Of a stretch of 64,000 nt of DNA, positions 1 to 64,000 are shown one piece after another. The stretch is taken from the NCBI GenBank assembly GCA_963674745.2, contig CAXXDV010000001.1, forward strand, positions 1,440,001 through 1,504,000. The letters run 5' to 3'. The DNA comes from Desulfosudaceae bacterium. Its GTDB lineage: Bacteria; Desulfobacterota; Desulfobacteria; Desulfobacterales; Desulfosudaceae. Below the pieces are notes generated by a model that searched no databases, was not told where the DNA came from, and was given only the letters and a program-made list of their open reading frames with translations. Position numbers and translations under genes: made by a program. Each line of letters begins with the position of its first letter. Positions within the stretch are counted from its first letter, which is position 1.

Positions 1-145
1 GAGAATTGATCATGACACGCCGGTCGGTATCGTTTTTGCCTAAAAAAGGATACAGCGTACCGACACCGAAATCAAAGCCGTCGGTCATGAAAAACACGGC
101 CCACAAAAGCCCCCAGAGAAAAAACCATATGGCTTCCAGACTCAT
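1..145 (-). CDS. cydB: Cytochrome bd ubiquinol oxidase subunit II, 5' part (runs off window)
   Basis: Hand translation from ATG at 145: MSLEAIWFFLWGLLWAVFFMTDGFDFGVG (CydB DGFDxGVG motif); ATGA overlap with cydA stop; not in ORF track. Confidence 0.9.
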   Translation of the reverse strand, partial: MSLEAIWFFLWGLLWAVFFMTDGFDFGVGTLYPFLGKNDTDRRVMINS

Positions 146-1461
146 ATCACACCTCCCTCGGCCACAGGCCCTTTTTTGGCGTTTTGCCAGATCAGGAAAA
201 TACCGGCCATCCCCAACAGGCCATATACAACAACAAATCCGATCAGAGAGGTCAGTACCTGTCCACCGGAGATTACCGGAGATACCGCCTGCGATGTTTT
301 CATGATGCCATATACGATCCACGGCTGACGCCCCACTTCGGCCACGATCCAGCCGAGCTGCACGGCCGCATAGGGCAGCGGCAGAGACAAGAGCATGATC
401 AGCAGGTACCACCGGTTTTCCAGCAGTCGGTTTCGGAGAAAAACGCCCGCTAACGTGGCCAGGCAGAAATAAAAGCCAAGACCGACCATTAACTTAAAGG
501 CCGTGTAGGTCACCAGCACCGGCGGCCTTTCATCTTTGGGAAATTCCTTCAACCCTTTAACTTCGCTGGTAAAATCATGGTATGCCATAAGGCTCAGGCC
601 CCATGGGATTTTTCCGATTTCGATGATGTTGCGTTCATTTTTATCATCCGGCAGGGCAAACAGGTAAAGCGGAGCGGGGGCTGATGTCTCCCAGTGCGCG
701 TCTAAAGCGGCCATTTTGGCGGGCTGGCTGTGGGCCAGGTCCGCGCCGTGCATGTGCCCTTCAATCACTTCAACAAAAGAAAACACCAGGCCGAAGATCA
801 GGGCGATTTTGAATGAACGGGTAAATACCTCCACGTGCTGCTTTTTCAGTAGATGATAAGCGCTGATGCCCATCACGAAAAAAGCACTTAAAATATAAGC
901 GGCACTGAGGGTATGGACGATTTCCAGAATGGCGAAGCGCTGGGTGATGATTGCCAGAAAGTCGGCCAGCTCGGCCCGGCCGTTGCGCATGACGTAACCG
1001 ACCGGATGCTGCATCCAGGCGTTGGCGATCAGAATCCAGAAGGCGGAAAACGTGCCGGCCAGGGCGACCAGCCACATGACCGCGGCATGCGCTTTGGCTG
1101 AAAGCTTTTTCCAGCCGAAAATCCAGACACCGATCAGAACCGACTCCAGAAAAAACGCCACAGATGCTTCGATGGCCAGAAGCGAGCCGAAGATATCGCC
1201 CACAAAGGCCGAATAGTTGGACCAGTTGGTCCCGAATTGAAATTCCAGCGTAATACCGGTTACAACGCCCAGGGCAAAATTGATCAGAAACAGTTTGCCC
1301 CAGAAGCGGGTCATGACAAGCCATGTTTTGTCTCCGGTCCTGGCATACCGGGTTTCCATCCAGGCGATCATGAGTGCCAGTCCCAGGGTCAGCGGAACAA
1401 AGATAAAGTGGAACATGGTCGCAGCGGCAAATTGAAGCCGGGACAAAATAAGCGGATCCAT
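142..1461 (-). CDS. cydA: Cytochrome bd ubiquinol oxidase subunit I
   Basis: SRLQFA..FHFIFVPLT, EFQFGTNW and EVGRQPW motifs. Confidence 0.97.
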   Translation of the reverse strand: MDPLILSRLQFAAATMFHFIFVPLTLGLALMIAWMETRYARTGDKTWLVMTRFWGKLFLINFALGVVTGITLEFQFGTNWSNYSAFVGDIFGSLLAIEASVAFFLESVLIGVWIFGWKKLSAKAHAAVMWLVALAGTFSAFWILIANAWMQHPVGYVMRNGRAELADFLAIITQRFAILEIVHTLSAAYILSAFFVMGISAYHLLKKQHVEVFTRSFKIALIFGLVFSFVEVIEGHMHGADLAHSQPAKMAALDAHWETSAPAPLYLFALPDDKNERNIIEIGKIPWGLSLMAYHDFTSEVKGLKEFPKDERPPVLVTYTAFKLMVGLGFYFCLATLAGVFLRNRLLENRWYLLIMLLSLPLPYAAVQLGWIVAEVGRQPWIVYGIMKTSQAVSPVISGGQVLTSLIGFVVVYGLLGMAGIFLIWQNAKKGPVAEGGVI

Positions 1462-1521
1462 TGCTTTCCCCCCCTTTAAGGTTTAATATCGGCCGGATTA
1501 TTCCAAGCTGTCAAGCGGTTG

Positions 1522-1956
1522 TCATTTTATTTTAGCAGCCAGTTCCTTACAGAAATTCGGGATTGATTTAGAGGCTATTTTCGAAGTCCCTGATGAAACC
1601 ATCAACGGTTCTCTGATCGTATCCATCCGAAAAACAAAAGTTATCGTATCATGAATGCGTTTCGGTGCTTCCCCGCTCCACCCATAAGCGCCGAAGGTAG
1701 CGCCCGCTTTTCCGTTCAGTTCCGATTTTTCGGCCATAAGCAGTACGTCTTTCATGCTTTCGGTCATTTCCCCGAAATATGTGGGTGAGCCGAATACATA
1801 CGCATCGTAGCCGAATAAACCTCTTGTTGTTTTGATATCACTTGCCTCAACGATCTTAACGTCCATGTTTAAAGACCGCAGCTCTTCAGCGATCAGTTCT
1901 GCGAGTTTAAGCGTCTCGCCGCCTTTAGTGGCATAAACAACGATTACTTTGGGCAT
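1522..1956 (-). CDS. Flavodoxin domain protein
   Basis: YATKGGET, GSPTYFG, FGAYGWSGEA; paralog of the adjacent gene. Confidence 0.88.
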   Translation of the reverse strand: MPKVIVVYATKGGETLKLAELIAEELRSLNMDVKIVEASDIKTTRGLFGYDAYVFGSPTYFGEMTESMKDVLLMAEKSELNGKAGATFGAYGWSGEAPKRIHDTITFVFRMDTIREPLMVSSGTSKIASKSIPNFCKELAAKIK

Positions 1957-2025
1957 GTTTTCTTTCCGGTTTGATTTAATCCATAGAACGCAAAAAAAGG
2001 TGTTCCCGGGTTTTGTGGCCGCATG

Positions 2026-2460
2026 TCAGCTTATTTTGACGGCGATTTCACGGCCGTAATCCTGGGCCATTTTAAGGCCGCCCTGCAAAGAACTGGATTT
2101 AAGCATTAACGGATTTTCTGTCATGTCCATGCCAAAAATATTTTTCATGGTTTCGTAAATTCGTTCCGGCGCTTCACCGCTCCATCCAAAGGCCCCGAAA
2201 GCGCCCCCTGCCTTGCCGGTCAGTTCGGCTTTTTCCGCTAAAAACAAAAATGTTTTCATGCTGTTGGTCATTTCTCCGTGATAGGTCGGTGAACCAAATA
2301 TGTAAGCGTCATATCCGGCCAGGTCACTTTCTTTTTTAAAATCTTTGGCATCGGCCAGTGTCACGTCAACAGCTGAAAAGCGCAGTCCTTCGGCGATCAG
2401 TTCGGCAATTTTCAGGGTTTCTTCTTTTCTGGTGGTATATACAATCAATGCTTTGGGCAT
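2026..2460 (-). CDS. Flavodoxin domain protein
   Basis: GSPTYHG, FGAFGWSGEA; start set at MPKAL (2460) by GAGGAG RBS and similarity to paralog. Confidence 0.9.
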   Translation of the reverse strand: MPKALIVYTTRKEETLKIAELIAEGLRFSAVDVTLADAKDFKKESDLAGYDAYIFGSPTYHGEMTNSMKTFLFLAEKAELTGKAGGAFGAFGWSGEAPERIYETMKNIFGMDMTENPLMLKSSSLQGGLKMAQDYGREIAVKIS

Positions 2461-2590
2461 GGACCGGCTCCTCTTCAAAAGGTGTCTGTACAGGTGTTGT
2501 CAGGCAGGGATGCAGAATCGGTGTTAATATGAACGGGTATCGACCCTGCACCCCTTAACCAAATTTTAATTAAAAAAATAAGTATTTACA

Positions 2591-2965
2591 TCAGGCTTTC
2601 CACAAACCGTGGAGGTTGCAGTATTCACGGGCCGTGACCTGCGAGGCGGTGGTTTTGAACTCCGCTTCAGGCGCGTCGCCCGGTTTTAAGAACTGGATAC
2701 AGCTTTTACCATCGGCAATCAGCTCAATCCACTGGATGAAATGTTTTTCTTCCATGGGGTGGGCCACATCGCCGACTTTAACTTTGACACCGTCAGCGGT
2801 TTTTTCAATTACAGGAACATGTTTTTCTTTGGCGGCGTCCACGGTATTCTCTGTCAACAGAGTCATGTCCTGTCCGCAGCAGACCAGGGTGCCGTCGCTG
2901 CCATGAAGCACCTCAACGATGTTTCCGCACAATTCGCATTTGTAAATCTGAAATCTTTCAGCCAT
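2591..2965 (-). CDS. dfx: Desulfoferrodoxin (2Fe superoxide reductase)
   Basis: CELCGN..CCG desulforedoxin domain, EKHVP, HPMEEKH, CNLHGLW. Confidence 0.96.
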
Positions 2966-3126
2966 TTTTCCTCCTCCTAAATTTTTGATAGGTTAAATTA
3001 AGGGTGTTTTCGATTCACTTGACCCCTTGGTCCCTTGAATCCTTGAACCCTTAAAAATATGTATAGAGTGTTAACAGTTGCCCTGTTGATTTGGGCCTTA
3101 AGCTGGAGATAAACCAAAATTAAAAA

Positions 3127-3702
3127 TTACCAGTTTTCACCCAGCAGTTCAAAATGGGCCTGGGGATGGGCACAGGCAGGGCACATTTCAGGGGCTCCCG
3201 CACCTTCATGCAGATAACCACAGTTGCGGCAACGCCAGACCGTGGGTTCATCCCGCTTAAAAACAACGCCTTTTTCAATATTTGCGGCCAGGTCACGGTA
3301 TCGTTTTTCATGCTGCTTTTCAGCCACGGAAATTTTTTCAAAAACAATGGCAACATCTTCGAACCCTTCTTCCCGGGCAATTTTTGCAAATTCCGGATAC
3401 ATGGTGGTATGTTCGTAGTTTTCACCGGCGGCCGCGGCCTTCAGGTTCTCCAGGGTGGTGCCGATGACACCGGCCGGAAACGCCCCGGTGACTTCAATTT
3501 CACCACCTTCCAGAAACTTGAAAAACCGTTTCGCATGCTCTTTTTCCTGGTTCGCGGTTTCTTCAAAAATATCGGCAATCTGAACATAGCCGTCTTTCCT
3601 GGCCTGTCCGGCAAAATAGGTGTACCGGTTTCTTGCCTGGGATTCGCCGGCAAATGACAGCAGTAAGTTTTTTTCGGTTTGAGTGCCTTTCAGTCTTCCC
3701 AT
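3127..3702 (-). CDS. rbr: Rubrerythrin
   Basis: FAGESQARNRY, EKEHAK, EKQHE; C-terminal rubredoxin CRNCGY..CPACAH. Confidence 0.96.
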   Translation of the reverse strand: MGRLKGTQTEKNLLLSFAGESQARNRYTYFAGQARKDGYVQIADIFEETANQEKEHAKRFFKFLEGGEIEVTGAFPAGVIGTTLENLKAAAAGENYEHTTMYPEFAKIAREEGFEDVAIVFEKISVAEKQHEKRYRDLAANIEKGVVFKRDEPTVWRCRNCGYLHEGAGAPEMCPACAHPQAHFELLGENW

Positions 3703-3764
3703 TTTTCCTCCTTTTTAGGTTACAGCGTTTTTAGTGTGAAATTACGAATAAAAGCGCAGGAGAA

Positions 3765-3968
3765 CTATTCCTGCCACCAGCCTTTTTTGATGTGTTCCTG
3801 TTTTTCTTCCTCTGCCAGTTTGCGGATCCGGTAAGCCGAATCAAGCATTATGCCATACAGGACACCGCAGCCGGAGTCTTCCCGCTCGGCGTCGCCCTGG
3901 GTGGCCAGAGAGATTAACTGGTTCGCAATTTCGATTGTTTTTTTTATGTTTTGATCACAGGGTTTCAA
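3765..3968 (-). CDS. Small hypothetical protein
   Basis: 67-aa ORF co-oriented upstream of rbr. Confidence 0.7.
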   Translation of the reverse strand: MKPCDQNIKKTIEIANQLISLATQGDAEREDSGCGVLYGIMLDSAYRIRKLAEEEKQEHIKKGWWQE

Positions 3969-4138
3969 TTTATTCTTAAGCCTGCTGGTAAGTTATCTCT
4001 ATATTATTCAACTTGCGTGCCAAACAGCCTCGCCTTGAGGAAAAAAATATATACTTTGGATTCAGTTAGTTGGAGAAATAGAACAGCCGTTCTTTTAAAA
4101 CGCGTTTGTCGCTGAACAAAACCTGAAACAGTTTTGTA

Positions 4139-4966
4139 TCAGGCAGCCGGCTCGCACAGTAACTGCCGCAGCCGCTCACTTAAAAACATAATGGATTCGA
4201 TATCCAGGTGTTCGGTAATGGTTTCGTCAAAAAGCAGCCGGGCCTCGGCCTCAAACCCGTCCGCCGCTTCTTCGTCCCAGAACATCAGCATCAGCGGCAC
4301 CCGGGGAAGTGCCTGAAAATAGAGGGCTGCGTCGGCTGATTCGCTCTCGGCTGTCCTGTCCAGCCCCCCCAGGCTGGCGGCCGCGTCAAGCAGTTGACCG
4401 ACGTTTCCTTTAAAGGCTTTTTTGAGTGGCTCTTCCACATGGCTTTTCATGGATTTTATTTTCGAAACCGTGTTGGGAAACTCCACCAGGCCCTTCCATT
4501 TACCGGTGGGCTCAACCTTGCCGCCCTGGGCCATATGATTGAGAATAAACACCTGTTCCCAGCGGGTGAGCGGGGTCCCGTCAGGGTGGGTGACGTCATC
4601 CCGGGTGATCAGAATAAAGTCATTAAAATAAGGCAACTCAAGAGCCGGTTGACCGTTTTTTACCAACAACCGCCCGCCGATGCGTTCCGGCAGGTCCCGG
4701 ATGTCCATGGAGGCTGAGCGCTGTTTCGCCCAATTCAAGGCGTCTTCGGCCATGTCCCGTTTTGTCCATTTTCCGGCAGCATATTGCGCCTGCAGTTCGT
4801 TCTGGCAGGCGGCCACTGTTTCGGGTGACAGATAGGGACACTTGTCCAGGGGGAGCTGTTCCGAAACCACCATGCTGGCGAAAGCCAGGCAGGTTGTAAA
4901 GCCGCAATCACCGCAATTGGTCTTGGGCAATACATTTTTATACAGGTCAAGGGCGGAAAGCGGCAT
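4139..4966 (-). CDS. Fe-S binding domain + DUF3786-like protein
   Basis: LPKTNCGDCGFTTCLAFA..CPY N-terminus; ALPRVPL..FW..LLFD C-terminus. Confidence 0.8.
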   Translation of the reverse strand: MPLSALDLYKNVLPKTNCGDCGFTTCLAFASMVVSEQLPLDKCPYLSPETVAACQNELQAQYAAGKWTKRDMAEDALNWAKQRSASMDIRDLPERIGGRLLVKNGQPALELPYFNDFILITRDDVTHPDGTPLTRWEQVFILNHMAQGGKVEPTGKWKGLVEFPNTVSKIKSMKSHVEEPLKKAFKGNVGQLLDAAASLGGLDRTAESESADAALYFQALPRVPLMLMFWDEEAADGFEAEARLLFDETITEHLDIESIMFLSERLRQLLCEPAA

Positions 4967-4984
4967 TGTCGCGACTCCGGAACG

Positions 4985-6211
4985 TTACCATCGCTTGTTT
5001 TCCAGATAATCAATGTTTTCTTGGATCGTTTTTGTCTGAGGATGGTCGTCCCCCAGGGCAATCCTGTATACCTTCAGTGCTTTTTTAAAGTATTCAATGG
5101 CCCGGTCCTTATCACCTTTTCCATGATAGGCGTAAGCCAGGTTATTATAAGAGGTTGCCACATTGAGGTGATTCTGTCCCAGGGTGTCAAGGCAGATGTT
5201 AAGATCTTTGGTGTAATATTCAATGGCCCGGTCAAAATCGCCTTTTTCCCGATAGGCTTCGCCCAGGTTATTGTAAGTCGTGGCCACATCAGGATGGCTT
5301 TCCCCCAGGGCTTGAATCTGGATTTTCCAGGCGCTCATGTAAGCTTCAATGGCCTGATCATATTCGCCGTCGCGGTGCAGGGCCAGCCCCAGGCGATTGT
5401 AGGCGGCAGCTATATCAGGATCATTCTTGTCCGGGCTTTGGCGATCAATATCAAGCGCTTTTTGATAGTATACGACGGCCCGGTCATATCTTTTTTTGTT
5501 GGAATACAGGCGCCCCAGCCATACATATGCAGGACCGTATTCGGGGTTCAGTTTGACTGTAGTGGCAAGGCAGCCAATAATTTTATTGGCCGTTTCATCC
5601 GACAGTGGCTGCTGTCCGGACAGGTCGAGGGCATTGTTGTACCAGACAACGGCCAACAACATTCTGGTTGTGTTTTGGATAGCATTTTTTAAAGCCGCTT
5701 TTTCTTCTTCCGCAGCCGTTTCAGCATCCCGGTTTTTTTTGATCAGGTTGTTGAACGTTGACAACAGCTCGGTTTCCTGTTTTCGGATTTCCTGATATTG
5801 TTTGATGCGGGCACTGTCATTCAGCAGTTTTGCAACGTCGGTTTCCAGTGTATCCGGATCTACACTGACCCGAACCATGGCCTCGAAAGCAGACCCATCT
5901 TCAGTGACAAAACTTTTTTGGGGAACGATACTGGATTTCATAACACCGGCGGCCAATACCGGAAATTCATCTCTTGAAATCCCCGCCTGGTTTACGACGG
6001 GCAGGCCTTCAATATAATCACCGGCGATAATCAGTGCCGACCGTTTGGCTTTTACGGTGGCAATCACACTGGCATCATCCGAGGACAAACTGCCGCTGAA
6101 CGGCTGGCGGCTTGTGCTTTCAATGGTCCGAATACCGGCTGAGACCGCCGCCGGAAATATCAGGAAAAAAACCAGCAAACCAAAGAGAACAAAATAGATT
6201 GATCTTGCCAT
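4985..6211 (-). CDS. Exported tetratricopeptide repeat protein
   Basis: Signal peptide; 42-aa TPR repeats (HPDVATTYNNLGEAY...). Confidence 0.88.
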   Translation of the reverse strand: MARSIYFVLFGLLVFFLIFPAAVSAGIRTIESTSRQPFSGSLSSDDASVIATVKAKRSALIIAGDYIEGLPVVNQAGISRDEFPVLAAGVMKSSIVPQKSFVTEDGSAFEAMVRVSVDPDTLETDVAKLLNDSARIKQYQEIRKQETELLSTFNNLIKKNRDAETAAEEEKAALKNAIQNTTRMLLAVVWYNNALDLSGQQPLSDETANKIIGCLATTVKLNPEYGPAYVWLGRLYSNKKRYDRAVVYYQKALDIDRQSPDKNDPDIAAAYNRLGLALHRDGEYDQAIEAYMSAWKIQIQALGESHPDVATTYNNLGEAYREKGDFDRAIEYYTKDLNICLDTLGQNHLNVATSYNNLAYAYHGKGDKDRAIEYFKKALKVYRIALGDDHPQTKTIQENIDYLENKRW

Positions 6212-6360
6212 ATTCTGGGATCCTCCTTGTGAATATATCCTATAAACTATATAGTGTTTTAGCGATTACGTCAAGGCTGAGGATGTCTTCAGGCCTTATT
6301 GTCGGGAGCCGGCAATGATAATGAATTATATTCCGGTTTCTCAGGATTGTGGAATTGATG

Positions 6361-6389
6361 TTGACAGAGAACCTTCAGATTATTATATT
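6361..6389 (+). promoter_or_regulatory. Sigma70-type promoter candidate
   Basis: TTGACA-17 nt-TATATT upstream of the 6463 and 6771 genes; Fur/PerR-like AATGATAATGAATTATATT at 6314-6332. Confidence 0.5.
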
Positions 6390-6462
6390 TTTCTTATAAA
6401 TGAATTCGTAAACAATCTTATTGCCTATAACCGTATTTAGGCGTTATCAACAAGGAGGGAAC

Positions 6463-6648
6463 ATGAGCACACCTCAACATTGTCCCGGGTTTGAACAGTT
6501 CAAAAACCTGAAGTCCTTTGTCTGCAACTGCCCCGAGTGCGGCACGGCCAAGGAAATTTTTTCAGACGAGTTCGACAAGCGCCACAAATGTGACAACTGC
6601 GGAAAGGAAATTGATTTTACCCAGTGCAAGCTGGATGCGGGCGCCTGA
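6463..6648 (+). CDS. Small Cys-rich (2x CxxC) metal-binding protein
   Basis: AGGAGG RBS before MSTPQHCPG; CPEC and CDNC motifs. Confidence 0.75.
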   Translation: MSTPQHCPGFEQFKNLKSFVCNCPECGTAKEIFSDEFDKRHKCDNCGKEIDFTQCKLDAGA

Positions 6649-6770
6649 TCCCGGGTGGTTTAAAATTGTCGAAGAGAGATGAAAAAAAATAGCGGTTATT
6701 TTAAAATGAAAGGGTACCTCTAAAAAAAGCCATTTTTAGAGGCGTCCTAAAGAAAGTGGAGATTTGATTA

Positions 6771-7232
6771 ATGAGTGAATATACCTGTCGTTCCATGAAA
6801 GACGTTATTGAGTTTGCAACCAAACGGGAAGAAGAGGCCAGGGATTTTTATCTTCAATGCCGGGACAAGATCAAAAACCAGGGGCTTAAGGACTTTTTTC
6901 AGGAACTGGCCGATGAGGAGCAGAAGCACTTCGACCTGCTGAAGGCACGGGATGTCAGCAACCTTGGAGATTTTGAACCGGCCGAGGTGCAGAACCTGAA
7001 ACTGAGTGATTTCATGGTGGATGTTCATTTTTCTCCGGACATGAATTATCAGGAAGCCCTGACCCTGGCCATGAAAAAAGAGGAAAAGGCCCATAGCTTT
7101 TACGCTGCCTGGCAGAATCGCTGCGGTGATGGTGAAACAGCCAAACTGTTCGAATTTCTGGCCGGTGAAGAGATGAAGCACAAGCGGAAAATAGAAGACG
7201 TCTTTGACGAAGATATTCTGATGTGGAATTGA
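6771..7232 (+). CDS. Ferritin-like/rubrerythrin family protein
   Basis: EEEARDFY, EEQKH, EEKAHSFY, EEMKH di-iron motifs. Confidence 0.9.
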   Translation: MSEYTCRSMKDVIEFATKREEEARDFYLQCRDKIKNQGLKDFFQELADEEQKHFDLLKARDVSNLGDFEPAEVQNLKLSDFMVDVHFSPDMNYQEALTLAMKKEEKAHSFYAAWQNRCGDGETAKLFEFLAGEEMKHKRKIEDVFDEDILMWN

Positions 7233-7310
7233 TCGGTTCGGTGTTTTACCGGCAGATCCGATTTTCACTGATGCTGTTTTTTTTAAATTAATTTTAGCTG
7301 ATCATTCCGG

Positions 7311-7889
7311 ATGGATAATTTTTGGCTGTGCTTTGTGCCGCTGTTCGTAGCGGTGGATGCCATCGGTGTTCTGCCCATGTTCATCTCCCTGACAGAAGAT
7401 GTGGACAGGACAAAAACCAGGCGCGTTGTGCTCCAGTCCGTCATAACGGCTTCCGTCGTTGCCCTGGCTTTTCTGGCCTTCGGTCCCGGTTTGTTGAAAT
7501 TTCTTGGGGTGACAGTACCCGACTTCATGATTGCGGGCGGCATTCTGTTGATTGTCATTTCTTTGAGCGACCTGCTCACTGGTGAAAAAAAACAGCGCCA
7601 GACGGACCCTGAGGGCCTGGGCGCTGTTCCCATCGGTGTCCCCCTGATTACCGGCCCCGGTGTACTGACCACCTGTATTCTGCTAGCCGGGCTTTACGGC
7701 GGACTGGTTACCGCTCTGGCGCTTGTTGTCAACATCGGCATCGCGGGCGTGATTTTTTTGCTGGCCAGACCCATTACCGATATTCTGGGGCAGACCGGAA
7801 CCAAGATCATATCTAAAATCGCCAGTCTGCTGCTGACGGCCATCGCCGTTATGCTGATTCGCAGAGGAATAATGGAAATTATTCCTTAA
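7311..7889 (+). CDS. MarC family membrane protein
   Basis: [30 protein letters not shown]. Confidence 0.9.
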
Positions 7890-8520
7890 AAACCAACTTG
7901 CCACCAATATGCCCGGCCACGCCAACAACGCCCAACAGAATAAAATTAATAAGTAAAAACAACCATTTGGGGCCAAGAATGACGACTTCGGGCGACATGA
8001 TCAGCCATGAAAGGATAATCAGTACCAGAATTGTTGCCGCTGCGGCGCAGGTGATTTTGATGATAAAATAGGAGGTCAGGGCGCCGTTGTATTTCAATCG
8101 CCACTCACACCAGCCGGTAAAAATCACTACCGGCAGGGATAAAAACACCACGATCAGGTTCAGGTATGCCGCCTTAGAAAGCAGGGTTGCGTCCAGAAAG
8201 CCGAAAACCACGGCCAGGGACAGAAAAAGAACGGAAACCGGTACCACCCCGTTGGGTACATGAACCGTAATAGGGTGGAGATGGTGCTTGACAATCAGGT
8301 TCTGGGCGGTTCCCATTCCCGATGGTGATGCCGGAGATGCCGGATCGGCCTCGGTCGCCTTCCGGTCGGTTTCTTTTGCAACCGGTTCGGGCGGAGGGGG
8401 ATCCGCCTCATCCGCTACCTCGACAAACTTGCTTTTATCAGCCCCGCAGACCGGGCATGTATCCGGTGGTTCGTCCCCGGTGTGAATGTATCCACAGACA
8501 GTGCATTTCCATTTTTTCAT
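7879..8520 (-). CDS. Rubredoxin-like domain fused to DUF2231-like membrane domain
   Basis: [24 protein letters not shown]...GHIGGKLVF. Confidence 0.85.
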
Positions 8521-8542
8521 AATGTTTTCCCTTTGACGTGCC

Positions 8543-8752
8543 CTATAAATCTACCCACATATCGGCCTCATTACCGCACTGGGTGCACACGGCCGTCCCT
8601 TTTACCTTGACCTCTTCAGCCTTGGCATCATGGACGTGTTCAGCCTTTTTCTTTTCCGCTACCTCGACTTCGGCCAAAGAACAGGTGACTTCCATTTCTG
8701 ATTCATTGCCGCACTTGGTGCATGTACAGACCTGCTTGAATTTTTTGGTCAT
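8543..8752 (-). CDS. Small protein with duplicated CTxCGNE motif
   Basis: [10 protein letters not shown] / [18 protein letters not shown]. Confidence 0.75.
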
Positions 8753-8896
8753 GGGAATCCTCCATTGTCAGTTGATTGTTCTTTCAGTTGGGCATAGCCC
8801 GTGAAACATAATACAGATGGTGCCTGAAAATTGTCAATAAACGGCTGATGCTTTTAGCCCGGATATTCCATGAATATTATTACAATGAAACAATTA

Positions 8897-9490
8897 TCAC
8901 AAAAAATTATGAAATATTCCGGTCATGGCACCGTGTTCATATAAAATATGAAGGCCAATACCGTATAACACAACCGCGCCGGTAATTTCCGCGTAGCGTT
9001 TCAGCCAGTCGATTTTCCCCGCCCGGCTTCCCAGCGCCAGACCCAACAGCGTAAACAGTCCGGCTGTAAGGCCGATAAAGACCGCCGGGAACCATATGGC
9101 CACACCGATTACGGAGAGACTCAGTCCTACGGCCAAAGCGTCGATACTGGTGGCCACGGAAAGCATCACCAGCCGCCATCCCCGGGTGGGGTCGGCCATG
9201 ATGCCGGATTCCTCGTCCCGGCTGAAAGCCTGTCGCAGCATACCGGTAGCCACCACGGCCAGCAGCAGAAAAGCCGCCCAGTGATCGTAGCGTTCTATCA
9301 GGTCTTTCACGGAAAGCCCTGCGTACCAGCCGATCACCGGCATCATGGCCTGAAACAGGCCGAAATGCCAGGAAAGCCTGAAAAACTGGCGGGCGCTGAC
9401 CTGTTGGATAAAAACCCCCGAGGCGATGGAAACCGCCAGGGCGTCCATGGCCAGTGCAACCGCCAGGCCGATGATGGCAAGTAAACTCAA
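8897..9490 (-). CDS. mntP: Manganese efflux pump MntP family
   Basis: ALAMDALAVS, FGLFQAMMP, ATSIDALAVG. Confidence 0.9.
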   Translation of the reverse strand: MSLLAIIGLAVALAMDALAVSIASGVFIQQVSARQFFRLSWHFGLFQAMMPVIGWYAGLSVKDLIERYDHWAAFLLLAVVATGMLRQAFSRDEESGIMADPTRGWRLVMLSVATSIDALAVGLSLSVIGVAIWFPAVFIGLTAGLFTLLGLALGSRAGKIDWLKRYAEITGAVVLYGIGLHILYEHGAMTGIFHNFL

Positions 9491-9497
9491 AGAACGA

Positions 9498-10358
9498 TTA
9501 TTCCTCGTTGTTTATAAAGGACCGGATCAGCCGCGTTGAATCGGCCGGTTTTTCCATGGGGATCAAGTGTCCGGCGTCTTCAATCAGTTGATATCGACCC
9601 TGGGAGAAACTTTCAGCAGCCTGCTTCAGGTCTATAAAGGCCCTGTTTTCAGAAAGTTCGCCCTCCAGAATAAGGACCGGGCAATTGATTCCCGGCATGA
9701 GCGGCCAGGGATCATAAACCATGGACCCCATAAAGAGCGAGGCCTCGCGTTCGGGATGACAGGCCAGGGTGATGCCGCCGTTATCCGTGTCGGTAAAACC
9801 GTGATGCAGATACATGTCCAGCATTTCATCATCCCAGCGGGCAAACAGGGGTTTGGACTTGAGGTAATCCCGTGCCGCCTGGCGGTCGTCCCAGGCATTG
9901 CGTCGTTTGATGGATTTTCCGGCCAGGGGGTGGTCCTCGACCCGCAGCTGAAGGCTGTAAAGCTGTGACGGCAGAAAAATGGGTTCAAAAAGCACCATTT
10001 TTTCGGCCGTAAGGCCGAATTTTCCCACGGCCAGGGTTATAACGGCACCGCCCATGGAATGACCGACCAATGCCGGTGACTGAATGTCCAGTTGCCGGCA
10101 TAAGCCGGACAGATCTTCGGCGATCTGCAGCCAGCTCAAGCCGCCCTGGTGGGGATCGGCGTGTCGATGGTCGCAGAAATAGGGTATGATGACCCGGTGG
10201 TCGCCGGCGAATTCCCGGGCGATGGGATGCCATATCCAGGGCATGAAGCCGGTGGCATGCAGAAACAACAAGGCCGGGCCGTTATCCCCATAATCAAGGT
10301 ACTCGATTTGTGTATCGCCGATATCGACGGATCGCTGAACCGGCTTTATGTCTGACAT
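9498..10358 (-). CDS. Alpha/beta hydrolase
   Basis: LHATGF, GHSMGG, GHLIPME. Confidence 0.9.
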   Translation of the reverse strand: MSDIKPVQRSVDIGDTQIEYLDYGDNGPALLFLHATGFMPWIWHPIAREFAGDHRVIIPYFCDHRHADPHQGGLSWLQIAEDLSGLCRQLDIQSPALVGHSMGGAVITLAVGKFGLTAEKMVLFEPIFLPSQLYSLQLRVEDHPLAGKSIKRRNAWDDRQAARDYLKSKPLFARWDDEMLDMYLHHGFTDTDNGGITLACHPEREASLFMGSMVYDPWPLMPGINCPVLILEGELSENRAFIDLKQAAESFSQGRYQLIEDAGHLIPMEKPADSTRLIRSFINNEE

Positions 10359-10427
10359 TTTTCCTCCGAACTACCATTTGATACGCTCGTGAAGAGCCAT
10401 ACTCGGGATGGACTTTTTACGAAGCCA

Positions 10428-10883
10428 TCACCATTTTTCCGGATAGCCGATATCTACAAAGGCCGTTTCCATTTTCAATTTGTGGTTTCTCTCCATTTCA
10501 GCCAGTTCAAGAAAAACGGCTTTTTCCGCCTGGCCGTAACAAATGTCCGCCAGCCGGGTATAGGCCTTCATGGCGGCCTCTTCTTTTTTCATGGCCAGGG
10601 CAAAGGCATCTGCCGGCAGCATGTCGGTTGACAGCACCGGCTCGTCAACCGTTTCAGATACACCGTAGTCTCTGGTTTTGTCAAACACGCCGTCTAGGGT
10701 TTCTGTATTGATGAGTTTCTGGAGAAGATCAAAATGCTTCTGTTCTTCTTCGGCCAGCTGGGAAAAAACATCCTTTAAAGAGGGGTTGTCCAGCTTTTTG
10801 GCTGCTTCTAAGTAAAAGTTCCGGGCCTCTACTTCGTTTTTCATGGCGTATTTAATAATCCGCCGGTAGTCGGTCGTTTCCAT
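10428..10883 (-). CDS. Ferritin-like/rubrerythrin family protein
   Basis: EVEARNFY, EEQKH, ERNH; paralog of 6771..7232. Confidence 0.9.
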   Translation of the reverse strand: METTDYRRIIKYAMKNEVEARNFYLEAAKKLDNPSLKDVFSQLAEEEQKHFDLLQKLINTETLDGVFDKTRDYGVSETVDEPVLSTDMLPADAFALAMKKEEAAMKAYTRLADICYGQAEKAVFLELAEMERNHKLKMETAFVDIGYPEKW

Positions 10884-10947
10884 AAAGCACCTTTAATGTG
10901 TTTGTTTGCTATTGTTCTTTTTCGAGCCGGAACTCCTTTGGGGCCGT

Positions 10948-11760
10948 CTAAATACGTATCCGTTCCGGACAGGTAAAAACCAGCAGCTTCCTCTCCTGCG
11001 AGCAAAGCAGTGTCATGTTGACCGATTTGGCCAGCTCTGTTGCCAGATAGGTGGGGCGCGAAAGGCCGACCAGCACTTCCAGCCCCCCCCGGGCGGCTTT
11101 CTGGACCAGCTCGTAACTCAACCGGGAGGACATGACGCCTATGGCGGCCGAACCCATTTTGTTGTCCAGAAAAACCCGGCCGATGGCCTTGTCCAGAGCG
11201 TTATGACGGCCCGCGTCTTCAAAAACGGCCATTTGCCTGTTCCGGTCATCGAAAATCATTGCCGCATGGGCGCCCCGGGTTTTATCGTACAGGAACTGGA
11301 CCTTTGCCAGCATGGCCACGGCCGCGTTAACCTGATCGGCTGAGACCTTAATTCTTGTCGGCAACGATCGCAGAATCTGCTGCATGTCCCGGACCACTTC
11401 CTTGCCACAAATACCGCAACTGGTCTGGCTGACAAACCCCCTTCGTTCAAGCAGGTCGGCGACTAACACGCTACGAGCTTCGGTTAATGTGACGGTTGCC
11501 ACGTTCGTGCCTTCCTCTGTGCAGAAACTGGTGGTCACAATATCTTCCGGCCGGTCAACCAGCCCTTCAGCCAGGCAGAAACCAGCCACATGACAGGCTT
11601 CATCACCCGGGGTTCGCATGACCACGGCATATGGCTGGCCGTTAATCCGAATGGACAGCGGCTCCTCAACAATCAGGTCGGCCTGTTCAGTCGAGCGGAT
11701 ACTGTCTTTCAGGCTGATGACGGGCAGTGTCATCGATTTTTGCGGTATCGGTTGGCTCAT
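10948..11760 (-). CDS. fdhD: Formate dehydrogenase accessory sulfurtransferase
   Basis: EEPL, MRTPG, SCGICG, EDAGRHNALDKAIG, SSRLSYELVQKA. Confidence 0.93.
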   Translation of the reverse strand: MSQPIPQKSMTLPVISLKDSIRSTEQADLIVEEPLSIRINGQPYAVVMRTPGDEACHVAGFCLAEGLVDRPEDIVTTSFCTEEGTNVATVTLTEARSVLVADLLERRGFVSQTSCGICGKEVVRDMQQILRSLPTRIKVSADQVNAAVAMLAKVQFLYDKTRGAHAAMIFDDRNRQMAVFEDAGRHNALDKAIGRVFLDNKMGSAAIGVMSSRLSYELVQKAARGGLEVLVGLSRPTYLATELAKSVNMTLLCSQERKLLVFTCPERIRI

Positions 11761-11772
11761 GGACGAATGAAC

Positions 11773-12327
11773 TCAGCAGCGGTTACAGGTAAACTCATCA
11801 CACTCCCTTTCAGACAGCACTTCCATGCAGAACAGAATCCGCTGTTCTTTTTCGATGCGGTTTTCCGGCAGGGTGGCAAACGCCAGCGGATCCATCATAT
11901 CTGTCAGTTCCGCTTTTGAAAAAATGGCGTCTAGTCCTTCGGCAATGACTTTTCCGGTCAGGCTGTCCATGATGTGGGCGTCCTGCCCGTTGGAAACTAC
12001 GGCGTAAGGGATGATATGGGGTTCCACCAGGCGTGCCACTGCCAGTGTCGGCCGCTGGCGGGAAACAATGGCGCCGGGGCCGTAAATAACCGTCATCACC
12101 GCCTGTCCGTTTATACGGATGATAAAATCAACCCGCACGTTGCCCCTGTCACCGTCCACGGTCAGGGGCAGAACCGAACCGGTGGTAATCTCCTCCCGGC
12201 GATACCCTTTTTCATCCACCAGCAATCGTGCGATAGTCTGGCGGGCTCGCTCATCGTGGGTATCGGGCCGGGTTTCACCGGTAATGTAATCGGTCAGTTC
12301 GCCCAGGACCAGATGATGCTTTCCCAT
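11773..12327 (-). CDS. Stand-alone HsdR N-terminal-like (PD-(D/E)xK-type) domain protein
   Basis: DERARQ..LLVDEKGY, YAVVSNG. Confidence 0.65.
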   Translation of the reverse strand: MGKHHLVLGELTDYITGETRPDTHDERARQTIARLLVDEKGYRREEITTGSVLPLTVDGDRGNVRVDFIIRINGQAVMTVIYGPGAIVSRQRPTLAVARLVEPHIIPYAVVSNGQDAHIMDSLTGKVIAEGLDAIFSKAELTDMMDPLAFATLPENRIEKEQRILFCMEVLSERECDEFTCNRC

Positions 12328-12330
12328 GAT

Positions 12331-12723
12331 TTAAGCGTCCTTTTCGCCTGTTCCGACCAGGGGCAGCACCTTGGTTATTTTGAATATCACCAGAAATTTG
12401 GGGCCTTTTTCCATGTCTTTTTCCGGTGACAGGGAGCGCCGTTTCATTTCCTGTAACCGCTGTGAATCCTGTTCTTCGGACAGTTTCTCAAGGTAAAGCC
12501 GCTTGCCGGCATAGCCCAAGCCGTCCTCCTTGAACAGGAAGGCCGCCCGGGGGTTGCTCTGCAGGTTGTCATGGGTCAGCCGGTCGCGCATGATAAACGC
12601 GGCCGTGTTGTCTTCCATGATGTGCGGCCGGGAATATACGGCGGCGTTGACATTGCCGTCTTTGTCGGCGGTGGACAAAACGCCCAGTCCTTTGGTGTTT
12701 TCAAAATAGTCGTAAAGCGTCAT
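12331..12723 (-). CDS. Pyridoxamine 5'-phosphate oxidase-like FMN-binding protein
   Basis: GVLSTADKDGNVNAA, NLQSNPRA; start MTLYDYF at 12723. Confidence 0.85.
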   Translation of the reverse strand: MTLYDYFENTKGLGVLSTADKDGNVNAAVYSRPHIMEDNTAAFIMRDRLTHDNLQSNPRAAFLFKEDGLGYAGKRLYLEKLSEEQDSQRLQEMKRRSLSPEKDMEKGPKFLVIFKITKVLPLVGTGEKDA

Positions 12724-12727
12724 TATT

Positions 12728-13939
12728 TTATTCTCCTTTTTTATATCCCCAAACGGCATAAACCGGGTCTGAGACCGGTTGAGCCGGGAAATACTTGTCG
12801 TCAACCGGACGTGGATAACCCCTCATGGACCAGGTCTGGATCTTACCATATTTTTCGGAATGAAGGAAATATTCGGTTACCAGTCCCAGTCGTTCAAATT
12901 CATGGCAGTTTTGCCAGATGTCGATGGCCTTGGGTGGAAACCAGCGGTTGGAAAAGGTGACGATAAAAACACCGCCCGGCTTAAGTACCCGTGCCACTTC
13001 ATCAAAAACAGCCAAAGGTGAGACCAGGTATTCGATCGAGGCCGTGCAGGTGACGGCATTAAAGGCCGCGTCGGCAAAGGGCAGTTCAGGGTTAACATTT
13101 AAATCATGCACCACCTGTCCGGTCAGTTGCGGATTGGCCGCCAGCTCTTCCCGGTTAAGGCCCAGGCCGACGATCTGTTTAAATGAATTTTCCGCCGGCA
13201 GGTGAGCATTCCAACTGCTCATCAGGTCCAGCACAGCCCCGTCCGCCGGCAGCAGTCCGGTATAAAGACCGGTAATCAGTTGTCGGGCTTTGGCGTCAAT
13301 ATGGTTCACCATGCGGGGTGTCTCATAAAACACGGTGTCCGGACGGGTGTCCGGACGGTCGAACGATCCGTTTGCGAAAAAATCGGTTGGTTTTCCGTTC
13401 ATGCGGGCCTGCATACCAGGCCCGTCGCTGACGGTTTCCAGCCAGTCGACACTGGTTCCGCCCCGTTCGTCGACTTTATCAAACACGTGGTCGATGCTCA
13501 CGGACAGGGACAGGTCGCGGCCGGCCAGGGGGTGATTCAGGTTGGCTTCAAAGGCGGACCCGTCCGATCGGCCGTATCGAAACGGTATTATATTGTCCGG
13601 AAACACATTGGTCACGTCCTTCAACAGGCCTTTGGGATAAAACCGGCCATACCGAGGTGATACAACAGCACTTTTGATTTTGCCGTGAAACCGGTCAAGT
13701 GGCAGCGTCAACACCTGTTCGGGCTTGAACGCCGGTCGTCCTTCGGTCGGCACTTTGTCCAGGTGTATGGTTTCTCCTTTTTTTCGACCGACAAGATCCT
13801 GGTATAGTGTTTTTGGAAAATAATCCCGCCACAAATTAACTTTAGGGGCAAAAAAACAATCCGTGTGAGACACCTGATCGTGTTTCCATTTTAATTCAAA
13901 CTGCATAGATGCAAGCGCATCGGGCGTTATTTTATTCAT
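12728..13939 (-). CDS. SAM-dependent methyltransferase with FKBP-like N-terminal region
   Basis: LNHPLAG; FYETPRMVNHID, VLDLMSSW, FSNRWFPPKA. Confidence 0.85.
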   Translation of the reverse strand: MNKITPDALASMQFELKWKHDQVSHTDCFFAPKVNLWRDYFPKTLYQDLVGRKKGETIHLDKVPTEGRPAFKPEQVLTLPLDRFHGKIKSAVVSPRYGRFYPKGLLKDVTNVFPDNIIPFRYGRSDGSAFEANLNHPLAGRDLSLSVSIDHVFDKVDERGGTSVDWLETVSDGPGMQARMNGKPTDFFANGSFDRPDTRPDTVFYETPRMVNHIDAKARQLITGLYTGLLPADGAVLDLMSSWNAHLPAENSFKQIVGLGLNREELAANPQLTGQVVHDLNVNPELPFADAAFNAVTCTASIEYLVSPLAVFDEVARVLKPGGVFIVTFSNRWFPPKAIDIWQNCHEFERLGLVTEYFLHSEKYGKIQTWSMRGYPRPVDDKYFPAQPVSDPVYAVWGYKKGE

Positions 13940-14168
13940 ACCTACCTCTCTTTTTTAGTTGTCCTTAATTGTATATAAAGTAAGCATAAAATATGCCGAG
14001 TAAATGATCCCTTGAAAAAATTATGAACGATTTCAGCCGATGTGAAGAAAAGCGGTGGATCATGTCCTTGACAGACCCCCTGCGAAAACCGTAATCATGT
14101 AAAGGACGTTTTGCGAAAAAACAATAATGTTCGATTAAACGATCTTTCATTTGAAAGGGTAAATAAAG

Positions 14169-14945
14169 ATGAAACGATTTGCGTCTGCTCTGCTGGTCGG
14201 CCTGATGATTTTTTTGTCGGCCTGTTCGTCACTGCCAACGCGGGATACCATTACCCAGACATCTACCATTGACGCCCTTTTGGCCGGCGCTTACGACGGC
14301 AGCATGACCTGCCAGGAACTGCTGGAATACGGAGACCTGGGCATCGGCACTTTTGACCGCCTGGACGGGGAGATGGTGCTGGTGGACGGCTGTGTTTACC
14401 AGGTTCGGGCCGATGGCAAGGTGTATCAACCTGACGTGCAGGTCAAGACCCCGTTTGCTGCTGTGTGTTCTTTTTCAGCCGACCGGCCCGTTGTTTTTAA
14501 TCAGGGTGCGGACTATGAAAAAGTGAGGCAGATCCTGGACAAGTTGGTCCCCAACCAGAATGTTTTCTGCGCCATCAAAATGTCCGGGACGTTTACCCGC
14601 ATGCATACCCGCAGTGTACCGGCCCAGGACAAACCTTATCCGCCCCTGGCCGAGGTGACCCGTCATCAGCCTGAATTTCACATGGACAACATATCCGGCC
14701 AGATCGTTGGCTTCCGTTGCCCGGCCTATGTCAAGGGCATCAACGTGCCCGGCTATCATCTCCATTTTCTCAGTGATGACCGGACATGCGGCGGTCATAT
14801 TCTCGGTTTTGAAATCGCAAGGGCCGAAGGCGCGGTGGATGTGTGCGACCGTTTTCTGCTGCTTCTGCCCCGGCAAGATGAAATGTTCGGGGCTGTCGAC
14901 CTGACCAAAGATCGCGCCGCCGAACTGGAGGAAGTGGAGCAATAG
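14169..14945 (+). CDS. budA: Alpha-acetolactate decarboxylase (lipoprotein-like signal)
   Basis: QTSTIDALLAGAYDG, GIGTFDRLDGEM, GYHLHF, GGH. Confidence 0.9.
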   Translation: MKRFASALLVGLMIFLSACSSLPTRDTITQTSTIDALLAGAYDGSMTCQELLEYGDLGIGTFDRLDGEMVLVDGCVYQVRADGKVYQPDVQVKTPFAAVCSFSADRPVVFNQGADYEKVRQILDKLVPNQNVFCAIKMSGTFTRMHTRSVPAQDKPYPPLAEVTRHQPEFHMDNISGQIVGFRCPAYVKGINVPGYHLHFLSDDRTCGGHILGFEIARAEGAVDVCDRFLLLLPRQDEMFGAVDLTKDRAAELEEVEQ

Positions 14946-15179
14946 AAGGGTTCGAGGATTCGAGGGAAGTGGCAGGCCTTGGTTTAAGGCCGTTTTCACA
15001 TGTATCGGCTGGCCGGATCCGATGCAGTGTTACCTTTGACTGCGGAGAGAAATAAGTTGACGGAATTCAACCCCCTAGAACCCTTGATCCCTCGAATCCC
15101 TGAACCCTTTTCAACAGTTGAATAACAGAAAGAGCGGATTTTTAAAAAAACACTATTATAAATCGTCAGGAGGCAAAAA

Positions 15180-16367
15180 ATGGGAAAAGATGTTTTTGTG
15201 GTCAGCACCGCCCGTACCCCGGTTGGCAAACGCAACGGTTACCTGCGGGAATGGATCGCGCCGGAACTGCTGGGGCATGTGCTGGACGCGGCTGTTGACA
15301 AGATTGACCTGGATCCGGAACTGGTCGAGGATGTCATTACCGGCTGTGTTTACCAGGTGGGTGAACAGGGTTTTACCATCGCCCGCATGGGCGTCTTTGC
15401 TTCTGAAAAACTGGACTCAGACAAGGTGCCGGGCATTTCGATCAACCGGCAATGCGGCAGCAGCCTGTCGGCCGTTACCATGGCCTACGCCCTGATCAGG
15501 TCCGGCGTGCATGATGTCGTTATTGCCAGTGGCTGTGAAACCATGACCAAGTATGGCATTGCCTCGGATACCGGCGGCACGCTCATGAACGGTCAGCCTA
15601 TGGGCAGTCCCTATCACGCCTTTTACATGAAAGCCGTCAACAACGAGCTTCGCGACCAGATGCAGTGCGCCCAGCAGATCGCCAAAGAGTACAACGTCAC
15701 CCGGGAGGAATGCCTGGATCTGGCCGTGGCCAGCCACCGGAAAGCCGCTCATGCCGCAGACGCAGGATATTTTGACAATGAAATCGTGCCGACCAAAGGC
15801 AAAGACAAAGAAGGTATTGAAATCGTCGTCACCCGGGACGAAACCATCCGCCCGGACACCACTGCCGAAAAAATCAAAAACCTGCCGCCGGTTTCCGGAA
15901 CCGAATGGGTTTCGGCCGGTGTTTCCAGCCCGGTCACCGATGGGGCTTCGGCCTTGGTCCTGATGAGCGGAGAAAGAGTCAAAAGCCTGAACCTGACACC
16001 CCTGGCCCGCGTGGCTTACAATGCGGTTACCGGTTCGGAGCCAAGATTGATGCTGACCGGCCCGGTGGATGTGTGGCCGAAAATGATCGCCGCCTCGGGT
16101 CTGAATAAGGAGGACATCGGCCTGTTTGAGGTCAATGAAGCCTTCGCGCCCATTCCCCTGGCCTTTACCAAAACATACGATATTCCGCTGGAAAAGCTCA
16201 ATGTCAACGGCGGCGCCCTGGCCCTGGGCCACCCGGTGGGCAACTCCGGCGCGCGCATCAGCTGCACCCTGATCAATGAAATGAGACGACGGCAGGAGCG
16301 TTATGGTTACGTCACCCTGTGTACCGGCGGCGGCATGGCCCCGGCCGTTATTTACGAGCGGGCCTGA
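15180..16367 (+). CDS. Thiolase (acetyl-CoA acyltransferase)
   Basis: NRQCGSS, NEAFA, GGALALGHPVG, CTGGG. Confidence 0.95.
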   Translation: MGKDVFVVSTARTPVGKRNGYLREWIAPELLGHVLDAAVDKIDLDPELVEDVITGCVYQVGEQGFTIARMGVFASEKLDSDKVPGISINRQCGSSLSAVTMAYALIRSGVHDVVIASGCETMTKYGIASDTGGTLMNGQPMGSPYHAFYMKAVNNELRDQMQCAQQIAKEYNVTREECLDLAVASHRKAAHAADAGYFDNEIVPTKGKDKEGIEIVVTRDETIRPDTTAEKIKNLPPVSGTEWVSAGVSSPVTDGASALVLMSGERVKSLNLTPLARVAYNAVTGSEPRLMLTGPVDVWPKMIAASGLNKEDIGLFEVNEAFAPIPLAFTKTYDIPLEKLNVNGGALALGHPVGNSGARISCTLINEMRRRQERYGYVTLCTGGGMAPAVIYERA

Positions 16368-16395
16368 TTTTGATGATAAAGGCATTCCGTTTTAA

Positions 16396-16465
16396 GCAGG
16401 GGCAAGGCACGCCGTGCCCGATTGCGGGGCACGTTCATTCAGGGCACGGCACGCCGTGCCCCTAC
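16396..16465. repeat. Inverted pair of REP-like palindromes
   Basis: GCAG-GGGCAAGGCACGCCGTGCCC and inverted GGGCACGGCACGCCGTGCCC-CTAC (GTAG foot on minus strand); related GGGCGACCCGCCGGTCGCCC near 19526. Confidence 0.6.
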
Positions 16466-16556
16466 CGGACCAACGGGGACTGGGGCAGGAGACAGGCAAC
16501 AGGTTAAAATTTTGGTTGCCGGTGCAGGGACAAAGGCCATGCACCGACATGTTTAT

Positions 16557-16892
16557 TCAGTCAAAATTAAGGACCATGCTGTCCCGGGCAATATAGGGCC
16601 GGTGCGGCAGGCCGGCGGCCCGGGCCACATATCCCGGAGCGGCCAGGCCGGAATCAAAGCTGGCATAGTCCACAAAGGTGCGGCCGTCGATTCTGACCTT
16701 CATGCCGGAGAACGGGGCTTTTAAAGGAACAACCACATCGGCCGAACGAAGTTGATCCGGCAGATCGTTTACACCCATCTGTTGGGCTTCTCTGCCAATG
16801 TTCACTTCCAGGTAGTGCCGTCCTGAATTCATAATATGGTCACTATATTTTTTACTGATACGATCCAGTATCTGTTTGAGTTGTTTGTTCAT
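16557..16892 (-). CDS. Hypothetical protein
   Basis: 111-aa ORF with GGAGG RBS. Confidence 0.75.
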   Translation of the reverse strand: MNKQLKQILDRISKKYSDHIMNSGRHYLEVNIGREAQQMGVNDLPDQLRSADVVVPLKAPFSGMKVRIDGRTFVDYASFDSGLAAPGYVARAAGLPHRPYIARDSMVLNFD

Positions 16893-17091
16893 GATCGCCC
16901 TCCATATATTACGCGTTTGCGTTTTATCTTTAGCCCTGGCTTACATGCTCTGTAAATTCTAACATAAGCCTGCTTTTTCGCCGTTCAAGGGGCTCGCAAA
17001 AAATACCTATCAATTTAATCGGATTAATTGCCTTGCCGTTTGGTAAAAGGGGATTATGTTTGGACTAAGATTTGCTTGAAAGGACATAATT

Positions 17092-18201
17092 ATGAAATAT
17101 TACATAAACATATTATTGATGGTGGTGATCATGATGACCATAAAAGCAGGCGGTCTTTCTGCCCAAAGCGCCGCTCAGGAAAATAAGGATAAAAAAACAG
17201 ACACTTCAACAGAAACCGCCACTTTTGCCGGCGGATGCTTCTGGTGCATGGAACCGCCTTTTGAGGCCCTGGACGGGGTTTTGTCGGTCAGGTCCGGTTA
17301 TACCGGCGGTCATGAGGTCAACCCAACTTACGAGCAAGTCTCGTCAGGGAAAACCGGTCATGTGGAAGCGATTCAGATTGTTTTTGATCCCGAAAAGGTT
17401 TCCTACGACCAACTGCTTGACGTGTTCTGGCGGCAGATCGATCCAACCGACGGCGGCGGCTCTTTTGTAGATCGTGGTAATCAATACCGGTCGGCGATTT
17501 TTTATCATAATGATCGACAAAAAAAGTCGGCTGAAGTCTCCAAACAGGCGTTGGAACAAAGCGGCCGTTTTGATCAGCCGGTGGTAACAAAGATTCTGCC
17601 ATACCTGGAATTCTACGCTGCCGAAGAATACCACCAGGATTATTACAAAAAAAATTCCATACGGTATAAGTTCTACCGCTGGAATTCCGGCCGGGATCAG
17701 TTCATTAAAAAGGCCTGGAACGACGGATCGCAACCGGAAAGCGAAAAAAAGTCGAAGACTACATACAGCAAACCCCCGGATGATGAACTGCGGCAGAAAC
17801 TGACCGACCTCCAGTATGCGGTGACACAAAAAGATAAAACCGAACCACCGTTTGATAATACTTACTGGAACAATAAGGAAGCGGGGCTTTATGTGGATGT
17901 CGTTTCAGGTGAACCGCTTTTTTCTTCAGCCGACAAGTTTGATTCCGGGACCGGCTGGCCCAGCTTTACCCGGCCGGTGAGGCCGGACGCGGTAGTTGAA
18001 AAAGAAGACCGCGCGTTGTTTACGACACGAACGGAAGTCAGGAGCCGCCATGCGGATTCCCACCTGGGACATGTCTTTAACGACGGACCGCCGCCGACGG
18101 GTTTGCGCTACTGTATCAATTCAGCGGCGTTGCGGTTTATTCCCCTGGCCGATCTTGAAAAAGAAGGGTATGGGGAATTAAAAAAGGTATCAGGGTTTTA
18201 A
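17092..18201 (+). CDS. msrAB: Exported methionine sulfoxide reductase MsrA/MsrB fusion
   Basis: [28 protein letters not shown]. Confidence 0.96.
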
Positions 18202-18255
18202 AGTTTTAGGTTTTATGTGATTAAGTAATCAGGGGCTTACTAGGGGAGGCTTGGT

Positions 18256-19506
18256 ATGAATGATAAGCATACATCACAGGCGTTGATTAATCAGCCGTTT
18301 ACGTTGCCCTGCGGGCAGACCATCAAAAACCGGCTGATGAAATCGGCCATGTCAGAAGCGCTGGGTACGACCGACAATCATGTTACCCCCGGGCTGGTCA
18401 CGCTTTACGACCGCTGGGCGCGGGGCGGCATCGGCCTGCTGGTGACCGGTAATGTCATGGTGGATCCAAAGGCGTTGGGTGAACCCAACAACGTGGCTGT
18501 CGAGGATGATCGGGACATGGACCTGCTCCAGGCCTGGGCCCGGGCCGGTACGCAGAACGATACCCGGCTCTGGGTGCAGCTGAATCATCCCGGCAAACAG
18601 GTACCAAAGGGCTTAAACGCCGAAGCCGTGGCACCTTCGGCCGTTCCTTTCAAAAAGGCCCTGAGCCGGTTTTTTGATACCCCCCGCGAACTCACTGAAA
18701 ACGAAATCCGCGAACTTGTCGAGCGGTTCGGCCGCACCGCCGAAATTGTCAAGACCGCCGGGTTTACCGGTGTTCAGATTCACGGCGCCCATGGTTACCT
18801 GGTCAGCCAGTTTCTTTCCCCACACCACAACCAGCGTGACGATCAATGGGGCGGTAGCCCTGAAAACCGCCGCCGCTTTCTGGTGGAAATTTTCCGGCGT
18901 ATCCGCAAAGGCGTCGGGCCGGACTTTCCGGTGGCCGTCAAGCTGAATTCCGCCGATTTCCAGCGGGGCGGTTTTACCGAAGAAGAATCCCTGACCGTTA
19001 TTCAGACCCTGGCCGACGAAGGGGTGGACCTGGTGGAAATTTCCGGCGGCAACTATGAGGCCCCGGCCATGAGTGGTCGAAAAGCAGCCGAAAGCACCCG
19101 ACAACGGGAGGCCTATTTTCTGGAATTTGCCGGCAAGGTCAGGAACCGGATTGATCTGCCTTTGGCCGTGACCGGCGGGTTCCGAACCGCCGCGGCCATG
19201 GGGGCGGCCCTGGCTGAAGGGCACCTGGACATGATCGGATTGGCCCGGCCCCTGGCGGTTGATCCGGATTATCCGGAAAAAATACTGGCCGGCCGGCCGC
19301 CGACGGTGACCATCCGCCCGATTTCCACCGGCATCAAAGCTGTTGACCGGATGGCCCTGATGGAGGTGGCCTGGTACAGCCGGCAGCTTCATCGTATGGC
19401 CAAAGGAAAAAATCCCCGGCCGGATGAAAGCGGCCTGTCGTCTTTTATCAAGACAGTGTTTACCAGCGGATACCGGACCTTCAAGACCCGTCGTCTTCGC
19501 GCCTGA
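18256..19506 (+). CDS. NADH:flavin oxidoreductase (Old Yellow Enzyme family)
   Basis: KSAMSE, QIHGAHGYLVSQFLSP, KLNSADF. Confidence 0.93.
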   Translation: MNDKHTSQALINQPFTLPCGQTIKNRLMKSAMSEALGTTDNHVTPGLVTLYDRWARGGIGLLVTGNVMVDPKALGEPNNVAVEDDRDMDLLQAWARAGTQNDTRLWVQLNHPGKQVPKGLNAEAVAPSAVPFKKALSRFFDTPRELTENEIRELVERFGRTAEIVKTAGFTGVQIHGAHGYLVSQFLSPHHNQRDDQWGGSPENRRRFLVEIFRRIRKGVGPDFPVAVKLNSADFQRGGFTEEESLTVIQTLADEGVDLVEISGGNYEAPAMSGRKAAESTRQREAYFLEFAGKVRNRIDLPLAVTGGFRTAAAMGAALAEGHLDMIGLARPLAVDPDYPEKILAGRPPTVTIRPISTGIKAVDRMALMEVAWYSRQLHRMAKGKNPRPDESGLSSFIKTVFTSGYRTFKTRRLRA

Positions 19507-19654
19507 TTCCCGGGGCCGGATCAAAGGGCGACCCGCCGGTCGCCCTATTCCCCTTGAACCCTCGACCCCTTGAATCCTGGAACCCTTTTGAGGTCTGAGT
19601 TGAATCAGGGCAGGAATAAAACAATCATATCCTTGCTGGAAAGGAAAAACGTTT

Positions 19655-20479
19655 ATGAAAGTATTTCACCTGGATTGCGGTACCATGAGTCCGTTGGGGG
19701 GCAGGCTGTTGAACCGGAGCCCGGCAAAGGTTGTCTGTCATTGCCTGCTGATCGAAACAGACAAAGAACTGATTATGGTGGACGGGGGTGTGGGCACGGC
19801 GGATATGAAGAACGTCCGGCGGCTGGGCCCCATGCGGTTTCTGTTGAACCTTAAGCGGGATGTGAATGATACCGCGGCCGAACAGATCAAAAAACTGGGT
19901 TATCGCGCGGAAGATGTCCGGCATATTATGATCACGCATCTGGATCTTGACCATGCCGGGGGGCTGCCGGATTTTCCCGAAGCGTCCGTTCATGTTCTGC
20001 GACCGGAATACGAGGCCGCCATGCACCCGAAGCATTTCAAAGAACGGGAACGCTATCGGCGCTGTCATTTTACACATGATCCCCGCTGGGTTGTTTATGA
20101 TACGCCGGCCCGGGAAGACTGGTTTGGTTTAAACTGCATTGCCGAAGACGACCGGCTGCCGGAAGGCATTGTCCTGGTGCCGCTGCCGGGGCATACCCGG
20201 GGACATTGCGGCGTGGCCATAAAGACGCCGGACCGCTGGCTGCTTCATGCCGGAGACGCCTATTATCATGAACGCCGGATGGAACCGTCAGGCGGGTGCA
20301 CGCCCGGGTTTATCGCGTTTGAATATTTTGCCCATATCAATCACCGGCAGGCCATGGCGCAGGTTAAGTACTTGCGGAACCTGGTCAACAGCCATAAGGA
20401 CGAGGTCGAAGTGTTCTGTACCCATGACCCGAATGAACTGGAAAAATTAAGTAAAAAACCGGCCGCCGTCTCGATCTGA
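19655..20479 (+). CDS. Metallo-beta-lactamase fold hydrolase
   Basis: THLDLDHAGG, PGHTRGH, AGDA, THD. Confidence 0.9.
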   Translation: MKVFHLDCGTMSPLGGRLLNRSPAKVVCHCLLIETDKELIMVDGGVGTADMKNVRRLGPMRFLLNLKRDVNDTAAEQIKKLGYRAEDVRHIMITHLDLDHAGGLPDFPEASVHVLRPEYEAAMHPKHFKERERYRRCHFTHDPRWVVYDTPAREDWFGLNCIAEDDRLPEGIVLVPLPGHTRGHCGVAIKTPDRWLLHAGDAYYHERRMEPSGGCTPGFIAFEYFAHINHRQAMAQVKYLRNLVNSHKDEVEVFCTHDPNELEKLSKKPAAVSI

Positions 20480-20498
20480 GGTGGTCTAGACAGGTTTT

Positions 20499-21242
20499 TT
20501 ATTTCAGCTTTTTTTGTGCTTCCCGGGCTATCTCGAGGTAGAAGGCGCCGCAGCCCTTCATGGCTTTATCCAGAATCTCCTTTGCCTCCTGTTTGTTCTC
20601 TTTGCCGCCCAGGTCCGCCAGCAGGTCGGCGATAAGCACCATGGTGTTGGGGTCTTTGCCGTAAAAAGGTGTGGCCTGATATTCGCGGTAATAGGCCAGG
20701 GATTTTTCCGTGTTTTTCAGGGGCCAGGGCAGCTGGTGCCAGAAGCGGGCCAGGGAAATCATCACATCCCCTTCTTCATAATTCGGGTCCATTTCATAGA
20801 CTTTTTCAAAGTTTTTCTGGGTTTTGTTTTTCAGCCCTGCGGTGATAGCCCCGAAAATACTGACACCGAATGAATACATGCCGGCATTAAAAGCAAAAAA
20901 ATAACAGCCTTCGATTTTATCCGGCTCCAGTTCCATTGCTTTTTCGGCATATGCCATGCCCTTTTTCGCTTCTGTTTTGCAGTCCTCTTGCCAGCCGGGT
21001 ACCATATGTTCCTGAAGGCCGTGGGTATAATAGGCATAGGCCCGGGCAAGTCGCCAGTTGGCTTCGTAGCTGTCGGGCGCTTCCGTCACGGCTTTTAAAC
21101 CGAGTTCAATGGCTTTTTTCTGATTTTCATAACCCCCGGCGCTGTTCAAGGCGTCCATTTTGTCGAGCAAGGGATTGGCGCCTGCGATAACAGGCATCAC
21201 CAGGGCCAGAATGATCGGCAGAAGATATCGGACCTTCTTCAT
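20499..21242 (-). CDS. Exported helical-repeat (TPR-like) protein
   Basis: Signal peptide; YEANWRLARA..; helical repeats. Confidence 0.75.
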   Translation of the reverse strand: MKKVRYLLPIILALVMPVIAGANPLLDKMDALNSAGGYENQKKAIELGLKAVTEAPDSYEANWRLARAYAYYTHGLQEHMVPGWQEDCKTEAKKGMAYAEKAMELEPDKIEGCYFFAFNAGMYSFGVSIFGAITAGLKNKTQKNFEKVYEMDPNYEEGDVMISLARFWHQLPWPLKNTEKSLAYYREYQATPFYGKDPNTMVLIADLLADLGGKENKQEAKEILDKAMKGCGAFYLEIAREAQKKLK

Positions 21243-21441
21243 AAATGGTTCCTCCAGATAAAAGGATTAAGGTGTATAATAGGAGCATAATCATAAAATT
21301 TTGTCATATTCTTAGATACAAGAAGTTGACTCAACAGTCAATAAATAATCAATTGCATATTGGCTGTGGTGATGATAACCTGCCGTTAACCGTCTTTAAC
21401 AGACTGCTTTTCTAACCGTTCGACACTGAAAGGAGCCGATC

Positions 21442-22197
21442 GTGAAACCCATTATCCGTGGCATGGCCATTATTTGTTTAAGTTTGTTTATTTGTAGTTG
21501 TCAGAACGACAGTTCGATAGCGCAGGAAAAAGCAGGTGATGAGCCTGTCGCCCTACAGACCGAAAAAGAAAAAGTCAGCTATATCATAGGCAGCAATATG
21601 GCTATGTCGTTGATGAGCATCAAGGATGAAATCGATTTGGATCTGGTGAAAAAAGGGTTGGAAGACAAAATGTCGGATCAGCCGAGCCTGGTTGACGAAG
21701 AAGACGCTATTTCTATTATGCAGGCCTTTGCCCAGAAAATGAAGGCTAAAATGATGCAGGAGACAATGGCACAGGCTGAAGCCAACCTTACCGAGGGACA
21801 GGCGTTTCTTGAAAAAAACAAGGCTAACGAAGGGGTGGTGACGACGGACAGCGGTCTGCAGTACAAGGTTATCAAAAAAGGGGACGGCCCCAAACCCACC
21901 GCGGCAGATACGGTTAACGTCAATTATGAAGGCACCACTATTGACGGCAAAATTTTTGACAGCTCATATCGCCGGGGGCGGGCGGCAACCTTTCCGGTCA
22001 AGCAGGTCATTTCCGGCTGGCAGGAAGCGCTGCAGCTGATGCCTGTCGGCAGTAAATATAAATTGTATATTCCGCCGGATCTGGCTTATGGCGCACAGGG
22101 ACAGGGCGCGCAGATCGGGCCGAATGCCGTCCTGATATTTGATGTGGAACTGATGGATATCGTCAAGGCCGATGAAGAAGAGAAACCGTCTGAATAG
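21442..22197 (+). CDS. FKBP-type peptidyl-prolyl isomerase (FkpA/Mip-like lipoprotein)
   Basis: SGLQY, YEGTTIDGKIFDSS, VISGWQEAL, IPPDLAYG. Confidence 0.94.
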   Translation: MKPIIRGMAIICLSLFICSCQNDSSIAQEKAGDEPVALQTEKEKVSYIIGSNMAMSLMSIKDEIDLDLVKKGLEDKMSDQPSLVDEEDAISIMQAFAQKMKAKMMQETMAQAEANLTEGQAFLEKNKANEGVVTTDSGLQYKVIKKGDGPKPTAADTVNVNYEGTTIDGKIFDSSYRRGRAATFPVKQVISGWQEALQLMPVGSKYKLYIPPDLAYGAQGQGAQIGPNAVLIFDVELMDIVKADEEEKPSE

Positions 22198-22217
22198 AAG
22201 CGGTTGTTGAGAAAATT

Positions 22218-22259
22218 AAAAAGCCGTCACCCGGACACATAACCGGATGACGGCTTTTT
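22218..22259. terminator. Bidirectional intrinsic terminator
   Basis: AAAAAGCCGTCA...TGACGGCTTTTT between convergent genes. Confidence 0.75.
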
Positions 22260-22320
22260 GCTTTTTGGCGCGCTTAACCCTGGACCCCTCGACCCCTTGA
22301 ATCCTTGGCCCCTTTATTCG

Positions 22321-22959
22321 TTATCCAATGGCCGCGAAAGGATTGGTCCGTTTTTCCCGTCCGATGGTTGTTTCCGGCCCGTGTCCGCAAAGAACCATTA
22401 CATCATCACCCAGGGGAAACAGTTTTGTCCGGATGGCGGAAATCAAGGTATCAAAATCACCACCCGGAAAATCCGTCCGGCCGATCGAGCCGGCAAACAG
22501 GGTGTCGCCGACAAAGACCTTGTCGCCGCAAACCAGGGAAATACCGCCCGGAGAGTGACCCGGCGTGTGCAGCACCTTCATTTCGATATTACCGACGGTA
22601 ATGGTATCGCCCTCTTCCACCGTCCGATCAGGCGGGGGCGAATTGTCGCAGGACAGCCCGAAAGCCGCTGCCATTTCCGACAGCCCGGCCAGCATGGGAA
22701 TGTCGGCCGGGTGACAGATCAATTCGGCGCCGGTTGCCTGTTTTAACTCACGGTTGGCGCTGACATGGTCAAAATGACCGTGGGTGTTGATAATACAGGT
22801 CGCCGTCAGTTTATGCCCGGCCAGTTTGTACAGAATCCGCTCTGCTTCGTCACCCGGGTCAATCACCGCCGCCTTTAAGGTCTCCTCGCAGCCGACGATA
22901 AAACAGTTGGCCATAATCGGTCCCACTTCCAACTTCTCAATGATCAACTTCGCCTCCAT
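22321..22959 (-). CDS. Glyoxalase II-like MBL hydrolase
   Basis: THGHFDH, TPGHSPG, GDTLF, GHG. Confidence 0.92.
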   Translation of the reverse strand: MEAKLIIEKLEVGPIMANCFIVGCEETLKAAVIDPGDEAERILYKLAGHKLTATCIINTHGHFDHVSANRELKQATGAELICHPADIPMLAGLSEMAAAFGLSCDNSPPPDRTVEEGDTITVGNIEMKVLHTPGHSPGGISLVCGDKVFVGDTLFAGSIGRTDFPGGDFDTLISAIRTKLFPLGDDVMVLCGHGPETTIGREKRTNPFAAIG

Positions 22960-23221
22960 TCTTTTTTCCCGTTCGCTGTTTTGCCTGTTCGATCAGCTCC
23001 AGGATACTGGTAATTTTGGGTTTGGTGGGGCGGGCGGTAAGGACGGCGGAAACCGTATCGGCCGGATAATGGGCCTTCAGGTATCCGACCACATCAAAAA
23101 ATTCCCACCAGCAATCCGCAATTTTCCAACACAACCCCTGATTTTCTCCGCAGGTCAGGCAATAAGAAAAAGTGATCTCATGCCCCAGCCTGGGGCAGCG
23201 TAGTTGTCGCTCCAACGGCAT
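22937..23221 (-). CDS. Hypothetical Cys-rich protein
   Basis: RCPRLGHEITFSYC..C..CW; within operon. Confidence 0.7.
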   Translation of the reverse strand: MPLERQLRCPRLGHEITFSYCLTCGENQGLCWKIADCWWEFFDVVGYLKAHYPADTVSAVLTARPTKPKITSILELIEQAKQRTGKKNGGEVDH

Positions 23222-23242
23222 GTCCGTTTCCCCGCGGTGTTT

Positions 23243-24613
23243 TTAAGAGAGTATCTCAGGCTTGGGGAAGTCGGCAAATACGGCCTCGGAAGCCGCCAGT
23301 TCCTCATCGTTCTGGACAATATCAACCAGCTCTCCGGAAAAGTATTTGTCATACCCGGCCAGGTCGATCAGGCCATGACCACTCCAGTTGAACAGGATGA
23401 CCTTTTCCTTGCCTTCTTCCTTGGCTTTGAGGGCTTCGTCAATGACACAGGCCAGGGCATGGTTGGTTTCCGGGGCCGGAATGATGCCTTCGGTCCGGGC
23501 AAATTGGATACCCGCCTCGTAGGCTTTGAGCTGCGCAACGGCTTTGGGTTCAATAAGGCCCTGGCATACGAGCTGGCTGACGGTGGGTGCCATACCGTGG
23601 TAGCGCAATCCGCCGGCGTGAATCGGGGGCGGAACAAAGGCATGACCCAGACTGTGCATGGGCAGCAGCGGTGTGTAGCGGGCTGTATCGCCATGGTCAT
23701 AAACAAACGGCGCTCTGGTCAATGTGGGACACCCTTTGGGTTCCACGGGATAAATTTCAACCTGTTTACCGTTGATCTTGTCATGAACAAAGGGAAAGGC
23801 AATCCCGGCGAAATTACTGCCGCCGCCGGCACAACCGATAACGATATCCGGATATTCGTTGATTTTTTCCAGTTGTTTTTTGGCTTCCAGCCCGATAATT
23901 GTCTGGTGAAGCATGACATGATTCAACACGCTGCCAAGGGAATAGCGGGTCTGGCCGGACTCATCGGAGACCGCCGCTTCTATGGCTTCGCTGATGGCAA
24001 TGCCCAGGCTGCCCGGGGTGTCCGGATCTTTGGCCAGAATGTCACGTCCGGCCTTGGTTTCGGTGCTGGGGCTGGGGATGCAGTTGCCGCCCCAGACCGA
24101 CATCATGGATTTGCGATACGGCTTCTGATCAAAACTGATGCGGACCATGTAAACTTTACATTCAAGGCCGAAATAGGAGCAGGCAAAGGACAGGGCGCTT
24201 CCCCACTGGCCGGCACCGGTCTCGGTCGTGATGCGTTTGATGCCGAACTCTTTGTTATAATAAGCCTGGGCCACGGCCGTGTTGGGTTTGTGGCTGCCGG
24301 GAGGGCTGACGCTTTCATTCTTATAGTAAATCCTGGCCGGCGTCCCCAGCAGTTTTTCCAGGTTACTGGCCCGCACCAGCGGCGTTGGCCGCCATATTTT
24401 CAGGATGCCCAGAACTTCTTCCGGTATGTCGATCCAGCGTTCGGTACTGACTTCCTGCTCGATCAGATTCATGGGGAATACCGGGGCCAGCGCGTCCGGG
24501 CTGATGGGCTGGCCGTCTGGCCCGAGCGGGGGATTCATTTTAATGTCAGCGAGAATGTTATACCACTGGCGCGGCATCTCATCTTCCGTTAATAACACTT
24601 TTTTGTTTTCCAC
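23243..24613 (-). CDS. trpB2: TrpB-like PLP enzyme (tryptophan synthase beta, type 2)
   Basis: [34 protein letters not shown]. Confidence 0.93.
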
Positions 24614-24630
24614 AAGCTCTCTCCTTAATT

Positions 24631-25077
24631 TTAAGATCGGTTAACATCTGACAGTTGAATATCTTTTTGTTGCTCAAGCTGTTTTCGAATACTGTCAAGG
24701 ACACCGTTGATAAACGCCCCGGAATCGTCGGAGCTGAATTGTTTCCCTATTTCTATGGCCTCGTTGATGGCTACTTTGAACGGTACATCCTGACAAAACA
24801 TCATTTCATAGACAGCGATTTTCATAATATTGCGATCTACTCCGGACATCCGGCTGATCTTCCAGTGCTGGGAATGATCCGCCAGCAACGCGTCGATCTG
24901 CCTGCGCTTGTCCCGGACGCCGTTAGCGAGCGTAAAAAAATGCGGAAATGTCTCCGGGGTCAAATCAAAACGCCCGCTAAAGGCATCCAGTTCCTCTTCA
25001 AAATTTTCCCAGGCGTTTAAATCTCCGGCAAAGAGAAACTGTAACGCCAAAATGCGCGATCTGCGTCTGCCAGCCAT
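24631..25077 (-). CDS. nusB: Transcription antitermination factor
   Basis: [30 protein letters not shown]. Confidence 0.95.
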
Positions 25078-25092
25078 ACCAAGATACTCAGT

Positions 25093-25560
25093 TTAACGGA
25101 TTTTGTTCATAAGGTTGGCCATCTCGATACCCGCAATGGCCGCGTCCCATCCCTTGTTGCCCGCCTTTGTTCCGGCGCGTTCAATGGCCTGTTCGATCGT
25201 GTCGGTAGTGATGACACCGAATATTACCGGCACGGCCGAGTCCAGGCTGACCTGGGCGATTCCCTTGGACACCTCTGCACTGACATAATCAAAATGAGGT
25301 GTTGAACCGCGAATAACGGCGCCCAGACAGATGACCGCATCATAAGCACCTGCCGCCGCAAGCTTCTTGGCCGCCAGTGGAATTTCAAAACAGCCCGGTA
25401 CTTTGACCAGGGCAATGTTTTTATCCTCAGCGCCGTTTCTGATCAGGGCGTCCACGGCCCCGGCAACCAGCCGCTCGGTAATGAAGTCATTAAACCGGCT
25501 GGCGACCAGCGCGAACCGTTTTCCTTCAGCGGAAAGTCCGGCTTCGATTAAGTTCGGCAT
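25093..25560 (-). CDS. ribH: Lumazine synthase
   Basis: [22 protein letters not shown]. Confidence 0.97.
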
Positions 25561-25622
25561 TTTCCCTCCTAAAATAATTTAAGTGTAACACCATCAATAA
25601 AAGAACAGGTCCCGGTTGCCTG

Positions 25623-26837
25623 TTATGGCACACAATCCAGGTTCAGAGTATGACCCATTTTCAGCTTTTTACATTCAAGGTAATTTTTATTGTACTTGTT
25701 GGGCGGAATTTCCATGGGAACCTGCTCCACCACGGAAAGGCCGTAGCCTTCCAGCCCGACGATTTTTTTGGGGTTGTTGGTCATCAGCCGCATTTTTCTA
25801 ACCCCCAGGTCGGCCAGTACCTGGGCGCCGATACCGTAATCCCGCAAATCCGGGCGGAAACCCAGCTCAACATTGGCTTCCACCGTATCAAACCCCTGGT
25901 CCTGAAGGTTGTATGCTTTGAGTTTGTTGACCAGGCCGATGCCCCGTCCTTCCTGCCGGACATACAGCAGGACACCGGATCCCTCTTCGGCCATCATCAG
26001 CATTGACTTTTGAAGCTGGTTGCCGCAGTCGCAGCGTAGCGAACCAAAGATGTCTCCGGTCAGGCATTCGGAATGCACCCTTACAAGTACCGGTTCCTCA
26101 GTTTTGATTTCACCTTTGATCAAGGCGATGTGCTGAAAATCATCCATGTCATTTTCGTATACAATCACCTTGAACTCACCACCATACTGGGATTGAATTC
26201 TGGCTTCCACCGCTTTTTTGACGAAGGATTCCGTCCGCATGCGATATTCGATCAGGTCGGCGATGGTGCAGATGCCGATGCCGTGTTTTTCACTGAACTC
26301 CATCAGGGACGGCATTCGGGCCATGGTGCCGTCATCGTTCATGATTTCGCAGATGACACCGGCCGGTTTCAGGCCGGCCAGGCGGGACAGGTCAACGGAA
26401 CCCTCTGTCTGTCCGGCCCTGACGATGACGCCTCCGCGCCGTGCCCGCAAAGGGAAAATATGACCCGGCCTGGCAAGATCATCCGGCCGGGCATTGTCGG
26501 CCACGGCCGTAAGAATCGTGGTTGCCCGGTCGGCGGCGGATATACCGGTGGAAACGCCTCGCTTGGCTTCAATGGATACGGTAAATCCGGTCTTGTACTG
26601 AGATGTGTTTTTATCCACCATCAGCGGCAGGTTAAGGGCTTCGACGATATTGGCGTCAAGCGCCAGGCAGATCAGGCCGCGACCGTGTGTAGCCATGAAG
26701 TTAACCGATTCCGCGGAAATTTTTTCGGCGGCGATCATTAAGTCGCCCTCGTTTTCCCGGTCTTCGTCATCCGTCAGAATAATCATTTTTCCGGCACGGA
26801 TATCTTTTATTGCATCTTCAACACTAATTAGTCCCAT
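25623..26837 (-). CDS. ribBA: DHBP synthase / GTP cyclohydrolase II
   Basis: [24 protein letters not shown]. Confidence 0.97.
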
Positions 26838-26868
26838 GTTACTTCTCCTGTTAAGTCAATCAACGGAA

Positions 26869-27531
26869 TCAATCAAACCCGGCTTTTAAAAGAGATTCCC
26901 GGGTAATGGCTCCCCCGTCGGACGGATTGTCGTTTCCGGTCCGGCCGATGGTCAGAAAATGATTCACGTATTTTCCGATAATATCGGTTTCAATATTCAC
27001 AACGTCTCCTGCGCGCCGAAAGCCGAGGGTGGTCATGCCGGCGGTATGCGGTATGATGCTCACCTCGAAAAAATCCCGGCCGCAACGATTAATGGTCAGG
27101 CTGATGCCGTCGATGGCAACCGATCCTTTGGACACCATATAAGCCGATAAATCGGCGTTTACGCCAAAAGTGAAAATTAGGGCGTTTCCGGCTTTCTGTT
27201 TATCCCGTATTATACCGGTGCCGTCAATATGGCCGGTAACCAGGTGACCGCCCAGGCGATCGGTAAATCGCAGTGCCCGCTCGAGGTTGACCCTCGTGCC
27301 GATCTTTAAATCACCAAGGGTGGTTTTTGTCATGGTCTCCGGTGAAGCGTCGGCGTCAAAATGCTTTTCGGACACACTTGTGGCCGTAAGGCAGACGCCG
27401 TTGACGGCGATACTGTCACCGATGCGGGTATCCCCGAGGTCAAAACCGGTGTCGATACTGATGCGCATGCCACCGCTGACCTGCCGGGTGCTCCGGATGA
27501 CGCCCAGTCCTTCGATAATACCGGTAAACAT
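26869..27531 (-). CDS. ribE: Riboflavin synthase
   Basis: MFTGII, GDSIAVNGVCLT, GGHLVTGH. Confidence 0.96.
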   Translation of the reverse strand: MFTGIIEGLGVIRSTRQVSGGMRISIDTGFDLGDTRIGDSIAVNGVCLTATSVSEKHFDADASPETMTKTTLGDLKIGTRVNLERALRFTDRLGGHLVTGHIDGTGIIRDKQKAGNALIFTFGVNADLSAYMVSKGSVAIDGISLTINRCGRDFFEVSIIPHTAGMTTLGFRRAGDVVNIETDIIGKYVNHFLTIGRTGNDNPSDGGAITRESLLKAGFD

Positions 27532-28628
27532 CAGTTTATATATCCTTCCACCAGAAAGTCTTCCTCAAACCGCCGTACCGACGTTTTGTTCAGCCGGATA
27601 ACATCCTTCATCAAATCAGGGCCGTTTCCGGCACAAACCGGAACACCGTCATCTCCGCCCATTATTTTGGGCGCGTAAAAAAAACAGACCTTGTCGACGA
27701 TTCCCGCCCTCAGGGCCGAACCGCTGACCCGGCCGCCGCCTTCAATCAGCAGGCTGGTGATATCCATCTCTCCCAGTCGTCGCATCAGGCCGGTCAGGTT
27801 AATGCGTCCTGATTCATCCTGGTCTTCCGCAATTACCCGAACGCCTGTTTTTTCAAAGCGCGCCATTCTGCCCGGATCGACTGTTTTGCCGGTGACAACA
27901 ATTGTCTCCGCCGGTGAATCCAGGTGAAACACACAGGCGTTTTTGTCTACCGTCAGGCCGGTGTCCAGGATAATCCGAACCGGATCCCGGGTCGGTCTTC
28001 CTTCAAGCCGGGCCGTCAAACTCGGGTTGTCGGCCTTAACCGTTCCCGAACCGACCATGATGGCGTCGGCCGCGTGCCGCATCTGGTGAACGTAATGTCT
28101 GGCACGCTCCCCGGTAATCCATTTCGAGTCGCCTGTCCGGGTGGCGATGCGTCCATCCAGGGTCATGGCGCATTTTAATGTTACAAACGGCGTTTTGGTC
28201 CGGATGAACTTAAGAAACCATTCAATCTGTTTTGCCGCTTCCTCCCGGCAAACGCCTTCGACCACTTCGATACCGTGGTCTTTCAGAAACGCCAGACCGC
28301 CTCCGGTGACATCCGGGTTGGGATCCCGCACCGCGATCACCACCCGCTTGATACCGGCCCGGATGATTTTTTCGGTACAGGGCGGTGTGCGGCCGGTGTG
28401 ATTGCACGGTTCCAGCGTTACATAAATGTCGGCTTTTTCCGCCAGCGCACCGGCGTCATCTATGGCCATTACTTCCGCGTGCGGCTTTCCGGCCGCTTCG
28501 TGCCAGCCCCTGCCCACAATACGGCCGTCTTTTACGACAACCGCACCGACCGCAGGGTTGGGAGACGTAAACCCGTCTCCTTTTGCTGCCAGGCTGATGG
28601 CCTGTTCCATGAAATAAGTGTCATCCAT
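27531..28628 (-). CDS. ribD: Riboflavin biosynthesis deaminase/reductase
   Basis: PNPAVG, HAE, TLEPCNHTGRTPPC, IEGG. Confidence 0.97.
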   Translation of the reverse strand: MDDTYFMEQAISLAAKGDGFTSPNPAVGAVVVKDGRIVGRGWHEAAGKPHAEVMAIDDAGALAEKADIYVTLEPCNHTGRTPPCTEKIIRAGIKRVVIAVRDPNPDVTGGGLAFLKDHGIEVVEGVCREEAAKQIEWFLKFIRTKTPFVTLKCAMTLDGRIATRTGDSKWITGERARHYVHQMRHAADAIMVGSGTVKADNPSLTARLEGRPTRDPVRIILDTGLTVDKNACVFHLDSPAETIVVTGKTVDPGRMARFEKTGVRVIAEDQDESGRINLTGLMRRLGEMDITSLLIEGGGRVSGSALRAGIVDKVCFFYAPKIMGGDDGVPVCAGNGPDLMKDVIRLNKTSVRRFEEDFLVEGYIN

Positions 28629-28660
28629 ATCATTTTCACGTCGTGAGGAGTGCCGATCGG

Positions 28661-29113
28661 CTATCGCTTCAGCAGGCTTTTCAACTCGGAGTAAAAATCA
28701 TGCACATCCTTGAATTCTCTGTAAACCGACGCGAACCTGACATAAGCCACATCATCCAGCGTGTGCAGCTTTTTCATGACTTTCTCGCCGATGATGCTCG
28801 AAGGAATCTCATTCTCGCCCATTTCCATCAGATCACGTTCAAGTTCATCAATAAAATCTTCAATCACATTAATGCTGATCTGACGTTTCTGGCAGGCGCT
28901 CTTCATCCCCACCCGGACTTTTTCCTTGAGAAAAGCCTCCCGGCGACCGTCTTTTTTGACGATCATGATCGGCACTTTTTCCACATGTTCGTAGGTGGTG
29001 AAGCGACGACCACATGAAAGGCATTCCCGGCGGCGACGGGTCTCGGAGTCCTCCCGGCTTAGCCGTGAATCAATGACTTTGTTTTCAAGCTCTCCGCAAA
29101 ACGGGCATTTCAT
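28661..29113 (-). CDS. nrdR: Transcriptional regulator NrdR
   Basis: MKCPFC..RRRREC..RFTTYE, AYVRFASVY. Confidence 0.97.
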   Translation of the reverse strand: MKCPFCGELENKVIDSRLSREDSETRRRRECLSCGRRFTTYEHVEKVPIMIVKKDGRREAFLKEKVRVGMKSACQKRQISINVIEDFIDELERDLMEMGENEIPSSIIGEKVMKKLHTLDDVAYVRFASVYREFKDVHDFYSELKSLLKR

Positions 29114-29116
29114 GTG

Positions 29117-29602
29117 TTATTCCTTTTTACCATGATTATCCATATGGGTCAGCCTGATCTCAGTCTCTTCAAGCATCTGTTCCGACAGATCGTCGGCATA
29201 GCCTTCTTTATAAAAAATGGTTTTTAAACCCGCATTAATGATCATTTTGGTGCATATGGAGCAGGGCAGGTTGGTACAGTAAAGATCCGCTCCGCTGATG
29301 GTCACACCGTGGGAAGCGGCCTGAATAATAGCGTTCTGTTCGGCGTGGATACCCCGGCACAATTCATGTCGCTGACCCGAGGGTACGTTCTGTTGTACGC
29401 GAAGGCAACCGGTTTCGGCACAATGGGGAACGCCTGTGGGCGCGCCGTTGTATCCCGTAGCCAGTATGCGTTTATCCTTAACGATAATCGCGCCGACGGA
29501 ACGCCGCAGGCAGGTGGAACGGGTGGCGACCAGTTCGGCGATTTGCATAAAATAGGTGTCCCAGTCCGGTCGCTTTGAGACTCTATCGGCTGGTGGTTCC
29601 AT
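29117..29602 (-). CDS. dCMP deaminase family protein
   Basis: RSTCLRR, GYNG, HAEQNA, PCSIC. Confidence 0.92.
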
Positions 29603-29676
29603 ATGTTTTTTCTTCCTTGCAATATATCAGCACGGGTCACGTCAACCGGCCGGATGCTGTACCGGATAAAATGATC

Positions 29677-30918
29677 TCAGGAATACAGCGGGAATTCCCG
29701 GCAGAGGGCCGTAACCGTTTCTTTCGCTTTTTTAATAACCGCCTCGTCGGACCGGTTTTTCAAAACGTTGACAATCAGATCCGCAACAATATCCATCTCT
29801 TTTTCCGTCATTCCACGGGAGGTCAGAACCGGTGTGCCGATTCTGACACCACTGGTGACGAACGGTCCCTGGGGATCGTTGGGGATGGTGTTTTTGTTCA
29901 GCGTCAGACCGGCTTCTTCCAGAACCGCTTCGGCTTCCTTGCCGGTTACATCGAGGCTGCGTAAATCAGCCAGCATGGTGTGATTTTCGGTTCCGCCGGA
30001 AACCAGGTCAACCCCCCGGTCCATGAGTGATTGGGCCAGAGCCCGGGCGTTTTTAACGACAGCGGCCTGGTATTTTTTGAAGTCTTCGGTCAGGGCTTCG
30101 CCGAAAGCCACGGCCTTGGCCGCGATGACATGCATCAGCGGGCCGCCTTGAATGCCGGGAAAGATCTCCTTGTTCAAAACCTTGCTGTAATCTTTGTTGG
30201 ACAGGATTAGGCCACCCCGCGGGCCGCGCAGGGTTTTATGGGTCGTGGAAGTGACCACGTCAGCATGCGGCAGCGGAGAGGGGTGAAGCCCGGCCGCCAC
30301 CAGGCCGGCGATATGGGCCATGTCCACCATCAGCAGTGCGCCCACGGATTGCGCGATCTCCTGGAATTTTTCAAAATCCAGGCGGCGGGGATAGGCGCTG
30401 GCCCCGGCCACAATCATTTTCGGCTGATGGGTTTTGGCCAGGTCGGCCACCTGGTCGTAGTCAATGCGGCCGGTCTCTTCGGAAAGACCGTAGGGCTTGA
30501 AATTATACAGCTGGCCGGAAAAATTGACCGGACTGCCGTGGGTCAGATGTCCGCCATGGGAAAGATCCATTCCCATTACAATGTCTCCGGGTTTGAGCAG
30601 CGCGAAATAAACCGCCATATTGGCCTGTGACCCGGAATGGGGCTGGACATTGACATATGTGGCGCCGAACAGTTCTTTGGCCCGGTCGATGGCCAGTTGC
30701 TCGGCCATATCGACAAATTCACAGCCGCCGTAATATCGACGGGCCGGGTAGCCTTCGGCGTATTTGTTGGTCAGCACGCTTCCCTGCGCTTCCATGACCG
30801 CCTGGCTGGCAATGTTTTCCGATGCGATCAGTTCCAGCGTGTTCTGCTGGCGGTCCATTTCCAGACGGATGGCCCGGGCGACTTCAGGGTCTTTTTTTTC
30901 AAGATAATCCAGGTTCAA
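29677..30918 (-). CDS. glyA: Serine hydroxymethyltransferase
   Basis: [25 protein letters not shown]. Confidence 0.98.
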
Positions 30919-30950
30919 AACAGCTTCCTCAAAAACATGAAAAGTCCGGC

Positions 30951-31181
30951 TTAAAGCCGTTCATTGATATAGTTTACGGCGTCCTTTACGGTTTTGATCT
31001 GTTCGGCTTCCTCGTCGGAAATCTCCAGGTCATACTCGTCTTCCAGCGACATTAATAGCTCCACAATGTCCAGTGAATCAGCACCCAGATCACTGATAAA
31101 TTCAGCTTCCAGACGGATGTCTCCCGGTTCAATCTCCAATCGTTCCGCAATAATTCGTTTTACTTTGTCTTCAACCGACAT
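30951..31181 (-). CDS. acpP: Acyl carrier protein
   Basis: DLGADSLD; start MSVEDKV at 31181 after AAGGAG. Confidence 0.95.
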
Positions 31182-31212
31182 TTTACCGCTCCTTTCTTTT
31201 GCCCGCTCCGAC

Positions 31213-31962
31213 TCACAAGTATAATCCGCCATTGACATGAATTACCTGTCCGGTAATGTACGCGGCCCTGTCAGAGGCCAGGAAAGCAACTACGGCGGCC
31301 ACGTCGTCGGCTTCACCTATTCTTCCCAGCGGAATCCGCTGGGCGATTTTTTTTTTCTCGGCTGCGGAAATTGTTTGCGTCATATCCGTATTTATCAGTC
31401 CGGCGGCAACGGCATTAACCGTAATATTCCGGGAGGCGTATTCTAAGGCAACCGACTTGGTCAGCCCGATCAACCCGGCTTTTGATGCCGCGTAATTGGC
31501 CTGTCCCGGGTTTCCGGTCAACCCCACCACGGAACTGATGTTGATAATCCGTCCGGACCGTTGTTTGAGCATCTGCCGCGAAGCAGCCCTGGTACATAAA
31601 AAAGCGCCTTTGAGATTCACATCGATCACATCGTCCCAGTCCTGTTCCTTCATTCGCGGCAATAGACCATCCTTGCTGATGCCGGCATTGTTCACCAGCA
31701 CATCAAGGCGTCCGGTTTCTTTTACGACGGCAGAAAAAAAATTCTGCACTTCTTTTTCCACGGACACATCCGCGCAGGCGGATGATACCCGGCCGCCCTT
31801 TTTTTTGATCAGCGCTTCGGTTTCCCGGGCTGATTCAGAGGAACGGGAATAGTTAAAATAGATATGGGTGTCGTTTTCAGCCAGCGCCAGGCAAATCGCC
31901 CGGCCGATTCCACGGGCGCCTCCCGTTACCACGGCTACCCGATGGTTCTGATCAAGCCCCAT
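31213..31962 (-). CDS. fabG: 3-oxoacyl-ACP reductase
   Basis: [19 protein letters not shown]; adjacent to acpP. Confidence 0.93.
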
Positions 31963-32017
31963 AGCTGCCTACTCCTGATCAAATCCCTTTTCTTTATGCT
32001 GCTTTATACGGCTCGTG

Positions 32018-32197
32018 TTATTCTTCAACGTCGATTGCCGTTCGGCCTTTGTATATTCCGCAGGAGGGGCACGCCCGGTGATGCATTTTCGCTTCGCCGC
32101 ATTGCGGACATGAAGACACGTTCACCCCTTCAGCCTTATATTGGGCGCGTCGCATGTCTCGTTTTGATTTTGATTTTTTTCGTTTTGGTACAGCCAT
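32018..32197 (-). CDS. rpmF: 50S ribosomal protein L32
   Basis: Hand translation MAVPKRKKSKSKRDMRRAQ..CPQCG..CPSCG (59 aa, below ORF-track cutoff); AAGGAG RBS. Confidence 0.95.
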   Translation of the reverse strand: MAVPKRKKSKSKRDMRRAQYKAEGVNVSSCPQCGEAKMHHRACPSCGIYKGRTAIDVEE

Positions 32198-32361
32198 TTG
32201 TAAAATTCTCCTTGTTCGAATTGTGTTATCAACGCGTTATCGGCTGTTCAAGCTTCTCCTGAACGGGGCCGGTAACTGTTTTACCTTGTATAATCCAAAC
32301 AGAAATAGTTAAAACCGCAATAATTGTCAAGAATTTTATTCCCTTAACCTCATCTCATCCA

Positions 32362-34281
32362 TCAGCCGGTCAGGGTGAAGCCAAGACCGAGTTTTTTCAG
32401 CGTCTTGTTTGTGGGCACGCCGTTTTCATCCCACCCCCTCAGCTTGTAAAATTTGGGAAGCATTTTGTCCAGACGGACTAACCTTTTGGAATCACCGGAT
32501 AATGGTTCATGGGTAAACCTTTTGGGAAGCCAGTCGGATTTTCTGTCAATGCCTTCCCGCAGGTTAAACATCCGTTCCAGTGTAAATCCCCGGTTGCCGG
32601 CCGCCGTAAACCGACCGAAATCCATGGGCATTCCTGTTGCCTGGTGCAATGCTTTGGGGTGAGGAAGCATGGGTAAATGAATTTTTTGCATCCATGGCGG
32701 AAGACGCAGCATCCAATCGATTACCGGCCAGGTCCAGGTCAGCAGAAAAGTGACCACAGCGGATGCGGCCGGATGGTCCGGCAGCTTGAATGCCTGGGGC
32801 GGGACAAAGGTCCAGGATGTAAACAGGCAGTTACCGCCGGCACTGATGGCCGAAAGCAGGTTCTGGTCCAGAACCACCCAGCCCGGCTTGGAGCGAACAT
32901 GCAACGGTTTTAAGGTGGCCGGACCGGACACCTCGAAATAAATCATGTAACCGCCGTCCAGGTGACAGGCCCCCCGGTTGGCGGTGGCATAACCCAGGCC
33001 GTGCCCCACCGCAGAGCGCGGCTCATATGCGGCCATCTCCAACCCCTTGGAATGCGCGGCAAAATCTTCTCCGCCGTATTTTGCGGCCAGGCGTTTGACG
33101 CCTTCGGCCAGATCGTTTCCAATTCCCCGGCGATAGGCGATATCTTCGATAACAGCGGAAATATTGTCCGCCTTGCCGAATTCCAGGCCGTTATCCCATA
33201 GTCCTTTCTGGTTCAGCTCTGTCGCGAACCCCAGAATATTACCGATGCTGATGGTATCCATGCCCAGGCAATCCAGCTCATAGTTCCAGCGGATAATCGC
33301 TTCCATGTCATTTATCCCCAGGTTGGACCCCATCAGGCAGAGGATTTCGTATTCCGGACCTTTGATTTCCTCTCCCTTGTATTCCACCACCCGCCCGCAA
33401 CGGATGGGACAGGAAATGCAGCCGCTGTTTTTTATTAAAAACGTGTCAGCCAGGCGTTCACCACTGATATCATGGGCTTTTTCAAACGTGCCTTGAGAAA
33501 AGTTTCTGGTCGGCAGGGCGTTGTTGCGGGAGAGAATGTTCAAAAAAACGGCTGTCCCGTATTTGGGGACGATATCGCCGGTGGCGGGATGACCCTGAAG
33601 CAGTTTGATCCATTTTTTGACGGTTTTTTTGAAGGCTTCGGGTTGGGCCAGGAGAATTTTCTGGTTTCCGTGGGCAACCATGCCTTTGAGGTTTTTTGAT
33701 CCCATGACCGCCCCCATGCCGGTCCGGCCGTGGCTTCTTTCCTGGGAGACAACCGAGGCAAACCGGACCAGGTTTTCCCCGGCCGGGCCGATGGCCATGG
33801 CGCCGCCCTTGATGTCCTTCAGCATGCCTTTCTGGGCTTTCTGCGTATCCGCACCCCATAACGCGCCGGCATCTTTGATGGCCACGCGCCCGTCATTAAG
33901 TTCGATATAGACCGGCCGGTCGGCCTTGCCGCGGACGATCACACCATCGAACCCGGCGCGTTTTAAATGAATGCCGAAATTGCCGCCGCTGTTGGAATGA
34001 CCGATTCCGCCGGTCAGGGGGCTTTTGGCGGAAATATCGTACCGGCTGGAAGAGGGCGCGCCGGTTCCGGTTAAGGGCGAGGTCATGACCACCAGGATGT
34101 TATCCGGGCCAAGCGCATCCACCCCCGGCTTGAGTTTATCCCACAGTATTTTGGTGGCTAGAAACCGGCCGCCGAGAAATTTTTCCCGGTCTTCATCGGC
34201 CAGCCGATAATCGGCAACGGTTCCCGAAGAAAGATCAATGTCCACTACCCGCCCGGTATAACCGTTGAGTTGAGATGTCAT
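32362..34281 (-). CDS. Aldehyde:ferredoxin oxidoreductase family (W/Mo) protein
   Basis: AKSPLTG, IGPAGEN, GMGAVMGSKNLK, CISCPIRC, EYE, RGACH. Confidence 0.93.
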   Translation of the reverse strand: MTSQLNGYTGRVVDIDLSSGTVADYRLADEDREKFLGGRFLATKILWDKLKPGVDALGPDNILVVMTSPLTGTGAPSSSRYDISAKSPLTGGIGHSNSGGNFGIHLKRAGFDGVIVRGKADRPVYIELNDGRVAIKDAGALWGADTQKAQKGMLKDIKGGAMAIGPAGENLVRFASVVSQERSHGRTGMGAVMGSKNLKGMVAHGNQKILLAQPEAFKKTVKKWIKLLQGHPATGDIVPKYGTAVFLNILSRNNALPTRNFSQGTFEKAHDISGERLADTFLIKNSGCISCPIRCGRVVEYKGEEIKGPEYEILCLMGSNLGINDMEAIIRWNYELDCLGMDTISIGNILGFATELNQKGLWDNGLEFGKADNISAVIEDIAYRRGIGNDLAEGVKRLAAKYGGEDFAAHSKGLEMAAYEPRSAVGHGLGYATANRGACHLDGGYMIYFEVSGPATLKPLHVRSKPGWVVLDQNLLSAISAGGNCLFTSWTFVPPQAFKLPDHPAASAVVTFLLTWTWPVIDWMLRLPPWMQKIHLPMLPHPKALHQATGMPMDFGRFTAAGNRGFTLERMFNLREGIDRKSDWLPKRFTHEPLSGDSKRLVRLDKMLPKFYKLRGWDENGVPTNKTLKKLGLGFTLTG

Positions 34282-34307
34282 GCCCCCTCCTTATGAATTT
34301 GTTTTGA

Positions 34308-35669
34308 TTAAATAATATTGCCACCGGCCGGTTGCCGGCCGTTTTGATCCGATGTGTTACCGGCCATATAAATGGTTCGGCTGGGAAACGCAAAGCTGAT
34401 CCCGGCTTCGGAAAACCGGCGCATGATTTCCAGGGCCGTTCTCTGGACCCAGTCCATGTAAGCCCAGTAGTCCGGCGGATGATACCAGGCCACCACCAGG
34501 AGATTCAGGCTCCAGTCGTTGAAATTATTAAAATATACCCGGGGCGGCGAATCTTCATGCATGCCCTCGTGGTGGTGCAGTATTTCTTTTATGATGGATA
34601 CCGCCTGCTCGACTTTTTCCGGCGGCGTGTCATAGGTAATACCGATATTGGTCAGCCAGCGGATATTGGGCCGGCGGCCGATGTTTTCGATCGAGGAATT
34701 GGTTATTTTTTCATTGGGGATGGTCAGCAGGTGGCCGGTCAGGGTGCGGATCCGGGTGCTGCGAAAGCCAACCGATTCCACCGTACCGTCATGCCCGTCG
34801 ATAAGGATCCGTTCCCCGGGTTGAAACGGCTTGTCAAAAACAATGGTCATGGTGCCGAAGAAGTTGGCGATGGAGTCTTTGGCGGCCAGGGCGAGGGCAA
34901 TACCGCCGATTCCCAGAGAAGCCAGCAGGGGGCCGATTTTAATACCGGTCATGTTCTGGATCAGGACGACACCGCCCAGGACAATGATCAGGACGCGCAA
35001 TGTTTTACCCACCAGGGGCACCAGGATTTCATTCATTTTGCCGTCTGTTTTCTGGGCCCAGCGTTTTAAATGAATATCCACCAGCGCCACCAGACGGACC
35101 AGAAACCAGATTGCGACAACGAACGTGATCAGGCGAACGGCAAAATCGCAGGCCGTCTGAAAAGGATTAAGGCCGCTTTGAAGCGCACCATAACCAAACA
35201 GGGGCGTCAGGGCGACATATATGCCATAAGTAAAAAAGAGGACGGAGAACGGCCGGGAAAGTGCTTGGAAAAAATAGCCGACCAGGGAAAATTCCTCCCC
35301 CTGTTCCTGACTGCAAGCCGCTTTTTTCCGTATCAGCCACAGCAGCATTCTTTCCAGAACAATGACCAACGCCAGAATTACCGCGCAAAAAACAACCGTA
35401 AACCAGGAGATTTTACCGAGCGCTTTTTTTTTGGCCCATGGTCCAACCAGAGACGCGGACTTTTTTTCAAGGGCGCCGATGGATGTTGCCAGTAAACTGG
35501 TGCCGGTGGTGATTTTCGGCCGTGCGGAATGTTTCACCTGTTCATCTGCGGCGGTTGTTGCGGCCTGGTCCTGCTGACCGGCGGCTATATCCGGTAATGC
35601 CGCCGGTACCATGATCAGCAAAAACCCCATGGCCAGTGAAAAGATACGGTTTTTCGCGTTTGACATCAT
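34308..35669 (-). CDS. MscS family mechanosensitive channel
   Basis: ASLGIGGIALALAAKDSIANFF, KPFQPGE, GFRSTRIR. Confidence 0.92.
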   Translation of the reverse strand: MMSNAKNRIFSLAMGFLLIMVPAALPDIAAGQQDQAATTAADEQVKHSARPKITTGTSLLATSIGALEKKSASLVGPWAKKKALGKISWFTVVFCAVILALVIVLERMLLWLIRKKAACSQEQGEEFSLVGYFFQALSRPFSVLFFTYGIYVALTPLFGYGALQSGLNPFQTACDFAVRLITFVVAIWFLVRLVALVDIHLKRWAQKTDGKMNEILVPLVGKTLRVLIIVLGGVVLIQNMTGIKIGPLLASLGIGGIALALAAKDSIANFFGTMTIVFDKPFQPGERILIDGHDGTVESVGFRSTRIRTLTGHLLTIPNEKITNSSIENIGRRPNIRWLTNIGITYDTPPEKVEQAVSIIKEILHHHEGMHEDSPPRVYFNNFNDWSLNLLVVAWYHPPDYWAYMDWVQRTALEIMRRFSEAGISFAFPSRTIYMAGNTSDQNGRQPAGGNII

Positions 35670-35799
35670 CTGAAAATCCTCCTTGTAAAAAAAGGTGCTT
35701 TACAGAAAACAAACGAGGAAACAGACGCTTCTGCTGTGACCGGTTTTACTGAAGTTGATTTGGCCCCGAACCCTTGGCGCCTTCCGCTACATATTACCG

Positions 35800-36657
35800 C
35801 TAATATAACTTCCGTTTGCCAAAAGTAGACCCTATCACGTTAAAGGTGTTTTCCACAACAAAAAGCGCATCCGGATCATGAGAAAACACGAGGTTTTCCA
35901 GTTGTTTGAGCATCATGTTGTTGGTGATGGTCATCAGAATGTCCTGCTCTTTCCGGCGGTAGGCACCGAAACCTTTGATAAACGTCGATGTCTGGTTGTA
36001 CCGGCTCAACAGTTCATTGGCGATGGTGTGGTTTTTGTTGCTGATAATCAGGGCCATCTTCCGGGCATTGAAAAGGGTCAGCATGTACTCGATCATGGCT
36101 GAAGAGAGAAAGACGACGATCAGCGAAGCGATAAACTGGTCGGCGGTGAAAAAATGCAGAAAAAATCCGAACAGAATTGCGTTGAATATCAGGTAAAACC
36201 GGCCGATGCCCAGGTTAAAACGCTGGTTTAAAATGATGGCGATGACATCCATACCGCCGCCGCTGCCCAGGGATCGCAGAATCATGCCGCTTCCGGCCCC
36301 GCACAGAAGACCGCCGGCAATGGCGGCATAGGTCTGGTTTTCAAACCCGAAATCAAGATTGATAAGCATCGAACACAGGGTGAGGGTCAGGGTGGCATAA
36401 AGGCTGTAAAAGAAGAACCGCCGGCTGATATAAAAAAAGCAGAGCAGGAAGATGGGAATATTCAGCAGGAGAAACCACAGTCCCGGGGAAAACTCGTTGC
36501 TCAGGTAGTATATCAGCAGCCCGATGCCGTAGAGCCCGCCGACAATAAACTCTTGATGAATCAGCACCCCTTTAACACCGAGCGAAAAAACAAAGGAACC
36601 GGCCGTAATTAAAAACAGGTTGTAGGGAATGCGGTAAGTGTATTCTTTATTGTTCAT
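35800..36657 (-). CDS. YitT family membrane protein
   Basis: GGLYGI, LNIP, GSGGGMDVIA, DPDAL. Confidence 0.88.
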   Translation of the reverse strand: MNNKEYTYRIPYNLFLITAGSFVFSLGVKGVLIHQEFIVGGLYGIGLLIYYLSNEFSPGLWFLLLNIPIFLLCFFYISRRFFFYSLYATLTLTLCSMLINLDFGFENQTYAAIAGGLLCGAGSGMILRSLGSGGGMDVIAIILNQRFNLGIGRFYLIFNAILFGFFLHFFTADQFIASLIVVFLSSAMIEYMLTLFNARKMALIISNKNHTIANELLSRYNQTSTFIKGFGAYRRKEQDILMTITNNMMLKQLENLVFSHDPDALFVVENTFNVIGSTFGKRKLY

Positions 36658-36816
36658 GGCCGTTTTTCTTTATCGATACCGTTTGAATTTTGTTTCAAGC
36701 AAAAACAATTTCCCCGGGTTTGTCAAGATTTCTCGGAGGGCGACATAAAAACGGTATTAATTTGCAAATCCGGCAAAAGCGGTTTATAAACCGGATAAAA
36801 ATTTTTGGAGGTTAAA

Positions 36817-38217
36817 ATGGAAACCGTTATTACACGTTTCCCGCCGAGCCCGACCGGTCATTTACATATCGGTGGTGCCAGGACGGCCCTGTTTAACTGG
36901 CTTTACGCCAGGCATACCGGGGGCAGATTTGTGCTGCGCATTGAAGACACCGACGTTCAGCGCTCCACCCAGGCCTCGGTCGAGGGGATTCTCGAATCCC
37001 TCGGGTGGCTTGGCATCGACTGGGATGAAGGCCCCTATTTCCAGTCGGAACGGTTTGATATTTATAAAGATTATGTGAAGCGGCTGCTTGATCAGGGGCA
37101 GGCTTATTATTGCGACTGCACGGCCGAACAACTGGAAGAAAAGCGGAAACAGGCCCTGGCCAAAGGGGCCAACCCGGTTTATGACGGGACCTGTCGCGAA
37201 AGAAACCTTTCCCCGTCCGACAAGACCGTTGTCCGGTTCCGGACGCCCGATGCGGGAAAAACCATTCTTGATGACAGCGTCAAAGGCCATATTGCATTCG
37301 ATAACACGGAAATCGGCGACTTTGTCATTTTCAGAAGCGATGGCACCCCTACTTATAACTTTGCGGTCGTGGTCGATGATATCACCATGAACATCAACAC
37401 CATTATCCGCGGAGATGACCATGTCACCAATACGCCCCGTCAGATCATGCTCTATCAGGCCCTGGGTTGTGAACTGCCGACCTTTGCCCACGTTCCCATG
37501 GTGCTGGGCAGCGACCGGGCCCGGTTGAGCAAGCGGCACGGCGCCATGTCCGTACTGGAGTACCGGGAGATGGGGTTCCTCCCCGCCGGCCTGCTGAATT
37601 ATCTCGTCCGGCTGGGGTGGTCATATGGTGATCAGGAATACTTCACCATGGATGAACTCATCGAAAAATTCTCCCTGGACCATATCGGCAAATCAGCCGG
37701 TGTGTTCAACCCGGAAAAGCTGGTGGCCATAAATGCCGAACACATTAAAAACAGTCCTCCGGAATACCTGGCCGGACACCTGCGGCCGATTCTCAAAGAC
37801 AGGGGATACACGGTTGATGATGACCGTTATTTGAATGAGGCGATTACCACCCTGACCCTGCGCAGCAAGACCATGTGCGAAATGGCCGATAAGGCCGCGT
37901 TTTATTTTGAAGAACCGCTTCAGTACGATGAAAAAGCCGCCAAAAAATTTCTGATCGCGGATAACCTGGAAGTTCTTCAAATGATATCAGCAGCGGTTGA
38001 AGGTGCGGCCGATTTCACCCAGGAAGCCCTGGAGCCGGTATTTCAGAAAATAATGGATGAAACCGGTATAAAGTTCGGAAAAATCGCCCAGCCCCTGCGG
38101 GTGGCCATTACCGGTCGCACCGAAAGCCCCGGCATTTTTGAAACCATGATCGTTCTGGGGAAGCCCGAGGTCGTTAAAAGACTGGCCGCAGCCATTGATT
38201 ACATAAAAACCGCTTGA
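36817..38217 (+). CDS. gltX: Glutamyl-tRNA synthetase
   Basis: RFPPSPTGHLHIGG, LRIEDTD, RGDDH, RLSKR; ATG 36817 after GGAGG. Confidence 0.98.
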   Translation: METVITRFPPSPTGHLHIGGARTALFNWLYARHTGGRFVLRIEDTDVQRSTQASVEGILESLGWLGIDWDEGPYFQSERFDIYKDYVKRLLDQGQAYYCDCTAEQLEEKRKQALAKGANPVYDGTCRERNLSPSDKTVVRFRTPDAGKTILDDSVKGHIAFDNTEIGDFVIFRSDGTPTYNFAVVVDDITMNINTIIRGDDHVTNTPRQIMLYQALGCELPTFAHVPMVLGSDRARLSKRHGAMSVLEYREMGFLPAGLLNYLVRLGWSYGDQEYFTMDELIEKFSLDHIGKSAGVFNPEKLVAINAEHIKNSPPEYLAGHLRPILKDRGYTVDDDRYLNEAITTLTLRSKTMCEMADKAAFYFEEPLQYDEKAAKKFLIADNLEVLQMISAAVEGAADFTQEALEPVFQKIMDETGIKFGKIAQPLRVAITGRTESPGIFETMIVLGKPEVVKRLAAAIDYIKTA

Positions 38218-38266
38218 CTTTTTTCTTGACCTAAAATAAGCGGGTTTGTTATTGTTAAAAAGATAT

Positions 38267-38340
38267 TGAGGGATCGTCTAATGGCAGGACGACGGGTTCT
38301 GGCCCCGTTAGTCAAGGTTCGAATCCTTGTCCCTCAGCCA
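38267..38340 (+). tRNA. tRNA-Gln (CTG)
   Basis: Acceptor TGAGGGA/TCCCTCA-G-CCA, anticodon stem ACGGG/CCCGT with loop TT-CTG-GC, GGTTCGAATCC T-arm. Confidence 0.95.
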
Positions 38341-38348
38341 ATAATTTT

Positions 38349-38385
38349 CGGGGATTTGCGATGATGATCGCAAGTCCCCGTTTTT
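38349..38385 (+). terminator. Intrinsic terminator after tRNA-Gln
   Basis: CGGGGATTTGCGAT-GATG-ATCGCAAGTCCCCG followed by TTTTT. Confidence 0.75.
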
Positions 38386-38533
38386 ATTGGTTCGGTTTCC
38401 GCTTGAGCTTTCTTGTGTGGCGTTTTTTATTGGCTCAATTCAGAACTGGCGACACGATTAAGACTAACTCCTGTGTGAAGCCGTTCGTTAGCCCTGTGTT
38501 TTGCATGGCTTTTCTCTTTGAGACGATGTGTTC

Positions 38534-39646
38534 CTATACGGCACTGAAGACCGTATCATACTCAGGAGCCATGTTCTGCCAGGAATACTGTTCAATACAA
38601 TGACGGAAATTTTTCTGTCGGATCGTCTCGATCTCTTGCAGGGACCTTGCAAGTTTTTCAACGAGTTCCTGGAAGTCATGGTAAAAGAGTTCAGGATACT
38701 CTTCATAAGGAACAAGTTCAGGATAGGTAAGACGCTTTGGCAGTAAGGGGTAACAACCACAATAGAGGGCTTCAACAATGCTTGCTCCGAAAAAATCATG
38801 GTGGGATGTCACCGGGACGATGTCGGCGCGATAAAGCCACCGTGCGTATGGTAGAAATTCTTCAGCATACCCATAGTGAACAACCTTGTTTCCCAACTTC
38901 ACGCGAGCCTTTTCAAAAATGGGGTGGTTTCGGCGGAAATTCTTTCCAAGAATTGCCACACGAAAATCCAGACCTTGCTCGTTCAGCACAAAGAGGGCCT
39001 GGAAGAACTCATCGGGATTTTTATCGTATTCCCAACGATGGTTCCAGAGAATAAGTGGCGCTTGACCACAATGTTCTTCACGCTGTTGTTGAAGTTCGGC
39101 GGCCTGAAATTTCTGGAAATCTACTCCGAGAGGTAACACCCTGCTTTTGGCACGAATGGTTGCTACCGTTCCCAACTCGTTGCAATCGGGGAATTGTTCC
39201 AGAAAGCGGGGTAATTTGTCGAAAAAGGCTGTGTAATGATACTGTGAGTTGAACACCACCGCATCCGCCGCAAGTGCGGAGCTATAATTGATAAATCCAT
39301 AATGGTGATCTCGCTTCTGCAGAACATCGCGATCCGTAGGCAACCAGGGGTAACATATTTGGTTTTCGTGGAAATAGATCGCAACAGGAATCGCAGAAGT
39401 CTTGTGGCGAGTCAAGGCCAGAAAGGTTGTCAGGTCGAGCATATCTGTGACAAGAAGCAGGTCCGGCATCGCGCCGGACGCCAAAAATTTTGTTGCCAGC
39501 GTAACTGCGCCGCCATGCATACGCCACTTCCAATAATTCCCACTGAGACTCAGAATGTCAATCTTGTGTTCGCTATACTGAGCGTATGCTGTAGCCCAAG
39601 CTGCATGCGAACCGGTAAAAAAAGGTTCAATGAGGGTAATATTCAT
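38534..39646 (-). CDS. GT-B glycosyltransferase with DUF3524 N-terminus (GTDC1/QTMAN-like)
   Basis: EPFFTGSH, WKWRMHGGA, YFHENQ, WNHRWEYDKNP, HDFFG..EA. Confidence 0.82.
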   Translation of the reverse strand: MNITLIEPFFTGSHAAWATAYAQYSEHKIDILSLSGNYWKWRMHGGAVTLATKFLASGAMPDLLLVTDMLDLTTFLALTRHKTSAIPVAIYFHENQICYPWLPTDRDVLQKRDHHYGFINYSSALAADAVVFNSQYHYTAFFDKLPRFLEQFPDCNELGTVATIRAKSRVLPLGVDFQKFQAAELQQQREEHCGQAPLILWNHRWEYDKNPDEFFQALFVLNEQGLDFRVAILGKNFRRNHPIFEKARVKLGNKVVHYGYAEEFLPYARWLYRADIVPVTSHHDFFGASIVEALYCGCYPLLPKRLTYPELVPYEEYPELFYHDFQELVEKLARSLQEIETIRQKNFRHCIEQYSWQNMAPEYDTVFSAV

Positions 39647-39663
39647 TACGATTCTGTAGCGCC

Positions 39664-40128
39664 CTATTTGTCTAACCTTTGCTTACGACGGATTGATTTA
39701 ATCACCTCGTCGAGCTGATAAAGAAAACGTGATCGGTCAGCCTTCCTTAGCGGTGCAGGACCTCCTGTTATTTCTCCAGCGCCACGAAGATCTGACAACA
39801 GGTTACGGGTCGCGACCGCATCACCGATATTTCTTTCCTCGAACTGCTTTCCGGTTGGGCCAATTGCACTTGCACCCTCCTTCAGACAGCGGCTTGCAAG
39901 CGGAATATCCGCGGTGACAACGATGTCGTGAGGTTGCACCTGCCCGACAATCCAATCATCGGCAGCATCGAAACCCTCCGCTACAACTTCGAGAGAAATC
40001 CATCGCTCATTCGGAACTCGCATCCATGAGTTAGCCACCAAGATGACTTTAAGGCGATGTCGGCTTGCGACCCGGTACACTTCCTGTTTGACCGGGCACG
40101 CATCAGCATCTACAAAAATATTCAGCAA
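39664..40128 (-). CDS. YaiI/YqxD (DUF188) family protein
   Basis: IFVDADACPVK, AADDWI, VTADIPLA, TGGP; TTG start at 40128 after AAAGGAG. Confidence 0.9.
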   Translation of the reverse strand: MLNIFVDADACPVKQEVYRVASRHRLKVILVANSWMRVPNERWISLEVVAEGFDAADDWIVGQVQPHDIVVTADIPLASRCLKEGASAIGPTGKQFEERNIGDAVATRNLLSDLRGAGEITGGPAPLRKADRSRFLYQLDEVIKSIRRKQRLDK

Positions 40129-40316
40129 ACGAAAATCCTCTCCTTTCAATAGTACTGATCCGGCCACCTAACGAGTCCGTCACTTGGGAGCAGGGAAAGG
40201 TGATTTTTGCAAAGCCACGTTAACACCGAACCCCGATACTGAAAAAGCAGCCCGCCCTGCGAGACAAGTGCATGATTTTGTTATAACACCTTTTTATTAC
40301 CGTTAAAATTTATCCA

Positions 40317-40345
40317 TTGACATTTTACGTATTAAAATTTACAAT
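40317..40345 (+). promoter_or_regulatory. Sigma70 promoter of the Phd-RelE cassette
   Basis: TTGACA-17 nt-TACAAT. Confidence 0.8.
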
Positions 40346-40385
40346 ATGTACAAAATGAACGTTTTATACATTTGAGGTGCTCATT

Positions 40386-40637
40386 ATGCTTAACAAAATC
40401 ACAACGGCGGATGCCAGAAAAAAATTATCAAACATCATCAACAGGGTTGCTTTTGGAAACGAGTCTTTTGTCTTGACCCGTAGGGGCGAACCGGTTGCGG
40501 CTCTTGTTTCATTGAATGAACTGAAACTCCTGCAAGATATTGAAGACCAGATAGACATTGAGGATGCGTGGAAAGCAAAAAAAGAACCCGGTGAACCAAT
40601 CCCCTGGGAAGAGTTGAAAAAGGAACTTGAACTGTGA
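40386..40637 (+). CDS. Phd/YefM family antitoxin (cassette)
   Basis: ITTADARKKLSNIINRV..FVLTRRGEPVAALVS; ATG after GAGGTG. Confidence 0.9.
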   Translation: MLNKITTADARKKLSNIINRVAFGNESFVLTRRGEPVAALVSLNELKLLQDIEDQIDIEDAWKAKKEPGEPIPWEELKKELEL

Positions 40638-40900
40638 GTTATCGCATTGAGGTTAAAAGGTCTGCCGCAAAAGCGCTCCAGAAGACACCTAAAGCCGATC
40701 AAAAAAGAATAGCTGACAAAATTGATAGCCTGGCTCAAAATCCGTCGAATCCTGATACGACTAAAATGAAGGGTAACAACCCTTTTCATAAGATACGGGT
40801 CGGGGATTATCGAATAATTTACGAAATACAAGAGGAAGTCCTTATTATCCTGATAGTCAAAATTGGCCACCGTAAAGATGTCTACAAAGGCTTATCATGA
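40634..40900 (+). CDS. RelE/ParE family toxin (cassette)
   Basis: SAAKAL..KIRVGDYRIIYEI..IGHRKDVY; GTGA overlap with antitoxin. Confidence 0.92.
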   Translation: MSYRIEVKRSAAKALQKTPKADQKRIADKIDSLAQNPSNPDTTKMKGNNPFHKIRVGDYRIIYEIQEEVLIILIVKIGHRKDVYKGLS

Positions 40901-40985
40901 TTGTTTCTCTTTATGCGTTATAACGGCGGCCGCCAATGGGAGCCAGGGCTTCCTCTGACTGTCTTAATGGCGGTTAATATTCAGT

Positions 40986-41642
40986 TTACACCCGATAGCT
41001 CAAAACCCGAGTGCCCTGGCGATTCTCTTGCGATGCCTCGTTAGATAATCCTATATTTCTTTGTTGCATTTTTCGTAATGCATAATACAAAAATTCTTTT
41101 TTATTCGTTTTTAAATCATAACCATAACCCAGCTCAACTTCATTGCGGTCTTTTATGTGTATTACGATTTTATGAAATAATGAATTTTCAAAATCATACT
41201 CACTTTTTTTCTTTATTACTTGGATTGTATTTAGTGGAAAGGATCGTTTTTTTCCAAATTTGCCCACGCCGGAAAAAATTGTAACGTTACCATCAACACA
41301 TTGAAGTTCTATTTTTCCATAAACACTTTTCAGAACAGTACCAAGGCAGTATATGGGTACGATATAAAAAACACCACATACAATAATTGCTGAGATATCC
41401 AACGTTTTGGATGTGTAGCACATTAAAAGTATATAACCGAAAAATGCTGCGAAAAAAAATCCAACTAATGCATTTCCTATAGCTTGTGTTTTATCCTGAA
41501 TTAAGACACCAGCGATAAATTTGTTTGAATCTTCTAAAAGCCACGCACCTTCCGGTGGTGAATTAAGATATTGTTCAGCTAAGGAGTCTTCTTGATCAGA
41601 ATCGGAAATATCAAATCCACAATTTGGACATTTAATCTGCAT
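40986..41642 (-). CDS. Cassette protein: N-terminal CPNCG motif + two TM helices
   Basis: ATG just after R' core; ORF reads into its attC. Confidence 0.7.
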   Translation of the reverse strand: MQIKCPNCGFDISDSDQEDSLAEQYLNSPPEGAWLLEDSNKFIAGVLIQDKTQAIGNALVGFFFAAFFGYILLMCYTSKTLDISAIIVCGVFYIVPIYCLGTVLKSVYGKIELQCVDGNVTIFSGVGKFGKKRSFPLNTIQVIKKKSEYDFENSLFHKIVIHIKDRNEVELGYGYDLKTNKKEFLYYALRKMQQRNIGLSNEASQENRQGTRVLSYRV

Positions 41643-41765
41643 TTTATTTATCTAACGTCCGCCACCACCGGCGAGCAGGGGATGCGGTCTTCGCTAAAGT
41701 GAGTTCAACACCAAGCTATGCCAGGACAAAAGCAGCCCGCCCCTGCGAGTCTGTGTGAGTGGCGT

Positions 41766-41894
41766 AGCAGCTATTTTACTACGCGCTTTGAATTAAAGAC
41801 AGTGAGTCCGTTCTGTTTAAAAAACGGAAAAGGGGAGTAAAAACTCAGGCCCTAAAAAATTTTTATTCCCTATTGACTCCGGGCGGCTCATATG
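41766..41894 (+). mobile_element. 129-bp insertion inside an attC site (possible IS1111/IS110-type remnant)
   Basis: Removing it restores GAGTGGCGT|TGTTAGGC as in sibling attCs; ends TTGACTCCGGGCGGCTCATATG. Confidence 0.6.
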
Positions 41895-41896
41895 TG

Positions 41897-42157
41897 TTAG
41901 GCTGCGGATTGTTTTTTTGTATCCCACCCTGGAAATACAAGTACAGCAGGATGACATTTCAATGCTCTAGCAAGAACTTTTGCACGTTCAACACCAAGCT
42001 GAACACGGTCGTTTTCGATAGCAGAAATAGTAGATTGAGGAATACCTGTTAATTCAGCCAATTTGTTCTGGCTTAATTCCTGTAATTCCCGAATAATTCG
42101 AACTGATTCTCCTACGGATACATCCATACTTTTTTTGGCAAGCCTATAGTTTTTCAT
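41897..42157 (-). CDS. HigA-like HTH (Xre) antitoxin (cassette)
   Basis: LSQNKLAELTGIPQSTISAIEN; downstream of toxin. Confidence 0.85.
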   Translation of the reverse strand: MKNYRLAKKSMDVSVGESVRIIRELQELSQNKLAELTGIPQSTISAIENDRVQLGVERAKVLARALKCHPAVLVFPGWDTKKQSAA

Positions 42158-42158
42158 G

Positions 42159-42440
42159 TTATTTCTTCCTATAATCATGGGCGGTAATGTCAATTACCTC
42201 TATGAAGATCATGTCTCTCTCAATTCGATATATTACACGATACTGAAGCCCTAGGCGCGATGAACGGTGGCCAACCCACTGTCCAGAGAGCGACTCATCG
42301 TGAAATCCTTTAATCAGACGTAAACCTTCCGGTCCAGAAATAGCGACAATATCTTTCCATTTTTCATATCGTTTCAGCGTTTCTTGTGGCAGTCGGGGTA
42401 ACTTTCGAGTCGTTTTACGGTGTTCATATATTGTCCACAT
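42159..42440 (-). CDS. HigB/RelE-like mRNA interferase toxin (cassette)
   Basis: GFHDESLSGQWVGHRSSRLGLQYRVIY..HDY; toxin-first order. Confidence 0.85.
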   Translation of the reverse strand: MWTIYEHRKTTRKLPRLPQETLKRYEKWKDIVAISGPEGLRLIKGFHDESLSGQWVGHRSSRLGLQYRVIYRIERDMIFIEVIDITAHDYRKK

Positions 42441-42446
42441 ACTAAA

Positions 42447-42475
42447 TATATACTATATTCTATTTGGTATGTCAA
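42447..42475 (-). promoter_or_regulatory. Sigma70 promoter of HigBA-like cassette (probably leaderless)
   Basis: TTGACA-17 nt-TATATA then 6 nt to ATG; no SD. Confidence 0.7.
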
Positions 42476-42609
42476 GGCTATTTTTCAGCCTAACGTCTCA
42501 AGCCAATGGCAGCCAGGGCTTCCACTGACTTGGTTAAAGAATTTAATTGTTCAACTCCCCCGACATTTCAAAACCCGAGTGCCCTGGCTGTCCACTTGAG
42601 CTTCTTGGT

Positions 42610-43319
42610 GTGTGCCGGGCACGGCACATGTTCTTAAAAGTGAGCCAAGGCTATCATATATTTGATAATTTTGGCAAGTCTTAGACCCAGCCTGATGGAG
42701 GCGAAGGGTGTAGCGGTAGTGCAACGGGGTACCGGTGACGGTGCTTCGGGAGGAAGCCGCCCTGCTGCGGAAGGGTACCGCGAAGGTACGGGATGACGCA
42801 CAGGAATCGAGTATAAGGCGCGCACGCCGGGACGAGTCTGCACAACAAGGCAAAGTCCTCTATCCATCTTAAGGCGTGTCCGTAAACTCGGCATTTACGT
42901 ACCGAAAGACACGTGCTTACCCCGGGAGATCTCTCCTGTGCCGTACAACGGCTGAGGGTCGGGTAACCGGCCCTGACCGCAGGGGAGAAGTCAGCAGAAG
43001 GCATAGTAGCCGGCGGAAACGAGCCGGGCCTCCCTTAAGCGGGAGAAGTATACCCGGAGGACTCACCCCGGTGAAGGCCGGAACGGTGCCCGGACCGAAT
43101 GGCACGGGTAAATGGTGGTGGCAAGTAAGGGAGTATCTCTTACGGGGATAATGCGGCAGCTGCCGAAATTCACGTAGCGAGCTTTCTCTGAAAACCCGGT
43201 GGAGCTGGTGGGATAACTCACAGCCGGTTTCATCAGTACCAGCCGAACCGCCTTGGTACGTGATCCGTATGCCAGGTGGTGTGGGAGGGGGTAGCCGTGA
43301 GGCTACTCCCTATCCCAAT
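42610..43319 (+). mobile_element. ORF-less group IIC-attC intron, copy 1 (710 nt)
   Basis: 5' GTGTG; DV GAACCGCC..GGTGGTG with CGC triad; DVI ending CCCAAT; splits attC core GT|TGGGGC; no RT ORF. Confidence 0.92.
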
Positions 43320-43334
43320 TGGGGCAAAAAAATA

Positions 43335-43372
43335 TTGACAATTCGCCCTTTATATGTACAATATGCTGTACA
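43335..43372 (+). promoter_or_regulatory. yefM-yoeB promoter/operator
   Basis: TTGACA-16 nt-TACAAT; two TGTACA palindromes 12 bp apart (43355, 43367). Confidence 0.8.
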
Positions 43373-43384
43373 GGAGGTGATGAA

Positions 43385-43636
43385 ATGGAAGCCATAACCT
43401 ATACAGCAGCAAGACAAAACCTTGCTAAAACAATGGAAAAAGTTTGTCGAGACCGTGCTCCGATGATTGTAACACGGAAGTCCTCGGAATCTGTAGTTAT
43501 TATGTCTCTTGAGGATTTTGAATCCCTTGAAGAGACAGCATATCTATTGCGGTCACCGAAAAACACAAGACGGCTGATTGAATCTATCGTCCAACTCGAA
43601 AATGGCAAAGGAGATGAAAAGGAGCTTATAGAGTGA
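43385..43636 (+). CDS. yefM: YefM antitoxin (cassette)
   Basis: MEAITYTAARQNLAKTM..SLEETAYLLRSPKN. Confidence 0.93.
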   Translation: MEAITYTAARQNLAKTMEKVCRDRAPMIVTRKSSESVVIMSLEDFESLEETAYLLRSPKNTRRLIESIVQLENGKGDEKELIE

Positions 43637-43887
43637 AGCTCATTTTTTCTGACCATGCCTGGGACGATTACATCTATTGGCAAAAAACGGACAAAAAAAT
43701 TCTTCGCCGTATCAACACCCTCATTAAGGAAACTAAACGCAGCCCTTTTGAGGGTGTTGGCAAACCTGAACCTTTGAAACATGCGCTTTCCGGCTACTGG
43801 TCCAGGCGAATCAATGACGAGCATAGATTCATTTATAAGGTTTCTGATGATGCAATTTTGATTGCTCAATTGAGATACCACTACTGA
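43633..43887 (+). CDS. yoeB: YoeB/Txe toxin (cassette)
   Basis: AWDDYIYW..GKPEPLK..WSRRINDEHR..RYHY. Confidence 0.95.
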   Translation: MKLIFSDHAWDDYIYWQKTDKKILRRINTLIKETKRSPFEGVGKPEPLKHALSGYWSRRINDEHRFIYKVSDDAILIAQLRYHY

Positions 43888-44022
43888 TCTTTCTTGTAGC
43901 CCCAACGGCGGCCGCCAATGGGAGCCAGGGCTTCCACTGACTTGCCTTAAAGTCGGTTAATGTTCGTTTTCCCCCGAATTGTTCAAAACCCGAATGCCCT
44001 GGCGATCCATTGCGCGGCCTTG

Positions 44023-44496
44023 TTAAGCGCCCATTTTCTTAATAGTATTTCGTCTTAATATGAAAAGCGTTTTCAATATAAAGAACAACACAAAGCTGAA
44101 AAAAAATCCGTTGGCTAATAATCCCACTGCAGCAAGTATTTGAGTCCTTTGGTTGAATTGTCTTTGTCCTATTGCATGATCTAATAATGGCTGGTAGATC
44201 CATTTCTGTTGTAAAGGCCTCAAGGCAGGACCAAAAGGTAAAGATAAAACAAACGAAAGATAATATGTGGAACGAATCTCGTTTTTAAAATTAACTTTCA
44301 AATTCTGGATTTCATTTTCTTCGAATTCTGGTTGTTCGATGGATTTTAAAAAAAGAGAGCCAACTTTCTTCCCGGCCAAATTCCCATGATAAATCGATAT
44401 GGAAAGGCTCATCAAAATATGAAGGAAAGCGATTGAGGCAATAATTACTATCTGTTTTGAATTGTATCTCATGTCATGCTTGGGAGCTATTGTCAT
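44023..44496 (-). CDS. Cassette membrane protein, unknown function
   Basis: Fills cassette; stop TAA inside R'' box. Confidence 0.7.
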   Translation of the reverse strand: MTIAPKHDMRYNSKQIVIIASIAFLHILMSLSISIYHGNLAGKKVGSLFLKSIEQPEFEENEIQNLKVNFKNEIRSTYYLSFVLSLPFGPALRPLQQKWIYQPLLDHAIGQRQFNQRTQILAAVGLLANGFFFSFVLFFILKTLFILRRNTIKKMGA

Positions 44497-44512
44497 ATTT
44501 TTGGCGCTTAAC

Positions 44513-44728
44513 GAGTCTGTAGGAAAAGTCTATTTTCGATAAATTTTATCTTTTTTCAGAAAAACACCTTCGTAGAATATATTTTATACTAAAACATAAA
44601 ATCCTTGCAAACCATCTATTTTAGATGGCTTCACAGAGATCATACAAAATCTTATATAACTTTCAGTTTTTCAAAAATTGGCGACAAAACCCTATGTTTT
44701 ACTCAAATTTTACTTTTTCTACAGCCTC
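44513..44728. mobile_element. 216-bp attC-associated MITE-like element, copy A
   Basis: TIRs GAGTCTGTAGGAAAAGT / ACTTTTTCTACAGCCTC; flanks AAC..ATC; 2 substitutions vs other copies. Confidence 0.8.
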
Positions 44729-44848
44729 ATCGTCGGAAGCCAGAGGCAGCCAGGGCTTTCTCGGACTGCCTTAATGATGATTAATGTTCATTTCCCCCAG
44801 GTTGCTCAAAATCCGACTGCCCTGGCTGTCCTTTCTGAGCTTCCTGGT

Positions 44849-45558
44849 GTGTGCCGGGCACGGCACATGTTCTTAAAAGTGAGCCAAGGCTATCATATAT
44901 TTGATAATTTTGGCAAGTCTTAGACCCAGCCTGATGGAGGCGAAGGGTGTAGCGGTAGTGCAACGGGGTGCCAGGGACGGTGCTTCGGGAGGAAGCCGCC
45001 CTGCTGCGGCAGGGTACCGCGAAGGTACGGGATGACGCACAGGAATCGAGTATAAGGCGCGCACGCCGGGACGAGCCTGCACCACAAGGCAAAGTCCTCT
45101 ATCCATCTTAAGGCGTGTCCGTAAACTTGGCATTTACGTACCGAAAGACACGTGCTTACCCCGGGAGATCTCTCCTGTGCCGTACAACGGCTGAGGGTCG
45201 GGTAACCGGCCCTGACCGCAGGGGAGAAGTCAGCAGAAGGCATAGTAGCCGGCGGAAACGAGCCGGGCCTCCCTTAAGCGGGAGAAGTATACCCGGAGGA
45301 CTCACCCCGGTGAAGGCCGGAACGGTGCCCGGACCGAATGGCACGGGTAAATGGTGGTGGCAAGTAAGGGAGTATCTCTTACGGGGATAATGCGGCAGCT
45401 GCCGAAATTCACGTAGCGAGCTTTCTCTGAAAACCCGGTGGAACTGGTGGGATAACTCACAGCCGGTTTCATCAGTACCAGCCGAACCGCCTTGGTACGT
45501 GATCCGTATGCCAGGTGGTGTGGGAGGGGGTAGCCGTGAGGCTACTCCCTATCCCAAT
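44849..45558 (+). mobile_element. ORF-less group IIC-attC intron, copy 2 (710 nt)
   Basis: About 8 substitutions vs copy 1; splits GT|TAAGCGG core. Confidence 0.92.
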
Positions 45559-46187
45559 TAAGCGGCATGTGGCTTTGGTGGTACGGGTACGCCCAGATGT
45601 CGTGCAGCTATTCGTGCCAAGCGACCGATGTTTTGGTTCGACGATAAGGAGACTTCCCGCAGCAGGGCTGTTGCAGTCTCCGAATTCCCAGAATGGTGAA
45701 GAATAGCAGCGAGAGAGACCCTCCTTCGGGGTGGTGTGAAGCAATCAAGGAGCCCAAGATTCCAGCGCTCAATGATCGAATGACGATCAGATAAATCGGA
45801 AAGGAATGGAAGGACGTTATTCACCAGGGAGGATTCTATCTCTTCCACAGCCTGTTCGAAACTGGACTCAGAGAGTGTCCACCAGTGATCGGTGCCATGC
45901 GGTTCAAGTACTCCAATTCGTGCACGGATCTCACATTCGGGCTCCGCGACAAACTCTGGTGATGCATCTGCGCCTTTTAAAGCCAGTGCAACTTCCGGGA
46001 TATAGACACCGATATTTATCGTGCACCTACCAGGAGGCCTTCTGCTGAGCTGCAGCTCGATTACATGAACGAGTTTCGCAGGAAGCGCGCGGTTGTAGGT
46101 GCGCCCTTTTCTGACAAACCCGTTACTTTGGAAGGTCCGCCCAAGCCGAGTCTGAAGCCGAGTTGCTATCTGTTGATGAGAACCCAT
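45558..46187 (-). CDS. DUF4304-like cassette protein
   Basis: GFVRKGRTY..VIELQLS..CTINIGVYIP..RIG..WW pattern; GC-richer than neighbours. Confidence 0.65.
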   Translation of the reverse strand: MGSHQQIATRLQTRLGRTFQSNGFVRKGRTYNRALPAKLVHVIELQLSRRPPGRCTINIGVYIPEVALALKGADASPEFVAEPECEIRARIGVLEPHGTDHWWTLSESSFEQAVEEIESSLVNNVLPFLSDLSDRHSIIERWNLGLLDCFTPPRRRVSLAAILHHSGNSETATALLREVSLSSNQNIGRLARIAARHLGVPVPPKPHAA

Positions 46188-46343
46188 ATTTGTTCTGATT
46201 CCAACTCCTTCAGCCGCTTAACGTCCGCCACCACCGGCGAGCAGGGGATGCGGACTTCGCTAAAGTGAGTTCAACTCTAAATTACGCCAAAGCTAAAAAC
46301 AGCCCGCCCCTGCGAGTCAGCGTGGGTGGCGTTGTTAGAAACA

Positions 46344-46934
46344 TTATTTAAATCCTAATACCAAAACAACAAATTCCTTGTGATCTTCAAGCAGTTCTAT
46401 GAATGGAATAATATTTTGATCCTCGAATTTAAAAGGTAACCGGCGTTCGTAATTATTTTTTCTTGGAATTTCCATTGTTATACTTAGGAGCGTTGAATTT
46501 AATGGTTTATAAACCATGTCTGGCAAATTGATAGTTACTGAACTTTCAGCCAAATTAATCACTTTTGCTGTTTCCCAATTTATTAAAAACTCGGTACCAT
46601 AATTAAAACCTTTTGGAACATGAATATCTGTACTGTCGGCTGCAAAAACTGCGTATCCTAGGGGGTATTTATTTTTCAACTCATTTTCTTGTATTTCTTT
46701 ACGCGAAAGGTCTTGCTGGAAGTAATTGTTGATTGTTATTTGATTAGCTGTGATTCCGCCTTGTTGTTCTTTTGAGTTCACAATATTCTCAGCAATGAAA
46801 GCTTTAGGTTCTTTCATAGAGACTGTAGAATTATTCTCGCTCTTATTGGGCATAATATGCCAGCCATAGCCAGCCAGGACACCACCAAGAAGGATCAATA
46901 ACCCGCCAATTATTATGTAAGCCCAAGCATGCAT
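46344..46934 (-). CDS. Cassette protein with N-terminal TM anchor
   Basis: Fills cassette between attCs. Confidence 0.7.
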   Translation of the reverse strand: MHAWAYIIIGGLLILLGGVLAGYGWHIMPNKSENNSTVSMKEPKAFIAENIVNSKEQQGGITANQITINNYFQQDLSRKEIQENELKNKYPLGYAVFAADSTDIHVPKGFNYGTEFLINWETAKVINLAESSVTINLPDMVYKPLNSTLLSITMEIPRKNNYERRLPFKFEDQNIIPFIELLEDHKEFVVLVLGFK

Positions 46935-46962
46935 GATATTTTTATCCTACTCCGGTTTCTAA

Positions 46963-47770
46963 CGTCTGCAGCCAAAGTAGCCAGGGCTTCCAGTGACTGC
47001 CTTTAAGATGGTTGATGTTCAATTTCCCCCGAATGTTCAAAAACCGAATGCCCTGGCTATCATTTGGGCTGCTTGGTTAAGTGCCCGCATTATTCTGAAA
47101 GACTTTAACGACAGCATGGGCAAATAAATTAAATTATTTTTTTTCTTTTTACGCCTTGTCCATCATGAACCTATGAAAACGGGCCGGTCTCTTTTCATCC
47201 GGACAAATATGGCGCATTATCATTCGGCAGCGCCAGTTCGAGATTACAATTTATCTTTACTGGACAAAAATATCAACTTGGTGACAATTACAATTTTGGC
47301 AACGAATATCGATTTCAGCCAAAATTCTTTTTTTATTTGTTTCCCGTACAGATTCAGTGCACTTAACGTCTGCAGCCAAAGTAGCCAGGGCTTCCAGTGA
47401 CTGACTTTAAGGTGGTTGATGTTCAATTTCCCCCGAATGATCAAAACCCTAATGCCCTGGCTATCATTTGGGCTGCTTGGTTAAGTGCCCGTATCATTCA
47501 GAAAGGCTTTAACGACAGCATGGACAAAATAATAAAATGATTTTTTCTTTTTACGACTTGCCCATCATGAACCTATGAAAACGGGCAGGTCACTTTTCAT
47601 CCGGACAAATAAAGGCGCATTATCATCTGGCCGCGCCAGTTCAAAAATACAATTTATCGTTACTGACCGAAAAATTCAACTTGGTGACAATTACCATTTT
47701 GGCAACGAATATCGTTTTCAGCCAAAATTCATTTTTTTATTTTTTCCCCGTAAAGAATTTGTGCACTTAA
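46963..47770 (-). repeat. Gene-less ~404-bp cassette, copies 1-2 (46963-47366, 47367-47770)
   Basis: Body bounded by GTTAAGTGC..GCACTTAAC with near-identical attC; no conserved long ORF. Confidence 0.85.
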
Positions 47771-47819
47771 CGTCCGCCACCACCGGCGAGCAGGGTTTGC
47801 GGACTTTTTAAGGGTTAGT

Positions 47820-48407
47820 TCAACACCACACTATGCTAAAACTAAGGCAGGCCGCCCCTGCGAGTCCGTGTGAGTGGCGTTGTTGTGCAGCCGCATTAAC
47901 TTTTTTAAAAATTATACTATAGATTTCTATACCAATCGATTTGGCTTGGCTTTGTATGCTCTCTTTAATATTTTCGTACATATGATTTGAATAGTTGCAA
48001 TCGCTTTCCTGTCCCTCAGCGATTTGTGCAATCTTATCAGTTTCAATGTTCTTTAGCGCCTTTTGAAATTTATCTGAGAGACTATCTAAAACTATTTTTA
48101 TGTCTTTATCTCGAGTGGCATAATAAAAAGCCTTTGGCTCTTGGATTTTCCAGAGAATAGAAGCAGTATATTCAGGAAAACTGTTTAATTTTATCGGTAT
48201 TTGTTCAATTCTGCATACTTTAAATTCATGAACGTTTTCGGCAAAAGGTAATTTAAAATGAAGCCCGGGTTTAACAGGGCCTCTAACTATTTCTCCCTTT
48301 TGAGTAATGATAGCTTCACTACCTTCCATCACAGTGTAAACCGGTGAACCTGACCCACAAGCATAAAGAGTTAAGCACGGAATTAAGATTAATAATATTT
48401 TTCGCAT
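47820..48407 (-). CDS. SPFH/HflC-like domain lipoprotein (cassette)
   Basis: LYAC lipobox-like; YTVMEGSEAIITQKGEIV..PGLHFKLPF; reads into attC. Confidence 0.65.
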   Translation of the reverse strand: MRKILLILIPCLTLYACGSGSPVYTVMEGSEAIITQKGEIVRGPVKPGLHFKLPFAENVHEFKVCRIEQIPIKLNSFPEYTASILWKIQEPKAFYYATRDKDIKIVLDSLSDKFQKALKNIETDKIAQIAEGQESDCNYSNHMYENIKESIQSQAKSIGIEIYSIIFKKVNAAAQQRHSHGLAGAACLSFSIVWC

Positions 48408-48544
48408 AGAATACCGTTTTATGCTGCACAACGTCCGCCACCACCTGCGAGCAGGGAATGCGGTCTTCGCTAAAGTGAGTTTAACACCAAACTACGCCAA
48501 AGCCAAAAACAGCCCACCCCTGCGAGTCTGTGTGAGTGGCGTTG

Positions 48545-48973
48545 TTATACCTTTTCTCTTTTTTTCTTTAAAGTCGCTAATGAATTCACTATTGCTGCTA
48601 CAAGAAAGACGCCGCTTAGAAACAGCAATATTGGACATGAAATCATGACGAATTTCTCAGCAGGTGAATTGGGTACGACAGAAATGGAGGAAATTACAAG
48701 AAAGGGAATAAAACAAAGGAAGAAACCCGCCCAAAAGGAATGCTGCTTATGTTTCCCTGATTCCATATATTAAACCTTTTCAAATGTATAAAACATTCAT
48801 CCAAAACAAGATAACATTAAAACAACCCCATGACACGCAAAACCACCAATCAGGAATTTAATGGCGCTTGGCCTTTTCTGATCATTTATTTGTTCTAAAA
48901 GGACTTCTGCAATTCCAATAAATTCTAAAACTATTCCACAGACAGTCAGGATTATAACAAAAGGTATATCCAT
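48545..48973 (-). pseudogene. Disrupted membrane-protein cassette gene
   Basis: ATG 48973 (MDIPFVII..) is in frame with ORF 48545..48766 but interrupted by TGA (48797-48799) and TAA (48770-48772). Confidence 0.55.
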
Positions 48974-48993
48974 ATTCTTTTAGGTCGGTATAA

Positions 48994-49399
48994 CGTTTGC
49001 AGCCAAAGTAGCCAGGGCTTCCAGTGACTGACTTTAAGGTGGTTGACGTTCAATTTCCCCCGAATGTTCAAAACCCGAATGCCCTGGCTATCATTTGGGC
49101 TGCTTGGTTAAGTGCCCGCATTATTCAGAAAGACTTTAACGACAGCATGGGCAAATAAAATAAAATGATATTTTTCTTTTTACGCCTTGTCCATCATGAA
49201 CTTATGAAAACGGGTAGGTCTCTTTTCATCCGGACAAATAAAGGCGCATTATCATTTGGCCACGCCAGTTCGAAATTACAATTTATCTTTACTGGACAAA
49301 AATATCAACTTGGTGACAATTACCATTTTGGCAACGAATGGCGATTTCAGCCAAAATTCTTTTTTTTATTTTTTCCACGTACAGATTTAGTGCACTTAA
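48994..49399 (-). repeat. Gene-less cassette copy 3
   Basis: Homologous to 46963-47366. Confidence 0.85.
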
Positions 49400-49511
49400 C
49401 GTCCACCGTCACTTGGGAGCAGGGGAAACGTGACTTTTGCAACGCCACGTTAACACCGAACCAGAATACATTAAAAGCAGCGCGCCCCTGCGAGTCAAGT
49501 GCATGGTGTTG

Positions 49512-49904
49512 TTAGGCAGCATTTCCTTTTTTAGAAGCCAAAACTCCGAGTCCGCCGATTAAGGCTACCAGACTCCAAACATAAGGCGCTGGAGTTTCCC
49601 ACATGACATTGCTGCCCCAGAGGCCGAGCCCTATTCCAAGGCAAGCAAAGCCTGCACTCATACCTGTGGCAACAACTGCCATCGCGACATGGCCTGGTCT
49701 GATAGATGCGTACACATACATAATGATAATGGCAGCAACGGATACTGAACCCACATGCCACGAGAAGTGATGTAACCAGATTACTTCATTAGGTATATCG
49801 GTCATGGAGAGGGGCGGTAGCACCATCGGTGCGCCAAGAAACTCATGTCCAACAACGCCAGCGAATGATAGTGCTGCTGCAATGCGAAAAAACCAGAATG
49901 ACAT
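49512..49904 (-). CDS. Four-TM cassette membrane protein
   Basis: AGGAG RBS; stop in R'' box. Confidence 0.75.
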   Translation of the reverse strand: MSFWFFRIAAALSFAGVVGHEFLGAPMVLPPLSMTDIPNEVIWLHHFSWHVGSVSVAAIIIMYVYASIRPGHVAMAVVATGMSAGFACLGIGLGLWGSNVMWETPAPYVWSLVALIGGLGVLASKKGNAA

Positions 49905-49934
49905 ATTACATACTCCTGCTGATTAATGCCTAAC

Positions 49935-50150
49935 GAGTCTGTAGGAAAAGTCTATTTTCGATAAATTTTATCTTTTTTCAGAAAAACACCTTCGTAGAAT
50001 ATATTTTATACTAAAACATAAAATCCTTGCAAACCATCTATTTTAGATGGCTTCACAGAGATCATACAAAATCTTATATAACTTTCAGGTTTTCAAAAAT
50101 TGGCGGCAAAACCCTATGTTTTACTCAAATTTTACTTTTTCTACAGCCTC
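49935..50150. mobile_element. 216-bp MITE-like element, copy B
   Basis: Same TIRs; AAC on both sides at attC R'. Confidence 0.85.
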
Positions 50151-50265
50151 AACGTCCGCCACCACCGGCGAGCAGGGTTTGCGGACTTCTTTAAATGTCA
50201 GTTCAACACCACACTATGCCAAAACTAAGGCAGGGCGCCCCTGCGAGTCTGTGTGAGTGGCGTTG

Positions 50266-50601
50266 TTATAATCCATTTGTATTTATCATTTTTAAGCCCC
50301 CTACAATAAAAAGGATAAACAAAGAAGAAAATAGGGCCAAATAAAAAAATTGGTATCCTCTTAATATTTTGCAATATTTCAAAAGAGTAAGATTGTCTAT
50401 ATCAGTATATTGCTTTTTCCAAATGAATTTATGAAGTTTGTAAATAGTAGGCAGGGAATTGAACATAATATATATCTGCGGGCTCCCAATTGAAACCCAA
50501 GTATCATCATGTGACTGCCTCAGAATTGTGATTGTTTTCCATCTGAAGTATTCACCAAACAATAAAATAACTATCAAAATTATTATGATCAGATCTATCA
50601 T
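50266..50601 (-). CDS. Small two-TM cassette protein
   Basis: Fills cassette. Confidence 0.65.
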   Translation of the reverse strand: MIDLIIIILIVILLFGEYFRWKTITILRQSHDDTWVSIGSPQIYIMFNSLPTIYKLHKFIWKKQYTDIDNLTLLKYCKILRGYQFFYLALFSSLFILFIVGGLKMINTNGL

Positions 50602-50746
50602 TGATTTGGATTATAACGGCTGCCGCCAATGGGAGCCAGGGCTTCCACTGACTTGCCTTAATATTGGTTAAAGTTTGTTTTCCCCCGAATGGTCAAAATC
50701 CGGGTGCCCTGGCTCTCCTTTGGGCGGCATGGTTATGCGGGTTTTT

Positions 50747-51061
50747 TTATTCACCATTTTTGATTGCCTGCTTAATAATTGGAGCGACTGTATCTGGGCT
50801 TATCCTCCGGTCTTTGCAATATTTAGACTGCAACCAGACTGATAATTGCTTCTGTCCTTTACTTGCATTGCAACCTCGACAGCAAAGAACAATATTTTCT
50901 CTTGTAATAATTTTCGCATCATTGATTATATGTTCCCAACTTGCAGCAGATTTTGCAGATATCTTTGCTGGGGTAAATTCAACGCCGCAATAAACACACT
51001 TTTTATCCCTTTCCCTTACTTCCTTTTCAAGCCACTCTGGAATATTCCAATTATTTGCCAT
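50747..51061 (-). CDS. HNH endonuclease (cassette)
   Basis: VRERDKKCVYCG..WEHII..NIVLCCRGCNASKG. Confidence 0.88.
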   Translation of the reverse strand: MANNWNIPEWLEKEVRERDKKCVYCGVEFTPAKISAKSAASWEHIINDAKIITRENIVLCCRGCNASKGQKQLSVWLQSKYCKDRRISPDTVAPIIKQAIKNGE

Positions 51062-51218
51062 GAGAGATCGATGTATTGTTACGCATAACGTCTTCAGCCA
51101 AAGGGCGCCAGGGCTTCCTCCGACTGACTTAAAGATGGTTAAAATTTCAACTCAGCATGGCTGTTCAAAACCCGGGTGCCCTGGCGATCCTATTGCGCTG
51201 AATTGTTCGGTGCCGATT

Positions 51219-51629
51219 TTAGTTTCCGAAAAACAACTCTTTTGTCTCATAAAGCTTAGAACTATGTTTCCATCCAGACTCATGAGGTGGATCAGGGAAA
51301 GGGGCCTTTGCATAACCACAAGATTCCTTGAAATTAAATACAGCATGTGGAACTTGATTGATCAATAAGGCTGCTGCAGAAAAATCCCTCGTCCATATAA
51401 TTTTAATCATGGATGGTTTATCTCGGTCTATTACATCCTTAACATTGTATATATGTAGAGCATCTACGAAAAATTGACCAGAGAGAGAATAATCTCGCGC
51501 ATAAAAATAGCCTGTCTCACCATCATCTTCAAAGACAACTCCACGAATCCCATCAGATGTATCCGATTCAAGGACGATTTCTTCCCCGACCACGATTTCT
51601 TCTTCTACACCCAAAAATGGTGGCTTCAT
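51219..51629 (-). CDS. DUF2251-like cassette protein
   Basis: VVFEDDGETGYFYA..DALHIYNV..HAVFNF. Confidence 0.7.
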   Translation of the reverse strand: MKPPFLGVEEEIVVGEEIVLESDTSDGIRGVVFEDDGETGYFYARDYSLSGQFFVDALHIYNVKDVIDRDKPSMIKIIWTRDFSAAALLINQVPHAVFNFKESCGYAKAPFPDPPHESGWKHSSKLYETKELFFGN

Positions 51630-51644
51630 ATTTTATGCACCGAA

Positions 51645-52049
51645 CGTCTGCAGCCAAAGTAGCCAGGGCTTCCAGTGACTGACTTTAAGGTGGTTGATGT
51701 TCAATTTCCCCCGAATGTTCAAAAGCCGAATGCCCTGGCTATCATTTGGGCTGCTTGGTTAAGTGCCCGCATTATTCAGAAAGACTTTAACGACAGCATG
51801 GGCAAATAAATAAAATTAATTTTTTTCTTTTTACGCCTTGTCCATCATGAACTTATAAAAACGGGCAGGTCTCTTTTCATCCGGACAAATAAAGGCGCAT
51901 TATCATCTGGCCGCGCCAGTTCGAAATTACAATTTATCTTTACTGGACAAAAATATCAACTTGGTGACAATTATAATTTTGGCAACGAATGTCGAATTCA
52001 GCCAAAATTCTTTTTTTATTTTTTTCTCGTACAAATTCAGTGCACTTAA
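51645..52049 (-). repeat. Gene-less cassette copy 4
   Basis: Homologous to 46963-47366. Confidence 0.85.
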
Positions 52050-52050
52050 C

Positions 52051-52923
52051 GAGTCTGTAGGAAAAGTCTATTTTCGATAAATTTTATCTTTTTTCAGAAA
52101 AACACCTTCGTAGAATATATTTTATACTAAAACATAAAATCCTTGCAAACCATCTATTTTAGATGGCTTCACAGAGATCATACAAAATCTTATATAACTT
52201 TCAGGTTTTCAAAAATTGGCGGCAAAACCCTATGTTTTACTCAAATTTTACTTTTTCTACAGCCTCAACGAGTCTGTAGGAAAAGTCTATTTTCGATAAA
52301 TTTTATCTTTTTTCAGAAAAACACCTTCGTAGAATATATTTTATACTAAAACATAAAATCCTTGCAAACCATCTATTTTAGATGGCTTCACAGAGATCAT
52401 ACAAAATCTTATATAACTTTCAGGTTTTCAAAAATTGGCGGCAAAACCCTATGTTTTACTCAAATTTTACTTTTTCTACAGCCTCAACGAGTCTGTAGGA
52501 AAAGTCTATTTTCGATAAATTTTATCTTTTTTCAGAAAAACACCTTCGTAGAATATATTTTATACTAAAACATAAAATCCTTGCAAACCATCTATTTTAG
52601 ATGGCTTCACAGAGATCATACAAAATCTTATATAACTTTCAGGTTTTCAAAAATTGGCGGCAAAACCCTATGTTTTACTCAAATTTTACTTTTTCTACAG
52701 CCTCAACGAGTCTGTAGGAAAAGTCTATTTTCGATAAATTTTATCTTTTTTCAGAAAAACACCTTCGTAGAATATATTTTATACTAAAACATAAAATCCT
52801 TGCAAACCATCTATTTTAGATGGCTTCACAGAGATCATACAAAATCTTATATAACTTTCAGGTTTTCAAAAATTGGCGGCAAAACCCTATGTTTTACTCA
52901 AATTTTACTTTTTCTACAGCCTC
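52051..52923. mobile_element. Four tandem copies (C-F) of the 216-bp MITE-like element
   Basis: 52051-52266, 52270-52485, 52489-52704, 52708-52923; 219-bp period separated by AAC. Confidence 0.88.
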
Positions 52924-52965
52924 AACGTCTGAAGCCAGGGGCAGCCAGGGCTACTCCTGACCAGA

Positions 52966-53391
52966 TTATGGTTTTAAATTTTCGACTCCCCTCGGTTGCT
53001 CAACAAAGCCTGCCCTGGCTGTCCCTTTGCGCTTCTTGGTTATAAGGCTGATTATTATGGATAACGTGAATGTAATAACTGTGGCACATAATGCCAAAAA
53101 ACACACAAAGAAAAAATATGAATCCCAAAAAGGAGTTCCCAGAATTGGCAACCAAGTTAAAGCACAGGAATAAAACACAATTAAAGATATCATAAAATAT
53201 TTTGTATAATTTGATTTATGAAGATGCTTTAAACTCCATAATATGCCGAATACAAAGCCGATAATTCCAAAGAAGAAAATTGCCAAAATATAATGGTTTC
53301 CACTTTTCAAAACCGCGGATGACAAACCAGATAATGCGTTTAATTCATAATAAATAAATGGAATATATATTGTTGCCAGAAACCAACGCAT
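52966..53391 (-). CDS. Cassette membrane protein
   Basis: Start MRWFLATIY after R'; reads into attC. Confidence 0.65.
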   Translation of the reverse strand: MRWFLATIYIPFIYYELNALSGLSSAVLKSGNHYILAIFFFGIIGFVFGILWSLKHLHKSNYTKYFMISLIVFYSCALTWLPILGTPFWDSYFFFVCFLALCATVITFTLSIIISLITKKRKGTARAGFVEQPRGVENLKP

Positions 53392-53520
53392 TTCGAAAAG
53401 CCTTATAACGTCCGCCACCACCGGCGCGCAGGGTTTGCGGACTTCGCTAAAGTAAGTTAAACACCAAATTACGCCAAAACAAAGGCCGCCCGCCCCTGCG
53501 AGTCCGGGTGAGTGGCGTTG

Positions 53521-53811
53521 TTATATTCCAGTTTTTATTTTTATGAAAATAATTGCTGCCAGCAGCCCTATCATAGCACCAAAAATTATCGACAAATACC
53601 ATTTTGAAATATTCGTGAATTTTATAATTAGTGCCGGAAAGATCGAAATCAGGATTATTTTGAATAGACCTGAAATTAAATAAGGCCAATCCATAAAACC
53701 GTAATGCTTGAGCATAGTCAAAAAGAAAATGGAAAATAAACAAATTGTGCTTGCAAAATAAGCAAGTAATGCTTGTTTTGAATGAGCTAAAAATTTGCTT
53801 TGATCATCCAT
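53521..53811 (-). CDS. Three-TM cassette protein
   Basis: Start MDDQSKF; stop in R''. Confidence 0.65.
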   Translation of the reverse strand: MDDQSKFLAHSKQALLAYFASTICLFSIFFLTMLKHYGFMDWPYLISGLFKIILISIFPALIIKFTNISKWYLSIIFGAMIGLLAAIIFIKIKTGI

Positions 53812-53957
53812 AAATTTTCTCTTGTGGAATATAACGTCCGCCACCACCGGCGAGCAGGGTTTGCGGACTTCGCTAAAGTAAGTTTAACACCAAATTACAC
53901 CAAAACTAAGGCAGCACGCCCCTGCGAGTCCGGGTGGGTGGCGTTGTTAGGAGGCGT

Positions 53958-54398
53958 CTATCCCGGCGCCTCATATTCCAAATTTTTTAAATGTATAGGT
54001 AATGGTGTCGGTTTTGGCAATTCAATATTACCATATATTGTCTTTAATGGTTTATTGGGGTTGAGAAAGTGAAAAAAGAATACCCAGCGACACCCACTAT
54101 CATCAAGGTGGCGTTCATCGTAAGGGACTTGCCAGTTCTCTTTTGATACCCCTTTTTCTTCTTGTGTTATCGAAGCCCAGTCAGAAGGCTGAAGCGGCTG
54201 TTGTGAGAGAATCTCAATTAGGAACAGATTATCAAAATGTTCCGTAACGTGTCTTTTGGCTTCATCAAGTTCTGCGCCTTCCAACTCTTCTCCCCACTGT
54301 AATATCAAAGTCTTTTGAAAGGTAGCCTCATTTGCTTGGTATTTATGGACACCAATGACCTGAAGAGGCATAGTTTTGGGCTTTTTCTTGAAGAGCAT
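53958..54398 (-). CDS. Cassette hypothetical protein
   Basis: Start MLFKKKPK inside cassette; the ORF-track start lies in the attC. Confidence 0.7.
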   Translation of the reverse strand: MLFKKKPKTMPLQVIGVHKYQANEATFQKTLILQWGEELEGAELDEAKRHVTEHFDNLFLIEILSQQPLQPSDWASITQEEKGVSKENWQVPYDERHLDDSGCRWVFFFHFLNPNKPLKTIYGNIELPKPTPLPIHLKNLEYEAPG

Positions 54399-54531
54399 TA
54401 CTTCGTAAAGCCTCCTAACGTCCGCCACCACCGGCGAGCAGGGCTTGCGGACTTCGCTAAAGTAAAGTTCAACTCCAAATAACGCCAAAGCCAAAACAGC
54501 CCGCCCCTGCGAGTCTGTGTGAGTGGCGTTG

Positions 54532-55008
54532 TTATATTTTGCCTGTATTAATTTTATCTATAGCACGATCAAATTTGACCACCAATTCATTTAAAGTATC
54601 AACTGGACTCTTAGTAAAGGCTTTATCAGTAGGGTATAATGGCGCTACCCATTCGCATTCTTTGCAATTTTCGGCTATTGCAATCATTATGGTCAAAGAC
54701 CCTTTCCAAGATTCAATTATTTCATGCGGGTCACAGTTTGGAAAAACTTGCATCAATTTTTCCATCATTTTCTTTGTTGGGCTTTGAAGCAAATTTATCA
54801 CTTCAAGAGAATATTTAATCACATCTTTCGAGGCAGACGTCCTTGGCATTCCGACACAAATCGAAAAGCGCCAAAACCATTCCGCACATTCTTCTGAAAT
54901 ATCCGTGAAATATTCAGAATAGCTCAACAGGTCAAGTGAAGATGCATATTCGGGAAGAACGTGCATTTCAAATATGATTAATCTTGGATATTCTTTATAT
55001 TGCCACAT
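54532..55008 (-). CDS. Cassette hypothetical protein (duplicate of 59855..60331)
   Basis: Identical translation. Confidence 0.75.
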   Translation of the reverse strand: MWQYKEYPRLIIFEMHVLPEYASSLDLLSYSEYFTDISEECAEWFWRFSICVGMPRTSASKDVIKYSLEVINLLQSPTKKMMEKLMQVFPNCDPHEIIESWKGSLTIMIAIAENCKECEWVAPLYPTDKAFTKSPVDTLNELVVKFDRAIDKINTGKI

Positions 55009-55137
55009 ATCTTATAAAATATAACGTCCGCCACCACCGGCGAGCAGGGGATGCGGACTTCTTAAATGTTCGTTTAACACCACACTATGCTAAAACCCAA
55101 AACCGACCGCCCCTGCGAGTCCGGGTGAGTGGCGTTG

Positions 55138-55518
55138 TTATATGCCATTATTCTTTCTACTTATTAGTTCATATGTAGAATATTTAAATCTAATATATAT
55201 GGTAGCAAAACCAAATAAACCCAAAAGAGAAATTGATACGTATTTATATAAATTATAATTGATCCCAAAGCTTGTCAGATCGGAAATAACTCCCAAAATA
55301 ATCCATATAAAAGCAAGAACAAAAAGTGATAACATGAAAATGGCTCTTCTTCTGGCATTTATATTTGGAATTAAAATAGAATTGCATAATGGACATTCAA
55401 TTTCAGATAAATAAAAAAAATTACGACGGTTTTTTCTTTGCTTCATCGCTTCGGAGTTCAGATCGAATTCTCCACTACAATCTGGACATTGAATGTTTAG
55501 TAATCTTTTTTTGAACAT
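55138..55518 (-). CDS. Zn-ribbon (CPDC/CPLC) + two-TM cassette protein (duplicate of 56135..56515)
   Basis: Identical translation. Confidence 0.75.
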   Translation of the reverse strand: MFKKRLLNIQCPDCSGEFDLNSEAMKQRKNRRNFFYLSEIECPLCNSILIPNINARRRAIFMLSLFVLAFIWIILGVISDLTSFGINYNLYKYVSISLLGLFGFATIYIRFKYSTYELISRKNNGI

Positions 55519-55681
55519 GTGAAATTATTTTTGTGCATTTAAGTTCAAAGCATATAACGGCGGCCGCCAATGGGAGCCAGGGCTTCCACTGACCTGCCTT
55601 AAAGATGGTTTATGTTCAATTCCCCCGAAATTTCAAAAACCGAATGCCCTGGCTCTCCTTTGAGCGGCCTTGTTATATGAA

Positions 55682-56002
55682 TTACGCCACTATTGAAAAC
55701 AACAAACCAATTACTATAATCAAAAGTCCATATTCTTTTGCCCGAACTCTTGTCATAAATTTTATCTTTGATTCATCCAACTTGTTTCTGAGTATTATTG
55801 AGATAAATCCAAAAATGATCCAAAAAGGTCCAATATACCCAAAGCTTCCAGAGTGAGGGATTGTATTTACAGTGATATAGGACGCAAGAATGAGAATAAA
55901 CAACCCCAAAACTATAAAAAATTTATTATTTTTCCATAGCCCCAAACCCCAGAATAAGAATGAAAACAAAAACGGTATTGATAAATGATTAATATAGTTC
56001 AT
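55682..56002 (-). CDS. Small multi-TM cassette protein
   Basis: Fills cassette. Confidence 0.65.
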   Translation of the reverse strand: MNYINHLSIPFLFSFLFWGLGLWKNNKFFIVLGLFILILASYITVNTIPHSGSFGYIGPFWIIFGFISIILRNKLDESKIKFMTRVRAKEYGLLIIVIGLLFSIVA

Positions 56003-56134
56003 TCAATGATAATTCATATAACGTCCGCCACCACCGGCGAGCAGGGGATGCGGACTTCTTAAATGTTCGTTTAACACCACACTATGCTAAAACCCAAAAC
56101 CGACCGCCCCTGCGAGTCCGGGTGAGTGGCGTTG

Positions 56135-56515
56135 TTATATGCCATTATTCTTTCTACTTATTAGTTCATATGTAGAATATTTAAATCTAATATATATGGT
56201 AGCAAAACCAAATAAACCCAAAAGAGAAATTGATACGTATTTATATAAATTATAATTGATCCCAAAGCTTGTCAGATCGGAAATAACTCCCAAAATAATC
56301 CATATAAAAGCAAGAACAAAAAGTGATAACATGAAAATGGCTCTTCTTCTGGCATTTATATTTGGAATTAAAATAGAATTGCATAATGGACATTCAATTT
56401 CAGATAAATAAAAAAAATTACGACGGTTTTTTCTTTGCTTCATCGCTTCGGAGTTCAGATCGAATTCTCCACTACAATCTGGACATTGAATGTTTAGTAA
56501 TCTTTTTTTGAACAT
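56135..56515 (-). CDS. Zn-ribbon + two-TM cassette protein (second copy)
   Basis: Identical to 55138..55518. Confidence 0.75.
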   Translation of the reverse strand: MFKKRLLNIQCPDCSGEFDLNSEAMKQRKNRRNFFYLSEIECPLCNSILIPNINARRRAIFMLSLFVLAFIWIILGVISDLTSFGINYNLYKYVSISLLGLFGFATIYIRFKYSTYELISRKNNGI

Positions 56516-56666
56516 GTGAAATTATTTTTGTGCATTTAAGTTCAAAGCATATAACGTCCGCCACCACCGGCGAGCAGGGTTTTCGGACTTCTTAAAGGTT
56601 AGTTCAACACCACATTATGTTTAAACCAAGGCAGCCCGCCCCTGCGAGTCTGTGTGAGTGGCGTTG

Positions 56667-57047
56667 TTATGCAACTTGTATTATTGTTTTTCTAATTCCT
56701 GTTTTTGGGTCCCAGAAAACATAAAAGGACGTATCATCATGAAAATAGCCCGTGTTAACTGGAAGGTCAATTTGCCCGACAAAGACCATTGGCTGTCCTT
56801 TGGCGAATTGCCAATCGGAACCTTGAATCCAATTTGGTGGGGACGATATTGAAATGAACTGTTCCTTCATGACTTTCCGCAATGATGTGGCGATATCTTC
56901 GTCTCCTTCACGTGCAGAACTTATCAATTTCAAGAAAAACTCCTCCGATTCAGATGAAGTAAGTGGATCGATATTGTATTCACTGCATATCGGTAAAATT
57001 TCATCTAAATCATTACTTGAAATTTTGCTTTCGAAGGTATCTTCCAC
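56667..57047 (-). CDS. Cassette hypothetical protein (YwqG/DUF1963-like C-terminal motif)
   Basis: PPNWIQ..PMVFVGQID..FYVF..IIQ; GGAG RBS. Confidence 0.65.
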   Translation of the reverse strand: MEDTFESKISSNDLDEILPICSEYNIDPLTSSESEEFFLKLISSAREGDEDIATSLRKVMKEQFISISSPPNWIQGSDWQFAKGQPMVFVGQIDLPVNTGYFHDDTSFYVFWDPKTGIRKTIIQVA

Positions 57048-57184
57048 ATTTTCTCCGTTGCATAACGTCCGCCACCACCGGCGAGCAGGGTTTGCGGACT
57101 TTGCTAAAGTGAGTTTAACACCAAACTATGCCAGGACAAAAGCAGCCCGCCCCTGCGAGTCCGGGTGAGTGGCATTGTTATCTT

Positions 57185-57673
57185 TCAGTTTTTTAATATT
57201 TTTGATTCTATTAATTCATTTTTTAAAATCATAAAAATTCCTGCTACTACCGTAAAACCATGTGCAAATAAATTACTCCAATAGAAACCTCCTCCCGAGC
57301 GAATTGGTAAAAGGAATAAATCTCTGATTAAGGAGGACGTTCCACTTGTGAAAAAGTATATGCCTAAAAGAATAAGCCAAAAGGATAGATTAGAGTAATT
57401 GGGGTCGCTTTCATCTGTCTTGGGTGTTACTTTAGAATCTCCGGAAATAAAATTTGATATTTTTTCGGCCTTCGAAATTAAGAGGATTGCAACAATAATA
57501 TAAAATATCGGGAGAAAAGAAGCCCAAATATTATATAGCACAGGATTCTTGATAAACTTTTCCTGATTGATAGCAAATGAAGAGATTAATCCAGAAAATG
57601 CATATGGTATTTGAACTAAAAGATAAAGGCCGTAAATACGTGTTGCAATTTCAATGGCTTTTTTTGTGCTCAT
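57185..57673 (-). CDS. Four-TM cassette protein
   Basis: Start MSTKKAI after AAGGA; the ORF-track start lies in the attC. Confidence 0.7.
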   Translation of the reverse strand: MSTKKAIEIATRIYGLYLLVQIPYAFSGLISSFAINQEKFIKNPVLYNIWASFLPIFYIIVAILLISKAEKISNFISGDSKVTPKTDESDPNYSNLSFWLILLGIYFFTSGTSSLIRDLFLLPIRSGGGFYWSNLFAHGFTVVAGIFMILKNELIESKILKN

Positions 57674-57848
57674 AGAGTTCCTTGAAGAAAGATAACGGTT
57701 GCAGCCAAAGGGCGCCAGGGCTTCTTCTGACTGTCTTAAAAATGGTTTATGTTCAAGTTCCATCGAAAATTCAAAACCCGTGTGCCCTGGCGGTCCTTTT
57801 GGGCTGCATGGTTATACGAATAATTATAGATTGGTTCTATGACTTTCA

Positions 57849-58118
57849 TTATTTAAATAAGCCAGATAATCTTGTAATCAAAGAAAGGCTTACAAGTATC
57901 AACAATACTACTCCCCATGTTCTAAACCAAAATGTATTTTCCCCGATAAAATATTTTTTGTTTTCTTCTGATTTCCCAAGTGCTGCACTCTTTTCCATGC
58001 GCCAATAAATGTTTCCAATTAACTTGATAAACTTGATCAATGATTTAGGTTTAAATATCAGATAAAGGCTTATAATTAACACGATCGTATCATTGATAAT
58101 AATAAATATATCTATCAT
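57849..58118 (-). CDS. Small two-TM cassette protein
   Basis: Fills cassette. Confidence 0.6.
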   Translation of the reverse strand: MIDIFIIINDTIVLIISLYLIFKPKSLIKFIKLIGNIYWRMEKSAALGKSEENKKYFIGENTFWFRTWGVVLLILVSLSLITRLSGLFK

Positions 58119-58266
58119 AAAGGTTTCTTTTTCTCTTTCTTGTTCAACGTATAACGTCTACCGTCACTTGGGAGCAGGGGAAAAGTGACTTTTGCAAAGC
58201 CACGTAAACACCGAACCACGATACTGTAAAAGCAGCACGCCCCTGCGAGTCAAGTGCATGGTATTG

Positions 58267-58767
58267 TTAGCCTTTACTATTTATATTATTAACGAAAATT
58301 CCAAATATTTTTGTTTCAGTTCCTATGAGATCTGGGATTGATGAGTAATTCATTTCTTTTGTCCCATTACTCTTTGTACAGTACTTTTCATTTAACATGA
58401 AAGATATAACCTTTGGCAAAGAATCTACATGTACAACTCTTTGATAAAAACTGATTGGGTCAGAAATTGTAAAATTCATATCAGCTCGAAATGGTTTTGC
58501 TCTCGGAGGGCACCCAAGAAAATTTATTTGAACGATGATTTGTCCGCTTGGATATCTGACGACCTGATCGGCATTACCTAGCTTAAAATGATATCCTTGG
58601 GTCTTTATTGGGCCTTTTATTATTTTTCCAAAACGAGTAACAATAATTTGCTCACCTGGTTTAATTACGTACACAGATTCATATGCAAATTGGGCCGCCA
58701 AACCAATAATTGCCAATATAATTATTGGGGCTTTTACTTTTTGTGTATATTTGTCCGGTAGCTGCAT
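58267..58767 (-). CDS. SPFH/HflC-like domain protein (cassette)
   Basis: SVYVIKPGEQIIVTRFGKII..GYHFKL..FTISDPISFY. Confidence 0.7.
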   Translation of the reverse strand: MQLPDKYTQKVKAPIIILAIIGLAAQFAYESVYVIKPGEQIIVTRFGKIIKGPIKTQGYHFKLGNADQVVRYPSGQIIVQINFLGCPPRAKPFRADMNFTISDPISFYQRVVHVDSLPKVISFMLNEKYCTKSNGTKEMNYSSIPDLIGTETKIFGIFVNNINSKG

Positions 58768-58914
58768 TTTTATGTAAGGCTAACGTCGGCCGCCAATGGG
58801 AGCCAGGGCTTCCACTGTCTTGCCTTAAAAGTGATTAAAGTTCGTTTTCCTCCAAATGTTCAAAAACCGAATGCCCTGGCTCTCCTTTGGGCGGCCTTGT
58901 TCGCTGCAATATTT

Positions 58915-59319
58915 TTATTGATTGTTATTTAGTTTTTCAAGAGCTTCTGATACACGGGAATATCTTGGAATATTCATAGATTCCACAAGATTCTTCAGCT
59001 CTTCATTATTATCTGAGTATTCCCAATAATTTGAATTAAAACGTTTAAGTATTGTTTCGGCTGTTTTATAATCTCCGCTTTCTATTAATTTTTCGACATG
59101 CGACGTAACAGAAGTCACTAATTCTCGATGAAAATATCTCTCGCTTGCTTCCAGCTTCTCATTTACTTGATTAGTCCAGAAAATACATGTGATTGCAAGT
59201 ATGGTGAAAGCAAAATAACGACAAAATTTAGCCCATTTCTTAAACTTAATTATATCCGAAACTATAAAGAGGATAAACGCTATTAAAAATGGGAATGGAG
59301 ACGATATAAATTCTTGCAT
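58915..59319 (-). CDS. Two-TM cassette protein
   Basis: Fills cassette. Confidence 0.7.
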   Translation of the reverse strand: MQEFISSPFPFLIAFILFIVSDIIKFKKWAKFCRYFAFTILAITCIFWTNQVNEKLEASERYFHRELVTSVTSHVEKLIESGDYKTAETILKRFNSNYWEYSDNNEELKNLVESMNIPRYSRVSEALEKLNNNQ

Positions 59320-59335
59320 AGCTTATTCCAGCGAA

Positions 59336-59741
59336 CGTCTGCAGCCAAAGTAGCCAGGGCTTCCAGTGACTGCCTTTAAGATGGTTGATGTTCAATTTCC
59401 CCCGAAAGTGCAAAAGCCGAATGCCCTGGCTATCATTTGGGCTGCTTGGTTAAGTGCCCGCATTATTGAGAAAGACTTTAACGACAGCATGGGCAAATAA
59501 AATAAAATGATATTTTTCTTTTTACGCCTTGTCCATCATGAACTTATGAAATCGGGTAGGTCTCTTTTCATCCGGACAAATAAAGGCGCATTATCATTTG
59601 GCCGCGCCAGTTCGAAATTACAATTTATCTTTACTGGCCGAAAAATTCAACTTGGTGACAATTACCATTTTGGCAATGAATGTCGTTTTCAGCCAAAATT
59701 CTTTTTTTTATTTTTTTCCCGTACAGATTCAGTGCACTTAA
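59336..59741 (-). repeat. Gene-less cassette copy 5
   Basis: Homologous to 46963-47366. Confidence 0.85.
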
Positions 59742-59854
59742 CGTCCGCCACCACCGGCGAGCAGGGCTTGCGGACTTCGCTAAAGTAAAGTTCAACTCCA
59801 AATAACGCCAAAGCCAAAACAGCCCGCCCCTGCGAGTCTGTGTGAGTGGCGTTG

Positions 59855-60331
59855 TTATATTTTGCCTGTATTAATTTTATCTATAGCACGATCAAATTTG
59901 ACCACCAATTCATTTAAAGTATCAACTGGACTCTTAGTAAAGGCTTTATCAGTAGGGTATAATGGCGCTACCCATTCGCATTCTTTGCAATTTTCGGCTA
60001 TTGCAATCATTATGGTCAAAGACCCTTTCCAAGATTCAATTATTTCATGCGGGTCACAGTTTGGAAAAACTTGCATCAATTTTTCCATCATTTTCTTTGT
60101 TGGGCTTTGAAGCAAATTTATCACTTCAAGAGAATATTTAATCACATCTTTCGAGGCAGACGTCCTTGGCATTCCGACACAAATCGAAAAGCGCCAAAAC
60201 CATTCCGCACATTCTTCTGAAATATCCGTGAAATATTCAGAATAGCTCAACAGGTCAAGTGAAGATGCATATTCGGGAAGAACGTGCATTTCAAATATGA
60301 TTAATCTTGGATATTCTTTATATTGCCACAT
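59855..60331 (-). CDS. Cassette hypothetical protein (second copy)
   Basis: Identical to 54532..55008. Confidence 0.75.
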   Translation of the reverse strand: MWQYKEYPRLIIFEMHVLPEYASSLDLLSYSEYFTDISEECAEWFWRFSICVGMPRTSASKDVIKYSLEVINLLQSPTKKMMEKLMQVFPNCDPHEIIESWKGSLTIMIAIAENCKECEWVAPLYPTDKAFTKSPVDTLNELVVKFDRAIDKINTGKI

Positions 60332-60347
60332 ATCTTATAAAATATAA

Positions 60348-61153
60348 CGTCTGCAGCCAAAGTAGCCAGGGCTTCCAGTGACTGACTTTAAGGTGGTTGA
60401 TGTTCAATTTCCCCCGAATGTTCAAAAGCCGAATGCCCTGGCTATCATTTGGGCTGCTTGGTTAAGTGCCCGCATTATTGAGAAAGACTTTAACGACAGC
60501 ATGGGCAAATAAATTAAAATGATATTTTTCTTTTTACGCCTTGTCCATCATGAACTTATGAAAACGGGTAGGTCTCTTTTCATCCGGACAAATAAAGGCG
60601 CAAAATCAAACAGTCCCGCCAGATCAAAATACAGCTTATCTTTACTGATTGAAAATATCAATCTGGTGACAATTTCCATAGTGGCAACGAAGATCATTTT
60701 TCGTCAAAATTCTTTTTTTATTTTTTCCCGTACAGATTAAGTGCACTTAACGTCTGCAGCCAAAGTAGCCAGGGCTTCCAGTGACTGACTTTAAGGTGGT
60801 TGATGTTCAATTTCCCCCGAATGTTCAAAAGCCGAATGCCCTGGCTATCATTTGGGCTGCTTGGTTAAGTGCCCGCATTATTCAGAAAGACTTAAACGAC
60901 AGCATGGGCAAATAAAATAAAATGATATTTTTCTTTTTACGCCTTGTCCATCATGAACTTATGAAAACGGGTAGGTCTCTTTTCATCCGGACAAATAAAG
61001 GCTCAAAATCAAACAGTCCCGCCAGATCAAAATACAGCTTATCTTTACTGATTGAAAATATCAATCTGGTGACAATTTCCATAGTGGCAACGAAGATCAT
61101 TTTTCGTCAAAATTCTTTTTTTATTTTTTCCCGTACAGATTAAGTGCACTTAA
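60348..61153 (-). repeat. Gene-less cassette copies 6-7 (divergent variant; 60348-60750, 60751-61153)
   Basis: Same ends and attC; middle ~110 bp diverged from copies 1-5. Confidence 0.85.
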
Positions 61154-61277
61154 CGTCTGAAGCCAATGGCAGCCAGGGCTTCCACCAGCTTAGTTAAAGA
61201 TTTTGGTTATTCAATTCCCCCGACTTTTCAAAACCCGAGTGCCCTGGCTGTCCACTTGAGCTTCTTGGTTATGTTTC

Positions 61278-61658
61278 TTAATATTTTGATTTAATTGGAA
61301 ATTTAAAAGAAACTGTATTCGTATAATTTGCAAATTCTTCTTTATTTGCAATATATTTTTTAATATCATTTTTAGTTTTGAAAACTATAATATCGTTTTC
61401 ATGCTGAAAAGAATAATCAGCGGTAAGGTCATGAACACTTATAAGAAAGCACTGCTTATCCATATTCATTTTAGTCAGCAGTTCCTCGCCTAATGATTTC
61501 TTCTTAAATGCAATATAAGATCCACCGGTGCTGGTTTTCATTTTTACAAGGATAAGAGGCAAATCATGGCCTTTATCATTTTTGAGTCCATGACTGCATA
61601 CAAAAAACAATTCATTTCTTTTTTTAACAAAATTTTGAAAGATATCTTTTATCATCAT
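61278..61658 (-). CDS. Cassette hypothetical protein
   Basis: Fills cassette. Confidence 0.65.
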   Translation of the reverse strand: MMIKDIFQNFVKKRNELFFVCSHGLKNDKGHDLPLILVKMKTSTGGSYIAFKKKSLGEELLTKMNMDKQCFLISVHDLTADYSFQHENDIIVFKTKNDIKKYIANKEEFANYTNTVSFKFPIKSKY

Positions 61659-61782
61659 GAAACATAACGTCTCAAGCCAATGGCAGCCAGGGCTTCCACT
61701 GTCTTGGTTTATGATTTGGGTTGTTCAGTTCCCCCAATATTTCAAAACCCGAGTGCCCTGGCTGTCCACTTGAGCTTGATTG

Positions 61783-62802
61783 TTAGGCCTTCGAAGTTTT
61801 ATTAATTAAGATCAAAGTATTACACTTAGGGCATTTTTCCGGAATAAACCGTCTTAACAAAAATGATTTATTACAATTAGGACATTTTAATAAAGAAAAT
61901 CGAGCGATTAACCATAGTATTGGTAAAAGTAAAAATATAATACCAGCCATTACAGTGCCTATTGTGCTTGTTGGAGAAACAATCTTGCGCCCAAATAATA
62001 TAAATCCAAAAAATATTGCCACAAATAAAGCTGTTAGTAATTTATACAATGAGTATTTTTTTTTGAACTCTTTCAAAGCATTCACACTATCGGTTATTTT
62101 TGTTGATGCTACATTTTTCTTTTCAGTCACATTGATACTTTTAGGTTTTTCAGTGTCAGATAAACGAATAACCATTTTATGATGTTCGTGATACTTTAGA
62201 AATTTTTTAAGTGGGGTCAGCTCTTTAATTGGGTCTAAAAGATAAGGTCTTTGGCCAAAGTTGTCTTGATAGTCTGTTGTTTCACCCATCAGAACATGCT
62301 TTTTAAATAGGTTGATTTCCTCTGCAGTGATTACAAACGGCTCAAAAGGTCTTATTCTCATAATGTTGTCTAAAAGGCCCTGATGAGTAGAATTGCATTC
62401 TTCACAATGAATTTCCCAATATTTAGCGGAAATAAAATTATCATCTTTAAATACAAAACTCGTTGTAGCGTATTTTGTTTCATCCTCATTATTTATTTCT
62501 GGTGGGAATTCCGCTGCATGGTCGCAAAATTTATATATCCTGTGCCCCTGATGTTTAACCAAAAAAGCTTGGAATGCTTCAACTTCAAAGGTTAACATTT
62601 TAAAAGCTTCTAATCCTATATAAATAAATCCAAAATTCTTTTCCCAAGGACTTGTAGAATCTTTATCCCATTTTGAAGGGCAGGCCTCTTCATCTGTAGA
62701 TATGCTAGGATAGCCGATAAATCCAAAGTCCCCGACCTCAGGGCCTTCTTCAAGGCAGTCTAAACAAATTGCTCCAAAAAGTACCCCCATCATATCCTCC
62801 AA
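61783..62802 (-). CDS. Cassette protein with duplicated CxxC..HxxH module, two TM and C-terminal Zn ribbon
   Basis: CLDC..FLVKHQGH / CEEC..FLKYHEHH; CPNC..CPKC; GGAGG suggests start at MMGVLF. Confidence 0.7.
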   Translation of the reverse strand: MEDMMGVLFGAICLDCLEEGPEVGDFGFIGYPSISTDEEACPSKWDKDSTSPWEKNFGFIYIGLEAFKMLTFEVEAFQAFLVKHQGHRIYKFCDHAAEFPPEINNEDETKYATTSFVFKDDNFISAKYWEIHCEECNSTHQGLLDNIMRIRPFEPFVITAEEINLFKKHVLMGETTDYQDNFGQRPYLLDPIKELTPLKKFLKYHEHHKMVIRLSDTEKPKSINVTEKKNVASTKITDSVNALKEFKKKYSLYKLLTALFVAIFFGFILFGRKIVSPTSTIGTVMAGIIFLLLPILWLIARFSLLKCPNCNKSFLLRRFIPEKCPKCNTLILINKTSKA

Positions 62803-62818
62803 TATGTTTTTGCCTAAC

Positions 62819-63034
62819 GAGTCTGTAGGAAAAGTCTATTTTCGATAAATTTTATCTTTTTTCAGAAAAACACCTTCGTAGAATATATTTTATACTAAAA
62901 CATAAAATCCTTGCAAACCATCTATTTTAGATGGCTTCACAGAGATCATACAAAATCTTATATAACTTTCAGGTTTTCAAAAATTGGCGGCAAAACCCTA
63001 TGTTTTACTCAAATTTTACTTTTTCTACAGCCTC
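62819..63034. mobile_element. 216-bp MITE-like element, copy G
   Basis: Same TIRs; AAC flanks at attC R'. Confidence 0.85.
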
Positions 63035-63152
63035 AACGGCGGCCGCCAGTGGGCGCCAGGGCTTCCACTGACTTGCCTTAAAGATATTTAATATTCAATT
63101 TCCCTCGACTTTTCAAAAGCCGAGTGCCCTGGCGATCCATTGCGCGGCCTTG

Positions 63153-63716
63153 TTAAACCTTGTTTTTTCTATATTCTCTAAATTCATTTACGAATTTTAG
63201 CCTTGCCTGATCTTGGACGATAGAAACCCCACTGATTTTATTGAAGACGGTTTTTTCATCCGAGTCGAATAGTGCCCAGACTAATCCCAAAAGGCCAATT
63301 ATCAGATAAGTACAGCTTACCATCATTAAGCCTTCTTGGAGCAAGGCTGTTTTCCATGACAAAGATTCTTCGGTGGGCTTTACCGCTTTTAACCCGAATA
63401 ATTTCATTCCCCAAGTTTGGGATTTAGATTTTAAGGGGTACAGAAAGGCCAGAAACCAGCCTAAAATGGTTGGAACGGTTAATAATGAAACAAAAAATAA
63501 TATTTGATAAAGGGCTTTATAAGAAAGGCTTATCCATGAATAATTTACTGCCATTGTTTCAGGCCACAAATTTTCGAGAAAAATATTCAGTGCGAAAAAA
63601 AGAAGTATGATCAGAGTGACAAATAGTGAGCAAAGAAATCCTGTCATAGCATACCCACAAATTCGGAATACGATTTCCCCATTTTGAACAGTCACGTTTG
63701 TTTGTTCAGTATTCAT
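63153..63716 (-). CDS. RDD family-like membrane protein (cassette)
   Basis: SQTWGMKLFGLKAV..LWALFD..TVFNKISG. Confidence 0.7.
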   Translation of the reverse strand: MNTEQTNVTVQNGEIVFRICGYAMTGFLCSLFVTLIILLFFALNIFLENLWPETMAVNYSWISLSYKALYQILFFVSLLTVPTILGWFLAFLYPLKSKSQTWGMKLFGLKAVKPTEESLSWKTALLQEGLMMVSCTYLIIGLLGLVWALFDSDEKTVFNKISGVSIVQDQARLKFVNEFREYRKNKV

Positions 63717-64000
63717 TCTGTAGGTTTAACGGCTTCAGCCAAAGGGCGCCAGGGCTTACTCTGACTGACTTAAAGTCGGTTAATATTCAATTCAGCACGG
63801 TTGTTCAAAATCCGAGTGCCCTGGCGGTCCTATTGAGCTGGATTGTTGGGTGAGTTCTATATCAAAATTTGGCTTCCAGTCTTTCAATGAACAATTACTC
63901 CTAGAGATAGGGTAGTTCCTATAAGCCCATTCGATAGAAGCGCCATGTTGTTCATATAGTCTATTTTCCCATATACCGCCTCTCAGTACATCAATAAGGT

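What the first reader, a model, noticed from the sequence alone, without database searches (positions are those of the whole stretch)
42831..45090. Intron copies differ in the candidate EBS1 guide loop (ACAA vs ACCA), matching the two attC end types
Seen: copy 1 GACGAGTCTGC-ACAA-CAAGGC (42842-42845); copy 2 GACGAGCCTGC-ACCA-CAAGGC (45081-45084). The flanking stem is kept (U-G becomes C-G). attCs in this array mostly end TTGT|T (GGCGTTGTT, GGCCTTGTT) or TGGT|T (GCTTGGTT), and both introns follow TGGT. Known: EBS1 ACAA pairs with IBS1 TTGT in IIC-attC introns. Inference: copy 2 carries a compensatory retargeting mutation that pairs fully with TGGT, while copy 1 keeps the ancestral guide on a mismatched site. 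This would be natural guide reprogramming.
Basis: partly seen in the sequence, partly recalled or inferred. Interest (0 to 1): 0.8.

Follow-up and report, generated by a model that had tools for sequence, protein, structure and literature searches.

The report
Two guide alleles in mini-introns
Two copies of a small mobile self-splicing intron that lives in integron recombination sites carry different versions of the four-letter RNA guide that picks the landing site; the newer version matches a common site variant, but both versions sit on both kinds of site, so this looks like a soft shift in preference of a kind already known from other introns.

Summary
Observation confirmed. Both copies are 710-nt ORF-less group IIC-attC introns; the loop is EBS1 (aligns with a clinical IIC-attC intron; loop positions 1-3 covary with exon -1 to -3 in 56 relatives). 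ACCA is not private to copy 2: it is an inherited allele, always linked to the stem change, in 4 of 6 ORF-less copies in the genome. Three of the four sit on TGGT, one on TTGT; both ACAA copies sit on TGGT (allele versus site p=1; 38% of free attC are TGGT). Support for real retargeting comes from elsewhere: an independent ACC clade in genome G282 sits on NGGT 4 of 4; pooled, C3 faces G 7 of 10 versus A3 9 of 40 (not independent). Against: two other ACCA introns sit on TTGT. Position 3 is a soft pair, and copies recombine, so the direction of change is unresolved. Natural EBS divergence is published (PMC2882425); I found no report for IIC-attC introns. The scan had already noted this mini-intron family in this genome (e1-7724311). 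Verdict: real, modest, testable; a variant of a known process.

The parts
42488..42609 (+). attC body in bottom-strand orientation upstream of copy 1 (AAC at 42492; target hairpin)
   Evidence: fold of the empty site
42606..42609 (+). IBS1 of copy 1, TGGT (A-G mismatch with EBS1 position 3)
42610..43319 (+). ORF-less group IIC-attC intron, copy 1 (W1), 710 nt
   Evidence: Rfam RF02001 120.9 bits and RF01998 41.8 bits; boundaries
42837..42851 (+). Id3 hairpin of copy 1, with U-G pair at 42837
42842..42845 (+). EBS1 allele ACAA
43115..43240 (+). short domain IV without RT ORF, shared with ORF-less relatives and structured
43247..43319 (+). domains V and VI of copy 1 (CGC triad recalled as typical of IIC)
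   Evidence: fold z=-4.87
43320..43324 (+). 3' exon of copy 1: IBS3 T and rest of the attC R'' core
43335..43887 (+). cassette carried with copy 1: promoter-like site 43335-43362, YefM 43385-43636, YoeB 43633-43887
44725..44848 (+). attC body upstream of copy 2; core reads ATC instead of AAC at 44729-44731; 118 nt identical to a free attC at C1:1509029
44845..44848 (+). IBS1 of copy 2, TGGT (full match to ACCA)
44849..45558 (+). ORF-less group IIC-attC intron, copy 2 (W2), 710 nt
   Evidence: Rfam RF02001 109.5 bits
44965..44986 (+). GNRA-loop hairpin of domain I with three W2 differences that weaken it (-9.9 versus -14.1 kcal/mol)
45076..45090 (+). Id3 hairpin of copy 2, with C-G pair at 45076
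45081..45084 (+). EBS1 allele ACCA
45558..46187 (-). 209-aa cassette ORF ending at the insertion site of copy 2; no NCBIfam family

Best explanation
The two copies belong to a family of six non-autonomous IIC-attC introns that insert into the bottom strand of attC sites at GT|T. The attC hairpin and the GTT core fix the position; the EBS1 loop pairs with the last four exon bases, strictly at -1 and -2, loosely at -3, and without evidence of selection at -4. Bases -3 and -4 lie in the variable unpaired spacer of attC, and this host has two spacer types (TTGT and TGGT). One change of EBS1 position 3 (A to C), travelling with a stem-strengthening U-G to C-G change, was inherited by four copies. 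It most likely tilts insertion and splicing toward TGGT sites without excluding TTGT; ACAA copies still use TGGT. Shown: identity of the loop, allele table, linkage, recombination between copies. Inferred: the functional tilt, mobilisation in trans by a related IEP, the order of events.
For: Loop positions 1, 2, 3 are the best-covarying columns for exon -1, -2, -3 (MI 0.91, 1.35, 0.63; Watson-Crick 56, 53, 48 of 56 versus shuffle maxima 45, 31, 38; position 4 41 of 56, shuffle mean 41.6). Clinical IIC-attC intron L305 has ACAA in the same column and a TTGT|T site. Genome table: ACCA on TGGT 3, TTGT 1; ACAA ORF-less on TGGT 2; full-length ACAA on TTGT 1. Family 5 of 6 on TGGT versus 77 of 204 free sites, p=0.03. 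Independent ACC clade in G282 on NGGT 4 of 4, sister ACAT on TTGT; one clade of the G000 and G282 ACC introns is rejected with the hairpin masked (p-AU 1.6e-41). Pooled C3: 7 G, 3 T; A3: 9 G, 31 T, Fisher 0.007. ACCA allele is also in contigs of runs X1, X3 and X8.
Against: No allele-site association inside the genome (p=1) and ACCA 3 of 4 on TGGT is not beyond the 38% baseline (p=0.15). Two other ACCA introns (L017 of G006, L145) sit on TTGT. The pooled test counts related copies; by lineage it is two for, one against. All four outside C-G matches come from one genome, whose site baseline I could not measure, and two or three of them are not clearly attC. The census covers only the long attC families, while Y4 and Y6 sit in short attC sites. 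No splicing or mobility data.
Confidence: 0.55

Rival explanations
1. Neutral polymorphism: position 3 is so loosely read in attC-type introns that A or C makes no practical difference; alleles drift and are shuffled among copies after insertion.
For: ACAA on TGGT 7 of 37 outside the genome and 2 of 3 inside; ACCA on TTGT 3 times. Four-gamete conflicts between nt 228/235 and 595/620. Off-register guides that cannot have made their insertion (L137 ACAA after GGTT, L267 CACA, L276 AACA after TGGT) show change after insertion.
Against: Position 3 covaries with exon -3 across IIC introns (48 of 56, shuffle maximum 38); G282 ACC clade 4 of 4 on NGGT; computed 4-mer duplex ACCA/UGGU -2.5 versus ACAA/UGGU +0.1 kcal/mol.
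Confidence: 0.22
2. Reverse polarity: the whole ORF-less family was already ACCA (retargeted) when it spread, and W1 and X3 were converted back to ACAA after insertion by recombination with the co-resident full-length intron.
For: W1 is identical to the full-length intron over nt 168-240 while W2 differs at exactly 228 and 235; X3 and Y6 differ only at these two sites and one private site; it explains both the perfect linkage and why both ACAA copies are on TGGT (5 of 6, p=0.03); the masked tree does not resolve direction.
Against: Needs a conversion tract of at most 73 nt; the unmasked tree nests ACCA inside ACAA (100/92), although the two sites themselves drive that branch; U-A to U-G to C-G is an ordinary stepwise path; Y4 is still a mismatch.
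Confidence: 0.15
3. One reading: the mutation arose in copy 2 to repair its mismatch with the local TGGT site.
For: W2 is fully matched and W1 is not.
Against: The allele is shared by three copies on another contig; W2 is a derived member of that group; the same allele is in other runs. At most the common ancestor of the four gained it at some TGGT site.
Confidence: 0.05

Closest known systems
Group IIC-attC introns (S.ma.I2 and relatives; PMC3001079 passages; PMC7923331 passages; PMC8876359 passages)
   Same: Insertion in the attC bottom strand, opposite to cassette genes, at the R'' GT|T position; 4-nt EBS1; ACAA with TTGT|T seen in plasmid intron L305.
   Different: No RT ORF; six near-identical copies; two EBS1 alleles in one genome; most copies on TGGT rather than the published TTGT|T consensus.
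Thermosynechococcus elongatus TeI3/TeI4 introns (Mohr et al. 2010, PMC2882425, passages)
   Same: ORF-less copies mobilised in trans; families that diverged in EBS sequence and occupy matching sites; some copies on poorly matched sites; exon shuffling by recombination between introns.
   Different: Those are IIB introns with long EBS1+EBS2 guides and sharp retargeting; here one soft base of a 4-nt guide changes and the target is a structured attC.
Terminator-targeting IIC introns (PMC4424553 passages; PMC4748821 passages)
   Same: Same Id3 hairpin; many natural EBS1 alleles matched to their exons in my sample (15 distinct loops in 56 rows).
   Different: Target is a terminator hairpin; alleles differ mostly between species, not among 99% identical copies.

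Membership tests
Group II intron (IIC ribozyme) | GUGYG start, AY end, domain I core, DV and DVI | tested here: met
   RF02001 and RF01998 above gathering score; ends; DV-DVI fold. RF00029 did not reach its gathering score.
Group II intron (IIC ribozyme) | Short EBS1-IBS1 pairing (3-4 bp) plus upstream DNA hairpin | tested here: met
   Covariation at three positions; hairpins upstream of all seven copies.
Group II intron (IIC ribozyme) | EBS3-IBS3 pair | not tested
   All seven 3' exons begin with T, but I did not map EBS3.
Group II intron (IIC ribozyme) | Self-splicing or IEP-assisted splicing | not testable with these tools
   Only contigs were laid, none from RNA runs.
Group IIC-attC | Insertion in attC bottom strand, opposite to cassette genes, at R'' | tested here: met
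   7 of 7 copies in the genome.
Group IIC-attC | Consensus site TTGT|T | tested here: not met
   5 of 6 ORF-less copies are on TGGT|T; the paper gives TTGT|T for the majority only.
Group IIC-attC | IEP in the monophyletic IIC-attC clade | tested here: inconclusive
   The copies have no IEP; the related full-length intron matches TIGR04416 and its closest relatives follow attC-like hairpins, but no tree with S.ma.I2 was built (its record is not held).
EBS-divergent intron families (TeI type) | Each EBS allele forms a clade that occupies its own matching sites | tested here: inconclusive
   ACCA is one group but 1 of 4 is mismatched and both ACAA copies are mismatched; met in G282, 4 of 4.

The most novel reading that the evidence does not exclude
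ORF-less IIC-attC introns repeatedly and independently switch EBS1 position 3 to C, together with a stronger Id3 stem, to track the spacer sequence of their host's attC sites (and in G282 to reach non-attC hairpins); the hairpin may travel as a recombining module between introns. This genome would catch the switch in progress, with both alleles and both site types side by side.
Probability: 0.3. Interest if true: 0.62.

Novelty: new variant of a known kind. Interest (0 to 1): 0.42.

Why it matters
If the tilt is real, it shows that attC-invading introns adapt their short guide to the variable spacer of the host's attC sites, and it gives a natural two-by-two test (two alleles, two sites, otherwise 99% identical RNA) of how much a single EBS1 pair contributes when a DNA hairpin does most of the targeting. 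It also extends EBS-driven diversification, published for IIB introns, to the IIC-attC lineage. It is not a new mechanism.

Tried and rejected
EBS1 lying elsewhere in domain I: rejected, within 32 offsets around the hairpin the loop columns rank first for exon -1 to -3; the rest of domain I was not scanned this way. Assembly error: rejected, the allele is in 4 copies and in contigs of 3 of 4 runs laid (X4 has no cover there; X1 may be the source sample; contigs of related introns are mixed in and unphased). Misfolding as the reason for the stem change: no support, EBS1 stays unpaired in all six folded copies. Simple ORF deletion of the resident full-length intron: rejected, domain IV and VI differ and match ORF-less relatives instead. 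More ACC introns: pattern searches found them in 2 of 400 other genomes of the order, 3 of 400 of the class (the extra one, G241, is a fragment without its 5' end), 0 of 400 of the phylum sample, none in viral contigs; samples overlap. L132 (ACCA, tandem behind another intron) could not be extended and was dropped with L143 from site counts. My first attC census missed one attC family and gave 53% TGGT; the corrected figure is 38%. Regex errors were corrected in 24 and 57. Primary papers on IIC-attC site rules (PMC2714756, PMC2747902) and on GsI-IIC (PMC6082379) are not held; Quiroga and Centron 2009 was seen only as a reference. PMC5072309 (passages) concerns IEP, not EBS, adaptation; PMC8643678 and PMC12584367 gave background only.

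Full report
Observation. The window holds two 710-nt repeats at 42610-43319 (W1) and 44849-45558 (W2) that match Rfam group II domain I models and differ at 8 positions. Both introns lie on the + strand, which is the bottom strand of attC sites of a cassette array whose ORFs mostly run on the - strand. Neither has an RT ORF.

Is the loop EBS1? Yes. It sits in the terminal hairpin of the Rfam model and is unpaired in the folds. A plasmid IIC-attC intron between aadA11 and its attC (L305) has ACAA in the same alignment column and a TTGT|T site. In 56 distinct hairpin-plus-site rows, collapsed from 95 loci after dropping one misparsed and the tandem rows, loop positions 1, 2 and 3 are the top-covarying columns for exon -1, -2 and -3, with Watson-Crick pairs in 56, 53 and 48 of 56 (shuffle maxima 45, 31, 38); position 4 shows no signal. 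Relatedness inflates these figures, but four, four and three pair types occur at the three positions. Terminator-type IIC introns carry the loop at nt 180-183, which fits the numbering I recall for the Oceanobacillus intron (recalled, not checked).

All copies in the genome. G000 has six ORF-less copies and one full-length relative. W1 ACAA/TGGT; X3 ACAA/TGGT; W2, Y5, Y6 ACCA/TGGT; Y4 ACCA/TTGT; full-length Z7 ACAA/TTGT. T228 always goes with A235 and C228 with C235. So 3 of 6 ORF-less copies are mismatched at -3. Allele and site are not associated (p=1). Of 222 full-length hits to the two long attC families, free sites end TTGT 127 and TGGT 77 (with two sites reassigned). Against that 38%, 5 of 6 copies on TGGT gives p=0.03, and 3 of 4 ACCA copies p=0.15. 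Short attC sites are not in the baseline.

History. In a tree of 72 domain I-II sequences the six copies are sister to Z7 (95/91) and the ACCA copies form a nested group (100/92). With the hairpin masked, X3, W1 and Y6 are unresolved, so direction rests on the two sites themselves. W1 equals Z7 over nt 168-240, which allows back-conversion as a rival. Four-gamete conflicts between the 5' and 3' halves show recombination or repeated mutation. Flanks point the same way: W1's toxin-antitoxin cassette end is 98% identical over 163 nt to the 3' flank of an intron in G009 that has another attC.

Outside the genome. Among 43 AC-type introns at GT sites, position 3 versus exon -3 was A/T 30, A/G 7, C/G 4, C/T 2 (Fisher 0.029; with G000 0.007) (67 rows had a called loop; AACA-type, tandem and off-register rows are not in the 43; introns without a called loop or 5' exon were left out). 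The four C/G cases are one clade in G282, on TGGT, CGGT, AGGT and GGGT, sister to an ACAT intron on TTGT, and they show the same C-G stem. They do not group with the G000 ACC copies. The two C/T cases are L017 and L145. By lineage the score is two for and one against. A second attC-type class, AACA, inserts one base further, after GTT. The ACCA letter was seen in contigs of runs X1, X3 and X8.

How it works. Shown or well established: IIC-attC introns use the attC bottom-strand hairpin, a 3-4 bp EBS1-IBS1 pair and EBS3 (PMC7923331, passages). Exon -1, -2 and +1 are the conserved GTT; -3 and -4 fall in the unpaired spacer (folds), so the guide meets variation exactly at position 3. Inferred: C3 gains a G-C pair on TGGT and loses an A-T pair on TTGT, tilting but not fixing the choice; the C-G stem pair may hitchhike or stabilise the loop. 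Mobility needs an IEP in trans; the only same-family one in the genome, in Z7, keeps YADD but has an in-frame stop at codon 311, and the other RT genes belong to different intron classes. The family may now be immobile, or may have been moved by passing helpers.

The ORF-less body is itself a lineage: its domain IV is shared with introns in seven other loci and shows paired changes (15 of 51 pairs with change on both sides, 0 of 500 shuffles; six sequences, structure derived from them).

Comparison and novelty. Divergence of EBS sequences among ORF-less copies in one genome, followed by homing to new sites, is published for T. elongatus (PMC2882425, passages). Literature searches returned no report of an ACC guide, of TGGT targeting or of ORF-less copies for IIC-attC introns, but the primary papers on their site rules were not available and no supplements were read. 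Verdict: observation confirmed, interpretation partly supported, new variant of a known kind, interest 0.42.

Noticed in passing
window 43115-43240 and L137, L161, L132, L153, L216, L242, L247: A conserved, structured, ORF-free domain IV defines a lineage of ORF-less IIC-attC mini-introns, 70-80% identical over the complete elements, in several genomes and metagenomes.
   Followed up: partly
L019, L220, L221, L242 and others: A second attC-type class with EBS1 AACA inserts one base further 3', after GTT instead of GT.
   Followed up: partly
G282 loci L261, L263, L287, L289, L294: ACCT-guided mini-introns and 5' fragments follow NGGT at sites that are not clearly attC; L289 lies in a short duplicated stretch of what looks like a transposase gene (by eye).
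   Followed up: partly
window 44729-44731: The attC upstream of copy 2 has ATC in place of AAC, while an otherwise identical 118-nt attC at C1:1509029 keeps AAC; this junction may no longer recombine.
   Followed up: partly
window 43320-43480 and L016: The YefM-YoeB cassette end plus intron 3' end is shared with G009, where the attC is a different, short one; fits attC exchange through intron recombination.
   Followed up: partly
window 44970-44975: Three W2 differences in a GNRA-loop hairpin weaken it and may impair W2 even though its guide is matched; nt 122 matches the full-length intron.
   Followed up: partly
L002/L003 (C1:2271977, C3:2339500) and L006:7534-9731: Two other group II intron types sit in the cassette arrays: two copies with an open 467-aa RT frame and one frameshifted copy in the opposite orientation.
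   Followed up: no
L301, L303: Class 1 integron plasmids carry introns in the cassette-sense strand of attC after CGT, with an ACGT loop at the EBS1 position (by eye).
   Followed up: no
window 52045-52782: Three identical units spaced 219 bp apart in the cassette array.
   Followed up: no
G000 C1:1480922-1531324: The array holds more than 70 long attC sites; no integron integrase was found beside it (the three over cut-off lie elsewhere).
   Followed up: no
L132, L143: Tandem introns, one directly behind the other, in metagenome contigs.
   Followed up: no

Follow-up and report, generated by a model that had tools for sequence, protein, structure and literature searches.

ORF-less group IIC-attC introns in a cassette array of a Desulfosudaceae bacterium: probable copies of an element mobilised in trans

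Two 710-nt elements that lack a reverse transcriptase gene interrupt two different attC sites in a 64,000-nucleotide stretch of DNA from a Desulfosudaceae bacterium (the window; contig CAXXDV010000001.1, positions 1,440,001 to 1,504,000), which raises the question of how an intron that encodes no protein came to occupy more than one site. In all probability, both are copies of a group IIC-attC intron that is non-autonomous (ORF-less) and is mobilised by an IEP made elsewhere. We infer that the intron splices and that an IEP is supplied in trans, and the element may be active at present; supply in trans is suggested by the anatomy of the copies together with the Thermosynechococcus precedent, as given in the cited part of PMC2882425.

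Two class C ribozymes and their attC sites

Copy 1 (42610..43319) and copy 2 (44849..45558) both lie on the + strand. A first, sequence-only reading of this DNA had described them as two 710-nt copies running from GTGTG to CCCAAT, and their full-length alignment bore this out with 8 mismatches and no indel. Apart from a resemblance of the upstream attCs, similarity between the two stops at GTGTG on the left and at CCCAAT on the right. The same reading had seen no room for a reverse transcriptase ORF and had advised folding against intron models. The ORFs within the intron are indeed only 56-107 aa long, with no Pfam match for the four largest (86-107 aa), and both copies score above gathering with RF02001 (120.9 bits for copy 1 and 109.5 bits for copy 2, gathering 32) as well as with RF01998 (41.8-49.8 bits, gathering 35). 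The drop from 120.9 to 109.5 accompanies three changes in copy 2 that open one pair of a D1 hairpin. In addition, a whole-intron consensus fold of 13 related ORF-less elements predicts 192 pairs, of which 64 show compensatory changes. By their 5' GTGTG, their RF02001 and RF01998 scores and this covarying fold, the copies are group II intron ribozymes.

Class C group II introns are characterized by a CGC instead of an AGC triad, the absence of EBS2, a hairpin target recognised along with an IBS1 of 3-4 nt and an IBS3, and an IEP without En domain, features given in part in PMC7923331 and PMC4424553. In copy 1, domain IV without ORF (43115..43240, + strand, about 120-126 nt) is followed by domains V and VI (43246..43319, + strand). 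RF00029 aligned to the latter from end to end (model positions 1-77) at 25.1 bits and an E-value of 0.05, that is below its gathering score of 40, and copy 1 alone was listed. In this alignment, the consensus AGC triad of the model is CGC in the intron. In the consensus fold, the domain V and VI helices are backed by covariation among related ORF-less elements, and domain VI of copy 1 presents an unpaired UA whose A (43312) lies 7 nt before the 3' end. The class C domain V and the domain VI of the earlier reading are probable; the sub-gathering RF00029 score counts against the main reading. The assignment to class C is based on the CGC triad, the hairpin-adjacent insertion, the short EBS1/IBS1 and EBS3/IBS3 pairings and a cognate IEP with RVT_1 and GIIM domains only.

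The 5' exon of copy 1 is a long-type attC ending in ...CTTGGT, found with an nhmmer attC model at 42483..42609 (C1:1482483-1482609; bottom strand, read on +), and that of copy 2 is a long-type attC ending in ...CCTGGT at 44722..44848 (+ strand; attC model and sequence). The insertion points read CTTGGT/TGGGGC and CCTGGT/TAAGCG, respectively. Copy 1 is followed by a cassette body on the - strand (43320..43900) whose PhdYefM antitoxin (43385-43636, + strand) and YoeB toxin (43633-43887, + strand) genes run against the cassette direction, and copy 2 by a cassette (45559..46222, - strand) with a DUF4304 ORF on the minus strand (45558-46187). The proposal that intron removal restores GTTGGGG and GTTAAGC found support in the complements present at the far ends of these cassettes, GCCCCAAC at 43893-43900 for copy 1 and GCTTAAC at 46216-46222 for copy 2. 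That the introns separate GT from T in R'' and run antisense to the cassettes likewise agreed with the reading of the sites, with ORF orientation and with intI polarity. An attC whose R'' is split in this way should no longer function.

Strand was judged from ORF orientation and intI polarity because only 8 of the 64 high-scoring attCs tried passed the folding filter; the 3' arm carries the bulged bases in 7 of these 8. Among the 130 inter-attC intervals of the genome, the longest ORF runs opposite to the attC/intron strand in 109 and along it in 19, two intervals having none, and the three intact intI genes (3/3) and three intI remnants all point away from their own arrays. All seven introns of the genome were found at xTGT/T or xGGT/T at the attC 3' end, directly 3' of the attC hairpin and on the strand opposite to the cassette ORFs, and all seven are located at the intI-distal ends of their arrays. 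TGGT/T (79) or TTGT/T (72) is offered by 151 of the 160 long attCs in the genome. The copies therefore show the IIC-attC trait, namely location in the bottom strand of attC, in R'', antisense to the cassettes.

Six copies, their target pairing and their domain IV

The search for further 710-nt copies advised in the earlier reading brought their number in this genome to six, 98.9-100% alike with 12 variable positions. They occupy six different attCs of three types, long in four cases and of two short kinds in the other two, always at ..GT/T, and all share one domain IV of 126 nt. Intron position 235 (42844 in copy 1) is A/C polymorphic among the six, so that EBS1 is either ACAA or ACCA. The EBS1 hairpin loop of copy 1, GCACAACA (42840..42847, + strand), carries ACAA at 42842-42845, and the ACCA of copy 2 (45081-45084, + strand) is a perfect match to its TGGT site. 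Over the six copies, the 4-bp pairing is perfect in three and reaches 3 of 4 bp in the other three (ACAA at TGGT twice, ACCA at TTGT once), and these mismatches count against the main reading.

On a wider scale, of 36 complete ORF-less elements drawn from this genome and others, 29 have a 3-nt EBS1 complementary to IBS1; in 10000 shuffles this number averaged 15.7 and peaked at 26. The covarying classes are AAC/GTT (21), ACA/TGT (4) and ACC/GGT (4). A column scan yielded a candidate EBS3, with A facing T in 13 of 13 elements and U facing A in 15 of 21; in copy 1 it is the A at 42885 (+ strand, intron position 276), which would pair with the T after the intron. Pairing of the EBS with the flanks and the EBS1 polymorphism beside TTGT and TGGT point to insertion by reverse splicing after ORF loss. 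Several copies at different sites with EBS/IBS pairing are a trait of trans-mobilised introns, and the six copies show it. The earlier suggestion that the form moved after losing its ORF is also borne by the identity of domain IV in six different attCs and by the precise ends of the copies.

After transcription and splicing, the intron RNA would associate with a reverse transcriptase/maturase produced elsewhere, reverse-splice into the folded bottom strand of another attC and be copied back into DNA. Besides the attC hairpin, target choice would depend on four or five base pairs, formed by EBS1 (ACAA or ACCA) with TTGT or TGGT and by the EBS3 A with the next T. The intron would therefore enter R'' after GT and before T, in antisense orientation relative to the cassettes. 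DIVa is the part of domain IV to which the IEP binds in mobile group II introns; the element would have kept it and lost the rest of the ORF. The ORF-less lineage would live beside ORF-bearing relatives and exchange ribozyme modules with them.

Four read runs, all of them assembled contigs, were examined and bear on splicing neither way. No contig in them joins 42609 to 43320, so that neither an empty site nor spliced exons were seen; nor was transcription of the copies, although assembled contigs could hardly have revealed it. Joints skipping 43011-43245 were distrusted, their sides being shorter than 30 letters and lying between similar words. In the two RNA runs, the only matches are fragments, 93-95% alike, from intron domain I and from the toxin-antitoxin genes, for which relatives or DNA are a possible source.

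Domain IV of the ORF-less form has a conserved structure, with 30 pairs that are 96.2% paired against 31-47% in slid controls. Double changes affect 14 pairs, compared with 6.9 in shuffles, and none of 500 shuffles reached the observed value. A BLAST search with this domain against the ORF-bearing introns gave no match, and its likeness to them was detected by profile search alone: of 8 ORF-bearing introns, 6 were matched by the ORF-less domain IV profile at the syntenic DIVa/ORF start (E-values of 5e-7 to 0.015). Judging from this likeness, the 5' half of domain IV is the remnant of DIVa and of the first IEP codons. Such a deletion of the ORF from domain IV, with remnants and DIVa kept, is also a trait of trans-mobilised introns. 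A DIVa tree placed the ORF-less elements apart from the ORF-bearing ones with support of 99/99, whereas the ribozyme cores of both kinds interleave in the core tree. The core tree rejected descent of the ORF-less element as a whole from one origin (p-AU of 7.6e-35). Because the cores interleave and the DIVa remnant marks one origin, the elements are read instead as mosaics.

Helper IEPs and rival explanations

The search for an IEP-encoding relative, also advised in the earlier reading, led to an intron at C3:1855133-1857065, inserted in an attC at TTGT/T, though its IEP frame carries an in-frame stop. This intron matches the 710-nt copies at 93.5% over positions 1-511 and at 100% over domain V. 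Its cognate IEP frame comprises 446 codons with RVT_1 (155 bits) and GIIM (79 bits) domains and shares 51-56% identity with plasmid-borne ltrA genes from several phyla. The stop is a single TAA at codon 311, in the stretch that separates the RT domain from the maturase (X) domain; six intact relatives encode Cys or Tyr at this position. In the same array, a second IEP is frameshifted. No working helper IEP is visible in this assembly, whose sole cognate IEP gene is the one with the TAA, and this speaks against the main reading. Another group II intron encodes an intact, non-cognate IEP of 458 aa (TIGR04416 at 342 bits), present in two identical copies in attC arrays (C1:2271... and C3:2339...). 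This IEP has just 31% identity to the cognate one, and the ribozyme of its intron falls in a different Rfam D1-D4 family, RF02005.

Instead of retrohoming, the copies might have spread as DNA, whether through segmental duplication, through homologous recombination or through cassette movement by the integrase. Such spread would suit these repeat-rich arrays with their mobile and sometimes duplicated cassettes, such as the 404-nt repeat units at 46960-47880. It is nevertheless very improbable and already contradicted: segmental duplication had been named as a possible refutation, and the flanking DNA was found to differ on both sides in all six copies, across three attC types, with similarity ending exactly at the intron ends. 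Moreover, integrase cuts at R' and not at GT/T of R'', and EBS/IBS covariation would not be expected. Still less credible is that ORF-bearing copies lost their ORF site by site, in independent events. Such losses do occur in the family, as seen in a 692-nt element in L076 that keeps SD and ATG, in an 885-nt form with multiple deletions in G008 and in the deleted IEPs of G009 and G165. Here, the six copies have a common domain IV without BLAST likeness to the resident ORF-bearing copy, which they share with ORF-less elements of other genomes, and together with the DIVa tree split this already contradicts repeated loss for this genome. Maintenance by the host is a different matter, in that the element could be useful by fixing distal cassettes through destruction of R'' or by carrying an outward promoter as in S.ma.I2. 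The intI-distal position of all seven introns would fit, and outward promoters are known in ORF-bearing IIC-attC introns according to the cited sections of PMC3001079. A promoter scan inside the intron, however, gave just weak matches (9 of 12), on the antisense strand, and spread in several near-identical copies is typical of selfish elements, so that host benefit seems unlikely.

Two further explanations keep trans-mobilisation and concern the protein. The copies may be relics, multiplied under a working IEP and now immobile with the sole cognate gene broken, and this deserves serious, if tentative, consideration. The TAA and the frameshift of the second IEP speak for it, as do the 12 positions at which the copies differ and the opened D1 hairpin pair of copy 2. 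On the contrary, the copies are still 98.9-100% alike and the cognate IEP is otherwise well kept, with YADD present and 8 private changes at columns invariant in the six relatives, from which the stop would be recent, unless it reflects a strain variant or an error of sequencing. The relic reading is limited to the present state and leaves past mobilisation in trans undisputed. Alternatively, a non-cognate reverse transcriptase might mobilise the copies, one candidate being the intact 458-aa IEP present twice in attC arrays. Some genomes with young ORF-less copies yielded no cognate IEP, and relaxed "driver" IEPs are reported for T. elongatus in the cited part of PMC2882425; yet its 31% identity to the cognate IEP, its different ribozyme family and the resemblance of the ORF-less DIVa remnant to the DIVa of the cognate introns make this doubtful.

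A lineage in other genomes and its place among known introns

The earlier reading treated the ORF-less form as a local event, a view that did not hold. A pattern scan recovered 54 loci in 29 named assemblies, almost all of Desulfobacterales or Desulfatiglandales, with an ORF-less-type domain IV in 53 of the 54 and full length in 30. Contiguous matches over 1-680 of the 710 positions, at 71-85% identity, occur in other genomes of the order, and near-identical copies at different sites were found elsewhere too, for example three 714-nt copies that are 99.0-99.9% alike. To judge by these sequences, the ORF-less form is an old, widespread and long-lived lineage in sulfate-reducing bacteria and not a one-off.

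No cognate IEP was found at E<=1e-40 in two of the five other multi-copy genomes tested (G403 and G404, draft assemblies or MAGs), and the IEPs of G282 and G346, also draft assemblies or MAGs, are just 35-37% identical; both findings speak against the main reading. It is intact in G402 and G331 and broken or fragmented in G071 and G405. A bolder proposal, offered with reserve as somewhat short of an even bet, is that ORF-less IIC-attC introns form an ancient, self-sustaining "SINE-like" retroelement lineage. The ORF would have been lost once, leaving a structured domain IV with DIVa only that persisted in many genera of Desulfobacterales, while core, domain V and domain VI would have been swapped repeatedly with co-resident autonomous IIC-attC introns. 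The element would thereby be matched to the local helper IEP and could multiply where no cognate IEP is left.

Mobilisation of ORF-less introns in trans was shown experimentally for the TeI3 introns of T. elongatus, which are moved by IEPs of related introns (Mohr et al. 2010; cited part of PMC2882425). In the same source, TeI3 is described as having one ORF deletion that leaves N- and C-terminal remnants and DIVa, a likeness to the present form; TeI3 is however IIB-type, described from one genome and found at varied homing sites, whereas the form described here is class C, targets attC hairpins, occurs in 29 named assemblies and has cores that interleave with those of ORF-bearing introns. Driving in trans is therefore already known, and what is new is the class C, attC-homing form as a lineage with a conserved, covarying domain IV. 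A single cyanobacterial genome has so far provided the one well-studied case, and the present form offers a natural system for how a minimal ribozyme recruits a helper reverse transcriptase, for the co-evolution of helper and passenger and for the effects of insertions on integron cassette dynamics. With 710 nt and a target rule of 4-5 bp plus a hairpin, it also provides a compact natural model for ideas on IIC-based targeting.

C.te.I1 and a few other bacterial ORF-less introns similarly are complete ribozymes without IEP (Zimmerly and Semper 2015, PMC4424553; Candales 2012, PMC3245105). These introns as a rule have a related IEP in the same genome and have been called rare and short-lived (PMC4424553, PMC3245105); the present form, in contrast, is widespread and has diverged to 71-85% identity with its structure kept. 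UHB.F1 from a soda-lake array (Sonbol and Siam 2021, PMC7923331) is likewise a defective IIC-attC intron antisense in an environmental cassette array, but it is a 5'-truncated single copy with a frameshifted IEP and not a complete ORF-less ribozyme. A full-text search of the literature outside subscription journals returned no paper on ORF-less IIC-attC introns.

There is also a close likeness to the group IIC-attC introns (S.ma.I2 and relatives; Quiroga, Centron, Leon, Roy), as described in the cited sections of PMC3001079, PMC7923331 and PMC4424553. They too have a class C type ribozyme in R'' of the attC bottom strand with the consensus TTGT/T (IBS1/IBS3), lie antisense to the cassettes, mostly in the last cassettes, of integrons and integrase-less arrays, and have an IEP without endonuclease domain, as do the ORF-bearing relatives found here. 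In those sections, the introns encode their own IEP, whereas the copies reported here are multi-copy with an ORF-less domain IV of 126 nt. Their sites differ as well: some of the copies use TGGT/T through a change in EBS1, and for relatives in other genomes the insertion point is shifted onward by one base (TGTT/A).

Ribozyme anatomy and copy number

The two elements at 42610-43319 (copy 1) and 44849-45558 (copy 2), both on the + strand, are real ORF-less IIC-attC introns, and the sequence-only reading of them was correct. Each is a 710-nt group II intron without a reverse transcriptase (RT) ORF. Their alignment contains 8 mismatches and no indel over 710 nt; identity begins at GTGTG and ends at CCCAAT, and the likeness found 5' of the copies is that of their two attC sites. 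When folded against intron models, both matched the D1-D4 families of group II introns above the Rfam gathering thresholds (RF02001, 120.9 bits for copy 1 and 109.5 bits for copy 2; RF01998, 41.8-49.8 bits in both). RF00029, the domain V/VI family, was aligned over its full model but at 25.1 bits against a gathering threshold of 40, and was reported for copy 1 only. In this alignment below gathering, the domain V triad of copy 1 is CGC where the consensus has AGC, which we take to be the class C form. In domain VI of the consensus fold a UA is unpaired, its A lying 7 nt from the 3' end, and both domains are compatible with their first description. The absence of an RT ORF was confirmed as well: the largest intron-internal ORF is 107 aa, and none of the four largest matched Pfam. 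In copy 2, with the lower RF02001 score, the GUGA hairpin of domain I has three changes close together (44970-44975; intron positions 122, 125 and 127), which open one base pair. In every feature tested, the window elements are IIC-attC introns, minus the intron-encoded protein (IEP) that defines that lineage phylogenetically.

A search of the window's own genome (contigs C1 and C3) found six full 710-nt copies in all, 98.9-100% alike with 12 variable positions in total: C1:1482610 (copy 1), C1:1484849 (copy 2), C1:2101347, C3:1848265, C3:1852232 and C3:1853775. They are spread over the intI-distal ends of three arrays and lie in four long attCs and two short attCs of two kinds, always at ..GT/T of the bottom strand (6/6). 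The flanking DNA differs on both sides in all six; together with the different attCs, this excludes segmental duplication as their source in this genome. Separate ORF loss at each of the six sites is likewise excluded here by near-identical copies in different flanks. The proposal that the ORF-less form moved after losing its ORF is supported.

All seven IIC-attC insertions of the genome lie no more than a few cassettes from the intI-distal end of their array, the window copies occupying the 2nd and 4th attC from the array end.

Bacterial ORF-less introns are called rare and short-lived in the consulted sections of reviews (PMC4424553, PMC3245105), and this kind is not named in the consulted part of a genome-wide count of ORF-less introns (Miura 2022, PMC8919778). 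No description of ORF-less IIC-attC introns turned up in a full-text literature search. Added here to the initial reading are EBS covariation, a DIVa remnant, mosaic trees, a named distribution and a broken helper IEP.

Orientation and choice of attC targets

An attC profile built from four window attCs and run on the whole genome found 160 long attCs, set out in arrays. Three intact intI genes each point away from their array, and so do three remnants of the intI N-terminus that share 48-70% identity with intact intI. Each remnant occupies the proximal end of one array (C1:1531973-1532119, directly after the window's own array; C3:1820672-1820782; C1:906580-906909), so these arrays are integrons without their former integrase, the 50-kb array of the window (C1:1480907-1531328) among them. 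The attC strand equal to the window + strand runs towards intI. The longest ORF of each inter-attC interval is on the opposite strand in 109/130, on the same strand in 19/130 and missing in 2/130; for ORFs of at least 100 aa the counts are 98 versus 2. The cassette with the DUF4304 ORF (45558-46187, minus strand) has a textbook layout, the ORF beginning 30 nt past GCTTAAC and ending within the R'' box. Of 64 attCs tried, 8 passed a folding filter, and 7 of these have bulged bases on the + strand 3' arm. Taken together, intI polarity, ORF orientation, cassette layout and bulged bases identify the window + strand as the attC bottom strand.

Both copies are thus antisense to the cassettes and divide R'' between GT and T, as had been claimed. 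Their removal does restore cores, GTTGGGG and GTTAAGC, that match the far cassette ends, GCCCCAAC (43893-43900) and GCTTAAC (46216-46222). Bottom-strand insertion, antisense to cassettes and splitting R'' at GT/T, is what the consulted passages of PMC7923331 and PMC3001079 describe for IIC-attC introns.

Target pairing was studied in 36 complete ORF-less elements, of which this genome contributed 6 and named records the other 30. EBS1 corresponds to positions 3-6 of an 8-nt loop (intron positions 231-238). Its first three bases are complementary to the three pre-intron bases in 29/36 elements, whereas 10000 shuffles averaged 15.7 and never exceeded 26, and EBS1/IBS1 covary as AAC/GTT (21), ACA/TGT (4) and ACC/GGT (4). 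Intron position 276 is A when the next exon base is T (13/13) and U when that base is A (15/21), and behaves as a putative EBS3. Within the genome EBS1 is polymorphic, being ACAA in two ORF-less copies and the ORF-bearing copy and ACCA in four copies. At TGGT, copy 2 (ACCA) pairs perfectly and copy 1 (ACAA) has one mismatch; overall, 4/4 bases are paired in three of the six ORF-less copies and 3/4 in the other three. As most of the 160 long attCs offer TGGT/T (79) or TTGT/T (72), many targets are available and few are occupied.

Two other observations concern the window's cassettes. At 46960-47880, cassette-sized units without a long ORF, each with its own long attC, are repeated every 402-404 nt (87-94% alike) and look like duplicated small ORF-less cassettes. 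In sequencing run X3, one 375-nt metagenome contig contains the PhdYefM/YoeB cassette body (43319-43684) without the intron, preceded by 9 differing letters that resemble a short attC end. If real, this cassette body is joined elsewhere to a different attC, on a contig too short to interpret.

An ORF-less lineage with a probable mosaic history

Matches were found in 121 of 401 same-order genomes, with two candidates scored per genome; many were contiguous over positions 1-680 or 1-710 (660-745 nt, 71-85% identical). A window copy was aligned with twelve same-order ORF-less elements from ten genomes, giving a consensus fold of 192 pairs, 64 with compensatory changes. Domain IV (~120 nt) is alignable in 13/13 and forms six helices. 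Its 30 pairs are paired in 96.2% of cells (31-47% for slid partners) and 14 changed on both sides, versus 6.9 in shuffles, with 0/500 reaching 14, figures biased in favour of a structure derived from the alignment on which it is tested. The ORF-less domain IV profile also matches the syntenic domain IV start in 6/8 ORF-bearing introns (E 5e-7 to 0.015), over a stretch spanning the Shine-Dalgarno (SD) sequence, start codon and ~20 codons. In the ORF-less form the ATG is gone, and AAAGAGC or a similar sequence stands in place of AGGAGG. This stretch is the DIVa region, where the IEP chiefly binds in mobile group II introns, as established for IIA (work cited in a consulted passage of PMC2882425); by analogy, the DIVa remnant may bind the IEP likewise.

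A pattern scan of 185,579 species genomes, requiring this domain V behind a short domain IV, gave 54 loci in 29 named assemblies, almost all Desulfobacterales or Desulfatiglandales and many of them MAGs. Named hosts include Desulfobacter latus, D. curvatus, D. vibrioformis, Desulfosarcina alkanivorans and D. cetonica, and the organism of the window presumably falls among these sulfate reducers too. By profile 30/54 loci are full-length, the others being 5'-truncated or cut at contig ends, and near-identical copies occupy different sites in several other genomes. Domain IV is of the ORF-less type in 53/54. The exception, L076 (= L067:210-905; 692 nt), is a recent independent deletion in which SD and ATG are still present and ~27 codons run directly into the final ones. 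At 126 nt, the domain IV of L076 is as long as that of the old ORF-less lineage, which suggests that ORF loss has a preferred size or breakpoints. Loci L082 and L102 lie on odd short contigs, binned in a Bacteroidota MAG and in the ANME archaeon 'Candidatus Methanovorans', and may be misbinned contigs from co-occurring sulfate reducers. At four loci of other genomes (L094, L091, L107, L052) an ORF-less intron begins directly where another copy, often lacking its 5' part, ends; an intron already in place may offer its domain V/VI hairpins as the target hairpin for the next.

In a core tree (D1-D3 + D5-D6, 25 rows), ORF-less and ORF-bearing elements are interleaved, with this genome's ORF-less copies placed as sister to the resident ORF-bearing copy (support 90/82). 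A single group of all ORF-less cores was rejected, the constraint costing 283 log-likelihood units (p-AU 7.6e-35). A tree of DIVa (23 rows, 72 nt from the start of domain IV) has one branch that parts all 14 ORF-less rows from the 9 others (support 99/99; present in all 200 bootstrap trees). This branch could be inflated by parallel change once the coding constraint was gone, but shared derived letters speak against that as the whole cause. Domain VI of the window copies resembles that of ORF-bearing introns from other genomes, and the resident ORF-bearing copy has its domain VI in common with ORF-less copies of other genomes. The simplest reading of these sequences would be that the ORF was lost once, long ago, and that ORF-less and ORF-bearing introns have repeatedly swapped ribozyme modules since then.

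Candidate helper proteins

The search for an IEP-encoding relative in the genome found one, at C3:1855133-1857065, which likewise occupies an attC (TTGT/T). Over positions 1-511 this relative is 93.5% identical to the ORF-less copies, and its domain V is identical to theirs. Its 446-codon IEP frame, with RVT_1 and GIIM, is broken by one TAA at a codon that reads TGT, TGC, TAT or TAC in six intact relatives; at columns invariant in these relatives, it has only 8 other private changes.

Among other genomes with ORF-less copies, the cognate IEP is intact in G402 (two frames, 84% identical) and G331 (463 aa, 64%), present as a 407-aa frame in G401 (65%), broken in G071 and fragmented in G208/G405. 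At E<=1e-40 it was not found in G403 and G404, which are drafts or MAGs; G282 and G346, also drafts or MAGs, have IEPs only 35-37% identical. G403 contains three 714-nt ORF-less copies, 99.0-99.9% alike, at different sites. Contigs of the DNA-type runs X1 and X3 part from the ORF-less sequence at 43114, where they run on into an ORF-type DIVa, indicating that ORF-bearing relatives are present in those samples. Mobilisation of the ORF-less copies in trans, as first proposed, is probable and well supported by their anatomy.

Two further kinds of group II intron were observed in the genome. One (C3:1849533-1851730, + strand; L009:5534-7731) is unrelated and lies in the same C3 array on the strand opposite to the IIC-attC copies (RF02012 90 bits, RF00029 66 bits); its IEP is frameshifted into two frames of 274 and 277 aa. 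The other is present inside attC arrays as two identical copies, L013:684-2550 (C1:2271160-2273026) and L014 (C3:2339...). It matches RF02005 at 111 bits, unlike the family of the ORF-less copies, and encodes an intact 458-aa RT/maturase that is 31% identical to the cognate IEP.

Follow-up and report, generated by a model that had tools for sequence, protein, structure and literature searches.

A miniature inverted-repeat element with the termini of IS1182-family insertion sequences at the R′ core of integron attC sites

To our knowledge, only two kinds of element were known to invade cassette arrays site-specifically, the IS1111-attC group and the group IIC-attC introns, both near the 5′ end of attC. 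Members of the IS1111-attC group (ISPa21, ISPst6, and ISKpn4) are described as entering attC at a fixed position and in a fixed orientation (PMC11187229; PMC3001079), as does the element reported here, but they use an unrelated enzyme, a seekRNA-guided DEDD transposase, and enter near the attC 5′ end, antisense to the cassettes. We found no report of MITE derivatives of this group in the literature searched. Group IIC-attC introns are described as mobile elements with specificity for the bottom strand of attC, whose outward promoters can drive the next cassette (PMC3001079); unlike our element, they are ∼2-kb retroelements comprising a ribozyme and a reverse transcriptase, and they insert near the other end of attC. 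Integron-associated MITEs (the MITE-like structures that flank class 1 integrons, and the Tn3-derived TIMEs) are likewise short, noncoding, and bounded by inverted repeats, but they flank and mobilize whole integrons or genes, and are not reported to enter attC cores. Within the IS1182 family, IS1272 of Staphylococcus is described as targeting inverted-repeat or stem-loop structures, replacing the inverted-repeat target and leaving no duplication (PMC5678879). The lineage described below, in contrast, enters a single triplet (GTT), duplicates it, and keeps the site intact, its usual target being the core of attC R′. In the literature searched, we found no report of an IS1182-family element or a MITE that targets attC.

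We analyzed a stretch of 64,000 nt from the chromosome of a Desulfosudaceae bacterium (the window; contig CAXXDV010000001.1, positions 1,440,001 to 1,504,000). An earlier note on this DNA had recognized seven near-identical 216-bp copies of an element with 17-bp imperfect inverted ends, all in one orientation, and a repeat search together with an alignment of the copies reproduces this description (Table 1). The termini, GAGTCTGTAGGAAAAGT and ACTTTTTCTACAGCCTC, are complementary at 15 of 17 positions. Start-to-start spacings are 5422, 2116, 219, 219, 219, and 10111, the tandem period of 219 being 216 + 3. Six of the window copies are identical; copy A, which deviates at two internal columns, is probably the oldest. 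Genome-wide we find 10 copies at seven independent sites, the three outside the window being at C1:1506717, C1:903006, and C1:2275089 (minus strand). The identity of nine of the 10 suggests that they spread recently. The only open reading frames within the element are of 35–56 amino acids, each extending beyond it, and there is no transposase gene. Short length, terminal inverted repeats, and the lack of a transposase gene are all features of a MITE, as is the occurrence of multiple copies with a target-site duplication at different places. An Rfam scan of the tandem region gave no family at threshold (top match 30.5 bits, against a threshold of 43 bits). In RNA folds of both element strands it is mainly the two termini that pair (z = −4.2 and −3.6), and we draw no RNA function from these folds.

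Table 1. Positions of the element copies, their flanks, and associated features in the window
Feature	Position	Strand	Remarks
MITE copy A	44513..44728	+	99% over 1-217; two internal differences from the other copies
Flanks of copy A	44510-44512 (left); 44729-44731 (right)		AAC left; ATC right
attC body after copy A	44729 to ~44871		
Cassette ORF downstream of copy B	49512-49904	minus	Start 30 nt from element
MITE copy B	49935..50150	+	AAC at 49932-49934 and 50151-50153; second attC family (GTCCGCCACCACCGGCGAGCAGGG)
attC body after copy B	50151 to ~50267		
Four identical head-to-tail MITE copies	52051..52923	+	219-nt spacing, 100%
Individual tandem copies	52051-52266, 52270-52485, 52489-52704, 52708-52923		
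AAC triplets between and around tandem copies	52048, 52267, 52486, 52705, 52924		
attC body after the fourth tandem copy (C4)	52924 to ~53041		
Cassette ORF downstream of copy D	61783-62802	minus	Start 16 nt from element
MITE copy D	62819..63034	+	AAC at 62816-62818 and 63035-63037
Promoter-like site inside MITE	62887..62916	minus	TTGCAA, 18 nt, TAAAAT; 9/12 consensus matches
attC hosting copy D, bottom strand shown	63035..63154	+	Begins at right-hand AAC

The placement proposed in the earlier note, directly after the AAC of R′ with AAC repeated on the far side (ATC in copy A), is seen in the alignment and holds beyond the window. Each of the 10 copies in the genome lies at an attC R′, and all have one orientation with respect to that site. 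Nine of them are bordered on both sides by AAC, which reads GTT on the cassette strand, copy A having ATC on one side, and the three copies outside the window likewise lie at TAAC/.../AACG of attC sites. Both attC families that had been distinguished serve as hosts, "GCCAGGGC" at six of the seven independent sites and "CACCGGCGAGCAGGG" at one. Since minus-strand cassette ORFs begin 16–30 nt to the left of AAC, the insertion site is R′ and not R″. There are 7330 TAACG sites in the genome and at least 142 attC sites detected by a regular expression; the chance that seven out of seven independent sites fall at attC is ∼(142/7330)^7, roughly 1e-12, which excludes chance placement. Empty paralogous sites of the same cassette family have the form GTGCACTTAAC/GTC with a single AAC, and the triplet is therefore duplicated upon insertion. 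The attC bodies themselves recur as repeat families within the window (repeat search), and constrained DNA folds of window attC sites range from −16 to −28 kcal/mol. The attC that hosts copy D, an AAC...GTT-closed hairpin of ∼120 nt, has high sequencing depth; loose ends occur at 63035 and 63154–63156. The sequencing data comprise four runs, each in the form of contigs. The unitig of the MITE reaches a depth of 116 in the source run (X1), compared with 13 for the unique flank of copy D. In the marine-sediment runs (X3–X5), this attC and parts of both adjacent cassettes are covered and the MITE has no coverage; none of X3–X5 yields a contig spanning an empty site, and we draw no inference from their coverage.

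By scanning one genome per species with the terminus GAGKCTGTAGRAAAAGT, we obtained at least 121 stretches. Among the matches listed, the terminus is directly flanked by AAC/GTT in 72 out of 121, against ∼3% expected by chance. Complete elements could be delimited at 23 of the 81 listed loci with long flanks: six are 1760–1842 bp long and 17 are 98–335 bp, again among the matches listed. The junctions in all 23 read YTAAC/.../AACN, with AACG in 21. Lineage labels among the listed matches comprise Nitrospirota, Gamma- and Betaproteobacteria, Deltaproteobacteria/Thermodesulfobacteriota, Gemmatimonadota, Binatia, and Herpetosiphon, in both MAGs and isolates. The full-length relatives (1.76–1.84 kb) have the same ends and GTT...GTT junctions, and occur in Gamma- and Betaproteobacteria and Nitrospirota. 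Each encodes a single DDE transposase of the IS1182 family, 509–539 amino acids long. Two of these proteins score 275.5 bits (L072) and 268.3 bits (L113, the element of Marinobacter algicola DG893, just below the cut-off of 270) against the NCBIfam model of the family, NF033551, and the relatives' transposases match Pfam DDE_Tnp_1_6, DUF772, and DDE_Tnp_1, all above cut-offs. D158, D327, and E492 (L113 protein numbering) are invariant in six out of six aligned proteins and, judging from the motifs, are the candidate catalytic triad. In having one NF033551-type DDE transposase, terminal inverted repeats, and a length of ∼1.8 kb, these relatives resemble IS1182-family insertion sequences. The earlier note's suggestion of a nonautonomous element with IS1182/IS5-type ends is thus borne out, and autonomous elements with the same termini do exist in other genomes.

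The attC association extends to these relatives, which occupy the same GTT/AAC triplet of R′ in their own genomes. Ten of the 12 right flanks that we inspected are canonical attC hairpins, closed by AAC...GTTRRRY and 55–147 nt long. When flanks from other genomes are tested for hairpins (≤−15 kcal/mol), the difference is moderate, 20 out of 41 compared with 24 out of 87 controls (P = 0.004, Mann-Whitney), and a test for arrays based on sequence repeats in the right flank was negative and uninformative (one of 19 loci, two of 38 controls). Orientation differs across the family: in one transposase clade the 5′ end adjoins the attC body (seven of seven loci), and in another the orientation at attC is opposite (four of four loci). 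At one locus (L041), two diverged MITEs lie head to tail on a single attC, suggesting that each entered separately at the AAC adjoining the attC body. A related element, 44% identical, is present in 21 identical copies in a Nitrospirota assembly, all GTT...GTT and all at a short non-attC palindrome that shares the CGTTA core; GTT is present only once at a paralogous empty site in the same assembly. A search of this assembly for an integron integrase gave no match at E ≤ 1e-20. In a protein search of a plasmid collection, clinical plasmids carry only IS1182 elements of ∼25% identity, and the best matches (41%–44%) are in Pseudoalteromonas and Catenovulum replicons; GTT flanks were confirmed in Pseudoalteromonas at both ends of one locus and at one end of another.

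We therefore regard the MITE as, in all likelihood, an internally deleted, transposase-less derivative of this IS1182 lineage, inserted by a DDE enzyme at the GTT of attC R′ with a 3-bp duplication and in one orientation. The stem-loop or inverted-repeat targets described for IS1272 are a precedent within the family (PMC5678879). A transposase of the lineage would insert the element at the R′ core, 5′-C/GTT/A-3′ on the cassette strand, duplicating these three bases in a single orientation relative to the attC site; it would act in trans, and would no longer be encoded, or would never have been stably encoded, in this genome. The targeting determinant may lie on the side of the attC body, which would explain the head-to-tail arrays by re-insertion beside an existing copy. 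As the element end begins with GAG, attC would retain a near-consensus R′ (GTTGAGG, compared with GTTRRRY). An occupied attC is probably still recombinogenic, in which case the MITE would form the front part of the downstream cassette and move with it. The earlier note had supposed that the transposase recognizes the attC hairpin. Specific targeting of attC is borne out, but recognition of the hairpin as such goes beyond the evidence; the 44%-identical relative uses a short palindrome that is not attC and has the same CGTTA core.

An autonomous partner with these ends, for which the earlier note had suggested a search, is absent from the genome (completeness 99.96%): the termini are found only at the 10 MITE copies, and six further matches at three mismatches are at the level of a reversed-pattern control. 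The two IS1182-family copies that reside in the genome differ in their ends (GGAAGGCT...AACAGGCTGTCC), lack AAC flanks, and are 29%–33% identical to the attC-type transposases. Searching 100 relatives for the element, we did not recover the parent and obtained three weak matches; the sole related MITE among them (G037) is sited at attC. We note a 33- to 36-nt match to the element interior in one relative (G032) and a 22-nt match in another (G092). A metagenome search with the left end and subterminal bases returned no transposase, and two MITE-like matches, one with both ends.

The main alternative, raised already in the earlier note, is that a 219-bp GTT-bounded unit is moved by IntI as an attC-less pseudo-cassette, being cut at G/TT on both sides and re-inserted as a circle at another R′. 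The junctions fall exactly on the crossover triplet, and GTT on both sides of the element is compatible alike with a 3-bp DDE duplication and with IntI crossover at G/TT. The single orientation of all copies, the head-to-tail arrays, and the identity of nine of the 10 copies would also be expected, and the genome has three integron integrases above the family cut-off and no matching transposase. However, the unit contains no R″...R′ pair: base pairing joins its two ends, leaving AAC/AAC rather than AAC/GTT, and the unit has neither the attC (R″-L″...L′-R′) that a gene cassette carries at its 3′ end nor any internal AAC...GTT-closed attC. The same termini, moreover, bound elements that encode a transposase. 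That 21 GTT-duplicated copies of a relative lie at non-attC palindromes in an assembly where IntI is not detectable favors DDE transposition over insertion by IntI, and weakens this reading to the point where we consider it improbable.

It is very unlikely that cassette duplication, or recombination between element-bearing attC sites, rather than mobility of the element, gave rise to the copies. The array does hold amplified cassette families, and unequal crossing-over could expand the four tandem copies, which are identical. The seven sites, however, have unrelated left flanks and right flanks drawn from two attC families, and are spread over four distinct clusters of attC sites on the chromosome, and paralogous cassettes of the family that hosts the tandem copies are without the element. 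The absence of long shared flanking homology refutes this explanation except for tandem expansion. There is next to no prospect that the element is an IS1111-attC derivative (DEDD transposase, seekRNA) of which just the ends and the guide RNA are left: IS1111 members, which have inverted repeats, are described as entering attC at one set position and in one orientation (PMC11187229; PMC3001079), but every full-length relative with the same termini encodes an IS1182-family DDE protein and not a DEDD enzyme, no RNA family matched the element, and the IS1111-attC group is reported to enter near the attC 5′ end (PMC3001079), whereas our element occupies the 3′ core, R′. An IS200/IS605-type single-strand element was rejected in view of the terminal inverted repeats and the DDE relatives.

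If the DDE origin is right, the IS1182-type lineage would be a third and unrelated kind of site-specific invader of cassette arrays, a classical DDE element with abundant miniature derivatives, and one that hits the crossover triplet itself. It raises the questions of how a DDE enzyme finds a structured recombination site in one orientation, whether an occupied attC still recombines, and whether the cassette behind such an element is altered in its expression and mobility. For annotation, we note that elements of this kind interrupt attC sites and may be mistaken for cassettes that lack an ORF. More tentatively, and with considerable doubt, the lineage could be adapted to the integron, in that the GAG terminus rebuilds a working R′ (GTTGAG) and IntI carries the insertion sequence or MITE between arrays, genomes, and phyla. 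If true, such carriage would explain the recent burst of a transposase-less MITE without a partner.

A MITE carried in this way could also supply an outward promoter 16–30 nt upstream of otherwise silent cassettes. The region holds four promoter-like sites, compared with 1.9 ± 1.4 in shuffles. Purely as a hypothesis from the sequence, the one at 62887..62916 inside the MITE may point outward over the left end toward the downstream cassette, and the outward promoters of group IIC-attC introns are a possible parallel.

We found the 216-bp unit seven times in the window (see table), six copies being identical in a seven-way alignment and copy A carrying two internal substitutions; genome-wide there are 10 copies (assembly G000: three contigs, 5.55 Mb, 99.96% completeness, GC ~50%). 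Nine of the 10 are identical, which speaks for a recent spread. The termini, GAGTCTGTAGGAAAAGT and ACTTTTTCTACAGCCTC, are complementary at 15 of 17 positions. Every copy has AAC on its left and, except for ATC in copy A, AAC on its right. Repeat search and alignment thus bear out the earlier note, which had claimed near-identical 216-bp copies with imperfect terminal inverted repeats and AAC junctions. The tandem copies have a period of 219 because an AAC triplet accompanies each one. No gene lies within the unit: the ORFs found there measure 35-56 aa and all extend out of the element. A Rfam scan gave no match. A promoter-like site, TTGCAA-18-TAAAAT (a consensus match in AT-rich DNA), is directed at the cassette start 16-30 nt past the element and is reminiscent of the promoters that group IIC-attC introns direct outward (PMC3001079).

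Positions of the elements and neighboring features (window coordinates unless a contig of G000, C1 or C3, is named)
Feature	Position	Strand	Remarks
MITE copy A	44513		
MITE copy B	49935		
MITE copies C, tandem	52051, 52270, 52489, 52708		
MITE copy D	62819		
MITE outside window	2.7 kb past window end		same junctions, inside attC site
MITE outside window	C1:903006		same junctions, inside attC site
MITE outside window	C1:2275089	inverted	same junctions, inside attC site
Cassette ORF beside copy D	61783-62802	minus	start 16 nt from element
Cassette ORF beside copy B	49512-49904	minus	start 30 nt from element
Integron integrases	C3:2348261, C1:2117407, C3:27977		above TIGR02249 cut-off
Other IS1182-family element (L161)	C3:898420-900202		termini GGAAGGCT and AACAGGCTGTCC
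Other IS1182-family element (L162)	C3:2545389-2547170		termini GGAAGGCT and AACAGGCTGTCC
Long elements, 1760-1842 bp	L072, L118		one Nitrospirota MAG
Long element, 1760-1842 bp	L082		Mangrovitalea sediminis
Long element, 1760-1842 bp	L091		betaproteobacterial MAG
Long element, 1760-1842 bp	L100		gammaproteobacterial MAG
Long element, 1760-1842 bp	L113		Marinobacter algicola DG893

The plus strand of the window is the bottom strand of attC. The cassettes are read from the minus strand, and their ORFs begin immediately left of the AAC; start codons can likewise be seen beside sites outside the window. It follows that the element splits attC at the GTT of R' (G/TTRRRY), leaving the attC body on its right. 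Where attC is intact, as it also is in paralogues of the cassette carrying the tandem copies, the sequence is TAAC/G with a single AAC, so insertion duplicates 3 bp. All 10 genomic copies, the three outside the window included, are at attC R'. They represent seven independent sites distributed over four attC clusters; six of the sites belong to one attC family, the seventh to the other. G000 has 7330 TAACG sites compared with at least 142 attC sites (counted by regular expression), so chance placement at attC is excluded. The attC sites fall into two sequence families and form about nine clusters, which are spread over both large contigs. None of the three integron integrases of G000 adjoins the window's array. 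Once the element is in place, the attC becomes GTTGAGG, close to the consensus GTTRRRY, and judging from this sequence a MITE-bearing attC may still be recombinogenic; if so, the MITE would be the leading segment of the downstream cassette, transportable by the integrase IntI. In three marine-sediment metagenome runs (X3-X5), the attC family at window positions 63035-63156 is covered at a summed contig depth of up to ~12,000, with many different sequences adjoining both of its ends; the runs also contain parts of both neighboring cassettes at ≥99% identity.

A scan with the degenerate terminus across one genome per species (596 Gb) gave at least 121 stretches. Among the matches listed, 72 of 121 have AAC or GTT immediately beside the terminus. 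We regard most of the other 49 as chance matches; by our estimate, a 17-mer with two two-fold positions is expected a few hundred times in 596 Gb. Long flanks were available for 81 loci (L039 and 80 from the scan), and in these 23 complete elements could be delimited among the matches listed: 17 are MITE-sized (98-335 bp) and six loci carry long elements. The latter encode proteins of 509-539 aa that match NCBIfam NF033551, "IS1182 family transposase" (275.5 and 268.3 bits; cut-off 270), as well as Pfam DDE_Tnp_1_6, DUF772, and DDE_Tnp_1, with D158, D327, and E492 invariant in all six aligned transposases. The guess that the ends are of IS1182/IS5 type was therefore right, and the main interpretation of a non-autonomous element with such ends at attC holds. 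A protein search of a plasmid collection added relatives (41%-44% identical) on Pseudoalteromonas replicons, with termini GAGGCTGTAGAAT...; one locus (L171) has cGTT...GTTa flanks at both ends, and at another (L170) the right end only was found, followed by GTTa.

Among 12 right flanks inspected, 10 are bulged hairpins of 55-147 nt closed by AAC...GTT (the folds of L082 and L068 are ambiguous), the closing GTT being followed by RRRY-like bases (GTTAGGC, GTTAGAT, GTTATGC, and others); as folded, these 10 are of canonical attC architecture. The M. algicola contig that carries one copy also carries intI, 3 kb away. A fold test of the flanks (≤-15 kcal/mol; two flanks dropped as too short, L072 and L118 set aside) was moderately positive (20/41 vs. 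24/87 controls, P = 0.004), and sequence-similar neighboring sites were found in the right flanks of 1/19 loci versus 2/38 controls. A Nitrospirota assembly (G104) has 21 copies, all in one orientation and with GTT...GTT junctions, whose transposase is 44% identical to that of Marinobacter. Their target is not attC: it is a short palindrome, GGGCTCGGC-GTT-ACTCGCCC and variants, within a ~190 bp repeat dispersed across the genome, and an uninterrupted paralogue has a single GTT. In the flanks of these copies (L177-L199), insertion is at the center of the ~190 bp palindromic element. Inverted CTGCAATTCAGACAGTACGGGG / CCCCGTACTGTCTGAATTGCAG form the ends of several copies of this palindromic element, which resembles a second MITE or REP-like family acting as landing pad.

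The core common to all targets is 5'-C/GTT/A-3'. We consider the element quite probably a MITE of an IS1182-type DDE transposon lineage, whose transposase would insert it at the GTT of this core, duplicating the triplet. That IntI moves the 219-bp GTT-bounded unit as a pseudo-cassette lacking attC is very improbable: the termini conserved across phyla bound a DDE transposase gene, and the GTT duplication also occurs in G104, an assembly of unstated completeness with no integron integrase match at E ≤ 1e-20. Both observations point to DDE transposition as the maker of the junctions.

Orientation is constant within lineages. Members of the Marinobacter/Nitrospirota-type clade have the 5' end of the transposase next to the attC body, with the gene pointing in the same direction as the cassettes (7/7 loci), an orientation shared by the G104 copies (21/21), whereas the clade of L091 is inserted oppositely on the same asymmetric CGTTA core (4/4 loci). 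The right terminus of the MITE, taken together with AAC, matches the 5' terminus of the former clade exactly, a weak hint, from sequence, as to its ancestry. At L041 (817-1250, a Nitrospirota MAG), a single attC carries two diverged MITEs in head-to-tail arrangement, and TAAT rather than TAAC forms the left flank. Repeated insertion at the AAC beside the attC body thus happens, which suggests a targeting determinant on that side, and what the enzyme reads may be sequence, a cruciform, or a folded single strand; the four identical tandem copies in the window could reflect repeated insertion or unequal crossing-over.

The observation is real, and we place the element among those mobile elements that insert specifically at integron attC sites. 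To our knowledge, two kinds of element target attC: IS1111-attC elements and group IIC-attC introns. In the former, a seekRNA guides a DEDD transposase (PMC11187229), and both insert near the attC 5' end, antisense to the cassettes (PMC3001079). The present lineage differs from each in enzyme class, in its position at the crossover triplet of the 3' R', and in its MITE derivatives. IS1272, another IS1182-family member, reportedly selects stem-loop targets, which it replaces without duplication (PMC5678879), in contrast to the 3-bp GTT duplication here. Full-text literature, including few subscription papers, yielded no account of an IS1182-family element or a MITE inserted into attC; an earlier description is possible.

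The autonomous partner sought in G000 was not found: at up to three mismatches the termini have 26 matches, of which 20 are the ends of the 10 copies and six are at the level of a reversed-pattern control. Neither 100 relatives nor the metagenome scan yielded a parent. Contig 3 of G000 holds two copies, 99.6% identical, of another IS1182-family element (1783 bp); we do not think that it mobilizes the MITE, since its ends are unrelated, it lacks AAC flanks and is not at attC sites, and its transposase is 29%-33% identical to the attC-type transposases. The 100 relatives include one related MITE, in another family of the same order. In G032, also of this order, a 33-nt stretch (L037, 1501-1533) without MITE termini is 91% identical to MITE positions 19-51 and adjoins a gene start; possible explanations are a remnant and a shared regulatory motif.

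Follow-up and report, generated by a model that had tools for sequence, protein, structure and literature searches.

The window analysed here, a stretch of 64,000 nucleotides, carries part of a long array of integron cassettes. We counted 37 attC sites between positions 40177 and 63850, which bears out the 36 complete cassettes described in an earlier, sequence-only reading of this DNA. Seven of the cassettes belong to a 404-base gene-less integron cassette family, which we refer to as family X. They appear as seven direct repeats, starting at 46961, 47365, 48992, 51643, 59334, 60346 and 60749, with a mean column identity of 91%. Delimited exactly, the minus-strand cassettes run from 46963-47366 through 60751-61153, at the places stated earlier. 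Each copy is 403–406 bp long and consists of approximately 283 bp of AT-rich content and an attC of 121–124 bp. The copies and the attC of the reference copy are as follows:

46963–47366, minus strand: copy 1, subtype A, 404 bp, attC at about 46963–47083
47367–47770, minus strand: copy 2, subtype A, 404 bp, in tandem with copy 1; the most diverged window copy
48994–49399, minus strand: copy 3, subtype A, 406 bp; the reference copy
51645–52049, minus strand: copy 4, subtype A, 405 bp
59336–59741, minus strand: copy 5, subtype A, 406 bp
60348–60750, minus strand: copy 6, subtype B, 403 bp, in tandem with copy 7
60751–61153, minus strand: copy 7, subtype B, 403 bp
48994–49114, minus strand: attC of copy 3, with the R'' box ACTTAAC on the content side, the R' box GTT... 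at the far end and an imperfect hairpin fold

Subtypes A and B differ almost only within a 120-bp patch. A single attC type is common to all seven copies, as had been noted before, and the other attC sites of the genome are 72–87% identical to it. Four perfect 219-bp tandem units adjoin the 5' end of copy 4. The opposite, plus-strand orientation of the array was rejected, because the conserved unit has an attC only at its low-coordinate end and the ORFs of neighbouring cassettes lie on the minus strand.

An attC is expected to bear an inverse core site at either end, R'' (RYYYAAC) at one and R' (GTTRRRY) at the other. Both are present in 27 of 27 X copies in the genome, with ACTTAAC on the content side and G|TTAAGT, to which the next unit supplies the remaining bases. 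The bottom-strand DNA of the copy 3 attC folds at -22.5 kcal/mol (z -2.90), a value equalled by 1 of 200 shuffles. Thus, X copies show each of the integron-cassette features tested: core sites, a hairpin attC, G|TT bounds in a like-oriented array, and varied contexts.

Genome-wide copies and mobility

The genome contains 27 copies of X, 24 within the 223 delimited cassettes and three more, spread over several cassette arrays and amounting to about one in nine of its roughly 240 attC-bounded units. This is by far the largest cassette family (24/223); the next has eight copies and the others at most four. There are about 240 attC matches in the genome, each array being of a single orientation, and three intI genes score above the TIGR02249 cut-off. 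X copies occur both in three integrons that have intI and in several arrays that lack an integrase. The array in the window spans 51 kb with 88 attC sites, and no integrase gene adjoins it; it therefore presumably has no Pc promoter. The host, a sulfate reducer, carries dsrA and belongs to a small family of 13 species that is not Vibrio.

Each of the 27 copies is bounded exactly by G|TTAAGTGCAC ... GCAGACG|TT, and the flanks differ. The content of copy 3 (286 bp) is 100% identical to that of a contig 3 copy with a different set of neighbours, and two copies are found in first position, directly adjoining an attI-like sequence beside an intI gene or an intI remnant. Five adjacent X-X pairs represent an excess over shuffles (P = 0.015). 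The suggestion of a mobile cassette is well supported by the exact G|TT limits in 27 places and the different neighbours, including the two sites beside attI, and we conclude that X is a true gene-less integron cassette that has moved recently. It was copied to these places by IntI-type recombination at G|TT, perhaps with homologous recombination as well.

As the earlier reading had claimed, no ORF is kept in frame across the copies, which show frameshifting indels, no third-codon-position bias and no Pfam match. The longest sense-strand ORFs are 24–49 aa, within the 210-bp limit of Blanco 2024 and at the edge of the 150-bp limit of Boucher 2006. Antisense ORFs of 62–115 aa are present in most copies, owing to which X is not gene-less by length on both strands; an ORF of at least 60 aa is absent from both strands in only 2 of the 223 delimited cassettes of any family. 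The antisense frame is shifted by 1-nt indels in 10/27 and 2/27 copies, and substitutions between subtypes A and B fall on codon positions 1/2/3 in the proportion 11/12/7. No family was matched in a Pfam search of four ORFs, a search of 5.8 billion proteins found only four near-identical ORFs, and tblastx against the genome matched only members of the X family. X thus has neither a protein match nor a codon-like substitution pattern, the two signs by which Boucher 2006 recognized non-coding cassettes, and it lacks any coding signature.

The hairpin and the promoter-like sites

The content of the reference copy holds a nested hairpin, three promoter-like sites and a terminator-like element:

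49181–49248, minus strand: nested hairpin of three helices and 19 pairs, the least variable part of the content
49165–49193, minus strand: P2, TGGACA-17-TATCAT, 10/12 consensus positions, the best sense sigma-70-like site
49280–49308, minus strand: P1, TTGATA-17-TAAATT, 9/12 consensus positions, the site proposed in the earlier reading
49139–49166, plus strand: antisense promoter-like site, ACGACA-16-TAAAAT, 9/12 consensus positions, in 20/24 copies
49320–49380 (approximate), plus strand (antisense): AU-rich hairpin followed by a T-tract of 8+7, terminator-like, not called by a terminator scan

The nested stems described earlier are present, with 97.8% of 456 pair cells paired as compared to 35–53% with slid partners. 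The stems GCCTT/AAGGC and TTGTCC/GGACAA overlap on AA, and the outer helix is really GCC/GGC plus its neighbours. The structure had been read as a minus-strand RNA from substitutions that give G-U pairs on that strand only. These substitutions, GGGCAA in copy 2 and TTTTTAT in copy 4, occur as described, but the pattern was selective and is outnumbered by disruptive changes. Within the window, AAGTC in copy 2 and GATTTCAT in copy 5 break pairs, and AAAGC, found in four X copies elsewhere, allows wobble pairing only on the plus strand. Altogether, two one-sided changes fit only the sense strand, one (in four copies) only the antisense strand, and at least five break a pair; no strand asymmetry was found in the wobble changes.

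The earlier reading had suggested covariation analysis and an Rfam search as checks. Compensatory changes were found in 0 of 19 pairs, the alifold covariation term was -0.39, and the observed scores were reached by 500 of 500 shuffles on every measure, in an alignment (24 distinct rows, 92% mean identity) whose power is very low because the copies differ too little and the searches turned up no divergent homologue. Rfam gave no match at gathering scores, nor at E up to 10. The fold energy is not exceptional on the minus strand (z -1.72; 11/200 shuffles as good) or the plus strand (z -0.42), and the conserved part was no more complementary to other loci than expected by chance (best E 0.16). 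The hairpin/-35 core shows no shortage of private mutations, with 9 in 60 columns versus 28 in 227 (p = 0.66). One variable column falls in 177–196 and 12 in 177–236, and the 60-column hairpin core holds 3 shared variants as compared to 45 in the neighbouring 120-column patch. Recombination between subtypes could yield low shared variation in the core. The hairpin itself is a real inverted repeat, and it overlaps the -35 hexamer; as a selected RNA structure, and as the minus-strand structured ncRNA proposed earlier, it is not supported by these tests of compensation, covariation, strand asymmetry, private mutations and Rfam membership.

In the search for homologues on which covariation could be tested, a BLAST-type comparison with 2 genomes of the genus, 12 of the family and 400 of the order found none. 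The 55 other genomes of the order that matched at E up to 0.01 were rejected, since all matches were 20–50-nt stretches, mostly of the A-tract (query 16–59) or the T/A-rich spacer (query 209–275). The covariance model R1 (162 positions, 19 pairs) had no match at E up to 0.01 in 150 other genomes of the order, and exact-pattern scans of 185,579 species genomes gave 0 matches for the hairpin core and 0 for an attC-arm 25-mer. Three metagenome matches to the hairpin core were rejected as chance, as they have no other similarity to the cassette. X itself is present in contigs of three other studies at 82–97% identity, once joined to a different attC (in a metagenome contig). A second gene-less family of the genome (392 bp, 8 copies) was rejected as a distant homologue; only its attC is related, the contents being unlike by eye.

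The pattern reported earlier as a conserved minus-strand promoter, TTGA[T/A][A/T]-17-TAA[A/G][T/C]T, was found in 7 of 7 window copies (47276-47248 in copy 1), and the TAAGCT -10 hexamer of copies 6 and 7 matches only 3/6 consensus positions. P2 is placed 79 nt before the attC, its -35 hexamer being the 3' arm of the hairpin, and its -10 is altered in 5/24 X copies. A sense site matching at least 10/12 positions was present in 19/24 X copies versus 26/199 other cassettes (6/8 in the second gene-less family among them), at equal G+C (35.9 against 36.2%), although the X copies are relatives and 19/24 is close to a single observation. Sense sites occur at 5.08 per kb in X versus 1.74 per kb elsewhere, and the density of antisense sites in X is no lower (6.28 per kb). 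In the region holding four X copies there were 26 promoter-like matches versus 14.0 +/- 3.9 in shuffles. Public sequencing runs were checked for this DNA, and no RNA run is listed among those that hold it. An internal promoter is plausible, though only in silico, as had been suggested; P2 is a better candidate than the site proposed for it.

Possible roles of family X

X is probably best read as a promoter cassette or a selfish passenger. We consider it most likely, with about even confidence, that X acts on its host as a "promoter cassette". Sense sigma-70-like sites in X would fire through the attC into downstream cassettes, with TGGACA-17-TATCAT as the main promoter and TTGATA-17-TAAATT, further upstream, as the second. 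The enrichment of sense sites at equal G+C points to such a role, and sense promoter activity was detected in most of the gene-less Vibrio cassettes assayed, according to the available part of Blanco et al. (PMC11014356). Against it, promoter-like matches are common in AT-rich DNA and the antisense sites are equally dense; in that study, measured activity was not predicted by in-silico promoter calls. Since private mutations are undepleted in the hairpin/-35 core, selection on resident copies is not visible. What the sequences show is the anatomy of X, its copy number, its mobility and its lack of a coding signature; the promoter activity and the host benefit are inferred. The five adjacent X-X pairs make little sense under a promoter role. 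They speak for the less probable alternative that X has no host role and owes its amplification solely to its attC subtype, which the resident integrases would recombine unusually well or which would recombine with its own copies. On this reading, whatever promoter activity there is would be a by-product of AT-rich DNA. The same idea was proposed for a 45-copy non-coding family of V. vulnificus in the available text of Boucher et al. 2006 (PMC1382264). Consistent with it, neither of the two largest families, with 24+3 and 8 copies, has a gene, the attC sites of the second are the closest to those of X (85–87% versus 72–84% for others), two copies stand first at attI, the entry point of new cassettes, and private mutations are even over the content except in the attC 5' arm (0 in 33 columns). 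The contrast in shared variants between the hairpin core and the patch is left unexplained by selfish amplification.

We regard as improbable a structured RNA of 150–220 nt, either sense (from P1) or antisense (from ACGACA-16-TAAAAT to the hairpin and T-tract), with an action in cis or in trans. In its favour, variation within the content is lowest in the hairpin segment, the antisense hairpin and T-tract are kept in both subtypes despite their differing sequences, and sRNA-Xcc1, a cassette-encoded trans-acting small RNA, is a precedent as cited in the available part of PMC6557892. The lack of compensatory changes, the mixed one-sided changes, the ordinary fold energies, the undepleted singletons in the core, and the absence of an Rfam match, of complementarity beyond chance and of a terminator call all argue against it. 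An RNA also enters a broader and quite improbable reading, in which X would not be junk but a self-spreading regulatory module, a cassette-borne riboregulator or promoter-plus-leader unit with an invariant 68-nt hairpin that works as RNA from one of the two strands. Such a module would act on cassette or integrase expression; it would have colonised every array of the genome, would stand first at two attI sites and would be a 27-copy relative in kind of sRNA-Xcc1. Toxin-antitoxin cassettes are often reversed within arrays, and a reversed protein gene, decayed or unusual, would make the plus-strand ORF (73–116 aa, beginning MIFFF... or MKTGR...) a present or former small protein. An antisense ORF of at least 62 aa is open in most copies, a stretch of about 47 codons of AT-rich DNA is open in two frames, and metagenome gene callers labelled the ORF a hypothetical protein. 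Yet the frame differs between the subtypes and inside subtype A (columns 139 and 174 hold 1-nt indels, and the A-tract varies), the subtype A ORF has no stop inside the cassette, the ATG is missing in copy 4 and no ribosome-binding site was seen before the ATG. Together with the lack of third-position bias and Pfam matches, and with relatives limited to near-identical copies, this makes a protein gene highly improbable.

Known gene-less cassettes and implications

The closest known systems, as far as the available parts of the sources go, are other cassettes without a gene. The ORF-less families of V. vulnificus, with 45 and 34 copies in two strains, were read as selfish or promoter-bearing (Boucher 2006, PMC1382264); like X, they have no protein match, are repeated many times in arrays and have homologues that are either very close or absent. 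Unlike them, X resides in a dsrA-bearing, non-Vibrio host of a small family and is spread over three intI integrons and integrase-less arrays, whereas the Vibrio families are in one superintegron. In other gene-less cassettes, sense promoters raise the expression of downstream cassettes, some carry antisense promoters, and one cassette without an ORF occupied the first position (Blanco 2024, PMC11014356; Tansirichaiya 2019, PMC6557892). X resembles these in being short, AT-rich and gene-less, in carrying sigma-70-like sites on each strand and in having two copies in first position. It differs in that their promoter activity was measured and that of X is predicted from sequence, in its length (about 404 bp versus 491–666 bp in Blanco et al.) and in its 27-fold amplification, which the available parts of these two sources do not describe for their cassettes. 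The integron-encoded trans-acting sRNA-Xcc1 of Xanthomonas campestris (Chen et al. 2011, as cited in PMC6557892) shows that an ORF-less cassette can have an RNA product; the structure in X differs in having neither covariation support nor an Rfam match.

Long integrase-less cassette arrays have no obvious means of expression. If X does carry outward promoters, they would account for the continued use of a 51-kb array in a sulfate reducer, and "promoter cassettes" would be extended beyond Vibrio and Treponema. If X is purely selfish, empty cassettes can parasitise integron sites outside Vibrio too. With its two natural subtypes and natural variants in the -10 hexamer and the hairpin, the X family is a convenient test case.

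Anatomy and limits of the repeated cassette

A repeat search recovered all seven direct copies of the gene-less cassette described in the sequence-only reading, and their mean column identity in the alignment is 91%. The exact limits of these copies of the family, here called X, are as follows.

46963–47366, minus strand, X copy 1
47367–47770, minus strand, X copy 2
48994–49399, minus strand, X copy 3
51645–52049, minus strand, X copy 4
59336–59741, minus strand, X copy 5
60348–60750, minus strand, X copy 6
60751–61153, minus strand, X copy 7

On the minus strand, the unit starts exactly at the junction of G with TTAAGTGCAC and ends at the junction of GCAGACG with TT, and the sequences outside both limits are unrelated. 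The ORFs of the neighbouring cassettes are also on the minus strand. Thus, the array in the window is oriented along the minus strand. A content of about 283 bp followed by its own attC of 121–124 bp makes up each unit. The attC contains R'' and R' boxes, as expected, and folds as single-stranded DNA to an imperfect hairpin with -22.5 kcal/mol and z -2.90. A profile search placed 37 attC sites at 40177–63850, in agreement with the earlier count of 36 complete cassettes. In three X copies elsewhere in the genome (contig 3 at 29505, contig 1 at 1523095 and 2106254), a different central attC segment lies between the same arms, a pattern suggestive of exchange through homologous recombination and not through the integrase.

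Other features of the window were also observed. A 219-bp unit, present as four identical (100%) copies in tandem, lies directly upstream of copy 4, at 52048–52927. Each of these ends in CCTACAGACTCGTT, and its GTT forms the junction with copy 4. In place of the expected full attC, the unit has no more than a short inverted repeat (CTACAG...CTGTAG). Related sequence is found at 44507, 49929 and 62813, overlapping attC sites of the normal type. Duplicates of other cassettes with 100% identity also occur in the array (54416–54715 with 59739–60038, and 55019–55318 with 56016–56315). Two sets of Rfam matches to group II intron domains D1–D4 lie on the plus strand, opposite to the cassettes, at 42729–43030 and 44968–45269 (RF02001; 120.9 and 109.5 bits). 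A tRNA gene (38267–38337, plus strand, 59.6 bits) is located about 1.8 kb past the last attC of the array at 40177.

Distribution and mobility in the genome

The genome comprises 5.55 Mb in three contigs, and the window lies within contig 1. The host, which does not belong to Vibrio, carries dsrA scoring over the curated cut-off. X is present in 27 copies genome-wide, 17 of subtype A and 10 of subtype B. The window's array (contig 1, 1,480,177–1,531,328; 88 attC sites) holds 14 copies, and the remaining 13 are spread over five other arrays on contigs 1 and 3. The TIGR02249 search of the genome identified three integron integrase genes above the cut-off, each adjoining an array, and none beside the window's array, which is thus an integrase-less cluster. 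In a census of 223 cassettes, each delimited by consecutive attC sites, X was the largest family with 24 members; of the three copies outside the census, two are in first position and the third is copy 4, merged with the tandem repeat. The runner-up, likewise gene-less, has 8 members, and every other family has at most 4.

This second gene-less family (391–396 bp) is found on contig 1 at 1515031, 1518378, 1518771, 1522724 and 2114930 and on contig 3 at 37536, 1826489 and 2344156. Its attC is the closest to that of X (85–87% identity), the contents show no likeness by eye, and twice a member lies directly downstream of an X copy. Its sense site is TTGAAA-16-TATATT.

The proposal that the cassette is mobile proved sound, as the flanks vary between copies and first-position copies lie at attI. 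The content of copy 3 (286 bp) is 100% identical to that of a contig 3 copy with other neighbours. At contig 3 position 29,521, an X copy comes directly after an attI region, with the start of an intact intI about 300 bp away. At contig 1 position 906,365, another copy is preceded by an attI-like sequence and a 5' remnant of intI, which are 77% identical over 75 nt and 69% identical over 275 nt, respectively, to the contig 1 integron. The latter site, at contig 1 ~906,360–907,600, is a decayed integron with X as the first cassette, and the TIGR02249 search gave no score for the 5' part of its intI-like gene. When contigs of four public metagenome runs were compared with window positions 48400–50000, the X content was covered at approximately 82–97% identity in runs of three studies apart from the probable source study, and one 452-nt contig joined X content to a different attC. 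Sediment and sludge are among the samples in which X is present.

In the main array, five adjacent X-X pairs were observed with 13 X among 87 delimited cassettes (shuffle P = 0.015). Three pairs are of like subtype and two combine A with B; simple tandem duplication therefore does not explain the pairs, which may have arisen by insertion beside a resident copy.

Coding, RNA and promoter readings of the content

On the sense strand (window minus), ORFs are at most 49 aa in every X copy of the census, and most copies contain an antisense ORF (window plus) of 62–115 aa. All 10 copies of subtype B have a 1-nt deletion at alignment column 139 that shifts the antisense frame, and 2 copies of subtype A have another frame-shifting 1-nt deletion, at column 174. 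In addition, the A-tract varies in length, the subtype A ORF has no stop within the cassette, and copy 4 has no antisense start codon. Thus, the antisense ORF is not one gene. The 30 subtype A/B consensus substitutions inside it are distributed as 11/12/7 over codon positions 1/2/3. Pfam gave no family match for four X ORFs, and a search of 5.8 billion proteins returned four ORFs with 82–94% identity, which belong to copies of X in metagenomes, and one further weak, unrelated hit; tblastx against the genome found family members only. Taken together, the frameshifts, the absence of codon-position bias and the searches point to the absence of a conserved protein gene from X, as the earlier statement of no conserved ORF had held.

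The stems reported in the sequence-only reading are present, with 97.8% of 456 cells paired as compared to 35–53% with slid partners, but their interpretation as a structured RNA found no support in the tests and is an unlikely reading. None of the 19 pairs was altered on both sides, 500 of 500 column shuffles reached every measure, and the RNAalifold covariation term was -0.39 kcal/mol. From a collection with 3 species genomes for the host genus and 13 for the family, homologues were found in 0 of 2 genus genomes and 0 of 12 family genomes; 400 sampled order genomes gave short low-complexity matches only, in 55 genomes, and a covariance model of X found nothing in 150 order genomes. Two exact-pattern scans of the species genomes returned no matches to X, and a pattern scan of metagenome contigs returned three, all chance. 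As no search found divergent homologues, the covariation test on these copies is without power. The two G-U changes cited in favour of the minus strand are real and fit the sense strand only. However, they are opposed by a G-to-A change in the outer helix (4 distinct rows) that is compatible with the antisense strand only, and by changes that break pairs on both strands at four pair positions (in 2, 2, 1 and 1 distinct rows). We infer that two wobble-compatible changes among six singleton stem changes correspond to the expectation for random transitions. The 161-nt stretch had an unexceptional minimum free energy (z -1.72 sense, z -0.42 antisense), and Rfam gave no match in X cassettes at gathering scores and otherwise only E above 3.

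An internal promoter, which had also been proposed, is the most likely but unproven reading, and predicted sites are indeed present. The motif noted earlier (TTGATA/TTGAAT-17-TAAATT/TAAGCT) occurs in all seven window copies and scores 9 of 12 consensus positions in just 9 of 24 census copies. A better candidate on the sense strand is TGGACA-17-TATCAT (10 of 12, 79 nt before attC), and the 3' arm of the hairpin serves as its -35 hexamer. Its -10 hexamer has natural variants, namely TAACAT, AATCAT and the form in copy 4. Predicted sense sites matching at least 10 of 12 positions occur in 19 of 24 X copies, as compared to 26 of 199 non-X cassettes, including 6 of the 8 copies of the second gene-less family; the G+C content is equal in X (35.9%) and other cassettes (36.2%), at a genome value of 50.5%. 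Promoter-like sites in X are as dense on the antisense strand as on the sense strand (6.28 versus 5.08 per kb), and antisense ACGACA-16-TAAAAT is found in 20 of 24 copies. In both subtypes, an AU-rich hairpin followed by a T-tract lies on the antisense strand and is absent from the calls of the terminator scan. Predictions of this sort are weak evidence; according to Blanco et al. (2024, PMC11014356), in silico promoter calls failed to predict measured activity.

Variation among copies and relation to known cassettes

The A and B consensus sequences differ at 35 columns, of which 29 fall in a 120-column patch (columns 57–176) and none in the hairpin core (columns 177–236). Across the 27 copies, 3 shared variants were found in the 60 core columns as compared to 45 in the 120 patch columns, whereas private, single-copy variants numbered 9 in the core and 28 in the 227 other content columns (p = 0.66). 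Only the attC 5' arm was free of private variants (0 in 33 columns). With few shared variants but private ones as frequent as elsewhere in the content, the uniformity of the core thus concerns old, propagated variation and not recent mutation. The pattern is consistent with exchange between the subtypes or with selection acting on spread, and gives no indication that resident copies are under purifying selection.

Boucher et al. (2006, PMC1382264) described high paralogy of non-coding Vibrio cassettes, with 45 copies in one V. vulnificus strain and 34 in another and with homologues either very close or absent, and proposed that they are selfish or promoter-bearing; X agrees with that description in every tested respect. 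Promoter activity of cassettes that lack an ORF was measured by Tansirichaiya et al. (2019, PMC6557892) and Blanco et al. (2024, PMC11014356); one of these cassettes was in first position, and one had an antisense promoter. With these, X agrees by prediction only. PMC6557892 also cites sRNA-Xcc1, a small RNA encoded by an integron. The repeats and motifs of X are real, and X extends a known kind of cassette to an unusual host, in which it is spread over many arrays.
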